DNA of 64,000 nucleotides from Chlorokybus atmophyticus (GCA_009103225.1 RHPI01002533.1:1920616-1984615), one strand, 5' to 3'. Shown: positions 1-64,000, counted from the stretch's first letter. Program-made: numbers and translations. The notes: a model not told the origin generated them from the letters alone.

Positions 1-1133
1 TATAACAAAGGGTTAAATTCGTTTTAAAAAAGCTGAAATTGGATTAATAATACGGCATTATTAGCTATGCATTCAATATTGCATAACTTTCACAGATCAC
101 TTATGCGACGCTCTTTTAGCGTATGCAAGGGGGGTCGTATAATGTCATATTTGTGAAGTAACACGTCAGTTGGTACTAGCTCATGGATGAATAATTATAA
201 ATGCAATTGTAGTGCATAAGATATGAAGATGATAACATGCGATTATTCTTATCATACATAACTAGACAAGTACTGCTTTGTAGGACAAAACTTGATCATT
301 TTTCACCAGCAGACGCCCTGCGGCTTTTTATCAATTCTGAAGCAACATTCTTACAACTTGTGTGCACACCAAGGATCTCTTTTATGACGGAAAGAAGACA
401 CTCGTGCGATTAGGGTCGTTGAAAACCTTTGCAGAAGTTTTGTCTTTCGAGTAGGATTTTACCAAGCTTTATGGGAAGGAGAGAGTTGCGGTTGCGGATG
501 AAGCGGCTACTCTCGCAGCGGCTGCAAGCCACGATGCCGCCAGCCGCGCATTCAACTTGCATGCAAGCTCACAAACAATTGATCATGAGTTCTATCGAGA
601 CCTGTAATATGTTGTAATGACACTCAAGATTCGCTCGTCAGGGCTGTTTTGCGAGCATTGGTTAATGCGTTGCATATGGGCTTTGCTGGTACGCATACAC
701 AAAGTGAAACATGTGTAGGGTGCAGTAGACTGCAGCAATGCAGCACATGCGTAATGTATCAACAACGCTACAAACTGAAGGTGCCTTGATTGGGTCAGTA
801 ATTTCCTTGCATATCATCCCTGCCCTAGTAGGCGGGCTATTAGCCATACAAGCAGCGCAATACCTTTCCTGGAATGCACAGAAACCAACTTTTTCAATTT
901 GTGCATGCAGAATTGCTGAGTCTTTATTTAAGCCAAGTTGACTTTGCCATTTGCTATTGAAACCGCAACTTTTTAATAGGGAAAGCATGCAGCAAGCAAG
1001 CAAACCGTTACTAGTGTAACAAATAGCAAGCTTAGGAAACATTGGTTTCGTGCAGCACCTTTTTCTTGCCTGATGTGTGCGATAATACATGCCATGCACA
1101 GAATGATCGCAAAGGGGTGCAAATGGGTCCGTG
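1..1133. mobile_element. AT-rich segment, possibly the end of a CAC-terminated DNA transposon inserted in an intron of the DEAH helicase
   Basis: AT-richer than the adjacent coding DNA, with no convincing ORF. It ends in ...GGGTCCGTG (reverse complement CACGGACCC) 16 bp before a helicase splice acceptor. The other end is not in the window, so TIR and TSD cannot be verified. Confidence 0.3.
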
Positions 1134-1149
1134 ATGATGCCGAGTGCAG

Positions 1150-2845
1150 GCGATGCAAAGAGCAGGAAGAGCCGGGCGCACTCAGCCGGGAAGGTGCGCG
1201 GCTGCGGGTTTTGTAGTATACTTTGTGATGGGTGTGTGCTTGCGCATGCGTATATGTATGTGCGCTTGCGTGTGCACGTGTATGTGCATGTGTGCGTGCG
1301 CATGTATGTGTGTGTGCGTGTGCGTGTAAGTGTGTGCTGATGACACCACTCATAGGTGCTATCGCTTGTATTCGCAAGAGGTGTACAAGACCGAACTCCC
1401 CGTCGCCACCGTCCCCGAGATCCAGCGCACCACCCTCGAGGGCGTGGTGCTGTACCTTAAGACGCTCAGCATCTCCAACGTCCTCTCCTTTGAGTTCCTC
1501 GACGCCCCCGAGACGTCCGCCCTCGAGGAGGCCCTCAAGCACCTCTACGCCCTGGACGCCATAGACGCAGAGACGGGGTTGTGGTTAATGTTGGCAACGC
1601 TATGGCTGAACTCCGGCTTGAACCACCTCTCGCGTGTGCGATAATAGAGGCGTGCACACTTGATTGTGTGTAGCGGACGCCATCACGATTGCAGCAGTGT
1701 GCTCTACCGAGAGTGTGTTTATGGGTTCTTCCGGGAGGAGAGGAGACAAAAGAGGGGGTGAAGGACGAGCAAACAACATAAGACAGATGCAAGATCAGCG
1801 TGATCCAGAGTTGCCAACGGGTCAGGACTGGGTGACCACATACAGTTGTTGGCGGTGTATAACGCGTGGGAGCGCGCGGGGTTCGACAACAAGTGGTGCC
1901 GACACATGCATCTGCAGACGCGGTCCGTGCGATTCGCTGTCAACGTGAGGCAACAGCTGGCACAGGTCGTGGGCAAGTACAAAGACAAGGATGACACGGA
2001 TGAGTGAAGTGATGAGAGACAGGGGTGAGAGGGATAGGGGGAGGAAGAGGGATAGGGAGAGTAGGTTGGGTAGTGGTTATAAGGATGTCGATAGGCACAC
2101 TGCCGTGTGCAGAGCGCTCTGCGTTGGGTTTGCCAGCAGGCTTGCGCACAGTCTGCCGCGACACAACGGGTACAAGACGCTGGCGGACAGCCCTGTCCTC
2201 GTGCAGGTGCGTGCATAGCAAGGTGCATGTGTGAGTTGGTGTGCGCATATGTGAGGGTGTCCCAAACTCCTGTGTGTCATGGTCAGGTCCACCCGTCGAG
2301 AGCGGAGCTGGCGGCGGATGAAGATGGCCTCATGCCGAAATGGGTACTATATCAGGAGCTCGTCGCAACAGCGAGACCGTTCATGAGACAGGCGCAAACA
2401 CAGCGTGCATGTGTGTTTGAGTGGATGCGTGCAAGCGTATGCACGTGTGCGCTTGCAAGTGTGTACGTATGCGCGTGTGTGTGTCCGTGCATGCGCGTAT
2501 GGGTATGTGTGTGCACGTGTACACTTACAGCGCCATGCTGCAAACACATTGCACTCCGGGCAGGTGTGTGTGGTGAAGGGCAAGTGGGTCGAGCCTCTCC
2601 TGCGCAAGATGCCCGGCGTGGACATGGACAGGTTGAGCGGACGCGCATCCCGCAGAAAACGGGCTGCCGCTGCTGCTGCGAGTCTGATCGAAGCGCCTCT
2701 CGCGGACGGGTCCACACGCATCACCTCACAACCTCCTTCTGCGCAAGCGACAAATGTTGTTCGTGCCGCGGCAGCGCGGGAGCGGTTTCTACAAGGGAGA
2801 GCGGATAAGAAGGTCATTGCCACACCCGCCAGCAAGAAGCAGTAA
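1150..2845 (+). CDS. DEAH-box RNA helicase (plant DEAH4/DHX40-like), 3' exons only; contains several frameshifts
   Basis: Motif VI AMQRAGRAGRTQPGR|CYRLY (exons 1150-1193 and 1356-), HA2 region PEIQRTTLEGVVLYLK...LDAPETSALEEALKHLYALDAID, GDHIQLLAVYNAW, OB-fold ALCVGFASRLA...HNGYKTL...VHPS...WVLYQELV, stop at 2843-2845. About four frame changes are needed between 1575 and 2000. Confidence 0.85.
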
Positions 2846-3090
2846 GGTTGGGGAACTGTGGTTTGGGTTTGTTGGCTAGCGAGATGTGGAGTGATGGTGG
2901 CGTGTTGAGTCATAGCAACGCAGCGTTGCGGGCAGTTGTGGTATCGTCATCTGGCTTGTGGTTGATTGCGTTTATGCACGTTTATATGGTGACATACGTG
3001 CATGCATGTGGACAGAGTTGATGCCTTTCTTAGCAGGCAAGCACCTGCATAGGTAACGTGCGCGTGCACAGATAAATCAGCAAGTTCGAA

Positions 3091-3134
3091 ATGTGTGGAA
3101 GCGGGCTCGCTTTGAGAGCCCGCTTCCAGCACAT
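3091..3134. other. Short near-perfect hairpin downstream of the helicase stop
   Basis: TGGAAGCGGGCTC (3096-3108) and GAGCCCGCTTCCA (3116-3128) form a perfect 13-bp stem with a 7-nt loop, extendable past a one-base bulge. Confidence 0.6.
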
Positions 3135-4179
3135 CGTGCTTGTGATTGTTAGACTACCGTCGTTGTACACTATGCAAACCCAATGCAACGTTCTGCGTGC
3201 ACCCAAGTTGCAAGACTTCCCTTCAACCCAAGCTGTGTTGTTCCATTTGTCCCACATGCTGTGCGGCACAATGCAGCATACCATTGCCAGTGTGCCAGAC
3301 TCTTGTGCACTGGCAATTGTACCCGGTCCACTTGAGTGCAAGCAAACATGCTGCGGTACTTTTATTTAGTAACTAGGCAGCAGTTTTTTTGTCTGGGGCA
3401 CGCTTTTGCATCTGGCATAGTGTACCCCGCCTGATGTCATCTCTTACTACGCGGTCACACTTTAGCATGATTCATCATGAACTGTTCATGTGTGCCCCCC
3501 CTGGCAGGCACACGCAAGCGCAGCGCATCTGGTATTTGTGAACATGAACAACCAAGGCAGCAGCTTGCTCTTGCCTGCGTTGTGGCTTGCATCCACATGC
3601 AATCAGTCGCGTCACATCTGCTCAAGTGCTTGAGATTCCCTTCAGTGATCTCTAAGCCAATGGTTAACATCGCAACGAATAGAGAAGTTGTCCAGCAACT
3701 TGCATAACTGGCATACAACTGGGCATGGCCTGCACATGTTGTGCGGACTCGGTGCCTCTCTTGTGCAAAGCTTGTCTCTGTCCATGCCTACACCATGGCG
3801 GAGTAAGCACAAAGGAGACACAACTCCTGCTGATAAACAATTTGAGCTTGCGAGCGTGTGTAGCATGGATGTCCTTTCCATAGCATGGCTGCTCGAGCAG
3901 TGATGCGGTGATGGGATGAACTTGTGAATGATTGAAAAGATCTGGTGCTCGCATGGTATTCATGCAAGCATAGTAAGAAGGCGACCCTTATGACTCGTCC
4001 CTTGTGGACAAAGCTGAGGACTGATTTGCAAGGCAACTGAGGCCATTTGTGTGTTGGTATGCGGGTGCCTGGGCTTTATGAGGTTGAGTATAGTTATGCT
4101 CAATGAAGTGCTACCCCCCGGGGGGAAGAAGGGAACCCCGCCACTCTTGCTTCTGCTTCTGCTTCTGCTGCTGCGCGCG

Positions 4180-4638
<459 letters not shown>

Positions 4639-5024
4639 GCCCGTAATATGCGCCACCTCGCACTTGAAACAATGACATCTCACATGTGGCGGAAAAATGC
4701 GAGAGACAGAAAGCAATCAATCCCCATGCAAGGCTGCACCAACGATTGACTCAAAACGCAGCGTCACTGCTACCAACAACTTTGCACATACGCAATACAT
4801 GCAACCAACATTTCGCTGTACTGCCCATGACCTCGCACCACTCCGCAGTCGTTGCATCTCATATCACTACCATATCGTCTGATGTTATTGCCCATCACCA
4901 GCCGCACGGGTTTCACGACACATCCATACCAATTCAGAGTTGTCCTGCAGCACACAGTTCGCTCTCAGGGACTGCTACGAACTACTGGGGTATACCGACA
5001 GCAAGGTGTGACAAGGTACTAACC

Positions 5025-7869
5025 TCACACTTTGTAGTTCAGAGACTCCATTTCTTCCTCGCATTGCTTGTCGTCAACCAACTGACGCAATGCAATCTCA
5101 GCTTTTTCGGAAGGCTGTGTGCCAGCTCGGACCAGCTCAACCAGCCAGTATACGCCCTTAGCCTCACCGATTGAGCGCCTGCTCGCTGTGTCAGTAGTTG
5201 CGACACTGCCCAGTGCAGATGCAGCCTCGGCCTTGCTGTTGTCCGTGCCGGAGCGCAACAGTTCAACCAGCAGGGGTATGGCTCCGGCCTCGCGGATACG
5301 GCGCGAGCAGTAGCCCCGCTGGTCGCTCTCAGCACCATCATGTGCGACATTGCCAAGTGCACGTGCAGCCTGGGCCTTGTCGTCGTCCGTGCCGGAGCGC
5401 AACAGCTCAACCAGCAGAGGTAATCCTCCAGCATCACAGATTGAGCGCCTGCTCTTTGTGTCAGTCAATGCAACACTGCCCAGCGCGCGTGCAGCCCAGG
5501 CCTTGCTGTCACCCGTGCCAGACTGCAACAGCTTAACCAGCAGGGGAATGCCTCCGGCCTCGCGGATTGAGCGCCTGCTCTCTGTGTCAGTGGATGCGAC
5601 ATTGCTCAGTGCACGTGTAGCCTGGGCCTTGCCGTCGGTAGTGCCGAAATGCAACAGCGCAACCAACAGGAGTATTCCTTTGGCCTCACGGATCAAGTGT
5701 CTGCTCTCAATATCACTGGTTGTGATATTGGCCAATGCATGTGCAGCCTTGGCCTTGCCGTCGTCTGTGCCGGAGTGCAACAGCACAACCAACGGGGGTA
5801 TCCCTTCAGCCTTACGAATCAAGCTCCTGCTCTCATCCTCACACGCGACATTGCCCAATGCAAGTGCAGCTTGCGCCTTGCCATCGGCCGTGCCGAATTG
5901 CAGCAGGGCAACCAACGCGGCTATCCCATCCTCCTTTCCGGCTACACGGATCAAGCGTCTGCTCTCAACATCTGTGGAAGTGACATACGCCAATGCCCGT
6001 GCAGCCTGGGCCTTGCTGTCGTGCGTGCCGGAGCGCAACAGCGCAACCAATGCAGGTATCCCATCCTCCTTTTCGGCCACACGGATTAAGCTTCTACTCT
6101 CAACATCAGTGAGTGCGATATTGGCCAATGCCCGTGCAGCCCAGCCCTTGCTGTCGTCCATGCCGGAGCGCAACAGCGCAACCAACAAAGGTATCCCTTT
6201 AGCCTCGCATATTGAGCGCCTGCTCTCGGGATCGACATCTGCAACAATGGCCAGTGCATGTGCAGCCTCGGCCTTGCCAACAACATCAGCGCCAGATTGC
6301 AACAGCGCAAGCAGTGGCGGTATCGCCTCGCGGATCAGCTCCTTTACCTCCACATCTTCTTGAACTGCTCCATTCTCCGCATCCTCGAGTAGGCATACCA
6401 ATGCTCGTGCCGCACCCTCTTTGCTGTCTGACAGGCCGGCGCGGAGTTTCTTGACCACTTTTGCAATCTGGTTGCTGACACTGCCGGCTGGAGCAGCCCC
6501 GCCTCGCTCTCCTGTACTGCTCTCAAGGCGTTGCAGTACGGACGGAGATACGGACTCGGGGCGCTGAGCAACAATCTCCTGCAACAGAGCCATTGCTTCG
6601 GGGTGCTGTAACGCACGAAGCCCTTCATCCGTCTGCGCTACGCCCTCAAGAGCGGTAGCAGCCACTTTCATGGCAGAGGGCAATCCCAGTTCCAATGTCC
6701 GGAGCAGCGGCATCACGAAAGCATCAGCACCCTGCCGTTGATGTATACCGTTTACCCAGCTGAACTCTTTGTATATGTCGCTGGCTACTGCATCCAGGTC
6801 CACGCCTTCCACTGCATCGTGAGACGCACTGGTGGCAGCCTTGACTGGCGGCTGTAATTTGATGCTTTGCAGAAGACTGCCTTCACCCGAGATACTGCTG
6901 GTGCCTGCCATTGCACAAGTGTCAGACACCAACACGAACACGTGGAACTGCAGCAAGCTCAGCGTAAGTACCTGGCAATGCCGCGATTGCCGTAGCTGTT
7001 GCGCGCAGTGGCTCAGCCACGCGTTTCAACCAAGCCAAAGCTGGGATGTATCGCGCATATGTGACGAACCCCTCCGCTTCCAGCAACTTCACAATCTCCT
7101 GGACCTCTTCCTGTACCGCGTTCAGAATGTCATGGTTGTCTGTCGCACCTACGACCATGTCTTTGATGGTCATCACCATAATGCGGACAGCCTTGAAGGG
7201 GAAACGCTGCGAGTACTCTCTGTCTTTGGCAAACTCATCGGCCGCAACGAGCAACCTTGCTGGTTCAATAGTAGTAAGATTGCTGTAGCAGGCTGCCCGG
7301 TAGACGTCATCGTGGCTGTGCGAGTATTCAATGTAGAGATTGGTATACGCCAGCAGGTTGCGTTGGAATTGCAACAGATCCTGCCGTTCAACAAGGTTGA
7401 TAATATCGTTGCCAACTTGTTCCACTGCCTGCCGCACCTCGTTGAGCGCAGTGGTTTGGCGAAGTGACGCTTGCTCAATCTGCAGACTGATATCGTGGCT
7501 CATGTTTTCCAACTCCTTTTTAAGCTTGTTGTTGTCTTGTTCTCTTGCTGCCTCCCAGCGCTTGAATGTGTTTTTGACGTTTTTGTCTATGGCGTCCAGC
7601 GCTTGGTTGACCAGCTCGTATTGCTGCGCTGCTTCAAGCTGTTTGTGCGCCGTGTAGAGGCGCACGGCGAGGTCTCCAAACCCGAGCACGATGCCAGCGG
7701 CGCTCATGGCGATGGAGAGCGCCCCACCTGTGGCGATGTTGCCGACGATGCTGCTTACTACGGCACCCGCGACCTTGGCTGCCATGCCGTCTCCAGACAC
7801 AGTCTTCTTGGCTGCTTCGAGAACCTCCATTGACGGACCTTCGTCAGGGGCAGCCTTTGGCTGCGGCAT
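5025..7869 (-). CDS. Two-exon gene: helical N-terminal domain with a hydrophobic Gly/Ala-rich segment fused to ~10 Armadillo repeats
   Basis: ORF 5025-6956 has ~10 repeats of the form GIPxLVxLLxSGTDDxKAxAAxALxNVA. A 67-nt GT-AG intron (6971-6905, CTGAC branch-like site) joins the 6922-8052 ORF to it in frame (G|GC). Start placed at MPQPK (7869); an upstream exon ending at ~8087 with a GTGAGT donor is phase-compatible, so the true start is uncertain. Confidence 0.8.
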
Positions 7870-8985
7870 GCCTGCACGGTCTGAGGATGAGAGCGAAAAC
7901 AAGAGATACAAGGGCAATGTAACACACAGCTCTGTGCATGTAAGTGCCATGGTGGTCTGGGCGACTGCTGTTGTCAAATTGCTGGGCTGCAAGTTGACTG
8001 CAAATGTGTGAGAGCGGCCTGCCTGCCTGCAGGCGTCGACCAGACCGCACACATGAGGTTTTCCATGGCAGCGATGGGTTACTCACCTCCCGCTTGCTTG
8101 CGCCTCGCCTCGCTCACCACCTTAACAGCCTCCCTCGCCGCTTCGTCCTCGCCACAACGTCCTCCGCCTCGGACCCCTTCGCCTCCGCCTCCGCCTCCGC
8201 CAACGCCAACGCCGCTCGCAACACAATGCAATGTCCATTCCGTCCATGTTGTACACCTTCAGCCCGAGGCCTCTGCCGCGCCGCGGCCTCCTAAGCCGTG
8301 TTCCGGCTGAGTAAGTAAGAACGCGTTAACCAGCAATCGCTTCGTAATACGCCGCTACCTCCCAGCTCCAGGCGCGGTAACGGCACATGTCGGCTGGAGC
8401 ATTGCATTGCAGCAGGGGCGCTGTTGGTGGGCGCATTGTGTACTGTCCTGAGACGGGTCTAACGGCCGCGGGGTAAATCTAGATAGATCACGCTCGAGAG
8501 CTCAATACGCCTTTCAGGCAAGCTCAAAACCTTCACATTATACAATAATGTGTTATACTATGAATCATGTTATATTATGATATGGTTGATCTCGTTGCTC
8601 ATATGTGAATCAAATTAGATATAGGAGGGGAGCAGTTATCCCTCATTCATATAAATTGACCAGTATGAATCGGCCTTCAAATAGCTTGAGCTGTGAAACC
8701 AAGCCAGTCGACCGCCAGCATCATCGCCTTCGACCGACAGTATCCCGGTTCGATTGACTAAATCAAACGGGAACGGTGCTGATGGACTCGACCACGCAAT
8801 GTTGCAATCCACCTGGGCGGCGCGACCCGCGCGCCGTTGCAGGCTGCAGCAACTTGCAGCCCCCTGCTCGCGACTCCTGGGCCAAGAGTCTTGGCAAGCC
8901 TTTCTAATAATGAGCCTCGCGTTCAGCCGTGGTCTGAGCCAGCCGCGCTTTGCTCCGGTCTGAGCGCGTCTGGGTAAAGGCTAAA

Positions 8986-10490
8986 ATGACTGCTTGCCGT
9001 AGTGGCATCCACGGCAAAGACGGCGGTATGGCTACGGACGGGCGCAGGCACGGCGGCGGCGGCGTCGTAGGCGGCGCGACCTTCACCACCCAGGCCGGCG
9101 TCGGTCTCAGCTTGCTGCCTTCCAGCAATGCCACCGCAGGGGTCTCGTCAGCCTTCTCATCAGGGTCCCCGCTGAGGAGGTTCCATCCTCTGGCCTGGCT
9201 GCATGCAGGAGGAGGGGCCGCGGCCGCCCGGACCAGGTTCGTGCCGCCCCTGGCGTGCATTGCCGCCGCGGCAACAGCTGTCGTAAAAAGAGAAAGGGTG
9301 AGTCAGTAAGAAAGAGCTGTGTGCTGGCATTGGCATTGACATTGGCATTGACATGTTGGCATTGCTGCCGGCGACTTTGTATCTTGCGTGTGCTTGGCTG
9401 ACTGATGTGGCATACGAATCCACTCCTTCAAGTCCTTCTGTGTCACATTTTTTCACGTACAAAGTATATAATTCACCACTGCTGTGGCATAGCGCTGCAC
9501 ACATGCGCCAACACGCATGCACGTGCGCACACGCGTGCGCTTCCAGGCTGCAGCTGGTCTATCTGTATGTGTTGTGGACAAAATCGTTGGAGAGACTGCA
9601 GCATCTTCTTGAAAGCTTGTATACAGTATTGCGTATGCACATACGTGCACACGCCTTGGATACCTGCGTGCGCGTGCGCATTCATGCACGTGTCTGCATG
9701 CATGCCAACAACTCGCGTCCCAACTGTAAATGGACAACTTACAGCGGGCATACGGAATTTGTGCAGAGCTCGGCAGGGAAAGAATATGAAACGCACACGG
9801 GTCTCTCATTCCCGATGGAGTACTGCACGCTTGAGGCTCTGGACTCCAAGGACGTTGAATGCCAGCGTCTTTCTGGTCTCGGCGTGCGCGTGAAAAAGCA
9901 GGTCATCAAGAAGTCGATCCAGGAGTATGCGGTGGGCATCTACGTGGACCACGCCGCTGCCTTAACAGCCCTCGGGGAGACGTACTCCTCGCTCAGCCGC
10001 GCCGCCGTCACACGCAGCGCGTGGCTTGCCAAGGAAGTGCTCAAGTGCGACGACATTGAGAAGAGCGTGCGACTCGTCATGTGCGACAAGGACATCAAGG
10101 CGAGTGATATCAAGAACGCACTCATGAAGTCCCTGCGCATGCGCATGCACGGCGGGCCTGCCAGCGAGGGCCTCCTCGCTGAGTTCGGGCGCCAGTTCGA
10201 TGGCGTGCAGCTCAAGCGCGGCACGCGCGTACACTTTGAATGGCGCAAAGGACACAGACTCACCACCATGGTCGAAGACAGAGAGGTGTGGATAGTAGAG
10301 CATGGCACGCATGGATGGTTGGTTGCTTTGGATATTGAGATAACTTTGTGTCCAGATTATGACAATTCCCTCGCGGGACCTTTGCCATGCGCTGTTTGAG
10401 TTATATATGGGGGACGATCCCCTCGCACCGGAGGCTAAGCAGAAGTTTCAGGAGGCTCTCGCGGAGACGCTCACGCGCAAGGCGAGATGA
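8986..10490 (+). CDS. Chalcone-isomerase-fold fatty-acid-binding protein (FAP-like), probably plastid-targeted
   Basis: Ser/Ala/Gly-rich transit-like exon 1 ending at the 9297 GTGAGT donor; exon 2 YETHTGLSFP...LSGLGVRVKK...YAVGIYVD...LKRGTRVHFEW; last exon IPSRDLCHALFELYMGDDPLAPEAK, stop at 10488-10490. High-GC3 codon usage. Confidence 0.88.
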
Positions 10491-13400
10491 TGAGTTGACA
10501 CGTGTACACGCACATGGTGGGAAGTTCCTGCAAACGCAAGTTGCTCCACCCATTATGTGGTTGTAATATCAGATGCAGCTTTGTGTCACACGTAAGGCCA
10601 CTTGCAGTTACAGCCTTGTTGGCATCAGGGGTTTGTTGGTATGGCCACTGCCCATTTTGCGGTTAGCTCGTTGTTGTATAGGACTGTCACCTTTGCGTGG
10701 CCTTTGTCCGGTTTGTATAGCTATTGTACTGTCACCTTGCAAGCCACGTCCGCTGCTCGCAAAGCTGTTTGCCTATCTAGAAACACGCTACCGCTGGTGA
10801 CGCAGGTACTGCACTGAGTCGGTGCTGCTATGGGGCTATGCATATGGGGTAGATAAGTTTAGCTCATAGATCATAAAGCCTGGCTGTGGTGACTGCAATA
10901 TGATGACGGCTGTGGTTGACTGCTGCTGTGTATGGGCATGTGCATGTCGACTAACTGAGTGCGCATGCAAACACGTTTTGAGCATGTACGATACAGCACC
11001 CAGTACACAATGCTGTGGTGTGCAATGATGTGGCGGTGCAGTCACAACGGCTACAAGCACATATGGGCACATCTGAAACAGCCTGAGCTGTGCTTGCTTG
11101 GATGCAGGCACACGGACCATTTGGGACTGAGACAATCCCTCCACATTGCATCAATTCCTAATCGCGTCTTCTGCTCTGTTGCTGCTGATGCCACTCACTT
11201 TACCGTGAAGTGCGCTTTGTGAAAGCCATGCAGGTGCTGGTGCATGCCATGGGCATGCATCGGCATTCATAATCCAAATAATAATCTAAACTTCTGTGCT
11301 GATGGTATCAAGGTGTGCATGCTGTTTTTGCCGTGAACTCTTGTGCTTATGGTAGTATAGTCATCGTATCGTCCCTAGTGATGGGATGGCGAATTGGGCA
11401 AGTCTTACATGCAGTGTTACACGCAGAGTGCACGGGCTGAAGACCCGACAGGTACAAGATACGATGCTACTGAATTGCCAACCAACCCTTGCAAGTATCG
11501 CCAACGCTGTTTGCCAAGATGCGTTGTATGTGCTGGTATGCATATCACTCATCATCATCAATGACAGCTTGCCTCCCTGAAGGGCCGCACGCAACATAAA
11601 ACCACAATGTCGATTGTAAACACACGCAACAGCTGCGCAATGCCCTTGAGTGCATACATCCAACGCAAATACATCTATCGATTGACAACCACTTGGGGAG
11701 TTGTCATCAGTTGTGCACCTGTCTTCCCGGGGAGAGGGATATCCTCCTCCTCCTCCTCTCTTCTCTCTTCTTTTTCCTGCTGCTCCTCAGACGCAGCATC
11801 ATGATCGCCACCACAACCGCGTCATCGGTGCCGGGATTGCTACTACTGCTCTTGCTTGCTTAGTCTGTCACCCTGCATGACAGCGTAATCACCCATCGGT
11901 GGCTACGTGGACCCAACAGTTGTGTCAATGCCATCAAGCCCACTGCTCAGCTCTTTCCTGCTCTTCACATCCCTGATCTGCACACGCATGTAAGAACAAC
12001 GTCAACTCGATAGACATAGATCAATATTCCTACTCTTTCTCCCAACAAGCAATACCATCAATAACAATAGCAATAAACATGCCTGACTCTGTTGGGTGCG
12101 GGCTCAAGCCTTCCTTGAGCTAGCACGGCTTCGAGGGCCTTCACGACGTCCTCCTCCGGGGTGCCTCTGACGTGCTTCCACACAGCCAGCGACATCCTCC
12201 AATGCATGCTTTGGTGTCGCAACAGCAAGTCACACACACACACACACACACATACAACTCATACGTCATCTATGAGGGGCCTTCAACCCGTTTGCGGTGC
12301 TACTTCTGCTGATCTCCTTCACCCTCACTGGGAAGAGCGCTTCCAGCATCCCCGCCAGTGCTCACATCCCGCGCATCATCTCCACGCACGCTTGTGATGA
12401 GCTTTATTGCTCGCGGGTATGATCTGCAATGCAAGCCCACACATGTTGACGCAAGTGTGCAGCAGCTGTGCATGCGTGTCACATGTACATTGTATATACA
12501 CATCATACACGAATGAACAGAGTCTGCTGTGAACATGGCACGTACACAGCAGCACCATGCGGCGACAGCCACTTGCGCATGGCTCACAATAACAGGGCGT
12601 TAAGTAAACATGTGCTTGTCTACGCGTGCGTGGGTGCGAGCATGTGTGCATGATTAGCTGCACATAAGACATATTTTTCATGTACGCTCGCATGCTTAAA
12701 CAGCCTCTGGTCTGCGACAACCAGCCCACATGCAGGCATGGATGGGCTTTATTGCACTTGACATATACTATTGTTCAAAGTCAGATGCATCTACATACAC
12801 AGCAATGTGCATACTCACCCGCCCATGGCCCGGCAGTCCCAAGTTCATTGTAAAGCGCACTCGTGTATTCGCAATGCACGCGCCAACATACCACGAGGTA
12901 GATGTCTGTGTGAGACACATGCACACACTATCTACAGGCATTGAGGCTGGTGCAAGTGCATTGCTAAGTGCACTCTCAGTCATAGTGTCAGACTTACACG
13001 TGTGTCTGTACAAGCAGACAAAGACAACATGATAAATTAGGGCTTGCACACATCAGATTATGCTGCATCTTGCCACCAGTTGCAGCCACCCTACTCACAG
13101 CTTCATAAATGTCTAACAACCTAAGTAACAAGTCAATGGCCTGACAACATATCAGCCTAGCTAACATAAGAGAGCAGTTGGGTGGGGTGGCAGCCTAGCC
13201 GCCGGCTGAGCTAGCGTTGGAGGGAGAGAAGGGAATGTTTGGGAGCAAAGGGGAGGTGTGACCGGGTAGGGTGAGGGTAGGCAGGTGCTGTGTGGCAGTG
13301 AGAGCATGCGTGCATAGAGTGATGTGCTGTTGGGTGTGCGCACGTTTACAGGCATGGTAGACTTGGGGCAGGGGGAAGGCAGGAGCTGTGTGTGTGTGCG

Positions 13401-16400
13401 TGCGTGCGTGCGTGCACAAGCATGCACATGTGCATGTGCGTGTATGCATGCGCATGGGTGGCAGCTATGCTTGCCAACAAAAACAGCGCGGGGGAGGGTG
13501 GGGTGGGGGGTGGGGGGCTGACTGGCATGTGTGCAGGTAAGGGCTGGAGAAAAGCAGGCAGGCAGGTGTGCGTGTGTTCGTGAGTGCGTGCTGTGTGTGC
13601 GTGCATGTGGTTATATGTGTGTGTGTTCGTACACAACTGAAGTTGGGTTGCCACCGCCGCAGCGCCACCGCTGCCGCCAATCCACCAGCGTTGCCTGCTG
13701 CCTAAGGGGCCAGCAGCGCACTGGCGGAGCTAGGTGCGGGAGGAAAGTTGAGGGTGGGAGATGGGAGATGGGTAAAGAGCAACAAATCAGGCAACAGTAT
13801 TGCAGGTACACACTGCACGCACACAGCTACGCGTGTGGCTGTGTGCGTGCAGTGTGTACGTACGTTTGAGCGTGTTTGTGTTGGTTTTGTTGGGTAGAAA
13901 CGCACGGTATTCGTGTCCACAATGCGTGTGTGTGGGTTGGTGTGATAGTGCGTGCCACATGTGTGCGTGCGTGCTGTGTCCCTGCATGTGTTCGTGCGTG
14001 TATGTGCGACGCGTACTGTGCGTGCATGCTGGTGCGTCATGTGTCTCTTACAAAGTGAGCCGAAGATAACTTGCCGCTGCTCCACGGGCTGCTTGTAGGC
14101 GGGCTGTTAATGCCGTCGCTAGCAGCCCACCGGCCGAGCTGGTGGCTTGAGGAGAGGAGCGGAGCTTTGGAGACGGATGATTGTTAAGGATGTTCAAAAG
14201 CCTGGGGGGCCGCCGCCGTCAACGCCCCCGCCGCCGCCGCCGCCGCTTCCGCCACTGCCCTGCGCACCTCAACTCTCAGCTAGTTTTCTGGACGAAAACT
14301 TGAATCAAATTCTTCCAGCTGCAGCCGTTTTCTCCTGGAAAGCGCTGCCAAACAGTGAGAAGAAAGGTGCAATCCCGGTCAAATCGCTTTGTAGTCCGAT
14401 AATAGTAATAGTTCTACCGGCCGTCTCCTCCGAATAAAGTAAGTTTACGTCCGGCGGTTCTTCCAAAAGTGTCCACCGGAAGAAAACAGTCGATGCTACT
14501 AGCAGAAAGTGTGTATGCCGGCAATCTAGGAGGTTGTGACCGTTGTGTTTCCCGAGCGGCGTCGGCTTTCATGGGTAATACATAGAAATCCACGAAATAC
14601 TGTGCACTGTATTCTGTCGTATCTTCGACTGCGAAATGGAAGAAGCATGGGTTTCTTCCAATGTAACACGACTCCATGCCCTTCAAGTTCAAGTTTTCGC
14701 GACGGGTTGAAGATTGGTGGTACACATCTCATTTCACCTTGGATGCTGTCTCCTAAAAATATTAGTCAATGTAGTAGTTGGCAGCCGAAACACAAAACAT
14801 GCTGGGGCAAGCATTTCACCACGTGCTCGACGCTTGTGTGCGCCGCACACTGGCGCACGAAGACCTCCCCGCGACCAGGGTGTGGGCATTCATGACGCCT
14901 TACAGGCAACGTGTCACGTGTGCATTGCAGCGTGTGCAAAGTATAGCAGTGCTCGAACGTGGAGCGGTAGCGGTGCCTGGCTGGGCGTCGACGTCGGCGG
15001 CCGCTTTGGAGGAGAACGCGCTGCTAGCTGCACACGTGTTGCTTGACAAGGCTTGCATGCTTGGCTGCACTTTGCAAGTATGGACACGCAAGTATATGTG
15101 AACACTCGTTTGGGCTAGCATATGCTCACTCGCAGGCTCTCTTTATCATATACCTGGCCCACTTCGCTAGGCCCGTTTTGCTCATAATCATCCGTGGCCT
15201 TGTGTTTGGAAAACCGTCTACAATTCTTCAGCTCCATGCAGACAGCGATCTCTCCTCTAATTGATCGCCGACGATGCATTAAACACGGGCGTCCGTTTTT
15301 AGCACTTCCACATCGAAGTTCCGTCTTGTTTGATATGCCACAACTTGGATGTGGAAACCACTTTGCATCTGTTTATTCAATGCGGTTTGGGTTCCACTCT
15401 CTGATCTTGATGTGTGTCAAGGTTCGCAGGTACGTTCGACGCCTCGTCCACTTCTCTAGTGTTCGGGGTGGGTGTTCCTGTCCATCCATCCTCTCTTTCT
15501 AGCATGTGGAAGGCTGCCTGCCCCATCGCGCTGTGGTGCCTTTGGTGCTACCGCTGTTCACACCGTTATGGTAATTCCCCTCCTTCACAGCAAGTGCTAC
15601 ACACGCGTTTTCTGCAAGCTATGTCTCTGCATGCATGGGAAGAGTGGGGGCTTGTTTCTTCATCCCCCTTCCGAGACAACAAGCGCCAGATCGCTCTTCA
15701 TCGCATGTAGTCTTCTTGAAGCCTGTTCCCCGTCTTCAGCTCTGTTTCTTACTCTTTTCCCCTTCCAATAGCTACATGGCTTAGCTGGGACTTGCCTACG
15801 ATTGTGTGTCTAGGAAACCTAGGTTCTGTGCTTGAACTCATGCTCTTGATAATATAAAAACTGAACATGTTTGAAATAAAACAAAAACTCGTATTGTGCA
15901 ATAATAAACCGTTAATGAGCAGTAGTATTGAGCACAATTATGGACTACGACCCATAGCTAGCGCATGCATGTCATGTGTTTTATGAGGCGCAATACATGG
16001 TGCGCTTCGTTGCTCAGTATCGGCAGCGCGTAGCCGTGCCGCTGCAGCTAGCGCAAGCGACGGCAGTGTTGGCATTGGCCACTGCGGCCATCCGCATCAT
16101 CGGGAGACATCAGGACGACTCAGCGCCCGCAATGGCCTTACTCAATGTCGCTGCCCTGATTTATGATGATGTTGTGTAGGTTTTCAGTGAGTTGTACGGA
16201 TGTTAAATGTGCGGGGTTTTGACAGCTCATGAACTCACTGTCCCCATGTAATTCAATCGTTGTTGTTTTATGGCAGGCATGGCTTGCAGCTGTACACCGC
16301 CAGTATAAAGCTGTCACCGTATCCTCCAGGCGGCGGTGGTAGTGGCGGCGGCGGCGGGTGTATATGTGTGGTTGTCAGCTATGCGCATCCGTGCTAGCAG

Positions 16401-16690
16401 TTGTAATGCCTGCACCTTGATACACAGTGTACCAGTGGAGAGTTTCCGAGCCCCCATCAACCATTGTAAGTTGATATGCAAGGAGAAGCTTGTTGCCCTA
16501 AGCAAGGCGCTAGCAATGCTGTGCATGCGTTGCAATGACAATTTTGCATTGCTGCTATTATTTGCACTTTTTGTATGGTAGTATCAGCTATGTGCATGGG
16601 TCGTGCGGTTTGCGGTAAAGCGTGCAACCCTGCATGGCGGGTTGATTGGTGCTGACTTGACGTGTGTAGCCTATCCCATTACGCATCGCT

Positions 16691-17039
<349 letters not shown>

Positions 17040-17574
17040 NTGTGAGACTGCAATCAATTCCTGTTTCAGCAAGTGGTGTGCATGTTACACTTTTATTGCC
17101 ACTTGGGCAAAAAAGTGCTGCACACGTCAGGTCACCGTTACAAGGCGTTCACTTCAACAACAAATTGCGCCACATAAAGCACCTAACTTCTGCAAGTTGT
17201 TCTGCAACATGTGCCCATTAAAGCATGCGTTACTGTGATTCCCTACCAACCTTGCTCTTCCTACGCAGAGCGTTCATTTATCTAGCAAAGCAATCACTTA
17301 TATCACTGTTACTACCCTTGTGCCCTGATGGATGCACTGGAGAAGTTGCTGAATTGAGGGCAGTAGCCGAGTCATGTAAGCGGCCACGGCACGGCGCGAC
17401 GCTTGGCTACCGTTAAGACTGAGGTAGCATCAGCTATACCTGTAGTAGTGCGTGGCACCATCATTAAAGACGAGTTTACCGCCGCAAAAGCCACACGGCT
17501 ACCAAAAGTAGAGCTGCGCGTGAGAGACTGCTTCGACAATGGATGCGTAGGCGGAGGCTGTTGCTGAAGCCGCA

Positions 17575-18144
17575 GTGGTTGCTACTTTGGCCACAGTGGC
17601 TCGAGGAGTTGCGGCACCCATTCCGGGAACAACCTCACAACTTGATACCTTCAACGAGCCCGCAGCCAACTGCAAATCTATCTCAGTAGGATCAGCCATT
17701 GTGGGACTGCCAGCATTCACCGTCCCAGCAGCTCGCTCTAAATCTTTGCTACAGGACCTACACACGGCACTATGGCGTACATTCCCCGCGCAAACCAGCC
17801 ACAAGGTTGAGGAGCTAAGGCGCTTCAGAAGCAAAATTGATGAAGATCCTTTGCATGTATACACCCGCCTCGCGCCGCTTTTGAGAGACACCGGTGGTTG
17901 CGTTATCAGCGACAAAACGGCAGATGTTGTACACATCAACCAGCTAGAATATCCGTCGAGAGACACTGTTAGTCTAGCCGTCAGGCTTCGACGGCGTTCA
18001 ATGATATCCGATGTAGTGGCTACTCCTTGGTACAAGCCTTTGAGGTTGCATGCGCGCTACACGAGCGGCGTGTGTGGGAGAAGGCTGTACATGATACATG
18101 AACACATCCAGCTCGCATTCGGCGGTCCCACCTCTACAAATTAG
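17575..18144 (+). pseudogene. Degenerate retrotransposon Gag-like fragment
   Basis: LQDLHTALWRTFPAQTSHKVEELRRFRSKIDEDPLHVYTRLAPLL resembles the Retrotrans_gag core (EL..F.Q..E....Y..RL). Confidence 0.45.
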
Positions 18145-18189
18145 GCAGCGTGACCGCTCTCGCAACGCCCAGCCCTTTAAATTGGTGCG

Positions 18190-19170
18190 CTGTCGGGACG
18201 AGGACAGTCGAGGGTCACGCTCTCTCGAAAAGCTGCGGGAAAAGGATATGCCCATTAGACATGCTGATGCAGCACGCTATATTATGTTATCAAAAGCAAG
18301 AGATACCTGAGCTCTCATGGTGCCAAGCCCCACCAGAGCTTGTCCACTGCTGAGTAACACTGACATATGGAGATGCTCCCCCACCATAGTATACATGCTG
18401 TGCTGTAGGGCACATAATCAATAAGCCATTACTCTAGGTAGCGCTGTTTACACAGTTCTTTGCATGAGTGGAAAATTTACTACACTGTTTGGTGAGGTGA
18501 ATCAGCAAGCAACACGTGGACGCTATGCCAACAAGCACACTAAAACCAAGCATACTAAGCTCGCAGCAATAACAACCATAGTGCACAAGAGCATGCACAG
18601 GCGCTCACGCGGTGAGAAGATTCTTAGTAACTGGGACGGCGTATTCGTAGTCAAGCCGCTTCACAAGCTCTTTGCTTTCTCATTTACAGTGTCACCAGCT
18701 GGTCCGGTAAACACCGTGACTACTACTATTACAAGTCAAATCACGATTGTTCAAAAAATAAGCATATTGGTCATATCGAGGCTACTTCTACAAACTTCCC
18801 GACTCAATATAAACATAACTTATAACTAGACTCACAACTGAACAGCTACTCGCGGTGCCTACGTAGGCTAAAGATATAAGGTAGTCTAAAGTTATAGCTA
18901 TTGGTCAGTTGCGCGCGCGGGTCTTCATGCTGGTAGGTCGGGCAAGGGACTGCATGTAAGCATGCTCAATGAAGGTTGGCATGCGAGGACAATGGGCACG
19001 ACAGCTGTCGGGACGAGGAGAGTCGAGGGTCACGTTGCCTGTGATAGCTGCGAGAAAGGATATGCCCACTAGACGTGCCACTGCAGCACGATGTACCACG
19101 TTAGCAAAAGCAAAAGACAACCCAGCTCTCATGGTGCCAAGCCCCACCGGAGCTTGTCCACTGCCGAGTG
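18190..19170 (+). repeat. Two diverged copies of a ~165-bp sequence (18190-18357 and 19005-19170)
   Basis: Both contain GCTGTCGGGACGAGGA.AGTCGAGGGTCACG...AAGGATATGCCCA.TAGAC...GCTCTCATGGTGCCAAGCCCCACC.GAGCTTGTCCACTGC.GAGT. Confidence 0.8.
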
Positions 19171-19229
19171 GAGATGATCCCCATCATAACAAACCTGCTA
19201 TGCTGTAGGACACACAGTAAACAAGTCAC

Positions 19230-19860
19230 CCCCCCTGAGTTTCCGAGAGAGGTTCCAGCTTGAGAGATCAGCCTCTGGCGTAAGCGAGGAGGGCCATTAA
19301 CGTGACAGTCGTCGCACCAAAATTCCTCCATGGGACTTCTTCCAGCGGGGGTTGCAAACAGTAGCAATGCAGTCCCTTGTTGCAGCCATCGCATAACATT
19401 ATCTTTGAGTCATCGGCGGCGCTGCCACAGTGCTCGCAACGCGTGTTGCGCGAGGGGCAAGGGTGCTTGATGCGCCCGAAACCACATGTAGGGAAGGTGG
19501 CATGGTGCGCCATTCACCATGTTGTCCTTCAGCCTCTTGCCATTCTGACCGAGGAGGTCCAGCACACCTGTGGGGTACACCTTTAGTACCTTGTAGTTAG
19601 TGTGGCCGATGGAGGTGTTCAGCGTGTCTTTAGTAGCTTCCATGTGGTAGACAAACTCTCCTGCTTGGAACCGTCGCTGGCGCTCCTTGTAGAAGCCACT
19701 GCACACGCGCTCGTAGCGAAGCATGTCGCGGTGCATGATGCGCAAGTCACTGAAGGCCGTGGGGACGGTGCGCTCGAACAGGGCTGCGCGTGTTGTGATG
19801 TCGTGGTGTATGCAGTCGAGGTCGTCGAGTATGTTCACCACACTATCCACCTCCTGCTGT
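19230..19860 (-). mobile_element. Ty3/Gypsy integrase C-terminal fragment with PHD finger (degenerate)
   Basis: RFQAGEFVYHMEATKDTL...KVYPTGVLDLLGQNG followed after a frame change by CEHCGSAADDSKIMLCDGCNKGLHCYCLQPPLEEVP (C4HC3 PHD). Confidence 0.85.
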
Positions 19861-19944
19861 GCTCAAAAAGGAAGCAACGGCGGCCGTCCGAATAGTAAGT
19901 AGTAAGGGCTATACTTGCGCAGAGCTGCCTGCTTTGATGGTCGG

Positions 19945-20360
19945 TGTGGAGAATAACATGTTATGCAGTGTCATTTACATGTATAGCATACGACACTTAT
20001 GTGCTATTGTTCAGTCAGCTTAGCTAGCCCTTTGTACCTTATTGTACCTTATTAAATTGGTACTTAATAAGCTACTCAAACACTGCAGTTGTATGTATAG
20101 TCTGTAGGCAAGTAGGACTGATACAATCTGATATGGTCCTTGGTAAGACCCAAACTGAGGGCCCAGAGCCGACATGCCGCGGACTATTGGGTTGGTTCAT
20201 TTCTCTGGTCACTTCGTTGGCGGTGTAGCTCTGCTCTTACCATTGTGCTATGTATGCTTGTCTTGCATGGTTGCATGCAGCAGCTCTAGTCGACAGGTGT
20301 TAGGCCCACATCTCCGTGTGTAGAGCTAGCTACTATGAGAGAGTGTTCTCCTCTGTGTGT
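19945..20360 (+). mobile_element. Probable 5' LTR of the Copia element
   Basis: Begins TGTGGAGAATA, lies directly upstream of Copia gag, and its first ~280 bp align with the TG-initiated repeat at 50619. The 3' boundary is approximate. Confidence 0.6.
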
Positions 20361-20461
20361 GAGGTTGTAGGAGCTTTCAGCTGAGAGTCTGAGAGGTACA
20401 GCAAACGAGCAGGAGGACTGTGGGGTTCAGCTGTGAAGTTCAGCCAGCAGCAGACAGCAGG

Positions 20462-23362
20462 ATGGCAACCACTAGATCAGAGAAGGAGAAGTTCACCATT
20501 AACCTTTGGGAGATGACAGCTACGCCAGCAAGAGTTTTGAGAGGAAGATGAGGCTCATCTACAAAGAGCTGTGGGACTACGTTGCCTCAAAGGGGAGTGC
20601 GCCAATTGGTAACAAGTCTGCATGGATGCGAAGCAGTTTGCATGCTTTGGCTTATTGTGTATGCACGTCGAGCCATGTCATAGGCCACTGCTAAATATGC
20701 AATCTGATGTCAAGCATGCATGAAAAGCTGTGAAAAATATGTTGTTTATACACTCTGTTGGCCGTAACATTGAGCTCAAGCAAGCGTTCAATGACACATA
20801 CAACACACAACGACATGAGGAAGCTTGCTAGTGAGACAGTTACAGAGTTTTGGGGACGTGTACAGAAGCTTAGAAGTAATTTGACCTCTATAGGAGATTC
20901 ATTCTTAGAGGATGATCTGTGCTTGAAGGTGTTGTTTGGGTTGCCATGAGAGTTCAAGATTGTTGTGATCATGTTGGAGGGTATCAGTACCAATCAGAAG
21001 TCGTCCCTCAAACAGATGTTGCCAATCCTATTGAAGACAAAATTAAGGATCAAGGGCAACGAGGCTGATGGAAAGTCCAGTGCGTTCGTTGCTCGAGCGC
21101 AGTCATCTGAAGAAGCTAGTACAAGCAACAACAGCAATGGCAACAGGGGTGGAGATTGGAAGCAGCAGAAGCCTTGCAAGAGGAAGTGCTTTTATTGCGA
21201 CCAAGTTGGGCACAGGAAGAGTGATTGTCAGCTGCTGAAGTCAGCAAAACGCAATCCACAGGGTGGACAGAGAGAGTGGGTGGAGGAGTTGTCTTTACAG
21301 CATCCACAAGAAGACAGATGTCTAAGTGGGTGTTCGATTCTGGTTGTACACAGCACCTTACTCTGGATGCTGGGCTGCTATAGATCCACAAGATTCATAC
21401 AAGTCCCCGCACTGTGGAGGTGTTGGGTGGGAGCCTGCAGGTAGCAGGTACAGGCCCAGCAGTGCTTCAATGCAAGGTGGGAGAAGGTGTGTAAAGGGTG
21501 GAGGTGAATAAGGTTCTTCGTGTCCCACGTACACAGGCTAGCCTCTTCTCCTAAAGGTTGCATAAAAGGCTGGAGCTGATCCGTTAGGAAAAGGAGCAAA
21601 GATCTGTCTTAAGGTTGATGGCAAGGTCTGCCTCATCGCGAGAGAACAACAGGACGAGCTTTAGCGGAAAGGAGGAAACTGAGACTGACAAGGCACTGGT
21701 GGCGACAGTTCCTGAATCAGCTGAACTTGGGCATCGAAGGTTTAGACACCTTGGGCATGACAACTTTCATCGTCTAGTGGCTGAAGATCTGGTCATAGGC
21801 ATTAATGTGAGCAAGGCGTAGATCAAGTCGTCTAGAGGTGTGTTGTGCGAGCCATGCGTGCTGTCCAATATGCATAGGCAACCTTTGTAGAAGTCTAAGA
21901 GCGTCAGCGAGCACGTTGGACAGTTGGTGCACGCAGATGTGTGTGGTCCGTTACCAGAGCCATTGAAGGGGAGAGCATCGTACATTGTCACCTGCCTTTA
22001 TGACTTCTTTAAGCTATCATTGGTGCGTCCTGTGAAGCTCAAGTCAGATGTCTCAGCTGTGGTGAAAGAGGTGGTACTGTGGTTGAAGAATGTGTCCGGC
22101 AAATCTGTGAAAATAGTCAGAAGTAACAGAGGAGGGGAGTACCTGAATAAAGAGCTGTCCTCATCCTGATCTTCACAAGGCATTGTGCATTAGACAACAG
22201 CCCTATACACTCCGCAGCAGAATGGTGCTGTAACGATACCACTCACTTACTTGCTGGACGGCTTGGCAAACTTATGCACAAGGACTTACTTCCGGAAGCC
22301 CGACCAGCAACACACGGTGCAGTACCTTGAAGGGGAAGTCACAGCACCGCACCAAGGAAGGAGAGGATGCCACCAACCTCGCTACTCTGCTCCTACACAC
22401 ATGCACACTCTAGCACACCCCACACACATATGCAGAGCTGCCACAAGCATCACACCCCACATGCAATGAGAGGGAGAGCCCCTTGAACAACCAAACTAGG
22501 CACCCCACACACAAGAGTCGAGTATGCACATGCTGAGTTCCTTCAACACTCGTTGAGGCCGTTCATATACCCCCTCTTTGCTGCTCTCCGACCTGGAACA
22601 TCCAAGTCGAAGGCTACTTGCCTTGTCATGGCTGCGTTGACCACAACTCATGTCTAGGGCTACCACATCAGCCCTTGGACCTCTTGTTTAATATTCAAGA
22701 CTGATCACACATCAGCCTCGGACATTGTGAACGTCCTTGGCTGGTCACATCAGCCTTGGACATCATAAACATCACCCTTGGGCAATGTTCACGACCTTGG
22801 CTGGTCATATCAGCCTAGGACATCACACACATGCATACATGCATCCCTATGCATACATATGCGCGCATATGCACATATGCGCATGCATGCATACACATGC
22901 ATACATCTAGTACGTACCTCATATCCTCACATATGCACTCATATGCGGACATATGCACCTGCAAACATATGCACACACATGCGGACACATGGCTCACATG
23001 GCCATGTCTCAATGGTACCAACCAGCTCTGTGCTTGCTGATATGCAATACCTTGTGTAGTTTATCTCACTCAAGGCCTCATAGGCTCAAGAGCAGACCAC
23101 GTGAGAGCCACCCCACAAGCACTACACATGCTTATGACATGGAAAACGCACCCGGTCTCATCTTACTTACAGAAGTAAGGAACAGAGAATGAGTTTAGCC
23201 AGCCTTATATGCGTGACAGCAGCAGAGAAGCTGAATCTGACTTTGATGGAGAGAGTTTGTGCTATGCTGAGTGATGCAAAGTGGGAGTATTGCGGATGGG
23301 CAGAAGCGGTCTTAACGGCCAACTACATCTGGAATAAATCGCCAGTGCGTGCTCAAGCAAAG
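20462..23362 (+). mobile_element. Ty1/Copia gag-pol, degenerate (UBN2-type gag, zinc knuckle, protease, gag-pre-integrase, integrase)
   Basis: CFYCDQVGHRKSDC; WVFDSGCTQHL; HRRFRHLGHDNF; VHADVCGP; IVRSNRGGEY; PYTPQQNGA|AEKLNLTLMERV...WAEAVLTANYIWNKSP. Copia domain order, with many stops and frameshifts. Confidence 0.92.
22229..23218. mobile_element. 990-bp TG...CA insertion (solo-LTR-like) inside the Copia integrase
   Basis: Splits QNGA|AEKLN exactly; termini TGTAACG and CGTGACA; internal TGCATA/CACAT-rich tract at 22820-22990. No clean TSD. Confidence 0.7.
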
Positions 23363-23519
23363 TGTTGTGCCTTCCCTCATCGTGGCTTCAACTCGTCGTA
23401 AACCACCTTGACATGCATGTCCGCATGCTATTGTACACCATAAGACCATGTCATGCTGTCTCATGCATTGTCTCTCATAACATGGTAGACACACACAATG
23501 AAAGATGCGTGTCACCACC

Positions 23520-23921
23520 CCCTACAGTTGAGCGCCAACGCCCTCGTGCGCCTTCGGCTGGCTCACACGCTCACCGCGTAGTCCTTGTACACGCCGGTCA
23601 GTACCATGCTCCATCAGGGATCTCCTCAAGTGGTGGATAAAGGCACTCCATGTGCCAACCGGCAACACACTTGTAGCATAGTAGCATGGTGTCCCAGCCC
23701 TCTGCTCGGCCACACCGCTCACAACGGTGGCCCACATTTGGTATGGCCAAAGCCGGATCCAGCATGTCATCCACATTTGGCATATGACAAGGGCCGCAGC
23801 TCTTCATGTGCTCCTTGGTGGTCCTGGCATCAGCTCCCTCCAACAACAGCTCTGCACACGAAGGATGGTGCGGCTCGCACTTGTATCCAACGTATCCTTA
23901 GTCTTCCTCAATAGGTACACG
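23520..23921 (-). pseudogene. Gypsy integrase C-terminus plus PHD finger (left part of the split element)
   Basis: VYLLRKTKDTLDT...CGPCHMPN...CERCGRAEGWDTMLLCYKCVAGWHMECLYPPLEEIPDGAWY. Confidence 0.88.
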
Positions 23922-23939
23922 CACCGGTAATTCTGGACC

Positions 23940-24585
23940 CCCCGAATTTCTGAAAATTCAGCGCATTTGCCCTGAATACTCATCTGTTTTATGTGTGAAC
24001 TCGCCACTTGCGTGGCTGCAGAGGTCGCTGTTACGATTGCTGATTATTCAGGCCAAATGCCCTGAATACAAGCAATGGATATTCACACGTTTTAGTCATG
24101 AATAATTGTAGTTGTCCATCTCGCACACAACCTCCTACATGTGAGTAGTTATTCACTCGCGACAGAACTGCATATTCAGTCTTCTTAGGTATACATGGTC
24201 CTAGACTTGTACCATGGCACCAAGTGATTATTCATACTTTGTGTGCATGAATATTTACAGCGCCTGCTCTCACACTATGTCCTCCTTATAGGTAATTATT
24301 CACACGCATATTGGCTTAATGTTCACACATACTAAAGCTGTTTCAACAGCACATGTACCACACTGGCGAGTGATTATTCATACGATTTGTGATTGAATAA
24401 TACAGCATATCTGCTCTCACACAATCTTATATATGAGTGGTTATTCACCCATAGTATGGTTGAACACTGCTGCCTTTGGTTGACTTTTCACGCGAATGAT
24501 AATTGAATAATACAGCACTTCTGCTCACACACATAGTCCTACATATAAGTGGTTATTCACTCACATTTTGGTTGAATAATCACTG
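23940..24585. repeat. Left subterminal array of TGAATA/TATTCA motifs
   Basis: More than 15 copies in both orientations (e.g. CCTGAATAC, GATTATTCATAC, TTATTCACTC, TTGAATAATAC). Confidence 0.85.
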
Positions 24586-24732
24586 CATCTTGCTATCGTC
24601 AACAGCTGTGACATAGCATAGCTGTGACATAGCACATAGCAATCAGTCCAGCCGGTGAATTTGGACAACAATGTCAGCTGAATGGCAGCTGACTCGAACA
24701 ACAAATTCACTGATGTCTACAATGTATGCTAC

Positions 24733-27237
24733 CTACTTCTTGCTGCCACGACCACGCCCACCGCGCCCACCCCGCCCACCCCGGCTGCCCTTCCCACGGC
24801 CCCTCCCGCGCTGTGTGGTTGTGCCTTCCTTTGCTGGCTCCCTCACCTTGATACTCTTCAGCAACCCAACAGGCCAAAGTAGCAACAAACCCGGCTCGCA
24901 CTCTGCGCATACATCAACCACACATGAACTCAGCTGACTTGCACAATGTTGAAACTGTTCGTGCAATCGCATGCACACAAACGCGTTCACCTTTCAAGTG
25001 GGTCACTTGCACTCCAACCCCATCACGCTTGAAGCTGATTGGCAGAGGCACAACCTCTTCTTCCCCTGGTCCGGGACGTCTGGTCCTAGTGATGGGAAGA
25101 CTGCGGCTGAACTGGACCACCATGTTGCCCTCTCCAATCTTCTTGCCATGAAATTTGTTGACAGGATTGATGTCGCTTACGTGCGCCTCCCCTACTGGTT
25201 CTTTGCGCCCGTTTATGAACAGTTGGACTTCACTGCCAACCTTCATCGTCGGTGCGGTGTCGTCCTTGTCGCTCAGCTTTTCCTGCGCATGCAAGTGACA
25301 AACACATCAAGAGGTACACACATACACATATGTGATCTCTCATACAGCGCTTGCGAAGCGACCTGCCTTCTGCGAGTCGTTGTCGCTGTTGTTGGGGCTG
25401 TCCCCCTCGTTGTCCGGGGCGCTGTCCTTGGCGCCATCTTCACCGCTGTTCTCGCTTCTATCTGTCTCAGGCATTTCTGAATACGTTGGCTCATCCTGCG
25501 ACAAGGTGACACGACGTGTTAACAAGCTTACAACCGTCACGCAACGAATGCGCGCCTGCCGCAGGTGACAGTTTGTGTGCAGCCAGAAGAACGCAAGAAG
25601 CCCATAAGATCAAGTACATGGTGCTTTCATACCTCCTTTTGCTTGCCGCTCTTCTTCTCCAACACCGTCTCCTGCTTGCCAGTCGAGTGGCCTGCCTCCT
25701 GAGACTTGTAGGGAGCCGGTATCGAGCGAACAGTTTTGTTTGTTTTCTTTTTGGGGGGGCTTGACACCTCATCCTCCTGCCAACAGCATGAAGTCAGATG
25801 GTGAGCCACAACTCAGTGCATTGCCGCTCTATCAAGTCCAATGCTGCGTACCTCACCAGACACTTTGCGCTTCCCTGAGCTGCTGTCACGCACATCAGCA
25901 CCCTGCTTGGCACGTGCCTGAACACAACAGTCATGAACCATCATGAACACATGTTTAGCAAAGTACAAGCAGGAGCGGCATCTGACCTGTGAACCAGTAG
26001 CAGGAGAACTTGAGGGTTGTGGTGCAGTGCCTTCCTTGTTACCTATCGCATACACAAGGCACCGATCACAAAAGCCTGCATATACACACAGTACTCCAGC
26101 AGCTGCCTGCGCGCGCAAGACGCGGCTCACGCTGCGAGGTGCCATTTCTGTCGTCGCTGGCGTCGCTGGCGGGATGTGAACGCGTGGGCGCCGTGCAATT
26201 ACAAGGGGTCATCATACGCACCACACAACCTGCATACATAAGGCACCATCAAACACAAAGCATCGTTCTCAACACGACATTGACAAAGCCAACTTTGTGC
26301 AAACTGTAGGTCACCCTCTGAGGTGGCATCCTCGTCGTCGCTGGCAGATTGCACTTCTTTTGACTTCTTGGGCTTCTTCTTGTTGGCTTTCTATCAAGCA
26401 CATGGCAAAGGCACTCAAGACATGCACATCGCACGAACACCTTAGTCACTACATGACACACACCTTGTTGTTCTTGTCGCTAGGCCCTCCCCTGCGCCTT
26501 GGCACAAAGCCCCCCGCGAAAGCCTTCTCCATCATCTCCTTGTAACGATTCCGACTCTTTTCTTTCTGCTTCTCTTTGTGCTTGGGGTTGCTGTATCCCT
26601 TTTTGTTGCCCAGATACTGTTGAATCTTCAAACGCGCCTACCCACTAATGAGAAAGTTGTGAAGGCCAACACATGCAAAGCAAACTCCTCCCAGCTCAGA
26701 CAATGCTGCCATATTGCATGACGGCTCATGTAACTGTGGGAAATTGCCAACCATTTGATAGGAGAGCTCTGGATTCAGCAGATGCCAGCATTTGGTTGCA
26801 AGAGCGAACTTGAATGGGTCCTGCTTCGTTTGAGTCTTCCCCGGCATCATGCGACAGTACTCGTAGCAAATCCGGCCTTTGTCGGCCAGCTTGGTGACCT
26901 TGCGACGATCACGGGCATGATGCTTCCCACGCCAATGTAGGACCTTCAGTGCCTGCATGATTTACATTGGTGCACTAGTACAACATGGGACAAAACAGAC
27001 TTCGGCAGCAAGGTCTGACATTGATTGCGGATGCTTGATGCATAAGCTCACTTTTAAGGAGACCATTGCTGTGGTCTCAAGATCACGCAGGTGAACAGTC
27101 GCCTCACTGGTTTCCCACTCATGCTGCAGCTGCTCATCAGAAGGACCACCAGCATTCTTCCCCCATATCTCTTCGTCCAAATTCTCCCATCCTTCGCTGC
27201 AGTTGCTGGACCGCCCACCCGACGTGGTGCCTGACAT
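24733..27237 (-). CDS. Multi-exon TnpA-like gene (C-terminal Tnp1/En/Spm-like domain and RGG tail); probably disrupted
   Basis: KVGSEVQLFINGRKEPVGEAHVSDINPVNKFHGKKIGEGNMVVQF...PLPISF...LLWPVGLL matches the pattern of the CACTA TnpA C-terminal domain (Transposase_23/DUF8039-like). It ends QRGRGRGKGSRGGRGGRGGRGRGSKK*. Internal exons are only partly resolved. Confidence 0.65.
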
Positions 27238-27430
27238 GATGATGCCCTCCTGTAGATAGATCAAGCTTGCTTTACAAGTCAGTTGCAACCGCAACCCTAA
27301 TCAACCTCAAGTCTTGGTTGACTCAAGTGACTGCAGGTTGTAAGCCATGTGGACTTGCTTGTTGACTTGTCACAGCAAGCAAACCATGTACCTTGCAAAA
27401 GAAGTGTCTCTAAGCTGCTTGCACAAAGGC

Positions 27431-27716
27431 GTGCTTGTGAACTTGTCAAACAGGCACCCAGCAAACCAAACACCCAGTACCTTGTAGAGTAGAAGCTTCT
27501 TCAGCTTCTTTCCAGCTGAACACGAGAAAGGTAAGCCTAACAGCAAGCTAGCAGGCAAATGGCATGTGCATGCACAAACATGTGCTTGTGAACTTGTCAA
27601 ACAGGCACCCAGCAAGCCAAACACCCAGTACCTTGTAGAGTAGAAGCTGCTTCAGCTTCTTGCCAGCTGAACACGACAAAGGTAAGCCTAACAGCAAGCT
27701 AGCAGGCAAATGGCAG
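27431..27716. repeat. Tandem duplication of ~134 bp (period 151)
   Basis: GTGCTTGTGAACTTGTCAAACAGGCACCCAGCAA...GCAGGCAAATGGCA at 27431 and 27582. Confidence 0.9.
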
Positions 27717-28252
27717 TCCAGAATGCTAGCGGCACAACACCATGCTGTATTTGCTAATTGCAACGAAGTGACCCAGCATGCAACCACTAGAAAAGCAGTG
27801 CGACAAGACAGCTGACAACGCTCGCTCACCTCGCCACAGCACCGCCGCCGCCAACACAACCAGCAAGTACGCCGGTGCTGTGGGACAATCAGTGCAATTC
27901 CCGGTGCGGAAATCCCTGCAATCAATGGAATGCAGTGATCGTTCGGAAAATCCACATCAGCAATTGTGCTGGTCGGACACCAGTCGCGTCTCCGCTTGCT
28001 CCGACCGCAATAGGCCGCACGAGCAATTGCCGTGGAAATTGCCTTTTGTCGAAACTTTGATTGCCAAAATGAACTCTATGTTTATTGGTCCATACAAACC
28101 AAGCGAAATTACATTCTCTATTTCCGATGAAATCTTCCATGTCCGAGGACGGTGTCTGTGTGGCTTACCCCAAACTATAAGTAACCCTAACCCAAACATC
28201 CAATGCATGCTGGTAGTTGTATAGGATATGTGAAGTGCTGTGTGCTGCAACA

Positions 28253-29162
28253 ATGGACCCCCCTGTACCCATGCGCACCATGAATGAGGCTCTAACGCAG
28301 GCGCTCCTCGCAGTCGGGCGGCGATTAGTGGGACTAGGTCAGGTCTTGACACAACCGTGGAACGGCTATGTGGACTCTGGCGATGCTCGCTATCATCAGG
28401 TATCTTTCTCGCTATTCATGGTGTGAGTTGCGTGCGCTATGTCACTCTGCATGCTGCTGACTATGCATGCCACTATGCATGTGCCATACTGTTGCGCATT
28501 GTTTGTACATGCGTATGCCTTGTGTGCGATTTGGGTTGAGTTTGCCTGTGTAGTGTGCATATGTTTGTCCTGCTATGATAGGAACGCCTATATATATGCA
28601 CAGCTCTGATTGCTACCATGCAGCACCCTTGCGCGTTACATGCCGTGCATGTCATGCCATGCTACTGCCTGAATGCGTGTCCAGTTCATGTCCATAACAA
28701 TAGAGGCGCTGCCTATGCATTTGCATCAACTTCTGGCGCACGTTTATGAATGAATGCGATGCAACATGCGAGTTAACCTGTAAACTTGTTTGTCAGGTCC
28801 AATTATGCAATTGGGAGCTTTCAACTCGTGGAATTGTTCATCAGGCACCCATTGCGATTGCAGCTACTGTACAAACCGGTGTGTATGTGGCAGTCTCCGT
28901 GCATGAGAACACTCCCTCGCCTCCTGATGCGCCTCTTCCTGCTCGCACTATCATTGACTCGGGCACCTATGGCGCTGCTGGCCTGCGCGTTGTGATCGAG
29001 TGCGACAACAATATTGCTGCACGCTGGAGTGTGTTTACTGGCTCCGAAGTCCCTGCACATGGTGCAACGCCCGGTACCAATCTCACACAAACTTGTAATG
29101 GAATTTTCCCCACTCGCGACCCTCCTAGTGAACCTAGTGACTCTAGTGACTCGACGCAATGA
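28253..29162 (+). CDS. Two-exon orphan gene, 170 aa, unknown function
   Basis: Exon 1 28253-28399 (49 codons, CAG|GTATCT) and exon 2 28797-29162 (CAG|GTC) are in phase and have no internal stop. TAACCCTAACCC lies ~60 bp upstream of the ATG. Confidence 0.6.
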
Positions 29163-29849
29163 CCATTGCTCTACACACACTTTGTTTGCCCTTTACACTA
29201 TGGTTACCGCTGAGCTGCTCTGCTGGTAATTCTCCAAGTGTGGCTGTTGCATGTGCAATCACTGATAACAGTGGGGTGTGTGCCTTTGTGCAACTTGGAG
29301 ATCTAGCAGCAGATCAGCTCAGGCACAACCGCCACAATTGTGTTCACAACAACATAGTGACTAGCAGATTAGTTACATTACAACTATACTACACAACAAC
29401 TACCAAACTACCACCAAACTATACAACTACACAACAACAACAACTACACAACAACTATACAACTACCAAAACTACCACCAAACTATAGGCCTTGTGCAAG
29501 GATGACGCAAAGATCTGACCTTGTACTTTGTATTACCTCATGGCCGTAGCACAGCCTGCAAGGCAAAGCGGGTTGCGCTCAAAACTGTTGGACACAAATC
29601 AGGCATGCAAGCGCCTAACACTGGCAGTAGAATTGCCCAAACATGCTGTTGGAAAAACCCCTCACAACTGCACTCACATATGCACAAATACAAGGTATGT
29701 TTGCGCAGCAGAAGAAGTGAACACGGACTTTTGCGACACACGCGCGCATACACACACATGAGGGCTTACAATCAACTGCCCCAGCTGACTGGACACCATA
29801 CACACACATGCACATTCATGTGATACGCATGCAAGGATGCATTTATCTG

Positions 29850-30180
29850 TCCCTGTCGTTGCTGGAGCTCTTCCCAACTTCTTGGGCACCGTGACTGGCG
29901 GTGTCCTGCAAACATGCTGCAGGCAATGCTCAACCTGTTGATAGCAGCTGTAAGAATGCCAAGACACCCAAATCACAGAGCCAAATACTCTGACCAAAGT
30001 CTCATCCACAAACACACCATGCCTGGCATGCGAGCTCTGGTTTACCTGCTGTCTTGGAAGCAGCCGGCTGAATCATCATACCCTCTGTTGAATGCATGCA
30101 AGCATCTGAGTCAAGACCAAATACCTACCTCATGTTCGACGAGATCAACTACACTGGACCTAAAGCGACCGGCCATCGCT
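29850..30180 (-). CDS. Small spliced orphan ORF (MAGRFRSSVVDLVEHE|VNQSSHARHGVFVDETLVRVFGSVIWVSW...)
   Basis: Phase-0 donor GAG|GTAGGT near 30130 and acceptor CAGCAG|GTAAAC near 30053. The 3' end is not resolved. Confidence 0.35.
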
Positions 30181-31362
30181 GAATGGTAGCTGTTTACCTG
30201 TAGATCACACACCGTAGTTAACCAACAGTAGAGTCAGAAATGGAGCAGGGAAATGACTCTTGAGAGACACAATGCTAGCGCAAGCACACACAGAAAGAAC
30301 ACCTTTTTGCCGCAGCATAGGCAAGGCCACTGAGGGGTTATGCCCAAGGCTGCCCCAGCGGCTTGCAGCAAACAGCTTTTGTGCCGCAGCACAGGCAAGG
30401 CCACTGAGGGGTTATGCACAAGGCTGCCCCAGCGGCTTGCAGCAAACACCTTTTTGCCGCAGCACAGGCAAGGCCACTGAGGGGTTATGCCCAAGGCTGC
30501 CCCAGCGGCTTGCAGCAAACAACTTTTGTGCCGCAGCACAGGTAAGGCCACTGAGGGGTTATGCATAAGGCTGCCCCAGCGGCTTGCAGCAAACACAGCA
30601 CGCACAGCACGCACACACACACACACACACATGCATGGCATGCGCAAGGAAGCACGGCATGCACGTATCTGCTGTGTAGCCGCTAGCGCTCCAGCATCGC
30701 CGCCGCCGCCGACGACGACGATGACCTTGCCTGCGCCGGCGCCGCCGCCGCCGACCTTGACTAAAATCTGCATGCGAAATGGCTGCTGTAACTCCAAAAC
30801 CCTAAGTCCATGACCTAAGTCCATGGACCTAAAGCGACCGGCCATCGCTGAATGGTAGCTGTTTACCTGTAGATCACACACCGTAGTTAACCAACAGTAG
30901 AGTCAGAAATGGAGCAGGGAAATGACTCTTGAAAGACACAATGCTAGCGCAAGCACACACAGAAAGAACACCTTTTTGCCGCAAGGCCACTGAGGGGTTA
31001 TGCACAAGGCTGCCCCAGCGGCTTGCAGCAAACAGCTTTTGTGCCGCAGCACAGGTAAGGCCACTGAGGGGTTACGCACAAGGCTGCCCCAGCGGCTTGC
31101 AGCAAACAACGTTTGTGCCGCAGCACAGGTAAGGCCACTGAGGGGTTATGCACAAGGCTGCCCCAGCGGCTTGCAGCAAACACAGCACGCACAGCACGCG
31201 CACACACACACACACATGCATGGAATGCGCAAGGAAGCACGGCATGCACGTATCTGCTGTGTAGCCGCTAGCGCTCCGGCATCGCCGCCGCCGCCGACGA
31301 CGACGATGACCTTGCCTGCGCCTGCGCCGCCGCCGCCGACCTTGACTAAAATCTGCATGCGA
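30156..31362. repeat. ~670-bp direct duplication, each copy containing a tandem array of 60-75-bp units
   Basis: GGACCTAAAGCGACCGGCCATCGC... at 30156 and 30825; internal units AGGCCACTGAGGGGTTATGC.CAAGGCTGCCCCAGCGGCTTGCAGCAAAC. Confidence 0.92.
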
Positions 31363-31494
31363 CGTATCTGCCTGAGTTTCTTGCTAGGAACTCAAGATCG
31401 CTGGCGCCGTCGCCACCGACCTCAAAGACTTCGCCGCCAACCACGGCAACCTCGCCGCCTCCCGGCCACAACCTACAACAACATGTCCGGGCGG

Positions 31495-32150
31495 TTAGGG
31501 TTAGGGTTATGACATATGGCGAAACAGAGTCACAAAAACATTCACCCACACCACAGGGCCGGTCTTAGGTCTTACAGACCGCCCCAGCTTCTCACCAACA
31601 CATTCACAGAAAAACAAAACCACAAGGCAGGACACTGAGGTCTTACAGACCGCCCCAGCGACTCACCAGCACACATGCACAGAAACACAAAAACAAGGCA
31701 GGTCACTGAGGTCTTACAGACCGCCCCAGTGAATCACCAACAGAATCACAGAAACAAAACCACAAGGCAGGTCACTGAGGGCTTACATGCCGCCCCAGTG
31801 AATCACCAACACATGCAAATACCGGAAACCATAAGGCAGGACACTGAGGGCTTACATGCCGCCCCAGTGAATGACCAGCCCACATACACACACGCACGCG
31901 CACAAACAAAACATGCATGCAGGCAGGCTTGCACGTATCTGCCTAAGTAGCTCTGCATCAACCAAGGATGGCTGCCGCCGTCGCCGCCAACCTCAAGCAC
32001 CTCGCCGCCGACCACGCCGCCCACAACCTTTATAACTAAAGACGCTGCCGCGGCCGACCAAGACAACCTCGCCGCCGACCACAACAACCTCCCCGCCACC
32101 AACCTTGCAAACTACAACAACTTACAAAAACATTAGGGTTAGGGTTAGGG
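31495..32150. promoter_or_regulatory. Telo-box-like (TTAGGG)2-3 motifs at a probable divergent promoter region
   Basis: TTAGGGTTAGGGTTA at 31495-31509 and (TTAGGG)3 at 32133-32150, each next to a related GC-rich leader. The regulatory role is inferred from plant telo-boxes. Confidence 0.45.
31555..31870. repeat. Degenerate ~70-bp tandem array with core CACTGAGG(T/G)CTTAC
   Basis: Five copies; the reverse complement resembles the intronic array at 41130-41420. Confidence 0.85.
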
Positions 32151-32531
32151 ATGCCGGCTATGGCGTTAAAGGTGATAGCCCATCACCGATGGACCATCAC
32201 TGATTTGCTTAGGGTTTTGGTGTAGCGATCGAGCAGACAACTTGCAACTGGCAAGGCTGGGCGGCAAGGGCGGCGTTGTTGGCGAGGTCGGCGGCGGCGT
32301 TGGCTTCATTGCTGAAGTGCAAGTGTTGTGTTTTCGCTTGGTTGTTGTAGTTACTTCATTGGGTCCGAGAACCCTGGCGAGGTGGTTTCTTGCAGCTTCG
32401 GGTGGGCTTGCTGGAGGGTTGTGGCACTGCTTCCAACAAGGTGCAGCACATGCCGTGCTTGTCTTTGTTTGCATGCATGCCCGTTTGATCATTTCGCTAA
32501 CTGGCAAAAGTGCATGTTGTCTATGTTGTTA

Positions 32532-32987
32532 GCCACCACTTGATGCTAACCAGAGGGGCGGCCTCGTGCGTAAGACCACCTCTTGCTCAGTTTTCAAGCT
32601 GTTTTATTTGAGCATGCACTCTTGTTAGCCACCACTTGATGCTAACCAGAGGGGCGGCCTCGTGCGTAAGACCACCTCTTGCTCAGTTTTCAAGCTGTTT
32701 TATTTGAGCATGCACTCTTGTTAGCCACCACTTGATGCTAACCAGAGGGGCGGCCTCGTGCGTAAGACCACCTCTTGCTCAGTTTTTAAGCTGTTTTATT
32801 TGAGCATGCACTCTTGTTAGCCACCACTTGATGCTAACCAGAGGGGCGGCCTCGTGCGTAAGACCACCTCTTGCTCAGTTTCCAAGCTGTTTTATTTGAG
32901 CATGCACTCTTGTTAAGCACCACTTGATGATAACCAGAGGGGCGGCCTCGTGTGTAAGACCACCTCTTGCTCAGTTTTCAAGCTGTT
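32532..32987. repeat. Near-perfect 96-bp tandem repeat, ~4.7 copies
   Basis: Units start at 32532, 32628, 32724, 32820 and 32916; there are no spacers. Confidence 0.97.
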
Positions 32988-33136
32988 TATAGTTTTCATT
33001 GTGGCTGAGGCTAAAGTGTGCATGCTCAGGCTTGTCTGCGTGCTCAAATAGGCAGCCGTGTGTGTGTGTGCATGCTCATGTTGCTCAACTATGTGTGCTT
33101 GCTTTTGGCTGTGAAGCTTTCCTCAGGTCGTTCATC

Positions 33137-36100
33137 ATGTCCAAGCGAAAGCTCGTTCCCCTTGGCCAGTTTAAGCCTGCAGGTAATAAGTAATGTATGC
33201 TTGTTCAGCATGATTATCGTTAACATGTGGTAACACTGGTCATGCACACAGACAAGAAGCACAAGGGTCCAGCGCACAAGAAGGAACCTGCTAAGAAGGA
33301 AGCTGTCCTGCAGAAACCCTGCAAGAAATCAAGTAATGTAGCGCTGTTCCAGCTGACCATACTAACGCATGCTCACTGCGGTTGTTTGCCACCATTGTTG
33401 CAATAACACTGTCTATTGCAGACCTTTTTGACACCACAAAGGCTCAGTTGCTGGAGGGGTTCAATAATTGGCGGAAACTAAGGGAGGAGGAGAAGGCTGG
33501 GAAGGCGAAGATGTCCACAGAATACAGTTGGGATGTCGTGGTTGAAGTAATGCAGAAGAACCTGAATGAAGATCCTCGCTTGCTTGAGCTCGACAAGAAC
33601 TTGCAGATCTGCCTACGGAAGTTCGTGGAGGACCAGCTCAGGCTTTGTGATCCGGAGGCAGCTGCTAGGGGTATGGACCTCGGGCATTTTGGCCTTGAAG
33701 ATGTTGTTACCGATAATGACATCCATGAAGAAACGAAGACAAAGTGGGGAAAGAAATTCTCTGACTGGAGGAAAGCGAAGGCGAAGAGCAAGAACCTCAT
33801 GTCATGGGGTGAGCTGGTGGTCTTTATCAAGAAAGCGCTGTGCAAACCAGACTTGGCTTCCCTCAATCGAGAATGGAGGCTCAAGCTACGGCAGTATGTG
33901 GAGGAAGAGCTAAGGCTATGTAATCCAGAGGCAGCTGCTATGGGCATCGACATCGGGGAATACGGTCTTGACTACGAAACAGAGACGCCCAAGCAGCAAG
34001 TGGAGGCCCAAGCCAAGCAGCAAGCCGACGCGGAGGCCAAGCAGCAAGCGGAGGATCAAGCCAAGCAGCAAGCGGATGCTGAGTCCAAGCAGCAAGCGGA
34101 TGCTGAGGCCAAGCAGCAAGCGGATGCTGAGGCCAAGCAGTAAGCCGACGCGGAGGCCCAGCAGAAAGCTGAGGCCCCACCCAAGTCCCAGACTGCACCA
34201 ATGCAGGAAGGGCCTCGACCTGAAGCCGGTACCTCTGCTTCTGCTGTTGAACCAGAAGACGGTCTACCTCCAGCAGAAACAGAGGGCGAGTTAGAGCTGG
34301 TTGGGCTGTTGCATGATAAACACCGGCTTCGGCTTTTCGATGCCTATGCAGATGGGAATTGCTTCTATGCCTGCCTTGCCCAGTCGCGCCCTCGCGTGAA
34401 CGCTGCGTGCTTGACACACGCCAACGCAACGGACAACGGGTCTTTCTGGCGAAGCATTGTGCTGGACAATGGCAAACAGCTGCCAACAAGAGAGCAAGCG
34501 CAAAAGCTTCGGAAGATCTGTGCTAAGCAGGTCAACCTTTATTGGTTGCTGGAGTATCGCAACTACGGGGCCTGTGGTGACATGGGCCAGGATTACAAAA
34601 GGATGGCCAGGAAATATGGCGTAACCAGGGCACTTAACAAAAAGCAACTCAAGACTAAGCAAGATGAAGACAACGCTGTAGAGGCTCTGCAGAAAGTGAT
34701 CGCTGAAGAGAGCGTTTATGCCGATCAACTGCAAGTGGCGATCATGGCNTTGCAAGTGGCGATCATGGTGCACGCTCTTGGCATTCACATCGGTACTGTG
34801 CAGCTCACTGAGGTTGCCGACGAGAAGCAGTACTGCTGGGAAGCAGAGCACAACAGGGCGGCCTCATCGAAGGCGATGACGGGAGGTACTACACAGTGGA
34901 TGCCAAGGGAGAGAAGCATTCCGTCAAACCTGTAGTGGTGATTGGCGAGGATGTTATCGATGTGGCTGGCCATATAATCATTGGCAACACGGATCCAAGC
35001 AANAATCCAAGCAAGCCCAGTGCGCATTACATGTCTGTTGGTGATGCAAATGGTATACTCTCTTGGCAGCGCAGCGACATGCCACCAGAAGTCCTGCGCT
35101 GCATGTACCCTGCAGATGCCGAGCCCCAGCCCCAGCCCCAGCCCCAGCCCCAGCCCCAGCAGCAAGCCCCAGCCCAGCCCCAGCAGCAAGCCCAGCCCCA
35201 GCCCCAGCCGCAGCCCCAGCCCCAGCCCAAGCAGCAAGCCGAGCCCCAGCCCAAGCAGCAAGCTGATGCCGAGGCCAAGCAGGCCAAGCAGGAGGCCAAG
35301 CAGCAGGCCAAGCAGCGGCAGGAGGCGGAGGCCAAGGCCAAGCTGGATGAGGACAATGCCAAGCAGCGGCAGGAGGAGGCCGAGGCCAAGCAGAGGCAGG
35401 AGGCGGAGGCCAAGGCCAAGCAGGATGAGGCCAATGCCAAGGCCAAGCAGAGGCTGGAGGCCGAGGCCAAGCAGCAGCAGGAGGAGGCCAAGGCCAAGCA
35501 GGATGAGGCCAATGCTAAGGCCAAGCAGGAGGAGGCCGAGGCCAAGCAGAGGCAGGAGGCGGAGGCCAAGGCCAAGCAGGATGAGGCCAATGCCAAGGCC
35601 AAGCAGAGGCTGGAGGCCGAGGCCAAGCAGCAGCAGGAGGAGGCCAAGGCCAAGCAGGATGAGGCCAATGCTAAGGCCAAGCAGGAGGAGGCCGAGGCCA
35701 AGCAGAGGCAGGAGGCGGAGGCTAAGGCCAACGAGGCTAAAGACCAGCAAAGGCAGGAGGCTGAGGCCAGGAGCCAGCAGGAGGCTGGCGCTATGCAGGT
35801 TGATGCCGCTGTTGAGGAGGAGGCTGATGCTATCAGTGATATGTCATTTGACATCAGCATCGCAGCAACCAGTGACACCAGTGACCCCAAGAAACGCAGA
35901 CGCCGCCCGTCACGCCGCCAACAGCGAGCTGCTTTGCAAAGGGACAACACGCCTTCCGGTGCTTTCCAGAAGCTGCATCGTGTGCAACAGGGGGAGCGCA
36001 CCGTGGACGAATATCATGCGCAGTTTGCACAATTGTGCGGGGTGGCAAACACCTGCGTTGAGCTGGTGCCTAAGGCCCTTAAACTACAACTGTTTCTCCA

Positions 36101-36550
36101 GGGACTCAGGAAAGTAGTGCGCATTGGCGTGCCCAAGGGTCCTTGCAACCAAGATTGGAATGCTGATCAGTTCGATTTGCTTGTGTCGGCTGCCAAGACT
36201 TATGAACGGACCTTGCTTGTTAAACAGCAAGCACACCTCCTAGATCGTTCAAAGTTTGAGTTCGGCAAAGCAAGGCCAAGCAGGTTGCAGAAATTGGAAT
36301 GACTGGAACAAATCAGCAGTCGTCGGGAGGGCAAGAAGCTGGCACATCAAGCTGCATATTAGCGTGAGCAGGAGATGATAGCTGCACAGGAGACCCTTGA
36401 GCAGCAGGAGCAGCTGCGTAAGCAGCTGAAGCGGCAGAAGGAGGAGGAGCGCCAACAGATAAAGCGAATGGCTCAGCAGGGAAAGGAGCAGCGGAAGCAG
36501 CGGCGGGAGCAGAAGGAAACACAGCAGCAGCAGCAGCCGCAGCAGCAGAG
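33137..36550 (+). pseudogene. Large cargo gene: two tandem helical (DEK_C-like) repeats, AEAKQQ linker, OTU deubiquitinase, coiled low-complexity tract, retrotransposon Gag-like domain, Q/E-rich tail
   Basis: Spliced start MSKRK (33137). OTU elements: DGNCFYAC (Cys codon 34360), YADQLQVAIMVHALGIHI and AHYMSV (His codon 35025). Gag-like KLHRVQQGERTVDEYHAQFAQL...LQLFLQGLR. In-frame stops at 34141, 36300 and 36360, and a frameshift near 34885. Confidence 0.8.
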
Positions 36551-37678
36551 GTAGCTGTAACAGCAACCTCGAGGTTGTTCACTTCACGACTACCAGCTTT
36601 GCAGGTTGGAACACGCATGGACACTGCTTGTACAATAGCAAAAGTTGCAAGTATTGCTCTCGTTAACATCTGCTGCTGTTGTGTTTGCAGGAGCCTCTGC
36701 TACCTCACCATGCCTGTGCAGAATCTATCGTTCTCGCAGCGTAGGGCCAACCTCATGTGTAAGTGTATATTTTAATTCAAGCTGAACACAGAGGCATCTT
36801 CTAGATTTAGCCCTCTGTTATCTCATTCCCGATTCGGGTCTGAGCTCATGCTGAATGCAGAGGCATCCTCGTGAATAAGCCCTCTGCTTGCTCATTCTGT
36901 CTTTGTATGCAGAGCGTAGGGGCATCACCCTGTGATTAAGCCCCCTTCTTGCTCACTTTCTTGCCCCCTTCTTGCCTGTGCCACCTGCTTTCGCTGCTAA
37001 CCAGCAGGAAGTGGAGGTGTTCTTCCAGGTGACATGACAGGAGCTTGACATGACAGGATAGAGGAAAGACAATCTCGTAGTCTTTGTACAGGATAGAGTG
37101 TGTTAGCTCTAGCTGCCTGTCTGCGTGTGTTGAAGGATTGCAGCAAAATGCAATCACCCACATCTGCCTGTCCTTGTATGCTTAGGATCATCCCGACTGC
37201 ACGCGGGTTCACTGCGAACGCACCGCCTTGGGAGCCTTGCTGGCTGCTGTTTGTATGCAGTCACGGCGCACAGGTAAGTGTGACAGCACTTGTAGAGTGG
37301 AGGTGGTAACAGAAGTCCGCAGTAAGTCATGAGGTATGCATCGCTCTCGTGCATATACTAACTGTGATTGCATTTCACCTTCTCAACCACCTCCAGCCTC
37401 TGCATGGAACTTGTTGGTCGCGATCTGCTCCAGGCCTTTTGGATGGACGGCGGTTGTACCTGCCGCTGGGGTTGGGTTGCTGTTTGTAATATGGCAACTC
37501 AGGCTGGCAGTCCTTCTCCCCCCACCCACCCGAGAGAACACCTCTTGCTGCTGTTGACATGCCGCCCTCGTACTGGCACGCCCTCGTACTGGCCCCGGCA
37601 ACCGCTGAAACCGGGCATGTGTCCAAAGATTGCACGCAACCAAAGGCATGCGCACAGCAACCTAGAAGTTCTCCTTCT

Positions 37679-37885
37679 CCGCCCACCCACCCGACACAAA
37701 ACCTCCTGCGGGTTTACTGCGAACGCAGGATGTGGTCCTGCAGAGCCGTCTCGCGCAAGTCACGTACTGTAGACTTTGTGCACATGCTCAGAGCCTCTGG
37801 TTCATGACTTTCGCGAGTCAGCTTTGGTTGGACCATACCCTGCGTTCGCAGTGAACCCGCAGGAGGTCTAGTCTCGGGTGGGCGG
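37679..37885. repeat. ~205-bp imperfect inverted repeat (long hairpin or MITE-like)
   Basis: The arms are ~80 bp. Core ACCTCCTGCGGGTTTACTGCGAACGCAGG (37701-37729) pairs 28/29 with 37839-37867. A third core copy is at ~37202-37221. Confidence 0.85.
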
Positions 37886-38073
37886 ACGGCGCAACAGGGC
37901 ATGAAGGTGCTCTGGAAGAGACCTTGCCCAGGAGGTTAGTCTTTCCCGTGCTGGCAAACAGAGGCATCCTCGTGATTAAGACCTCTTGCTGACTTTATTG
38001 GGTCGCTCATTCTGTTGTTGGGTTTGAGTTCAGTCTAACAAAGTGGCCAGCAATCAAGAGCTACCTCTACCTT

Positions 38074-39349
38074 TCAGTAAAAAGGAGGGTAATCAACAGT
38101 GAAGCCTATTGCTTCCAGCAACAGCCTGCCTACATGTTCAGAGTAAGTTGGTGGAATGGCATTCTTGACTTCCGATTCCGCATCCATCCACTCCACCTGC
38201 ATGGCAGACTGCCACCCTGCAATCGTGCCACGGCAGGATGCTTGGCCGTACACTGGGTAAATTTGCCCTCCCCCCGGTAGCAATTGCCGGCGCTGCTCCG
38301 GGTGGGTGGCGTCTTCCGTTTGAGTCTATTGGTGTGCGTGTGATCAGAAGGGGTGGGGGCTTGGGCCATCGATCGAGCTCTCGACCAGGCAAGTCTTGCA
38401 GTTTCAGACAGCTTTGACCACCAACACGAACCATTACGTCGTAACCCTCACGCACAGCTGCCATGTTCCAGTTCTTTATCAAGATGTGGTGCAGCCGTGG
38501 GTCCTCAACGAAATCGTCGTACTTGATGGCATGTTTTCCTGAGCCACATGTTTGCCTGAGTCGGTGCTTGCATGAGCGTGCGCATGTAGATACTCTGCAG
38601 TATACCTGTGTTGGCATCAAAAGTGATGATGTGGCCTGCATACAAGGAGCTCATTCCTGGCCAGTACACCACAACGCGGCATGCTACCAAAGACTGCCCC
38701 TCATCAACAATCTCCTTCCGCCAAGCAGCCAGTGTCGCGACATCGTCGACAACCGCGTTCCCCTTTGGCATTCAAGAGTAAGTTGGTCATGCATGCAAGC
38801 GCTGTTTTGCTGTTTGCAAGGACAGTTCAACTCGACAACCGCCAAGCAGCCAGTGTCGCGACATCGTCGACAACCGCGTTCCCCTTTGGCATTCAAGAGT
38901 AAGTTGGTCATGCATGCAAGCGCTGTTTTGCTGTTTGCAAGGACAGTTCAACTCACCCTGTTGTTGACATCGTCTTCGATTACAGTGGACTTGCCGCGAC
39001 CGTTGCGCACGAGCTGACGTCGAACCACATTGCACATCTGCCCATCGCGATATGCTCCAGGCCGTGCCCAAGGCAGGTGATTCATGGGCTCGCCGTCCCA
39101 CTCAAACTTCGAAAGCGAGCACTGCAGGCAAGTGCACTCCTCCCAAAAGAAATCTGGCCTCATGCATTGTGCCAGCAGTCTGCATTGCCTCACATTGTCC
39201 CCCCTTGCCTTGTGGTGCCAGCAGGCTTCATAGAAGCCATACTGCTCACTGTACAGCTTGCACTTCTCTTCATGCTGTTGCAGACGTCTGTTGTTGCCAT
39301 TCCTAACCAAGTATGCTTTGCAGAAGCTACACACTTTGACGCCGCGCAT
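38074..39349 (-). CDS. Cys-rich/C2HC finger, Tudor domain and C-terminal half of a phage/actinobacterial-type C5 DNA methyltransferase; one frameshift
   Basis: CSFC...QHEEKC; spliced Tudor VVVYWPGMSSLYAGHIITFDANTG|KHAIKYDD; after a one-base shift in a G6 run (38270-75), IYPVYGQASCRGTIAGWQSAMQVEWMDAESEVKNAIPPTYSEHVGRLLLEAIG, which resembles the AMGIDWM..ELxEAIPPAYTEHIG end (motifs IX-X) of that family. Confidence 0.65.
38718..38954. repeat. 121-bp-period tandem duplication spanning an intron/exon junction of the Tudor gene
   Basis: CCGCCAAGCAGCCAGTGTCGCG...GGACAGTTCAACTC at 38718 and 38839. Confidence 0.92.
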
Positions 39350-39639
39350 GCTGGCGCCACGCTACCTGGCACACAAACCCTAGAAGCTAATGCACTGGAC
39401 GGAAGAAGAAAAGGAGCATGTACGCAAATTGTGGAGCATATCCGGATTGACTTTTTGGCTTGTTTTGAATCGGGATTGGATGTGTCTTAAACCCTTAATT
39501 TACGGTAGGCAGGCATGACGGTGGCGACGGCGGCGGTGTCAGCGGCGGCAGCGTGCCTGCAGGTCTTTGCTTTGGCTGTATGGAAGTTGATTGGAAGTTG
39601 CTTGCAGTATGTTGGCTGACTGCTTTTGATGTTTGTAGC

Positions 39640-42600
39640 ATGAGCTACTTTCGCAGGTGTTTTTGCCGCGACTGCAAAGGGAGCAAAGTGTTCACACACA
39701 ACCACATTAGAAGGGCTGAATATCATGAAAACTTTGGCAAAAACATGTGGTGTGGCACTCCAGAAGCTGTTGCTCCTGAATACCGTAATCGACTACAACC
39801 CCATGAACTTGAAGCTGATGCTGCTGTTGCTGCTGCATCCTTACACATGTCGTCAGGTACAAGAGCAACTTCTCTACAGCTGTGAATCTATACAACATGC
39901 TGTCTGATCATTGATCTGGCTTGCCCCAGGTGAAGCTCTCCATGACACCGAACAATTGCTAGTTGGGAACGACGCTACTGAACATGTTGACACAGGCACG
40001 CCGTTGCAACCGAGTGTTGAATCTCCTTTCAATGTTGCAGCCAACTTGCAACCAGCAGGTACGACCTGACTTGCGTGGCATGTTGACATTGCTGATGCTG
40101 TGCCTCTCATTGTTCATGTGCCACTAGACTCATTGCAGCTGGCAGGTTGTAATCCGTGTGCTCATAAAGGACAATGTGCTTATGGAGAACAATGCGGATC
40201 TCACCCAGCATTTTATGGAATTGAGAATGCTACATTGCAAGAGCATCAAGGTGCCAGAACCAAATCCACAAATGGACAAGTAGAGCCTGAGACGCCAGTG
40301 CACTGCACCTCCACTGCTGAGCAAGTCGATGCGGAGCAAGGTGATGCGGAGCAAGGTGATGTTGCCGGCGAAGACCAAGACTATGAAACCGATGTGGAAT
40401 CGCAGCCAGACGAGGCTAAATGCGTTGATGATGCCATGCTACTTGACAAAGTGAATGCTGCGTTGCTGGATAATGCAAGCAACCCTGTTGTTTTCGGCTC
40501 TCGTACAACCCCTCTAGGCATTTTCATGCTGCTATTGGTTCTGGCGCAGCTACATCGAATACCCTTCAATTTCATGAATAAACTGCTCAGGTTGGTGGGC
40601 AAATTACACTGCTGTCTGCTGAAACATTAGCCTGTTCAGAACTGATGTGTTTCTGTGTGCCAGGTTGTTGCGTGGCATCCTCTTGCCTAAGGAGAATAAG
40701 ATGCCAGGCAGCATGCACGAGCTATTGAAATGCCTTTAAGGCCTCAACATGGGCTTCCACACATATGATGCCTGTCGCTGTAATCACATGTTGTATTGTG
40801 GCCGACATGCCAACAGGATACTTTGCAAAGGTGAGCAATTGTTGCAAATGTTCACTACAATGGGATTTGATTAGCATGTCCCATCAGCATACGACTTGCT
40901 TATGCAGTCTGCAAGGCCCCTCGCTACCGCAACATAGGAGGTAGACAAGTTGCATGGAAGATTGGGCGTTACTTTGACGTGCCTGCTGCGTTGAGGGCTC
41001 TGTACCTAAAACCTAGTGTTGCTGCGGAGATGATGGCGCACACAAATCGAAGTCAGGATGGGATTATGCGATCTATACACGGTAACATTGCCAAGTTCAG
41101 TGGTAAATGAGGCACGACTGTGTGCATGATTGTGTTGGTGAGCGGCTGGGGCAGTCCAATGCAAGCCCTCAGTGTCCGTGCCTTGTGCTTTTGTGTGCGT
41201 GGCGCTGAGGCGGCATGTAAGACCTCGGTGTCCTTGCCTGTGTTTGTTTGTGTGTCGGCGTGGCGCTGAGGCGGCATGTAAGACCTCGGTGTCCTTGCCT
41301 GTGTTTGTTTGTGTGTCGGCGAGGTGCTGGGGTGGTATGTAAGACCTCAGTATCCAGCCTTGCGATTGTATGCATGTTTGAATGTGTTGTGGGGCTGGGG
41401 CAGTTGGTCGTAAGCCCTTGGTGTACTTGCTGCTGTCAGACTCGCCAATGTTCAAGGACACTGAACAACGCTACAGCCGGTTTGCCAAAGAACCACGCAA
41501 TGTGCGCCTAGCGATGTTCATCGACGGGATGAGCCCGTTCAAAGATCCGCACAAAGGTATAAAAGAGCATTTTTCTTCCTGTATGCTCGTTGCAGTGTAA
41601 CTGTACGAATGGCAGCAAAGGGTTTGTTGAGTTGCAGGGAACTATGAGTTTTGGGTTGTCACAATCTCAGTGTTGAACCTGCCCATTGCCAAGATGCACA
41701 AGACAGACACTACATTTCTAGCTGCTGTAATCCCTGGACCCAAACAGCCAGAGAATCTACAGGCTTATCTCAAGCCAATTATTGACCAGTTGGGAGATCT
41801 CTGGGAAGGTATGGTTTCAACGCAGCTAGGATAAGCAGCTTCCATTACTGCAGTCATGCTTGACAAATGCGCATAACTGAGGCATGTAATCTGCTGGCAT
41901 TTGTTGTAGGTATAGACATATATGACAGCCACCGCGACGCAGTTTTCCGTTGCAGATCTATTCTGAAGATTGTAATCCATGATTACCCAGGTACGCAAGC
42001 AGCAGCAGTGTTTGCACTTACTGTTATCAGTGTCTGACTGTATCTGTATATTGGACTGTCCTTGCAACCATGGTTGTGGCTACTGAAGTACATCATGTTG
42101 GTTGCGCAGCTCTGGCAAAAGCTGCCTTGCAAATGGCGCATGGAGCCATCTTTGGCTGTTCAAAGTGCGAGTGCAGCGGAGAACATGTGGAAATTCTCAA
42201 AAAGGTGATATATCAAGGCCACCGCCGGTACCTACCGGATGACCATCCTTACAGAGTTGATGAGCGTTGGCCGCAACCAAAACACAGACCTCCACCACCC
42301 ATGCGGACTGCAGAGAGCGTGTACAGGTGAGCAATCTCAGTTGATTGCGCATTTGGTTGCAGAACATAGGTATGTCAGCAATGGATGCCATGTGATCAGG
42401 TATGCTATGACATCTCGCAACAGCAAGCGTCCACTGCACTTTAAGAGACATCCTTCAAAGACCTCCGGCATCCTTGGACTGAGCTGTTTTCACGACCTTC
42501 CATATTGGCTACCGTTACAAAAATCTGTCAAAGGTCATGTGGTTGGCCCTATGCACATTTTTGCCAACCTGGCAACCAACTTTGCAAATCTCCTAGCTGG

Positions 42601-44525
42601 CTTGCGCGACAGCATCGAATCACGAGAAGATCTGCAGCAGCAAGGCCGCATGCCTGAACTCTGGCTAGAGGTACGTATGTAGTCGGCCTCGTTGACATGT
42701 GCCATAGTTGGATTTAACCAAGGACTTGAACCTATGTGCTGCAGACAGAGATGAAGATGAAGGATGGAAAGGAAGTCGCAGTCAAGGTAAAACCCCAGGC
42801 TCCATGGACAATCACAGATGTAGGACTGGTTGAGCAATTGCTCTCCAGCGTGAGGGTTTCAAGCACTTTCGGCTCGAAACTGCAGTCTTTCACAAAGCAT
42901 TTAGGTGAGATAGCCGTTATATGTTTTGTGTTTACGCTAAAGCAATGATTCTCCATGCATGGAACTTTTGACATGGAGCATGCAGGCTCGATGAAATCGC
43001 ACGACAAGCACAACTTATGGTCGGTCGTTTTTCAGTACGTGCTGCGCTCTGCACACGACATTGGAGAAGATCAGAAGAGAACCATCTTCAAACTATGCGA
43101 CATCTATCAACGGCTGACTGCATTGGAAGTAAAGCAGTCACACCTCGAAGAATTGAAGGTTGGCTTTAATAACACTTTACTCTGCATGCCCAGCTCCTAT
43201 GGCATGCGTAGCTTATTACTTAGTGCAGGTGCTGGTGCATGAGGCACAGTCTGAAGTGGAGCTGTTCTTCCCGCGAACTTCTCTCACAATGATGCTGCAC
43301 CTCCTTGGCCATCTACCAGAGCAGTGCATGTGGCTTGGTCCGACGCGTGACCACTGGGAGTGGGCACATGAACGCTTTATGCAGTGGGTGAAGCGCATGA
43401 TATTTGCAAGGCAGCATGTGGAAGCAAGCATCTGCAAAAGGCAAGTTTTGTGTGAGCCCACTGAGAGTTACGTGCAAACTTTCCACATTGTTTGCCTTGT
43501 TCAAGTGCCAGTTGCATCTGCAGATACTCTATCCAGCTCATGCTGAACACTTACATGGACACATTGAAGCGACTTTTCTCCGACATCAGTTTGCGATCGA
43601 GCAAGCAACGAGATGATGACGACTATGTGCTCTGCGGACGGAGACACCGTATTGAGGTTGGGGATAAAGATAGTAAGACAAGGCAGGAGCTCGAGTGGTG
43701 GTTGGCTGAGAATGACGATGAATACAGGCTGTTAAAAGAGTAAGTTGCTTTGGGAGTTGCTGTTTTGTACGTGATGTCCAACGCGCAGACAGTATGATTT
43801 ATTTATGGGTTGCTGCTACACAGAGAGTTCAGTCGGGAGGTGAACAAACGCAGGATGGCAAGGGAAAGGGCTCAAAAACAAGGACATGTCGTGGCAAAGG
43901 ACATGGAGCATATGACTGAGCTGCATCACTGGCGTGGACCTGCTAGGGAGCTTACAAAGCACGAGATGGAGCTGTTGAGCGGTCCAATCTTTCCAAAGTA
44001 CATCAAGCGATACTTCAGAGCACGCTACAAGGACATCGGTCAGTTCAGAGCAGAGGAAATGGAGAAGAAACTCCGCACCATGGACTGTGGCGTGTTTATC
44101 GTTGGGCGTGACTCAGATGACCCAACCAAGAAGATCCATTGGTATGGCAGGGTGCAATCTTTTGATGTTGTGGTGATAGCTGGTCGGGAGCACCAGCTGC
44201 TCAGAGCTAGGTGGTACATGAGCAACCAAGTCCAGCACAGTGGAGGATTTGCAATCCTAAGAAAAGACAAGCCCCGCTTTGCAGAACAAACCTACCTTGA
44301 TTGCAACCTAGTAAGTGGCTGTGTTGCAATCGGTTTGGCGTGTGCTTGGTGTGATGATAGTAAATTGAAATAGTAGTATGAAAATGGCTGATGAATATCC
44401 CTTCTTGCTGGCAGGTCAAGGGCCAGTGGTTTAAGGGAATTGATCCCAATGACAACAAAGTAACAGTAGCGCTTGTTAAAGACAGGCGCAGTCTCATGCG
44501 TCGAGGCATGCACCGGGACACTCCG
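39640..44525 (+). CDS. CACTA TnpD-type DDE transposase (Transposase_21, DUF4218, DUF4216 regions), many exons, one in-frame stop
   Basis: CFCRDC; RNVRLAMFIDGMSPF; LNLP...AVIPGPKQP; IHDYPG; HRRYLPDDHPYR; MKSHDKH; MLHLLGHLPEQ...GP...WAHERFM; WYGRVQSF...RARWY. In-frame TAA at 40737-40739. Confidence 0.95.
41130..41420. repeat. Intronic ~61-bp tandem array with core GTAAGACCTC
   Basis: Units GGCATGTAAGACCTCGGTGTCCTTGCCTGTGTTTGTTTGTGTGTCGGCG inside a transposase intron. Confidence 0.88.
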
Positions 44526-44623
44526 GTAAGAGGAGAGTTAACAACGTTGTCCATTAGAATCTGGATGTCCTCATATATCCTGGGTTTTGGCATCACATAC
44601 AACCATCTTGTGTACTTGGTGCA

Positions 44624-46655
44624 GGGTGCCCAAAGCGAAACCAATAGCGCCTCGAGCGAGGTGTCATGGACCACACGCCGCGACTGGCATTTTGAGTACA
44701 AGAGGTACTGTTTGCGACTGTGATGCCTCGTATCCCTACTGTGAGACTGTAGACCTGGCCACTGAACCTTTGTTCACAGGATGAGACCGAGACTGGAGCT
44801 GGATGCGTTGGAACATCGGGAACATGAAGACTACTGCTTTGTCTGCAAGGATGGGGGCACCATATCTGGCTGCGATGTGGAAGGTTGCTGGAAAAGCTAC
44901 CACGCGCACTGTGTCTCTATGCCACCTGTGGAGGATGAATATTGGGAGTGCCCAAGGCATGAGTAAGTGGACTTCATTGCAGCAAATGCTTGGCATCTTG
45001 TTGTGAGGAACTTCACTCCTAGAACCATCATCACTTGTACTGAACCAAAACACAGGTGCCATGTGAAGAACTGCAACGAAGCAGCTTTTCAAGTCTGCGC
45101 GACGTGTCCAAACAGCCTCTGTCGACGGCACGCTGTGGGTAGCATGGTTGAGGTTACGTGCTCGCGATGCGCTGCGTACGAAGAAGGTGGTGCTCCAGCG
45201 CAGCTCCCAAGGGAGAGCCTTGCTCGTCGTTCTCTGCCGGGCAGTTGCGGTAGGGTTTCACAACCTGTGCAGAGTGGGGTTCAACACGTTGAAGAGAGTG
45301 GGGATGAGGCTAACAATGGTAAGCTGCTGTGTGCTTGAGCTTGTTGATTTGCGTTGTGGTTCTTGCCCAATTGAACCATTTATGGCTGCAGAGGCAGTCA
45401 CGATGGAAGTTGACGATGAAGACGAAGAGGGCTGTAATCAGCAACCCACGACGGCTGCGGCAGTTGTGGACCTCGTGGGCAGCGATGATGATATCATGGT
45501 GCTGGACGATCCAGTCAGCAACCCGCAGCCGTCAACACCGCAGCCACTGTTCATTTACCCTAGTGCAAGTGCACGTGATGCGGTGCCAGTGCTTGAAACG
45601 GACAGGAGGTTGCTGGATGGCAGACAAGAGCTCAATGACACCATCCTCCACTTCTTTTGCAGGTATGTGATTTGCTGCGTCTGTGTTATTCGTGTATCTC
45701 ATATGTACGTGGGATGCACATGCAGATACAAGGAAGAGGAAATCTTAGGCAGAGCAGATGGCATTCAGGTGAAGCTGTTCCACCCGCATTTCTACACCAA
45801 GATCGTGCGCTGCCATAGACAAAATGACTGGCACACGAGCAATCACAGGATAGACAGGTGGGAGAGTGATCCGTTTGCCAAGGACTTGCTGGGAGTGATT
45901 GTCAACCCAGACACGCGGTGAGAATAAGCGCCAAGAATATCTTGCTGAATTGCTGCTGTATTTGCAAACTGGAATTATTTTGATTGTTCACAGGACTCAC
46001 TGGAGTCTGCTGCTTGTGTGCAATCCTGGAGGCCAACTTGGAAGTGACACGCCGCCTTTACTCGTCCATCTCGACTCCCTTGGCCTGCATCGCAACGTTG
46101 ATGGACCTATGCGCGCTTACCTTGACTACATGTGGGGCAGAAAGCATGGAAGTGACTCACAACGACGCTTCTCTCCCGAAAACGTACAGCTTCTTGTACC
46201 ACAGGTAGCACACGTTGCATTGCACTAGTGATGAGTTTGCATGCATTCTGTCACAAGCACTGATTGGATGCATGCACATGCATTTGGTTTGCAAGCATTG
46301 ACACATGTTTGTGCAGGTCCCTCAGCAGAAGGATGGAGTTGCGTGCGGGTTGTTTGTCATGCTTTATCTTGACAAGTTTATAGATGGGGTACAAGCTGGT
46401 CCAATTGACCCAAACGCACGGATATTTCAACAGGTACAGTTCATGCATGTGCACTGCAATGTTTACAAGTGGAAGGTGCTTCAATGGCACTGTCGTGTAG
46501 GCCGACACGTGCTTAGTAACCACATGTTATTGCTGTGTGGTTGTGTGCAGATGCAAAGGAGTTGGTTTCATCCTCAAGTGGCAGACAGGTTGAGAAGACG
46601 ATTGCGAACACTCATGGACAGTATGTTAGCACAGCAAAGACATGAGTTGAGCTAG
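44624..46655 (+). CDS. PHD finger, Cys/His-rich finger and Ulp1 (Peptidase_C48) SUMO protease; phase-compatible continuation of the transposase
   Basis: EDYCFVCKDGGTISGCDVEGCWKSYHAHCVSMPPVEDEYWECPRH; CHVKNC...CATCPNSLCRRH; ELNDTILHFF; THWSLLLVCN...LDSLG; VPQQKDGVACGLFV (His/Asp/Cys triad and oxyanion Gln); stop at 46655. Confidence 0.92.
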
Positions 46656-46849
46656 TAGTAGCAGGTGGTGTGTAGCATAGCAATGCTGTAGTCCATATCA
46701 GAGTTGTCCCCCACCATCAACTCAAAACAGCTGTGTAGAATTGCTGAGCAACTCTGGCTTTGACATATACTAGATTGTATATTAGAATTAGCAGTGCAAT
46801 CTACTTGGTTTTCAATCACATTCGGGACTTGGCAAAAATGAGAGTATAT

Positions 46850-47425
46850 GTCTATTCGTGTGGGGTTGAATATTCACTAACAGCTAGGAGTTAGTGCAAA
46901 ACGTACTGCTTGGTTTTGGAATGGTGTTGAAAATTCACTCAAAGCTAGGACTTAGTGTGAATCGTATTGCGTAGTTTCAGATTGGTGTTGAATGTTCACT
47001 CACATCTGTGGCATGAAACTGATGAAGGTTATGAATATACATGTGTGACAAGCTGATCAATTGATTATTCACGGGCAGTTGGGACTTGGTGAGTTTAAGC
47101 TGTCTGTTATAGCCACAAGCTTATGCCCCTTCATGAATGTTCAGGCAATGTATAGCTGAATATTTAGCAGAGCACATGCTGTGTCCATTCACAATTGCAT
47201 GCCTTGAACATTCAATCGATTTCAACTGAATATACGAGGTATATGGGTTTTGAAAGGTGGCATCGATTTATCGTGTGGATATTCACGTGATGTATAGGTG
47301 AATGTCGCGATCTCGTTTTGGCAGGGATTGCACAAATTGTACGAAAACACTTGAATATTCACTCGATAAAAAGCTGAAACGGTAAATCCAACGAATATTC
47401 AGTGCGTTTGCCATGAATATTCAAA
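46850..47425. repeat. Right subterminal array of TGAATATTCA-like palindromic motifs
   Basis: More than 12 copies (TTGAATATTCACT, ATGAATGTTCAGG, ACGAATATTCAGT, ATGAATATTCAAA). Confidence 0.85.
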
Positions 47426-47452
47426 AATTCGGGGGTCTCATAATTACCGGTG

Positions 47453-49690
47453 ACGAAGTCTCCTGGCTGAAACTTTTGCAGTCTCGGCTTGTAAAAGCCA
47501 CTCCTCACCCTCGCATAGCGCAGTGTGTTGCGATGTTGCGCCACTTGCAAGTTGCCAAGAGCGATTGGCATCACACGCCGGAACACGCACGCTTCGCCAT
47601 CTCCTTTTCCCACACATTGGGATCCTCCAAGTCAAGCTCCTGCTCAACCTGTCTCCGGATTGATGTTGGCAATATGGGCTCCCTCCCGTACAACAAAAAG
47701 TAGGGACTGTATGAGCTCAACGCAGCCTGCCGCGTTATGCGATAGCCCATCGCCAGCCATGGCAACGCCAAGTCCCAGTCTCTCTTGTTATGGTTGAGAC
47801 AGTACTTGCGAAGCCCCTTCTTCACCACCAATACCATGCTCTCAGCAAGCCCATCGTCTTGAGGATGATCATGGGAAGTCCTTCGATGGTCGATAAAGGC
47901 TTGCGACACCAAGTCATCAAACTGGCCACGAAACTCGGTGCTTTGGTTAATGAGAACCTGAGCACAAGCAAATCCAAATTTGCTAAGGACATGATCAAGG
48001 AAAGCCTGAGCCACAAGCTTGCTCTCCTTCGATAGCAGCGCCACGATCTCGACCCACCAATCGTAAAAAATGCTCTATCATGACGAGCACGTAACGGTTG
48101 CCTCTTTTGCAAACCGATAGGTCTCCGGCCAGATCTAGGCTCCACCGATAGAATAGTCCTTGGATACGCAAAGGGTGCAACTGTGGGTGCTTGGTATTAA
48201 AGCTCGCCTTCACCCTGTCGCACTCCACACAGCTTGCAATAACTCCTGCCACGGTAGACTATATGCCAGCCCACCAATATGCTGATTGCACGAGCCCAAG
48301 TGTCCTCTTGACACCAAAGTGGCCCATCTTCTCATGAAGCAGCTCCACAAGCGGCTTCCTCTTATGTGGTTGAGGCACAATCCTCACATCTCCATCCGGC
48401 ATCAAGCGCACAAGGTGGTCTCCGTCCCACCGATAGCCTTGAGCGCGTTGCCACACGCGATCTCGCGTCACTGTGTTGCACCCAGCTTGAAACAGCCCAG
48501 TCTTGAGGTGAGCAACCACTTGCTCATCCCTTCAAATTTCTTTTAAAGCCTCTGCTTCCTCCCCTTCAAGGTCTTCAAGGTTTACCGTTGGGGCTGGTGC
48601 AGCCTCCAAAGGTGGCATTACACCATCGTTGTCACCCTCTCCAGCTGCGTTTGCGCGCGATGCGCATGCGTCCACCAAACCCGCCAACACCAGCAAGGAG
48701 GCCACACGGTAGGCCAAAAACCCAGCCACGGGCATGCCATAGTCATGTCTCGCCTCACTCTCATCTAACGATGAAGGGTTTGGGTTCCTACTCAGCCCAT
48801 TCGCGTCCATGTTGTCAACACCAGCTCGGTGTTCAATCTCAAACTCTTACTCCTGCAGTATGAGCGCCCATCTGGCATGTTTCCCTGTGAGCTTGTCATT
48901 GGTTATCAACCACTTCAAGGGCTGGTGGTTGGTGATGAGTGTGAAGGCACGGCCATACAGGAACGGTCTGAAGTGAGCTATGGCCCAAACTACTGCCAAA
49001 CACTCCCCCTCATAGGAGCTGTAGTTCGCCTCTGCGTTGTTGTTGCTTCGGCTGCCATATGCCACCACATACTCTTTCCCATCATCATCCTTTTTACACA
49101 ACACGGCCCCTATGCCCAAGCCGCTCCATTCCAAGTGTAGGATGAAGGGACGGTTGTTGTCCGCCCGTCTCAACACCGCGGTGCATAGCTGCTCTTTGAG
49201 AAGCTCAAATGCAGGTTGACACTCCTCCAACTAGCCACAGGCCTTGTCCTTTTGTAACAACTCATCAAAGGGCTTGCAAACTTGCTATACCCCTCCACGA
49301 ACCTTCGATAGTAGTTCGCCAAGCCGAGAAACGCCCATAGTCGGCTAATGTCTGTCGGTGCAGGCACTTGCACCAAGGCATCCACCTTTGCTTGCTGCAC
49401 ACGTACATCATCCGGCACTATCTCATGGCTGAGATAAGGGATACGATCAGCTCCGAACAAGCATTTCTCCGGGTGACACCTCATGCCGCTCTCGCACGTG
49501 CTTGAGCACGCGCTCCAAGTGCACGAGATGCTCCTCCATCGTGTGGCTAAACACAATATGTCATCAATGTAGCACCTTGCAAAGGGTAGACTATGAAGCA
49601 TACGGTCTATCACTCGCTGGAACTTCATCGGTGCATCCTTCAAGCCGAATGGCATGAGTGCAAGCAACACCTTTGGGAAGAGGTTCTTGG
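47453..49690 (-). pseudogene. Gypsy pol (RT, RNase H, integrase), degenerate
   Basis: PFGLKDAPMKFQR...CYIDDI; FILHLEWSGLGIGAVL...VAYGSRSNNNAEANYSSYEGECLAVVWAI; HFGVKRT...CVECDRVK; WSLDLAG; GLAES; GypsyRT-RH-INT order. Confidence 0.93.
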
Positions 49691-50436
49691 CTGAGCGGAT
49701 GCTTGTGCACATGCTTGCATGAATGGTGTGTGTGCACGTGTTCGTTGCTGTGCGTTGCTGTGCATGAAGGGGTGTGTCTCACTGTTGCGACCAGTTGACG
49801 CACGCGTATGGTCTGCCTTAGCATGTACTTTGAGTGAGGATTGAGTTTGGATGGCTCTACACAAGTGAACGGCTGATTGCAAGTTAAGTTGTGGTCATCT
49901 TGCCTATCATTTGCAAAGGGACACGCACCTCTCACTTGCATCCAACCAACCTAAGGAAACAAGCTAGCAAAGCCTTGTATATCACCGTTGAGCCCAAGCC
50001 CAACCAACTCTCCAACTATCCTAACTGTCAGTTTGCACCAGCATAGTAACAGTCATAATGGCGTTGATAAGTAACGGTAGACGGTTAGGAAAGGCTTATC
50101 CAAGCTCATCTTCTTCAAGTACACTTTAAGACGCATTTTTTTACGCCAACTTATGGTCAAACCGCCACTCCAACTGTAAGTTATGGCTTTTCAAAGTCAC
50201 AACTCCCAAAAAGCTGCGCGGGATACCATAATGACTCAAATATGCTGTCAGCTCGGTATCTGACTGCAGATACGTTTCGAACACACATCCCTCACGTCCA
50301 TGAGGATCCAAGCATGAGTTCCCAACGAAAACCCAACACATAAACCTTGTAAATTGGCTACGAGAGCCGAAATCCCAAGGTCCATCCATGCCGCAAGACC
50401 CGGAGGCACTATGACACTACATGCTCGCGCACGACA

Positions 50437-50618
50437 AAAGACTCCGTGGGAGCTGAGCAAGTGTTTGGCTGCATTGCATATGTGTTGACACCCAAGCAGC
50501 AAAGGAAGAAGCTGGACCCGGTCAGCAAGAAAGATGTCTTCCGTGGCTATGAGCCTGACTTCAAGGCTTATAGGGTGCTGCTGGAGGATACTCAGAAGAT
50601 TGTAATCAGCAGAGAAGT
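50437..50618 (+). pseudogene. Continuation of the Copia pol (post-integrase SH3-like region)
   Basis: KTPWEL...VFGCIAYVLTPKQQRKKLDPVSKK...GYEPDFKAYRV...VISREV. Confidence 0.88.
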
Positions 50619-51349
50619 TGTGAAGAATCTAGCAAGTTATGCAGTGTTCTCTACATGTATAGCATATGACACTTACGTGCTATCGTCCATTTAGCTTAGC
50701 TAGCCCTATTATAGCTTATTAAGTTGGTACTTGATAATCTACTCATCGACTGCAGTTGTATGTATAGGATGCAGGCAGTTAGAACCGGTACAGTCTGGTC
50801 TGGTCTTTGGTAGGACCCAAACTGAGGGCCCGAAGCCGACAGGCCGCGGACTATTGCATTAGTTCACTTCTCGGGTCACTTCGTTGGTGGTGTATGTTGT
50901 GCATAGGCATGGCTGGAGCTCAGTTCGATATGCACTTGTATTAGGAGACATTAGCACTATGTGTGCACTGCATGAGTTCATGCAGTGCCTGCATATAATG
51001 TGCTGTAGATATTAGCCTTGGGGTAGATATCTGCAGTAGGCTAGGAGTATTCTCCTGTATGTGGCTGCCTAGGGTATATAGGCCTCGGGACAGCCGCCAG
51101 AGTGTAGATCGGACAGACTCAACTAGACAGTCAGTAGATGAACTTACGAGAGTTGAGGTCTCCTTGCTGTTGTGTATGACTTGTACCCTTGCGCAAACTC
51201 TGTGTGTGCATGCATACATGCAGTAGAAGGTCTGCATCCGTGTGAGCAACTTTGTGCTTGTATACTACTGCGTAGCTGCATTGTGTGTATAGAGTCTCAG
51301 CTCAGCACTCTGCTCTCTGTACAGCACTAGTTGGCAGCAATCTGCCAAC
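50619..51349 (+). mobile_element. LTR-like repeat related to 19945-20360
   Basis: Begins TGTGAAGAAT; shares GACCCAAACTGAGGGCCC...GCCGCGGACTATTG...GGTCACTTCGTTGG with the 19945 copy. The right end (...GCCAACA) is approximate. Confidence 0.6.
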
Positions 51350-54300
51350 ATCAACGAGACAACAGGCAAGCTGGAGGAACCTAATGCGCGTGAGCGCCAG
51401 TGCGCCATGAGCATCTTCCCCAACAGTATCACGGGGTGGCAGCTGAACGGCAGTCAGCAATGCCAGCTGCTTGGCCGCACCATAGATTGGAACAGCATGG
51501 CATGGTTGCTAAAGCTGAGCTTCGCGTTGTTGGACCGCCACGTGTTCTTCGAGGATCTCGAACATCTAGCGGGGGGGTGGGTTGATCGCGTTGCCGACAC
51601 CAAAGCAGCTCACACAATTTTTGAGGTGGCGCACATGGAAGAGCAAGCAGCAGTCACAGTGGAAGACATTCCCGTGGTTGCCAACGCAACATTATGGGAC
51701 CATGCCATTGACCCTCTTGCCTTAGAGGACTCGTGAGACAAGCTGGAGGCTCTCCTCAACAAATGACGGAGCCAATATAGCTTCAACGTAAAGGAGATAT
51801 ATACATGTTCAGTGTATCACATGGACATTGAGTTGGTCGACATCGAGACGGTGTTTCAATGGCAATACAGGCTATTCAAGTTGAAAGAGGACCTGGTGGA
51901 CCAGAGGTGTACGGCGTTGCTTAATGCAGGCCTCTTGAAAAGTCCATACTAGACTTTGCGGCCGCGACAGTCATGCCCTTGAAAAAAGACTTCGCAGGCA
52001 ACTGGACAGAGCGACGCATGTGTCGCGTTTATTGCCCTCTCAACAACAAGACCAAGCAAGACTGGTACCCGACGCCCACAGCAGAGGGTATCTTTGATGA
52101 TGTAGGGGACTGTACAAACGTTAGCATCCTTGACATGCGGGTACAGCCTAGGGTACAACCTAGGGTACATCCAAATTGAGCGGATAAGCACAAGACCTTC
52201 TTCTGGGGCAACAATTGTACCAATGAAAGGTGATGTCGTTCGGGCTGAAGAATGCCCCCGCAAATCCAGCGCTTTATGGACAAAGCCTTAAAAGGACTGA
52301 ACTTCGTGCGATGCTACATTGACGACATCCTTATCTTCTGCTGCAGCAACGAGGAGCATCTGTAGCACATCGAAGCAGTGCTAGAACGCCTTACAAAGAG
52401 TGGAGAACACTGTGCACCCCGACAAGTTCACTTTCTTTCTTCACCCACAAGGTATCGTACTCGGGGCACATGATTGTGCCCCACGGTGTGTATGTACAGC
52501 AGGCAAAGGTGGAGGCCCTGGCAGCTATCCCTACCCAAACGGACCTCACACACCTGCGCGCCGTTTTAGGCCTTGCCAACTACTCACGTCGGTTTGTGAA
52601 AGAATTCGCTAAGATCGCGCAGCCCCTCAACAAGCTGCTGAAGAAGGAGGTGGAGTTCGCGTGGAAGCAGCCTCAGCAGCAGGCCTTTAAGAAGCTGAAG
52701 CGCAGGCTCACCACAGCTCCTGTTCTTCAACGCCCTAACACTGGTAGAAATGGGATTCGGCAAGTCGGGCTGGATCCTTAACTTTATTAAACTGTCAATG
52801 CATAGTTTGTTAGGGATTCGCAAGATCCCTAATTAATTTATAGCTAGATCCGAATATGAGTTAGAAACTATTACAAGCGGCCATCGGGCGGTCGCTTAAT
52901 TTGTACTAGATCTCCAACAACGTTGAGGACCGCGCGTTACAATTGATAACAACTACGATCGTGACGAAGACCTGTACGAATGTATGTAAAAATTGACCAC
53001 TTCTCTAACGCCGTTGGGGACACGGTGGTTTTATTACAGCGCATTTAGGTAAAAACAATGGGGTACGAATCATTGTTGCGACCGTGATTGCTTCCATCAT
53101 TGATGCATGGATCTAGCAGTCATAAACTTGTAACGTCGGTAGCTACACCGCACTATTACAACCGCCTGAATTACTTGCCACCTGATCATCAATATATCGC
53201 CGGTCCAAGCTTGCCTGTAGGTACTTAAGTGCCTACAGGTGTGCCCGCGGCCTACCTGTTACTTGTCTTATTGATGACGCATCATACTATGACCAGTGGT
53301 CATTGACCACTCTATTGATTAATAACGCACCGGCGCAACTTGCCAATGGTAGGTGACATAGAAAGTTTATGGCAACAGCTTGCTTGTAATTAACGCTGTA
53401 ATTGGATGCTTGGCGTCGCTAACCCAGGTTAAAGTCCCCACGCCTCTCGCAGACAAACAACTTATATTAAAACACCTATCGATACACAGCTGTTAAATAG
53501 TAATAAGCGATGTATCGAGGTGTCTACAGTATTTCGTAATGTGTACACATGTAACATTTATTTTGATCATTATCGGTATGTATACACATAATATAATGAA
53601 AAACTGTAAACACCTGTCAGTACTGTTTACCGGTACAGTGTACAGTGTAGTGCTGTTGTATGCAACCGTGGTGCATGTCGCGGGACACATGTTATTCATT
53701 TCGTAAACATGAATGCAATATAACTGGCACGTGGAACAATTGACGGAGCAAGTATCTAGACAATGTATTTAGCAAACACCGCTCACCGTGTTTTGTGTCA
53801 TCGTAGTCTAGTCGGTGCTAAGGTCGTTAGGTTGTGGCTTATTAACCCGATAGACTCGTCCGCGAAAGTTCAAAATCCGGCGATGGAGACGCGAAATGCT
53901 CGATGTTGCGACGATTTTGGCTTTTTGCCGCGAATTGTGGCCATAACATTTCTTGTTAGATCACGCATTAAGATTAATCCCCTTAATATATGGTCTAACC
54001 AAAAATTAATATGGGATGTGGCCATTCATAAATTCAAGAAAAGACGGATACTGAACATAATGCACACCAACTACTTGACCTTAACGGCAGCTGGATACCA
54101 AACTAAGTTTTGGCTGCAGCTAAGAAAAAGTGCAAAAACCAATACGTTGCTTGCATATGGATCCCTAAGTAAGTTATAGCTAGTTCTCCATTAAGTTGTG
54201 GGCAAGACCGAACTGTTGGGGGGCCATTTCTACCGGTGTAACTACATCAAGCTCTTCATCCTCCACACCGAATAGAGCAAGCTCGAAATGGGAGCTGTGC

Positions 54301-55214
54301 TAGTGCAGCACGATAAGAGTAAGAAGGAGCGGATGGTGTCATACGCTAGCCGGAGCAACAACATTGCCAAAACCGATTATAGCAGCTACAAGGGCAGGTG
54401 CCTCAATGCAGTGTGGGCTATCTTCTTCTTCCGGCCCTTCCTCTTCGGTCGTCAGTTCCAGTCGATCACCGATCATCAGCCATTCAAGTGGTTGATGACC
54501 AACGAGCACTTGACAGGAAAACTTGCCCAATGGGCCCTGCTATTGCAGAAACACAACTTTAACATCAACCACCGCCGGCCTTACCAATCAAAACGCCGAC
54601 GGGCTCAGTCGTAAACCCCACCTCATATCAATGATGCATTCGAAGCTCGTTGTGAGCTTAGTTTGGCAGCTGTAGCTTCAAAAATGGCTGCCATGTTCGC
54701 TGTCGGCGCATTGGGCTCTATAGGAGGAGCAACACAGTTGCCACAGCTGTCATTGAGGAGGTGCCTGCTTTTCAGCCAACCAGCCCCGCAACAGGTACAA
54801 CAGAAGGAGACACTCCCGTCGTCGCCGCCGAGGTTGATGACGTGGAGCTGGCACCCACAAGGCAGGACATTTGGCCGGACAAGCCACCCTCCCTTTCCTT
54901 GCTTCAGATACATTAGCTCTCCGCAGGCATGTGCGCGAGAAAAACCGCGTCAACCAACGCACTTAGCCCTACCGTTGGGCAGACAATAAGATGTATCACC
55001 GTCTTCATAATGAAGACAAGGAGGTGCCGACACCAGCCACACGGGATGGCATCATCACTGCCCTCCACACTAAACTTAAAAACTCTGGTGTCAAGCGTAC
55101 AGTCTGCTTGATAGGGGCACAATATTGGTGGCATGGGTTGTACAAGCATGTGCCATAGTTCGTAAGCAACTGTCAGCAGTGTGACATGGTGCGCGCCAGC
55201 CTAAACACGCGCAG
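51350..55214 (+). mobile_element. Second Ty3/Gypsy pol (RT, RNase H, integrase zinc finger), degenerate and interrupted
   Basis: RRMCRVYCPLN; MSFGLKNAP...CYIDDIL; LTTAPVLQRPN|YIKLFILHT; SYASRSNN...WLMT...GKLAQW; YWW...CQQCDMVR. Confidence 0.9.
52739..54238. mobile_element. 1,500-bp non-autonomous CACTA-type element
   Basis: TIRs CACTGGTAGAAATGG and (reverse complement) CACCGGTAGAAATGG; 3-bp TSD TAA (52736-38 and 54239-41). Excision restores Gypsy RPNYIKLF. Confidence 0.95.
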
Positions 55215-55620
55215 CACTGGCAAAAATGGCCCCCCAACAGTTCGGCCTTGTCAACTTAAATGGAGATCAAGCCATAACTTAATTAGGGATCTGTATGTAA
55301 GCAACGTATCGGATTTTGCATTTTTACCTGCTGCAGCCACAACTTAGTTTGGTGTTTGGCTGCCAGTAAGTAGTTGGTGTGCATTAAGTTTAATATCCGT
55401 CTTTTCTTGGAGTTAATAAAGTCCACTTCCTGTACTATTTTTTGGTTAGATCATGCATAAAGAGGATTAAACTTAATGCATGATCAACCCTAAAATGTAA
55501 TGGCCGCAGTCTTGAACTTAATAATGTCCACATCCTGTACTATGTTTTGGTTGGATCATGTATTAAGGGGATTAAACTTAATGCGTGATCTTACCCTAAA
55601 ATGGTATGGCCGCAGTCTCC
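55215..55620 (-). mobile_element. Inverted, truncated second copy of the right end of the 1.5-kb CACTA-type family
   Basis: CACTGGCAAAAATGGCCCCCCAACAGTTCGG...AAGTAGTTGGTGTGCATTA...TATCCGTCTTTTCTTG aligns with the reverse complement of ~53930-54238. No partner TIR was seen. Confidence 0.85.
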
Positions 55621-56483
55621 AAGAACCGCACATTATTATTCAGCATAACTCATGCACTATAATAAAACCATTAATAATTGTTCATGTATAAGCTAATAAC
55701 TTGCGAGTGGGTACTTATATATGACACCGTCTGACCCCCGCCTGCCTTATTTAAAAAGAGTGTCGAATAAGCTTTGTACACAAAAACTATCCGACATAAA
55801 TTGCACAAGCGAACTTATGATGCCGCATCATAGTTTCGTTGTTAGCTTTTAGAAGCTGAAAATAAATCCAAGTCCTCGTAACAACATACTTCATAACATT
55901 AACATGATGATTGCTATTCCATATGACTGCAAATCATCATTGCTATGATATTGCAATTATGTATTATGTCATATTAGATCATCCCCCCCTCCCCCCTCCC
56001 TTCGCTTTGTAAGTAATGGCAAAGAGTGATTGGGTGGACGATTTTACATCATGACATCATTCATATTCTTGAATGACATTCCTTGGGCGCTAATGGAGGA
56101 GGTGGCCATGGACGCCGCAACGTAGCAGAAGGGAGGACCCAAAGGGCTGATGATGCTCACGGCTGTCTTATATTAGTGGCTTTTGCTTGAAGACTGAAAG
56201 TTAATGATTATGGGAAGAGGAGTTTCATATAATTTTGGGGTGAACCGGTAGCGCATGAAAGGTGTGATGAAGTTAAAATGGGGTTTGGTCGAGAAGGGGG
56301 TCGCCCAAGATCCCGAATTGTCCAATGGCAGCGTGGAGAAAAGGGAGAACTCGAATGTAAACGCCATCGAAAGAATCCAAGTTTTTTGTACGCCTGAGTC
56401 CAACCACTTCATTGTATTAACCATGACCGTTACACTCATACCAACCTATATCCCAACAACGCTATTGTAGTTGCAAACTACCA

Positions 56484-58813
<2,330 letters not shown>

Positions 58814-59139
58814 GACGACGACCACGCCAACAACCACGACGCCAAAATCAACAACAACAACACGGAGACCACATAGCTCACAACTTCCAGCTTCCAGCTT
58901 CTAGCCCAAACCTTCAAGCGCTGAGCTCGACTCATAGAGCTGCATGCCAGGCAGTGGTAATTGTTTTGGGGCCGCCGGCGGCAGCGGGGGGCGAAGCAGG
59001 TGGCGGCGTTGCGGGGCCAAGTCTCTTCGTCGTCATCGTCGTCCTTTTTGGCGTCGCTGTTGCCTTCATAGTCGGCCGGCCGCAGTCAGGGCGGGAAGCT
59101 ACGGGGATAGGCAGAGCAGAGGCGCAGTGAGCGGGTGCG

Positions 59140-62100
59140 ATGGCGCTCAAGTTCTTGAACAAGAAGAGTTGGCATACGGGAGGCCTGAAGCAGATTGAAG
59201 CAGTGTGGAAGGCTGAGCAAAAGGATGCTGCGGAGAAGTCCAAGGTCAGACAGCGTCACCATCAATTCTGTAACTGCTTGTCATTCACTCGGTCAGTTAC
59301 TTCAGGCAGTCGAGGGTTTTTCGTCCCTTTTTTTTGTTTTTTTCTGTTAGGTGCTTAGCTGCAATAAGGTGTTGTCAACGTGTGTGTTGTTTCCTGTCAT
59401 GAATTGTCTTGTTGCTGCAACGTAGCTCTGCAAGCTTATGGAAAGTTGTGGCCAAGTTGTTGAGCAGGGTGCCTAGCGATGGCTTCTCATGATTACCTGA
59501 AAACTCATCACCAAGTATGCGCACGTCTTTTGGTGTTGTGTGACTATCATCACGTGCATGAACAGCGCTCAATGAGATTGTGGGAAGTGTGTAGCTATGA
59601 ACAGTCGGAATAATTATTGTCATGGCATTGTTGTCAATGTTAGATTGTTCACATGTAAGCTCAACACTATCCGCAATGGCATTAAGACAGTTGTTTCTAT
59701 ATGCGGTGAGATGTGTGCACAATTGTGCAGTTGTGCGTCGGTGTGGGTACGTATGTGTATGCGTACGTTGGCAGATGGGCGCGTGCGCGTGTGCACGCAC
59801 GGTGTCACGCACCGCGACTCTCAACTTTGGATACAAACATGCGCACACGTACAGTGTCACATTGTAGTGTTGCTTTTGGGCTCAGTTGCGTGTCCAACGT
59901 TATTCTTTTCACTCACCTATGCCTCTGCTAGTTGGAGGAGCTGCGGCGCGAGAAGGAGAAAGAGCGAGAGCAAGAGGAGCTCAAGCGCCTGCAGGAAGAG
60001 GCCGGCCTTGTCGTGTAAGTCAACATGGCCTGCGGGCAACAGTTGTGGCATACTGCTTTCTGTCGTTGTGTCAATATCTCTACATGGGTTGGCATACACA
60101 CGTTGTTGAATTTTGTGGACATGGTCGGTCGGTTGCTTGCAAGCATTACGCATTGAAGTATCTATTACTAGTACCATGGCTCTTATGAACATGCTCAGAA
60201 GCATCTACAACGCTTCTGACACTGGTGTCGCTATCGCTGTGACTGGAATCTTACTGGAAACACTGTGGTTTTGTTCGCTTAATTACAAGCGTGCACGCAT
60301 GTCTACAAATGCTTTGCTTGTGCAGTTGCCTGTTGTGGTGTTTTTTGTGGTCCAAATCAGCAGATTGGTTGCCGTACATCATCAGTCAGTCCTTACATGT
60401 GTGTGTATGCTTTGCAAATAGGCGTCAAGACCGGTTGGACTTCCTGTATGAGGGTTCGATCGCGCTCGGGGCGCAGCACCAGGCCCCATCAGCAGAGGAG
60501 TACCTGCTCGGCAAACCCGTCAAACCACCAGAAGAAGAAAACGCTCTCCAACAGGCACGTATCGCTGAGTCTTGTCACATATTGCCTGCAGACTGATACT
60601 TGTAACCGATGCTCACAACAGTGTGGTAATGCAACACTATCATTCTACATTCAGCAGATTGCAGTTTGTACTCATCATGGAGGAATGGATGTGGACATCA
60701 CATACCGTTCTGGAGTTACGACTCACAGCCATCGTTCTTACTTGCAGTTGACTGCGGTGCCGGGGTCGTTGTTTGTGGAGGCCAGCGCCTTGCCTACCGC
60801 AAATGAGGCGTGGGCGCGGCTCCATGGCGACCCGCTGCTGCAGATACGGCAGCAGGAGCAGGCGGCCCTGGCGCGCATCAAGCAGAACCCCGTCAAGATG
60901 GAGCAGATACAGAAGCAGGTACTGTACTTGTGTTGCTTGGCTACTGCAGTGTCTTACGTGAATTCAAGCCACAGCACAGTATTGCCGCAGAGGCTGTATT
61001 TGAACTATTGTGTATAAACTATTGTTCAGTAGCGCTATTTATGAGCATGTGTGCGTGCCTTGCGCAAGGCATGCATGCTTATGTGTATATGTGTATGCAC
61101 ACGAGCACATGCAGATGCAAATACACCCACGCACACATGCCCACACCCACGAAACCATGTACACATTCACGCACGCATGTACACCCCCATGTACACACAC
61201 TTGCGTGTACGTGCAGGCGCTAATACCAACATATGTTTGTGCACACATGTATGGCATGCTGCAATTCTGCGACAGATTTGGCAGGCCCTCCTGTTTGTGT
61301 CACTCAGCTCTTGAGCATGTGGTATGAAACGCTCGTTGGTCTTAGCTTTTGTGTTCCTAGGCAAGTTTGGAGAAGAGCAAGCGTGATGCGATGAAGAAAG
61401 AAGACAAGCGCAAGCGCAAAGAGGAGAAAAAGCAGCGAAAACTGCAGGCGAAGGCCGGGACTGACAGTCATAACCGACATGATGATGAGGTCGTTGGTTC
61501 CCAGCACAAGAGACACCGCGATGATAGTTCGGTTGACCGCAAGCATGATGTCGAGCATGACAGAGACAGAATTAAGTACAGAGACAGCGACAGAGACAGA
61601 GGCAGAGAAATGGATATAGGCAGAGACAGGGAAAGAGACAAAGACGGAGACAGAAACAGGGATATGTACAGAGACAAGGGTGGTGATAGGCGCAGAGACA
61701 GGGTTGATGACCACAGGGACAGGGTCAGGCATGATGATCTAAGAGGGGCTGAGAGAGACATTGGAGGCGACAGGGATAGGGAGGTCCACAGGGACAGGAG
61801 ACATCATGAGAGAGAAAGGCGGTGTGGCAATGATGATGAAGAAAGGAACACGCATAGGAATGGACATGTGAAGGAAGAACGGAGGGATGATGTGGCTGTT
61901 GAGGCCGATGCAGCGCGGAAGCGCCCGCGTGAAGATGATGCAGATGTGAAGCCATCTGCTTTGGTGCGTGTTGATGAGTGAACTGTTTCAGTAGCGTTGC
62001 ATTGTTTGATGTTGTTTTGTTGATGAAAGTGTTGCAGGTGAAGCGGGCTCCACACAGGCCGGGCCGAATGACCGACGAGGAGCGCGCGCGGCGGCTGGCT

Positions 62101-62667
62101 GAGATGTCTGTTGATGCTGAGGTATGCGCTGCAGTACATTTATACTGTAATTACGCTTGCATGAATCTTTATCTTTTAGTGCACTTCTCTGTGGGTATCA
62201 TATCACTTCACCTGCTACATCAGCAAATATGTGTCAAGCACACAATATGTTGCCGCAAATGTGTCAGTTGTCTGCGCTGTCACTCGCAGTCTCTCCTTGC
62301 ATACTTATTGCATCAGCACCACCACAGGCACTTACATGCATGAAAGCTTACAAGAGTGTTTGCTTCACCTTCCACAGCGTCCACACATTGTGCACGTGTA
62401 CGCGCCTGTTATGTGACACTCCCCACTGCTTCCATCCAGGTGCACGAGAAGCAGCGCGTGGAGCGTCTCATGTCCGCCCGTCACGCCGAGCAGCGCGAGG
62501 CGGAGGCGCAGCTCGTCGGCAAGCACGCGAGTTTCATGGACGCGGCGGGGCAGTCGGTGTACGGGGCGGGCGCGGTGTCGCGCGGGACCGTTGAGGAGAG
62601 TGTACGGAGAAGGGCGCATTTCAGGCAGCGGGATACGGGAGATGCCAAAGCGTTCCAGCGAGGCTAG
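59140..62667 (+). CDS. CWC25: Pre-mRNA splicing factor CWC25, 7 exons
   Basis: MALKFLNKKSWHTG...VWKAEQ; RLDFLY; EEYLLGK; PGSLF...DPLLQIRQQEQ...NPVKM; RD-rich region; DEERARRLAEM; stop at 62667. Confidence 0.93.
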
Positions 62668-64000
62668 AAGGCTGGAGTGTGTTTGGTGTTTGTCAATCAA
62701 GGTGTTGAGGTATTGGTTGGGGACATACGTTGTAGCTGCAGATGGTACCCATTCATATTGTATTCGTGGGGATGGCTCTGGCAGACCCTGCGCACGCATC
62801 TGCGGCTCCTCTCATGCGTAAATGCATGAGATGTATGCATGCACAAGTGCTTTGAGCGCCTGCAATCAGTTGTAGTCTTTTGCCGCGGTCCGTTTGTAGC
62901 GACGTACTGTTGGGTTGCGGACTGGACCGCGTGCAATCCGACACAGTGGTGCAAAAGCTAGCAGCAGTAGGGTGCGACAGACTATGGATGACTTCACGCA
63001 CAGAACTTGTCAACCAATCAGATCCAAGAACATGTGGCAAATGTCGCACAGCCTATTTCCTGTTCACGCATAGTGGTTGCAACACACGCACAAATGTTAC
63101 ATGGCTTCTCGTCTATGCACTGTAACCTAGATTCATTGCAAAGTTCACAAACCAGGAGCTGTGAGCTCTGTATTGCAAAGAGCTGAGGTGTTGCTGAGGT
63201 GTTCCTACAAAAGGCGTCATACTACTTTGCCTTGCGAGAGCCTGTCTGGCTTAATCAGCGGATGGCAACCGCGTAGACACTTTGAAGGCGCTCGCCAGGC
63301 CGACAAAATTGGTCCTGGCCTGGCCTGGCCTGCAAGTTGTGCGTTGGCGCCAGTTTTCATTTGGATCCGGGTCGCGAGTTACTCCGGACCTATCCGCCGC
63401 GTCTAGTTCGTGCGCTCGAGCCAGATCAGACCAGCTGACGCTAGGCGCGCCGCCGATATCGACGCTCAAACGGCTCCCTTCAACACCACCTCGATTGGAA
63501 CGGAATGCGAATAACGACCAAATATCCCGAGCATCCTCGACATTCTTTAAAGCCTCTCCCTCCATTCTTTCGTTTTTCTAAACTGATTTGTTCGCATCAT
63601 GCGTTTTGAGTGCCTATGTTTTCTGGAATTGCGGATAATCAGTCTCGCGCGGTTGTCTTAAGTTTGTTGGGAGGCAGCGTGGATATCGCCGCGAGGGGAT
63701 GAGGACGGGGCACGGGCAGACCCTGTCAGCTAAGGCATGGGTAGAGTGGCCGGCGGAGCAGGTGGCGGTGGTGGTGTGGGTGGCGGCGGTGGTGGCGGTG
63801 GCAGAGGGGCCGGGGAGCTGGTGGGCGAGAAGCAGGAAGAGTGTGAGAGGTAGCAGGTGATTGCTTGTAAGAGGCGGGGTGGTGGAGTCGTCGGCATGGG
63901 TGCCGGAAGGGGCGCTGCTGGAGGCTTGCTGGGGCGGCGGCCGCTCTTGGCTTGGGCGTGACGCGGGCGGGCGAGCGGGCGGGCGGACGGGCGGGTGTTT

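Follow-up and report, generated by a model that had tools for sequence, protein, structure and literature searches.

A 23.5-kb CACTA/EnSpm transposon of the streptophyte alga Chlorokybus atmophyticus with a predicted TnpD-PHD-Ulp1 gene and probable chimeric passenger genes

We examined a window of 64,000 nucleotides of the Chlorokybus atmophyticus genome (GCA_009103225.1, RHPI01002533.1:1920616-1984615), in which an earlier note, made from the sequence alone, had described a giant CACTA transposon equipped with a chromatin and ubiquitin/SUMO toolkit against silencing. The locus raises two questions: whether the segment is one mobile element, and whether its genes amount to such a toolkit. Among the streptophytes, the lineage of Chlorokybus is the one furthest from land plants. 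The reading that we favour, and hold to be probable, is a single CACTA/EnSpm transposon with a TnpD-PHD-Ulp1 gene, whose OTU-like/Gag and Tudor genes are chimeric passengers and which has no demonstrated anti-silencing kit. From the earlier description we retain the structural reading, i.e. one large CACTA/EnSpm element with TnpD-PHD-Ulp1, further transcription units and arrays; of the toolkit, the methyltransferase fell away, the OTU is weak and the Gag is half a domain.

The element spans positions 23922-47452 (23,531 bp) as one single unit, and its ends and subterminal regions are as follows.

23919..23921, no strand: left TSD copy, ACG; repeated directly after the right end, and keeping one copy recreates the empty site
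23922..23949, plus strand: left TIR, starting CACCGGTAATT; its first 11 bp pair perfectly, and 24 of its 28 bases agree with the right end
23950..24620, no strand: left subterminal region, dense in a TGAATATTCA-like motif in both orientations, according to motif counts
46860..47424, no strand: right subterminal region, dense in the TGAATATTCA-like motif, according to motif counts; a 61-bp repeat lies at 46861-47002
47425..47452, minus strand: right TIR, carrying the 28-nt terminal pattern and ending ...AATTACCGGTG
47453..47455, no strand: right TSD copy, ACG, pairing with the ACG at 23919-23921

CAC...GTG termini with short TIRs are a criterion of EnSpm/CACTA elements (PMC12730594), and both were found here, the left end reading CACCGGTAATT... 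from 23922 and the right end ...AATTACCGGTG up to 47452; the CACTA pentamer of plant type is absent, and CACCG is found instead. The 28-nt terminal pattern had exactly two matches in the window, inverted to each other (0 expected), and the arms of the element were 76% complementary over 70 nt. The TIRs had been called exact, which holds for the first 11 bp only and not beyond. The 3-bp TSD of the superfamily, also claimed before, was confirmed as ACG on both sides. When we deleted the element and one ACG in silico, a continuous minus-strand frame resulted (...QKFQPGDFV followed directly by YLLRKTKD...). A paralogous integrase copy at 19413-19862 could be aligned to this frame with no gap where the two sides meet; the element interrupts a Ty3/gypsy-like retrotransposon in the reading frame of its integrase, and the restoration of this frame, as had been reported, is borne out. 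The element would have entered this older retrotransposon, in its integrase region, by cut-and-paste. Its surroundings are a nest of transposons, and Rfam and tRNA scans of the window found nothing.

Reiterated short motifs are expected subterminally in EnSpm/CACTA elements, and about 1 kb at each end was packed with the TGAATATTCA-like motif (25 matches in the leftmost and 22 in the rightmost kb), which was almost absent from the interior and occurred 0.25 times per 500 bp outside the element.

The superfamily is also recognised by a TnpD-type DDE transposase in which a C(2)C and an H(3-4)H motif precede the last catalytic residue; a C(2)C motif and an H(3)H motif are expected in EnSpm transposases (PMC12730594). 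Such a transposase is encoded on the plus strand, together with two further predicted modules.

40070..46655, plus strand: multi-exon transposase gene with TnpD core, PHD5-C5HCH and Ulp1 domain, from exon-wise domain matches; start codon and whole spliced frame not fixed
41436..42321, plus strand: Transposase_21 (tnp2) core on four consecutive exons, profile positions 8-206 of 213, best E 1.5e-10
43235..43456, plus strand: DUF4218 block, E 1.2e-9, with HLLGH as H(3)H motif (43298-43312) and an ER motif (43361-43378)
44829..45155, plus strand: NSD-type PHD5 finger, then C5HCH finger, a histone-reader tandem, from Pfam and PDB matches
45631..46397, plus strand: Ulp1/SENP-type cysteine protease domain (Peptidase_C48) on three exons, from two weak colinear Pfam matches and motifs seen by eye

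The Transposase_21 core contained DG..PF (41517-41540), DYPG (41975-41992) and, as C(2)C motif, CSKC (42157-42168); CSKC and HLLGH were found by eye. An NSD-type reader is a PHD finger followed immediately by a C5HCH finger, and this order was observed: PHD_NSD matched with E 1.2e-6 (29.1 bits, cut-off 23.9), zf-HC5HC2H with E 6e-7 (30 bits, Pfam) and, on the next exon, C5HCH with E 1.7e-5 (25.3 bits in Pfam, where the cut-off is 26.3). The best PDB matches of the reader were NSD2 and NSD3 PHD5 (E 7e-11, including 4gnd), so that, at the level of sequence, the PHD5-C5HCH pair resembles the tail of NSD histone methyltransferases. No similarity was found between the PHD finger of the transposase and that of the host retrotransposon. 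Peptidase_C48 was matched in two exons, with E 5e-3 (profile 87-136) and E 3.5e-3 (profile 161-188); the scores were below threshold (17.1 and 17.7 bits, cut-off 20.7), and the matches lay in the correct order on consecutive exons. Proteases of Ulp1/SENP type are recognised by a C48 fold with a His-Asp-Cys triad and an oxyanion Gln. The Ulp1 residues were identified by eye as His (45989-46006), Asp (46067-46084) and Gln..Cys (46323-46349), and the middle Ulp1 exon had no match among PDB sequences. Taken together, this evidence makes a convincing case for a predicted Ulp1 domain. The TnpD-PHD-Ulp1 gene of the earlier note is borne out by Transposase_21, DUF4218, PHD_NSD, C5HCH and Peptidase_C48, and so is the 23.5-kb CACTA unit, by its ends, ACG TSD, subterminal motifs and TnpD gene.

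Judging from domain identity, the two modules would act as reader and protease. In the reading that we favour, TnpD would cut at the inverted repeats, the PHD5-C5HCH reader may tether the transposase to a particular chromatin state, and, in line with proposals for CACTA-ULP and Ginger1, the Ulp1 domain may strip SUMO in the course of transposition from a factor of the host or of the element. The ingredients are known in DNA transposons, namely Ulp1, OTU and PHD on transposases and epigenetic modifiers borne by transposable elements (PMC2528002, PMC2836005, PMC12730594, PMC13317346). CACTA-ULP elements (Cactavine-2, -3, -4, -5 and -13; grapevine and rice; PMC2528002) likewise combine Tnp2/Transposase_21 with a Ulp1 C48 domain, and belong broadly to the plant lineage. 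The Chlorokybus element differs from them in having an NSD-type PHD5-C5HCH between TnpD and Ulp1, an early-diverging streptophyte alga as host, CACCG and not CACTA at the termini, and extra OTU-like/Gag and Tudor genes. The protease/PHD theme is shared with Ginger1 (OTU or Ulp1, with or without PHD, at the transposase C-terminus), Mutator elements with Ulp1 and Helitrons with OTU (PMC2836005), but their transposase superfamilies are different. In Ginger1, OTU and Ulp1 are alternatives on the transposase, whereas in Chlorokybus Ulp1 lies on the transposase and the OTU-like motif in a separate gene.

A further gene, reported before as TnpA-like, lies at the left end.

24736..27237, minus strand: multi-exon gene in TnpA position, read in its frames from an ATG at 27237 to an RGG-rich C-terminus

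It showed a coding-like GC1>GC2 pattern at 24917-25306 and 26641-26961. The claimed homology did not hold up: Pfam, searched up to E 10, and the PDB gave no match for the gene, and hence no TnpA, TNP1 or Ptta homology. TnpA-type second proteins are poorly conserved (PMC2613891), and missing homology does not exclude such a role, which we infer here from position only. A second element-encoded protein, most likely that of the left-end gene, would bind the subterminal motifs. Maize En/Spm and soybean Tgmt* have in common with the Chlorokybus element the 3-bp TSD, short TIRs, asymmetric subterminal repeats, a TnpD-type transposase and a poorly conserved, putative DNA-binding second gene (PMC2613891). 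Unlike theirs, the second gene of Chlorokybus is placed at the far end from the transposase gene and encoded on the complementary strand, does not derive from alternative splicing of one transcript, and has no match to the TNP1 or Ptta domain.

The interior of the element contains two further genes, and we examined first the one described as OTU-Gag.

33137..36302, plus strand: chimeric OTU-like/half-Gag gene with ATG, two GT-AG introns and long open frames
34141..34143, plus strand: in-frame TAA, a nonsense mutation within an AEAKQQ repeat whose sister units read CAA
34351-34368, plus strand: OTU-like Cys motif (DGNC), seen by eye
34853..34860, plus strand: apparent 1-nt frameshift, located where the first half of the OTU-like domain passes into the second
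35019-35039, plus strand: OTU-like His motif (AHY), seen by eye
35955-36110, plus strand: half Retrotrans_gag domain (PF03732), E 1.4e-5, 25.7 bits, cut-off 24.1

The gene comprises a basic N-terminus, an internally duplicated domain of no named family, and PQ and AEAKQ low-complexity repeats, and its open frames reach 268 and 263 aa (0.003 frames of at least 260 aa expected). OTU deubiquitinases are recognised by an OTU fold with a catalytic Cys loop (D-G-N-C) and a His motif towards the C-terminus. Of the OTU claim, the DGNC and AHY motifs stand, about 220 codons apart and in two different frames, while Pfam gave no OTU match in the gene; the only PDB signal of the Cys loop was two nairovirus OTU structures at E about 0.8, and the His half had no PDB match. 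A single-sequence structure model of the OTU-like piece (pLDDT 43) was too poor for fold comparison. Single Ns at 34749 and 35003 are flanked by in-frame duplications of 21 and 12 bp, as if pieces had been joined there in the assembly, and the frameshift, located in this assembly-ambiguous stretch, may not be real. The Gag claim also stood in part: the Retrotrans_gag match covers profile positions 47-96 of 97 only, i.e. the C-terminal half and not the full domain, and the Gag-like piece had no meaningful match among PDB sequences. An ATG of its own, the basic N-terminal part, introns with canonical sites and open frames of great length argue that this gene was working until recently and is no random fragment.

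The second interior gene had been described as Tudor plus half a methyltransferase.

38077..38325, minus strand: probable source of the reported methyltransferase remnant, with ARLQGG at 38211-38228 and KNAIPP at 38149-38166
38138..39349, minus strand: gene with Cys-rich N-terminus and Tudor-like domain, exons 39349-38958, 38771-38607 and 38536 downward, GT-AG sites
38718..38954, no strand: perfect 121-bp tandem duplication; the repeated stretch includes a splice acceptor and 45 nt of the Tudor exon

Tudor domains of PDS5C/MSH6 type are barrels of roughly 55 residues with an aromatic cage of W, Y, Y/F and D. The Tudor-like domain is split by a 70-nt intron, and its second half (KYDDF...) was seen by eye. 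The exon at 38607-38771 had one PDB match, 7de9_A (E 0.036, over 30 residues), which is the Tudor domain of Arabidopsis PDS5C (PDS5C/RDM15) bound to H3K4me1, and neither exon alone had a Pfam match; the Tudor claim thus retains its PDB side and lacks a Pfam one, and the exon, by its sequence, resembles a plant host-type domain, that of PDS5C. The structure model of the Cys-rich N-terminus, from the single sequence, was again too poor for fold comparison (pLDDT 49). The half methyltransferase was not recovered. C5 DNA methyltransferases are recognised by motifs I, IV (PCQ), VI (ENV), VIII, IX and X or by a PF00145 match; a motif scan of all six frames found no FxGxG, PCQ or ENV, about 220 open frames gave no Pfam match to PF00145, and no methyltransferase was among the PDB matches of putative frames. 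The candidate at 38077..38325 was rejected, with ARLQGG and KNAIPP 17 codons apart in different frames and no Pfam or PDB support.

The Gag half domain without nearby reverse transcriptase (RT) or integrase, and the nonsense codon and frameshift of the OTU-like gene, mark the cargo as fragmentary and chimeric. In the simplest account, the OTU-like/half-Gag and zinc-finger/Tudor genes would be chimeric acquisitions from host genes and a retrotransposon, carried along, with at least one of the two probably decaying in this copy. Against this account stand the signs that the OTU-like gene was working until recently, the doubt about its frameshift, and the lack of a host parent gene for any piece of cargo in searches limited by length window and database content. 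The Tnp2 and ULP1 proteins of grapevine and rice have been interpreted as transduplication (PMC2528002), and CACTA gene capture is reviewed in PMC13317346.

Some of these defects, and the 23.5-kb unit itself, might also be products of the assembly, through a mis-join or collapsed or expanded repeats. The two Ns, each between short direct duplications, would fit this, as would the perfect 121-bp and a 99%-identical 160-bp duplication, and a host ARM-repeat gene whose repeat number differs from the JGI model. However, both ends agree in TIR, subterminal motif and TSD and restore the interrupted gene exactly, and the gene order is coherent on both strands; a mis-join is therefore hard to credit, and we regard an artefact as extremely improbable.

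The remaining interior consists of repeats, and the motif-dense tandem arrays reported before were found in two places.

27416..32988, no strand: tandem arrays and segmental duplications, not coding-like (151-bp x2, 74-bp x4 and x2.7, 69-bp x4.4, 96-bp x4.8)
41159..41355, minus strand: 61-bp x3.3 array in a transposase intron, with the 24-nt motif of 31564-31867 in inverted orientation

The two orphan genes of the earlier note were not confirmed, and their frames do not look coding. The 24-nt motif, CTGAGGkCTTACAnnCCGCCCCAG, is an imperfect palindrome with 8 copies (0 expected), 5 of them at 31564-31867. These inverted arrays bracket 31.6-41.3 kb, which, together with the half Retrotrans_gag domain inside a DNA transposon and the transposons all around, might point to interior genes that are later insertions of other mobile elements (e.g. 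retrotransposon Gag) in a smaller CACTA element. We consider this very unlikely. Among the repeats found, no LTR pair, inverted-repeat pair or TSD surrounded any interior segment; frames searched against Pfam revealed no RT, RNase H or integrase inside the element; and the interior had no DNA similarity to the flanking 40 kb of transposons. A nested element at 31.6-41.3 kb was rejected, as two bona fide TnpD exons lie on either side of the intron that contains the right-hand array, and the bracketed segment thus cannot be a separate insertion. The earlier note had itself allowed for later insertions, and no sign of separate nested ones was found.

The single element with passengers thus has to be weighed against a functional kit, in which Ulp1, OTU-like, PHD and Tudor parts and arrays would form a co-adapted anti-silencing system that removes SUMO or ubiquitin marks and reads histone methylation at cognate arrays. 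Precedents are known: the Ulp1-bearing VANC/KIU of VANDAL elements cause sequence-specific hypomethylation via short non-coding motifs (VANC recognises short motifs in the non-coding parts of the element, and some VANC genes carry Ulp1; PMC13317346), and an escape from methylation is assumed for fungal transposons that carry TET, EnSpm among them (PMC12730594). Element-specific arrays with 8 copies of the palindrome, a Tudor exon resembling the H3K4me1 reader PDS5C/RDM15 and cargo genes with real gene structure would also be consistent with such a system. In contrast, the methyltransferase module is absent, the OTU has no profile support in an interrupted gene, integration targeting explains reader domains fused to the transposase equally well, and protein and metagenome searches retrieved no second copy or homologue. 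In particular, a 191-aa TnpD exon had no relative among 1.84 billion representative proteins (HMMER), and a metagenome scan with the 28-nt terminal pattern and with a TnpD exon gave no match. Within the limits of length window and database content, a word-indexed search found no homologue of the OTU-like frame or Gag-like region. Proteins of VANDAL/KIU (VANC; PMC13317346) and of fungal TET/JBP EnSpm, Plavaka and KDZ transposons (PMC12730594) influence the epigenetic state of the family that encodes them, but the likeness is conceptual only, and the Chlorokybus element has no VANC or TET/JBP homology. We thus judge the kit unlikely, and an anti-silencing function of the cargo is speculative.

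As a bounded, apparently autonomous-type element, the Chlorokybus transposon indicates that the plant-style TnpD, the subterminal repeat architecture and the association with Ulp1 are not confined to angiosperms. The NSD-type PHD5-C5HCH between transposase and protease and the PDS5C-like Tudor gene are candidates for transposon chromatin reading. If genomic copies keep the cargo intact, the element would be a tractable case of reader and protease domains in targeting, repair or silencing escape; if they do not, it would be one more case of CACTA gene capture. A more far-reaching proposal is a CACTA family at the base of streptophytes whose transposase would have an NSD-type reader and a SUMO protease as native fusion partners, and which would co-carry a selected H3K4me1-type Tudor and an OTU-like protease acting on its own arrays, for integration steering or escape from silencing. 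We hold this to be unlikely; were it true, the multi-component chromatin module would be undescribed for any CACTA element, and the TnpD-Ulp1 partnership would predate land plants.

Finally, the size of the element is similar to that of Tgmt* (20.5 kb; PMC2613891), and an EnSpm element of Chondrus, in the available part of its description, is also algal, exceeds the ordinary size by far and has several ORFs in addition to the customary one or two.

The element, a transposon of 23,531 bp at 23922-47452, starts with CACCGGTAATT and is closed at 47452 by the reverse complement of CACCGGTAATT. Its terminal inverted repeats had been described as exact in the earlier note, which holds only for the first 11 bases; beyond them, a 28-nt terminal pattern with four free positions occurred exactly twice in the window, in inverted orientation (none expected), and the complementarity of the terminal arms was 76% over 70 nt. 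The 3-bp target-site duplication and the restoration of the interrupted integrase were both confirmed: ACG flanked the two ends, and in-silico excision of the element with one ACG gave an unbroken minus-strand frame of the integrase C-terminus type, which showed no gap across the junction when compared with an uninterrupted integrase copy of the same kind (19413-19862). For a single window, this gapless site comes as near to empty-site proof as can be had. We detected 25 copies of a TGAATATTCA-like motif in the first kb of the element and 22 in the last, almost none in its interior, and about 0.25 per 500 bp outside it. The structural definition of EnSpm/CACTA comprises CAC..GTG termini and 3-bp duplications (PMC12730594), as well as subterminal repeats (PMC2613891); the termini, duplication and subterminal repeats of the element conform to it.

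The element sits amid a nest of transposons, and the Ty3/gypsy-like retrotransposon that hosts it has the following features:

49173-49778, minus strand: RT
48850-49230, minus strand: RNase H
47574-48074, minus strand: integrase-like frame, no Pfam match
23601-23897, minus strand: PHD finger after the integrase (PF00628, E 1e-6)
19954-20227 and 50630-50894: possible LTRs, 84-86% identical

Chromoviruses carry a chromodomain after the integrase, which is the position of the PHD finger in this retrotransposon. To the left of the element, 19413-22466 is a nest of retrotransposons, with a second integrase C-terminus paralogue (19413-19862, minus strand) and a plus-strand fragment (20950-22466) in which a gag zinc knuckle precedes the integrase, the copia order. 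The alternative that the element is a composite of separate nested insertions seems quite unlikely. Within the element itself, we distinguished the following features:

24736-27237, minus strand: left-end gene, ATG at 27237, larger exons coding-like in composition
33137-36302, plus strand: OTU-like/half-Gag gene, from ATG 33137, with two canonical introns
39349 downward, minus strand: zinc-finger/Tudor gene, Cys-rich first exon followed by a Tudor-like domain
about 40.07-46.66 kb, plus strand: transposase gene with Transposase_21, DUF4218, PHD, C5HCH and Ulp1-type domains
within an intron of the transposase gene: 61-bp array

The proposed TnpD-PHD-Ulp1 protein was recovered. Four consecutive exons covered positions 8-206 of 213 of the Transposase_21 Pfam profile (best E 1.5e-10), DUF4218 was assigned to a later exon (Pfam, E 1.2e-9), and the clade-typical C(2)C and H(3)H motifs were found by eye. 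Downstream of the TnpD core, a PHD finger had an NSD-type PHD as top Pfam model and PHD5 of NSD2 and NSD3 as top PDB matches (E 7e-11, 4gnd among them), and the next exon contained a C5HCH finger (Pfam). The Ulp1 assignment comes from two colinear, sub-threshold Peptidase_C48 Pfam matches on the last three exons, together with the motifs LND..F, H-W, D-S-L and Q..C-G. A direct comparison of this PHD finger with that of the host retrotransposon revealed no similarity. What can be stated securely is a large CACTA/EnSpm element whose transposase combines a TnpD core with PHD5, C5HCH and a Ulp1-type domain; its autonomy is plausible, the transposase having been read exon by exon.

We refer to the genes beside the transposase as cargo. 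A 70-nt intron splits the Tudor-like domain, whose first exon has its acceptor and opening part duplicated in a perfect 121-bp repeat; the Tudor claim stands on that exon, whose single PDB match (E 0.036) was 7de9, a structure of the Tudor domain of Arabidopsis PDS5C with H3K4me1. The half methyltransferase that had been attached to this gene was rejected: motifs I, IV and VI were absent from every frame scanned, about 220 stop-free frames of at least 60 codons spanning the whole element gave no match to a Pfam DNA-methylase, PDB searches of the putative frames returned no methyltransferase, and the two look-alikes of motifs IX and X lay in different frames.

The OTU-like/half-Gag gene has open frames of 268 and 263 codons, lengths that chance would hardly produce (7 frames of at least 260 codons observed against 0.003 expected, some of the 7 being in low-complexity repeats). 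The Gag half of the earlier assignment was retained in part, with a C-terminal Retrotrans_gag match above the curated cut-off that covers only positions 47-96 of 97. For the OTU half, a DGNC motif was followed about 220 codons later by an AHY motif in a different frame, and the sole external match was to two nairovirus OTU structures (E about 0.8), at the Cys loop; neither Pfam nor the PDB, searched with the His half, gave further OTU support, and the structure model (pLDDT 43) added none. The frame is interrupted at 34141 by a TAA in place of the CAA of sister repeat units, and also by an apparent frameshift near 34855, which is less certain than the nonsense codon because assembly joins are suggested by two single Ns close to it, both of them flanked by short in-frame duplications. 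An assembly artefact is a very improbable account of the element. A domain of about 95 residues (...LRLC(D/N)PEAAA.G(M/I)D(L/I)G...), for which no database match was obtained, is present twice in the N-terminal part of the gene (33421-34000, plus strand).

A history of acquisition and later decay is consistent with the half Gag and the interrupted OTU-like gene, and for reader domains fused to a transposase, chromatin-guided integration is at least as good an explanation as anti-silencing; a PHD finger after the integrase is also found in the host retrotransposon. The selected anti-silencing or targeting kit proposed in the earlier note appears unlikely. The reading we consider probable is that of a large CACTA/EnSpm element whose transposase carries reader and Ulp1 domains and whose cargo was acquired, at least one cargo gene now decaying in this copy. 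Ulp1 partnership is known in grapevine and rice CACTA elements (PMC2528002), OTU or Ulp1 with PHD in Ginger1, Mutator and Helitron proteins (PMC2836005), and a red alga is reported to have enlarged multi-ORF EnSpm elements (PMC6431247). Epigenetic effectors borne by transposons are represented by VANDAL (PMC13317346) and by fungal TET-carrying elements, including EnSpm (PMC12730594). Given these precedents, the element is a variation on known themes and not a new kind.

Pfam and PDB searches gave no homology of the left-end gene to TnpA, TNP1, Ptta or anything else; its putative TnpA role is taken from position. The two supposed orphans were not upheld: tandem arrays and duplications occupy most of 27.4-33.1 kb, where the frames are non-coding in appearance. 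A 24-nt imperfect palindrome was present in five copies at 31564-31867 and, inverted, in three at 41205-41350 (none expected), and the 74-bp and 96-bp arrays are filled with related motifs; within the window, the array motifs are confined to the element. In En/Spm, GC-rich internal repeats lie close to the 5' region of the transposase. At 37522-37908, in the interval that separates the OTU-like gene from the Tudor gene, an inverted repeat of 79 nt (arms 78% complementary, with 91 nt between them) is accompanied by a CCCACCCACCCGA...ACCTC motif repeated nearby in direct orientation; these repeats are possibly related to the motifs of the arrays. Telomere-like repeats of the CCCTAA / TTAGGG type (28182-28197 and 31493-31509; 2-2.5 units, opposite orientation) are too short to interpret.

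No second copy of the element or homologue of any cargo gene was recovered by word-indexed searches with the OTU-like frame and the Gag-like region, exhaustive HMMER protein search with a TnpD exon, or metagenome scans with the 28-nt terminal pattern and a TnpD exon, in collections whose coverage of the genus is apparently the Chlat1 proteome only, from which the element is absent. We take Chlat1 to denote Chlorokybus atmophyticus/melkonianii. The same proteome provided the top match (EukProt entry jgi/Chlat1 Chrsp1S03196) of a host armadillo-repeat protein:

5028-7025, minus strand: long open frame of the armadillo-repeat protein

Residues 1-301 of Chrsp1S03196 are 100% identical to window 7869-6967, and the rest differs only by the count of 42-residue units; the gene (5028-7869, minus strand) has more of these 126-bp tandem units than the JGI Chlat1 model, a difference due either to copy-number variation or to collapse of the repeat in the older assembly. 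On this match, the window is assigned to Chlorokybus, the organism behind JGI portal Chlat1. Nearly perfect AG/TC microsatellites of 175-290 units were found at 4201-4636, 16691-17039 and 57507-58086, with a single N inside one (4250) and at the end of another (17040).
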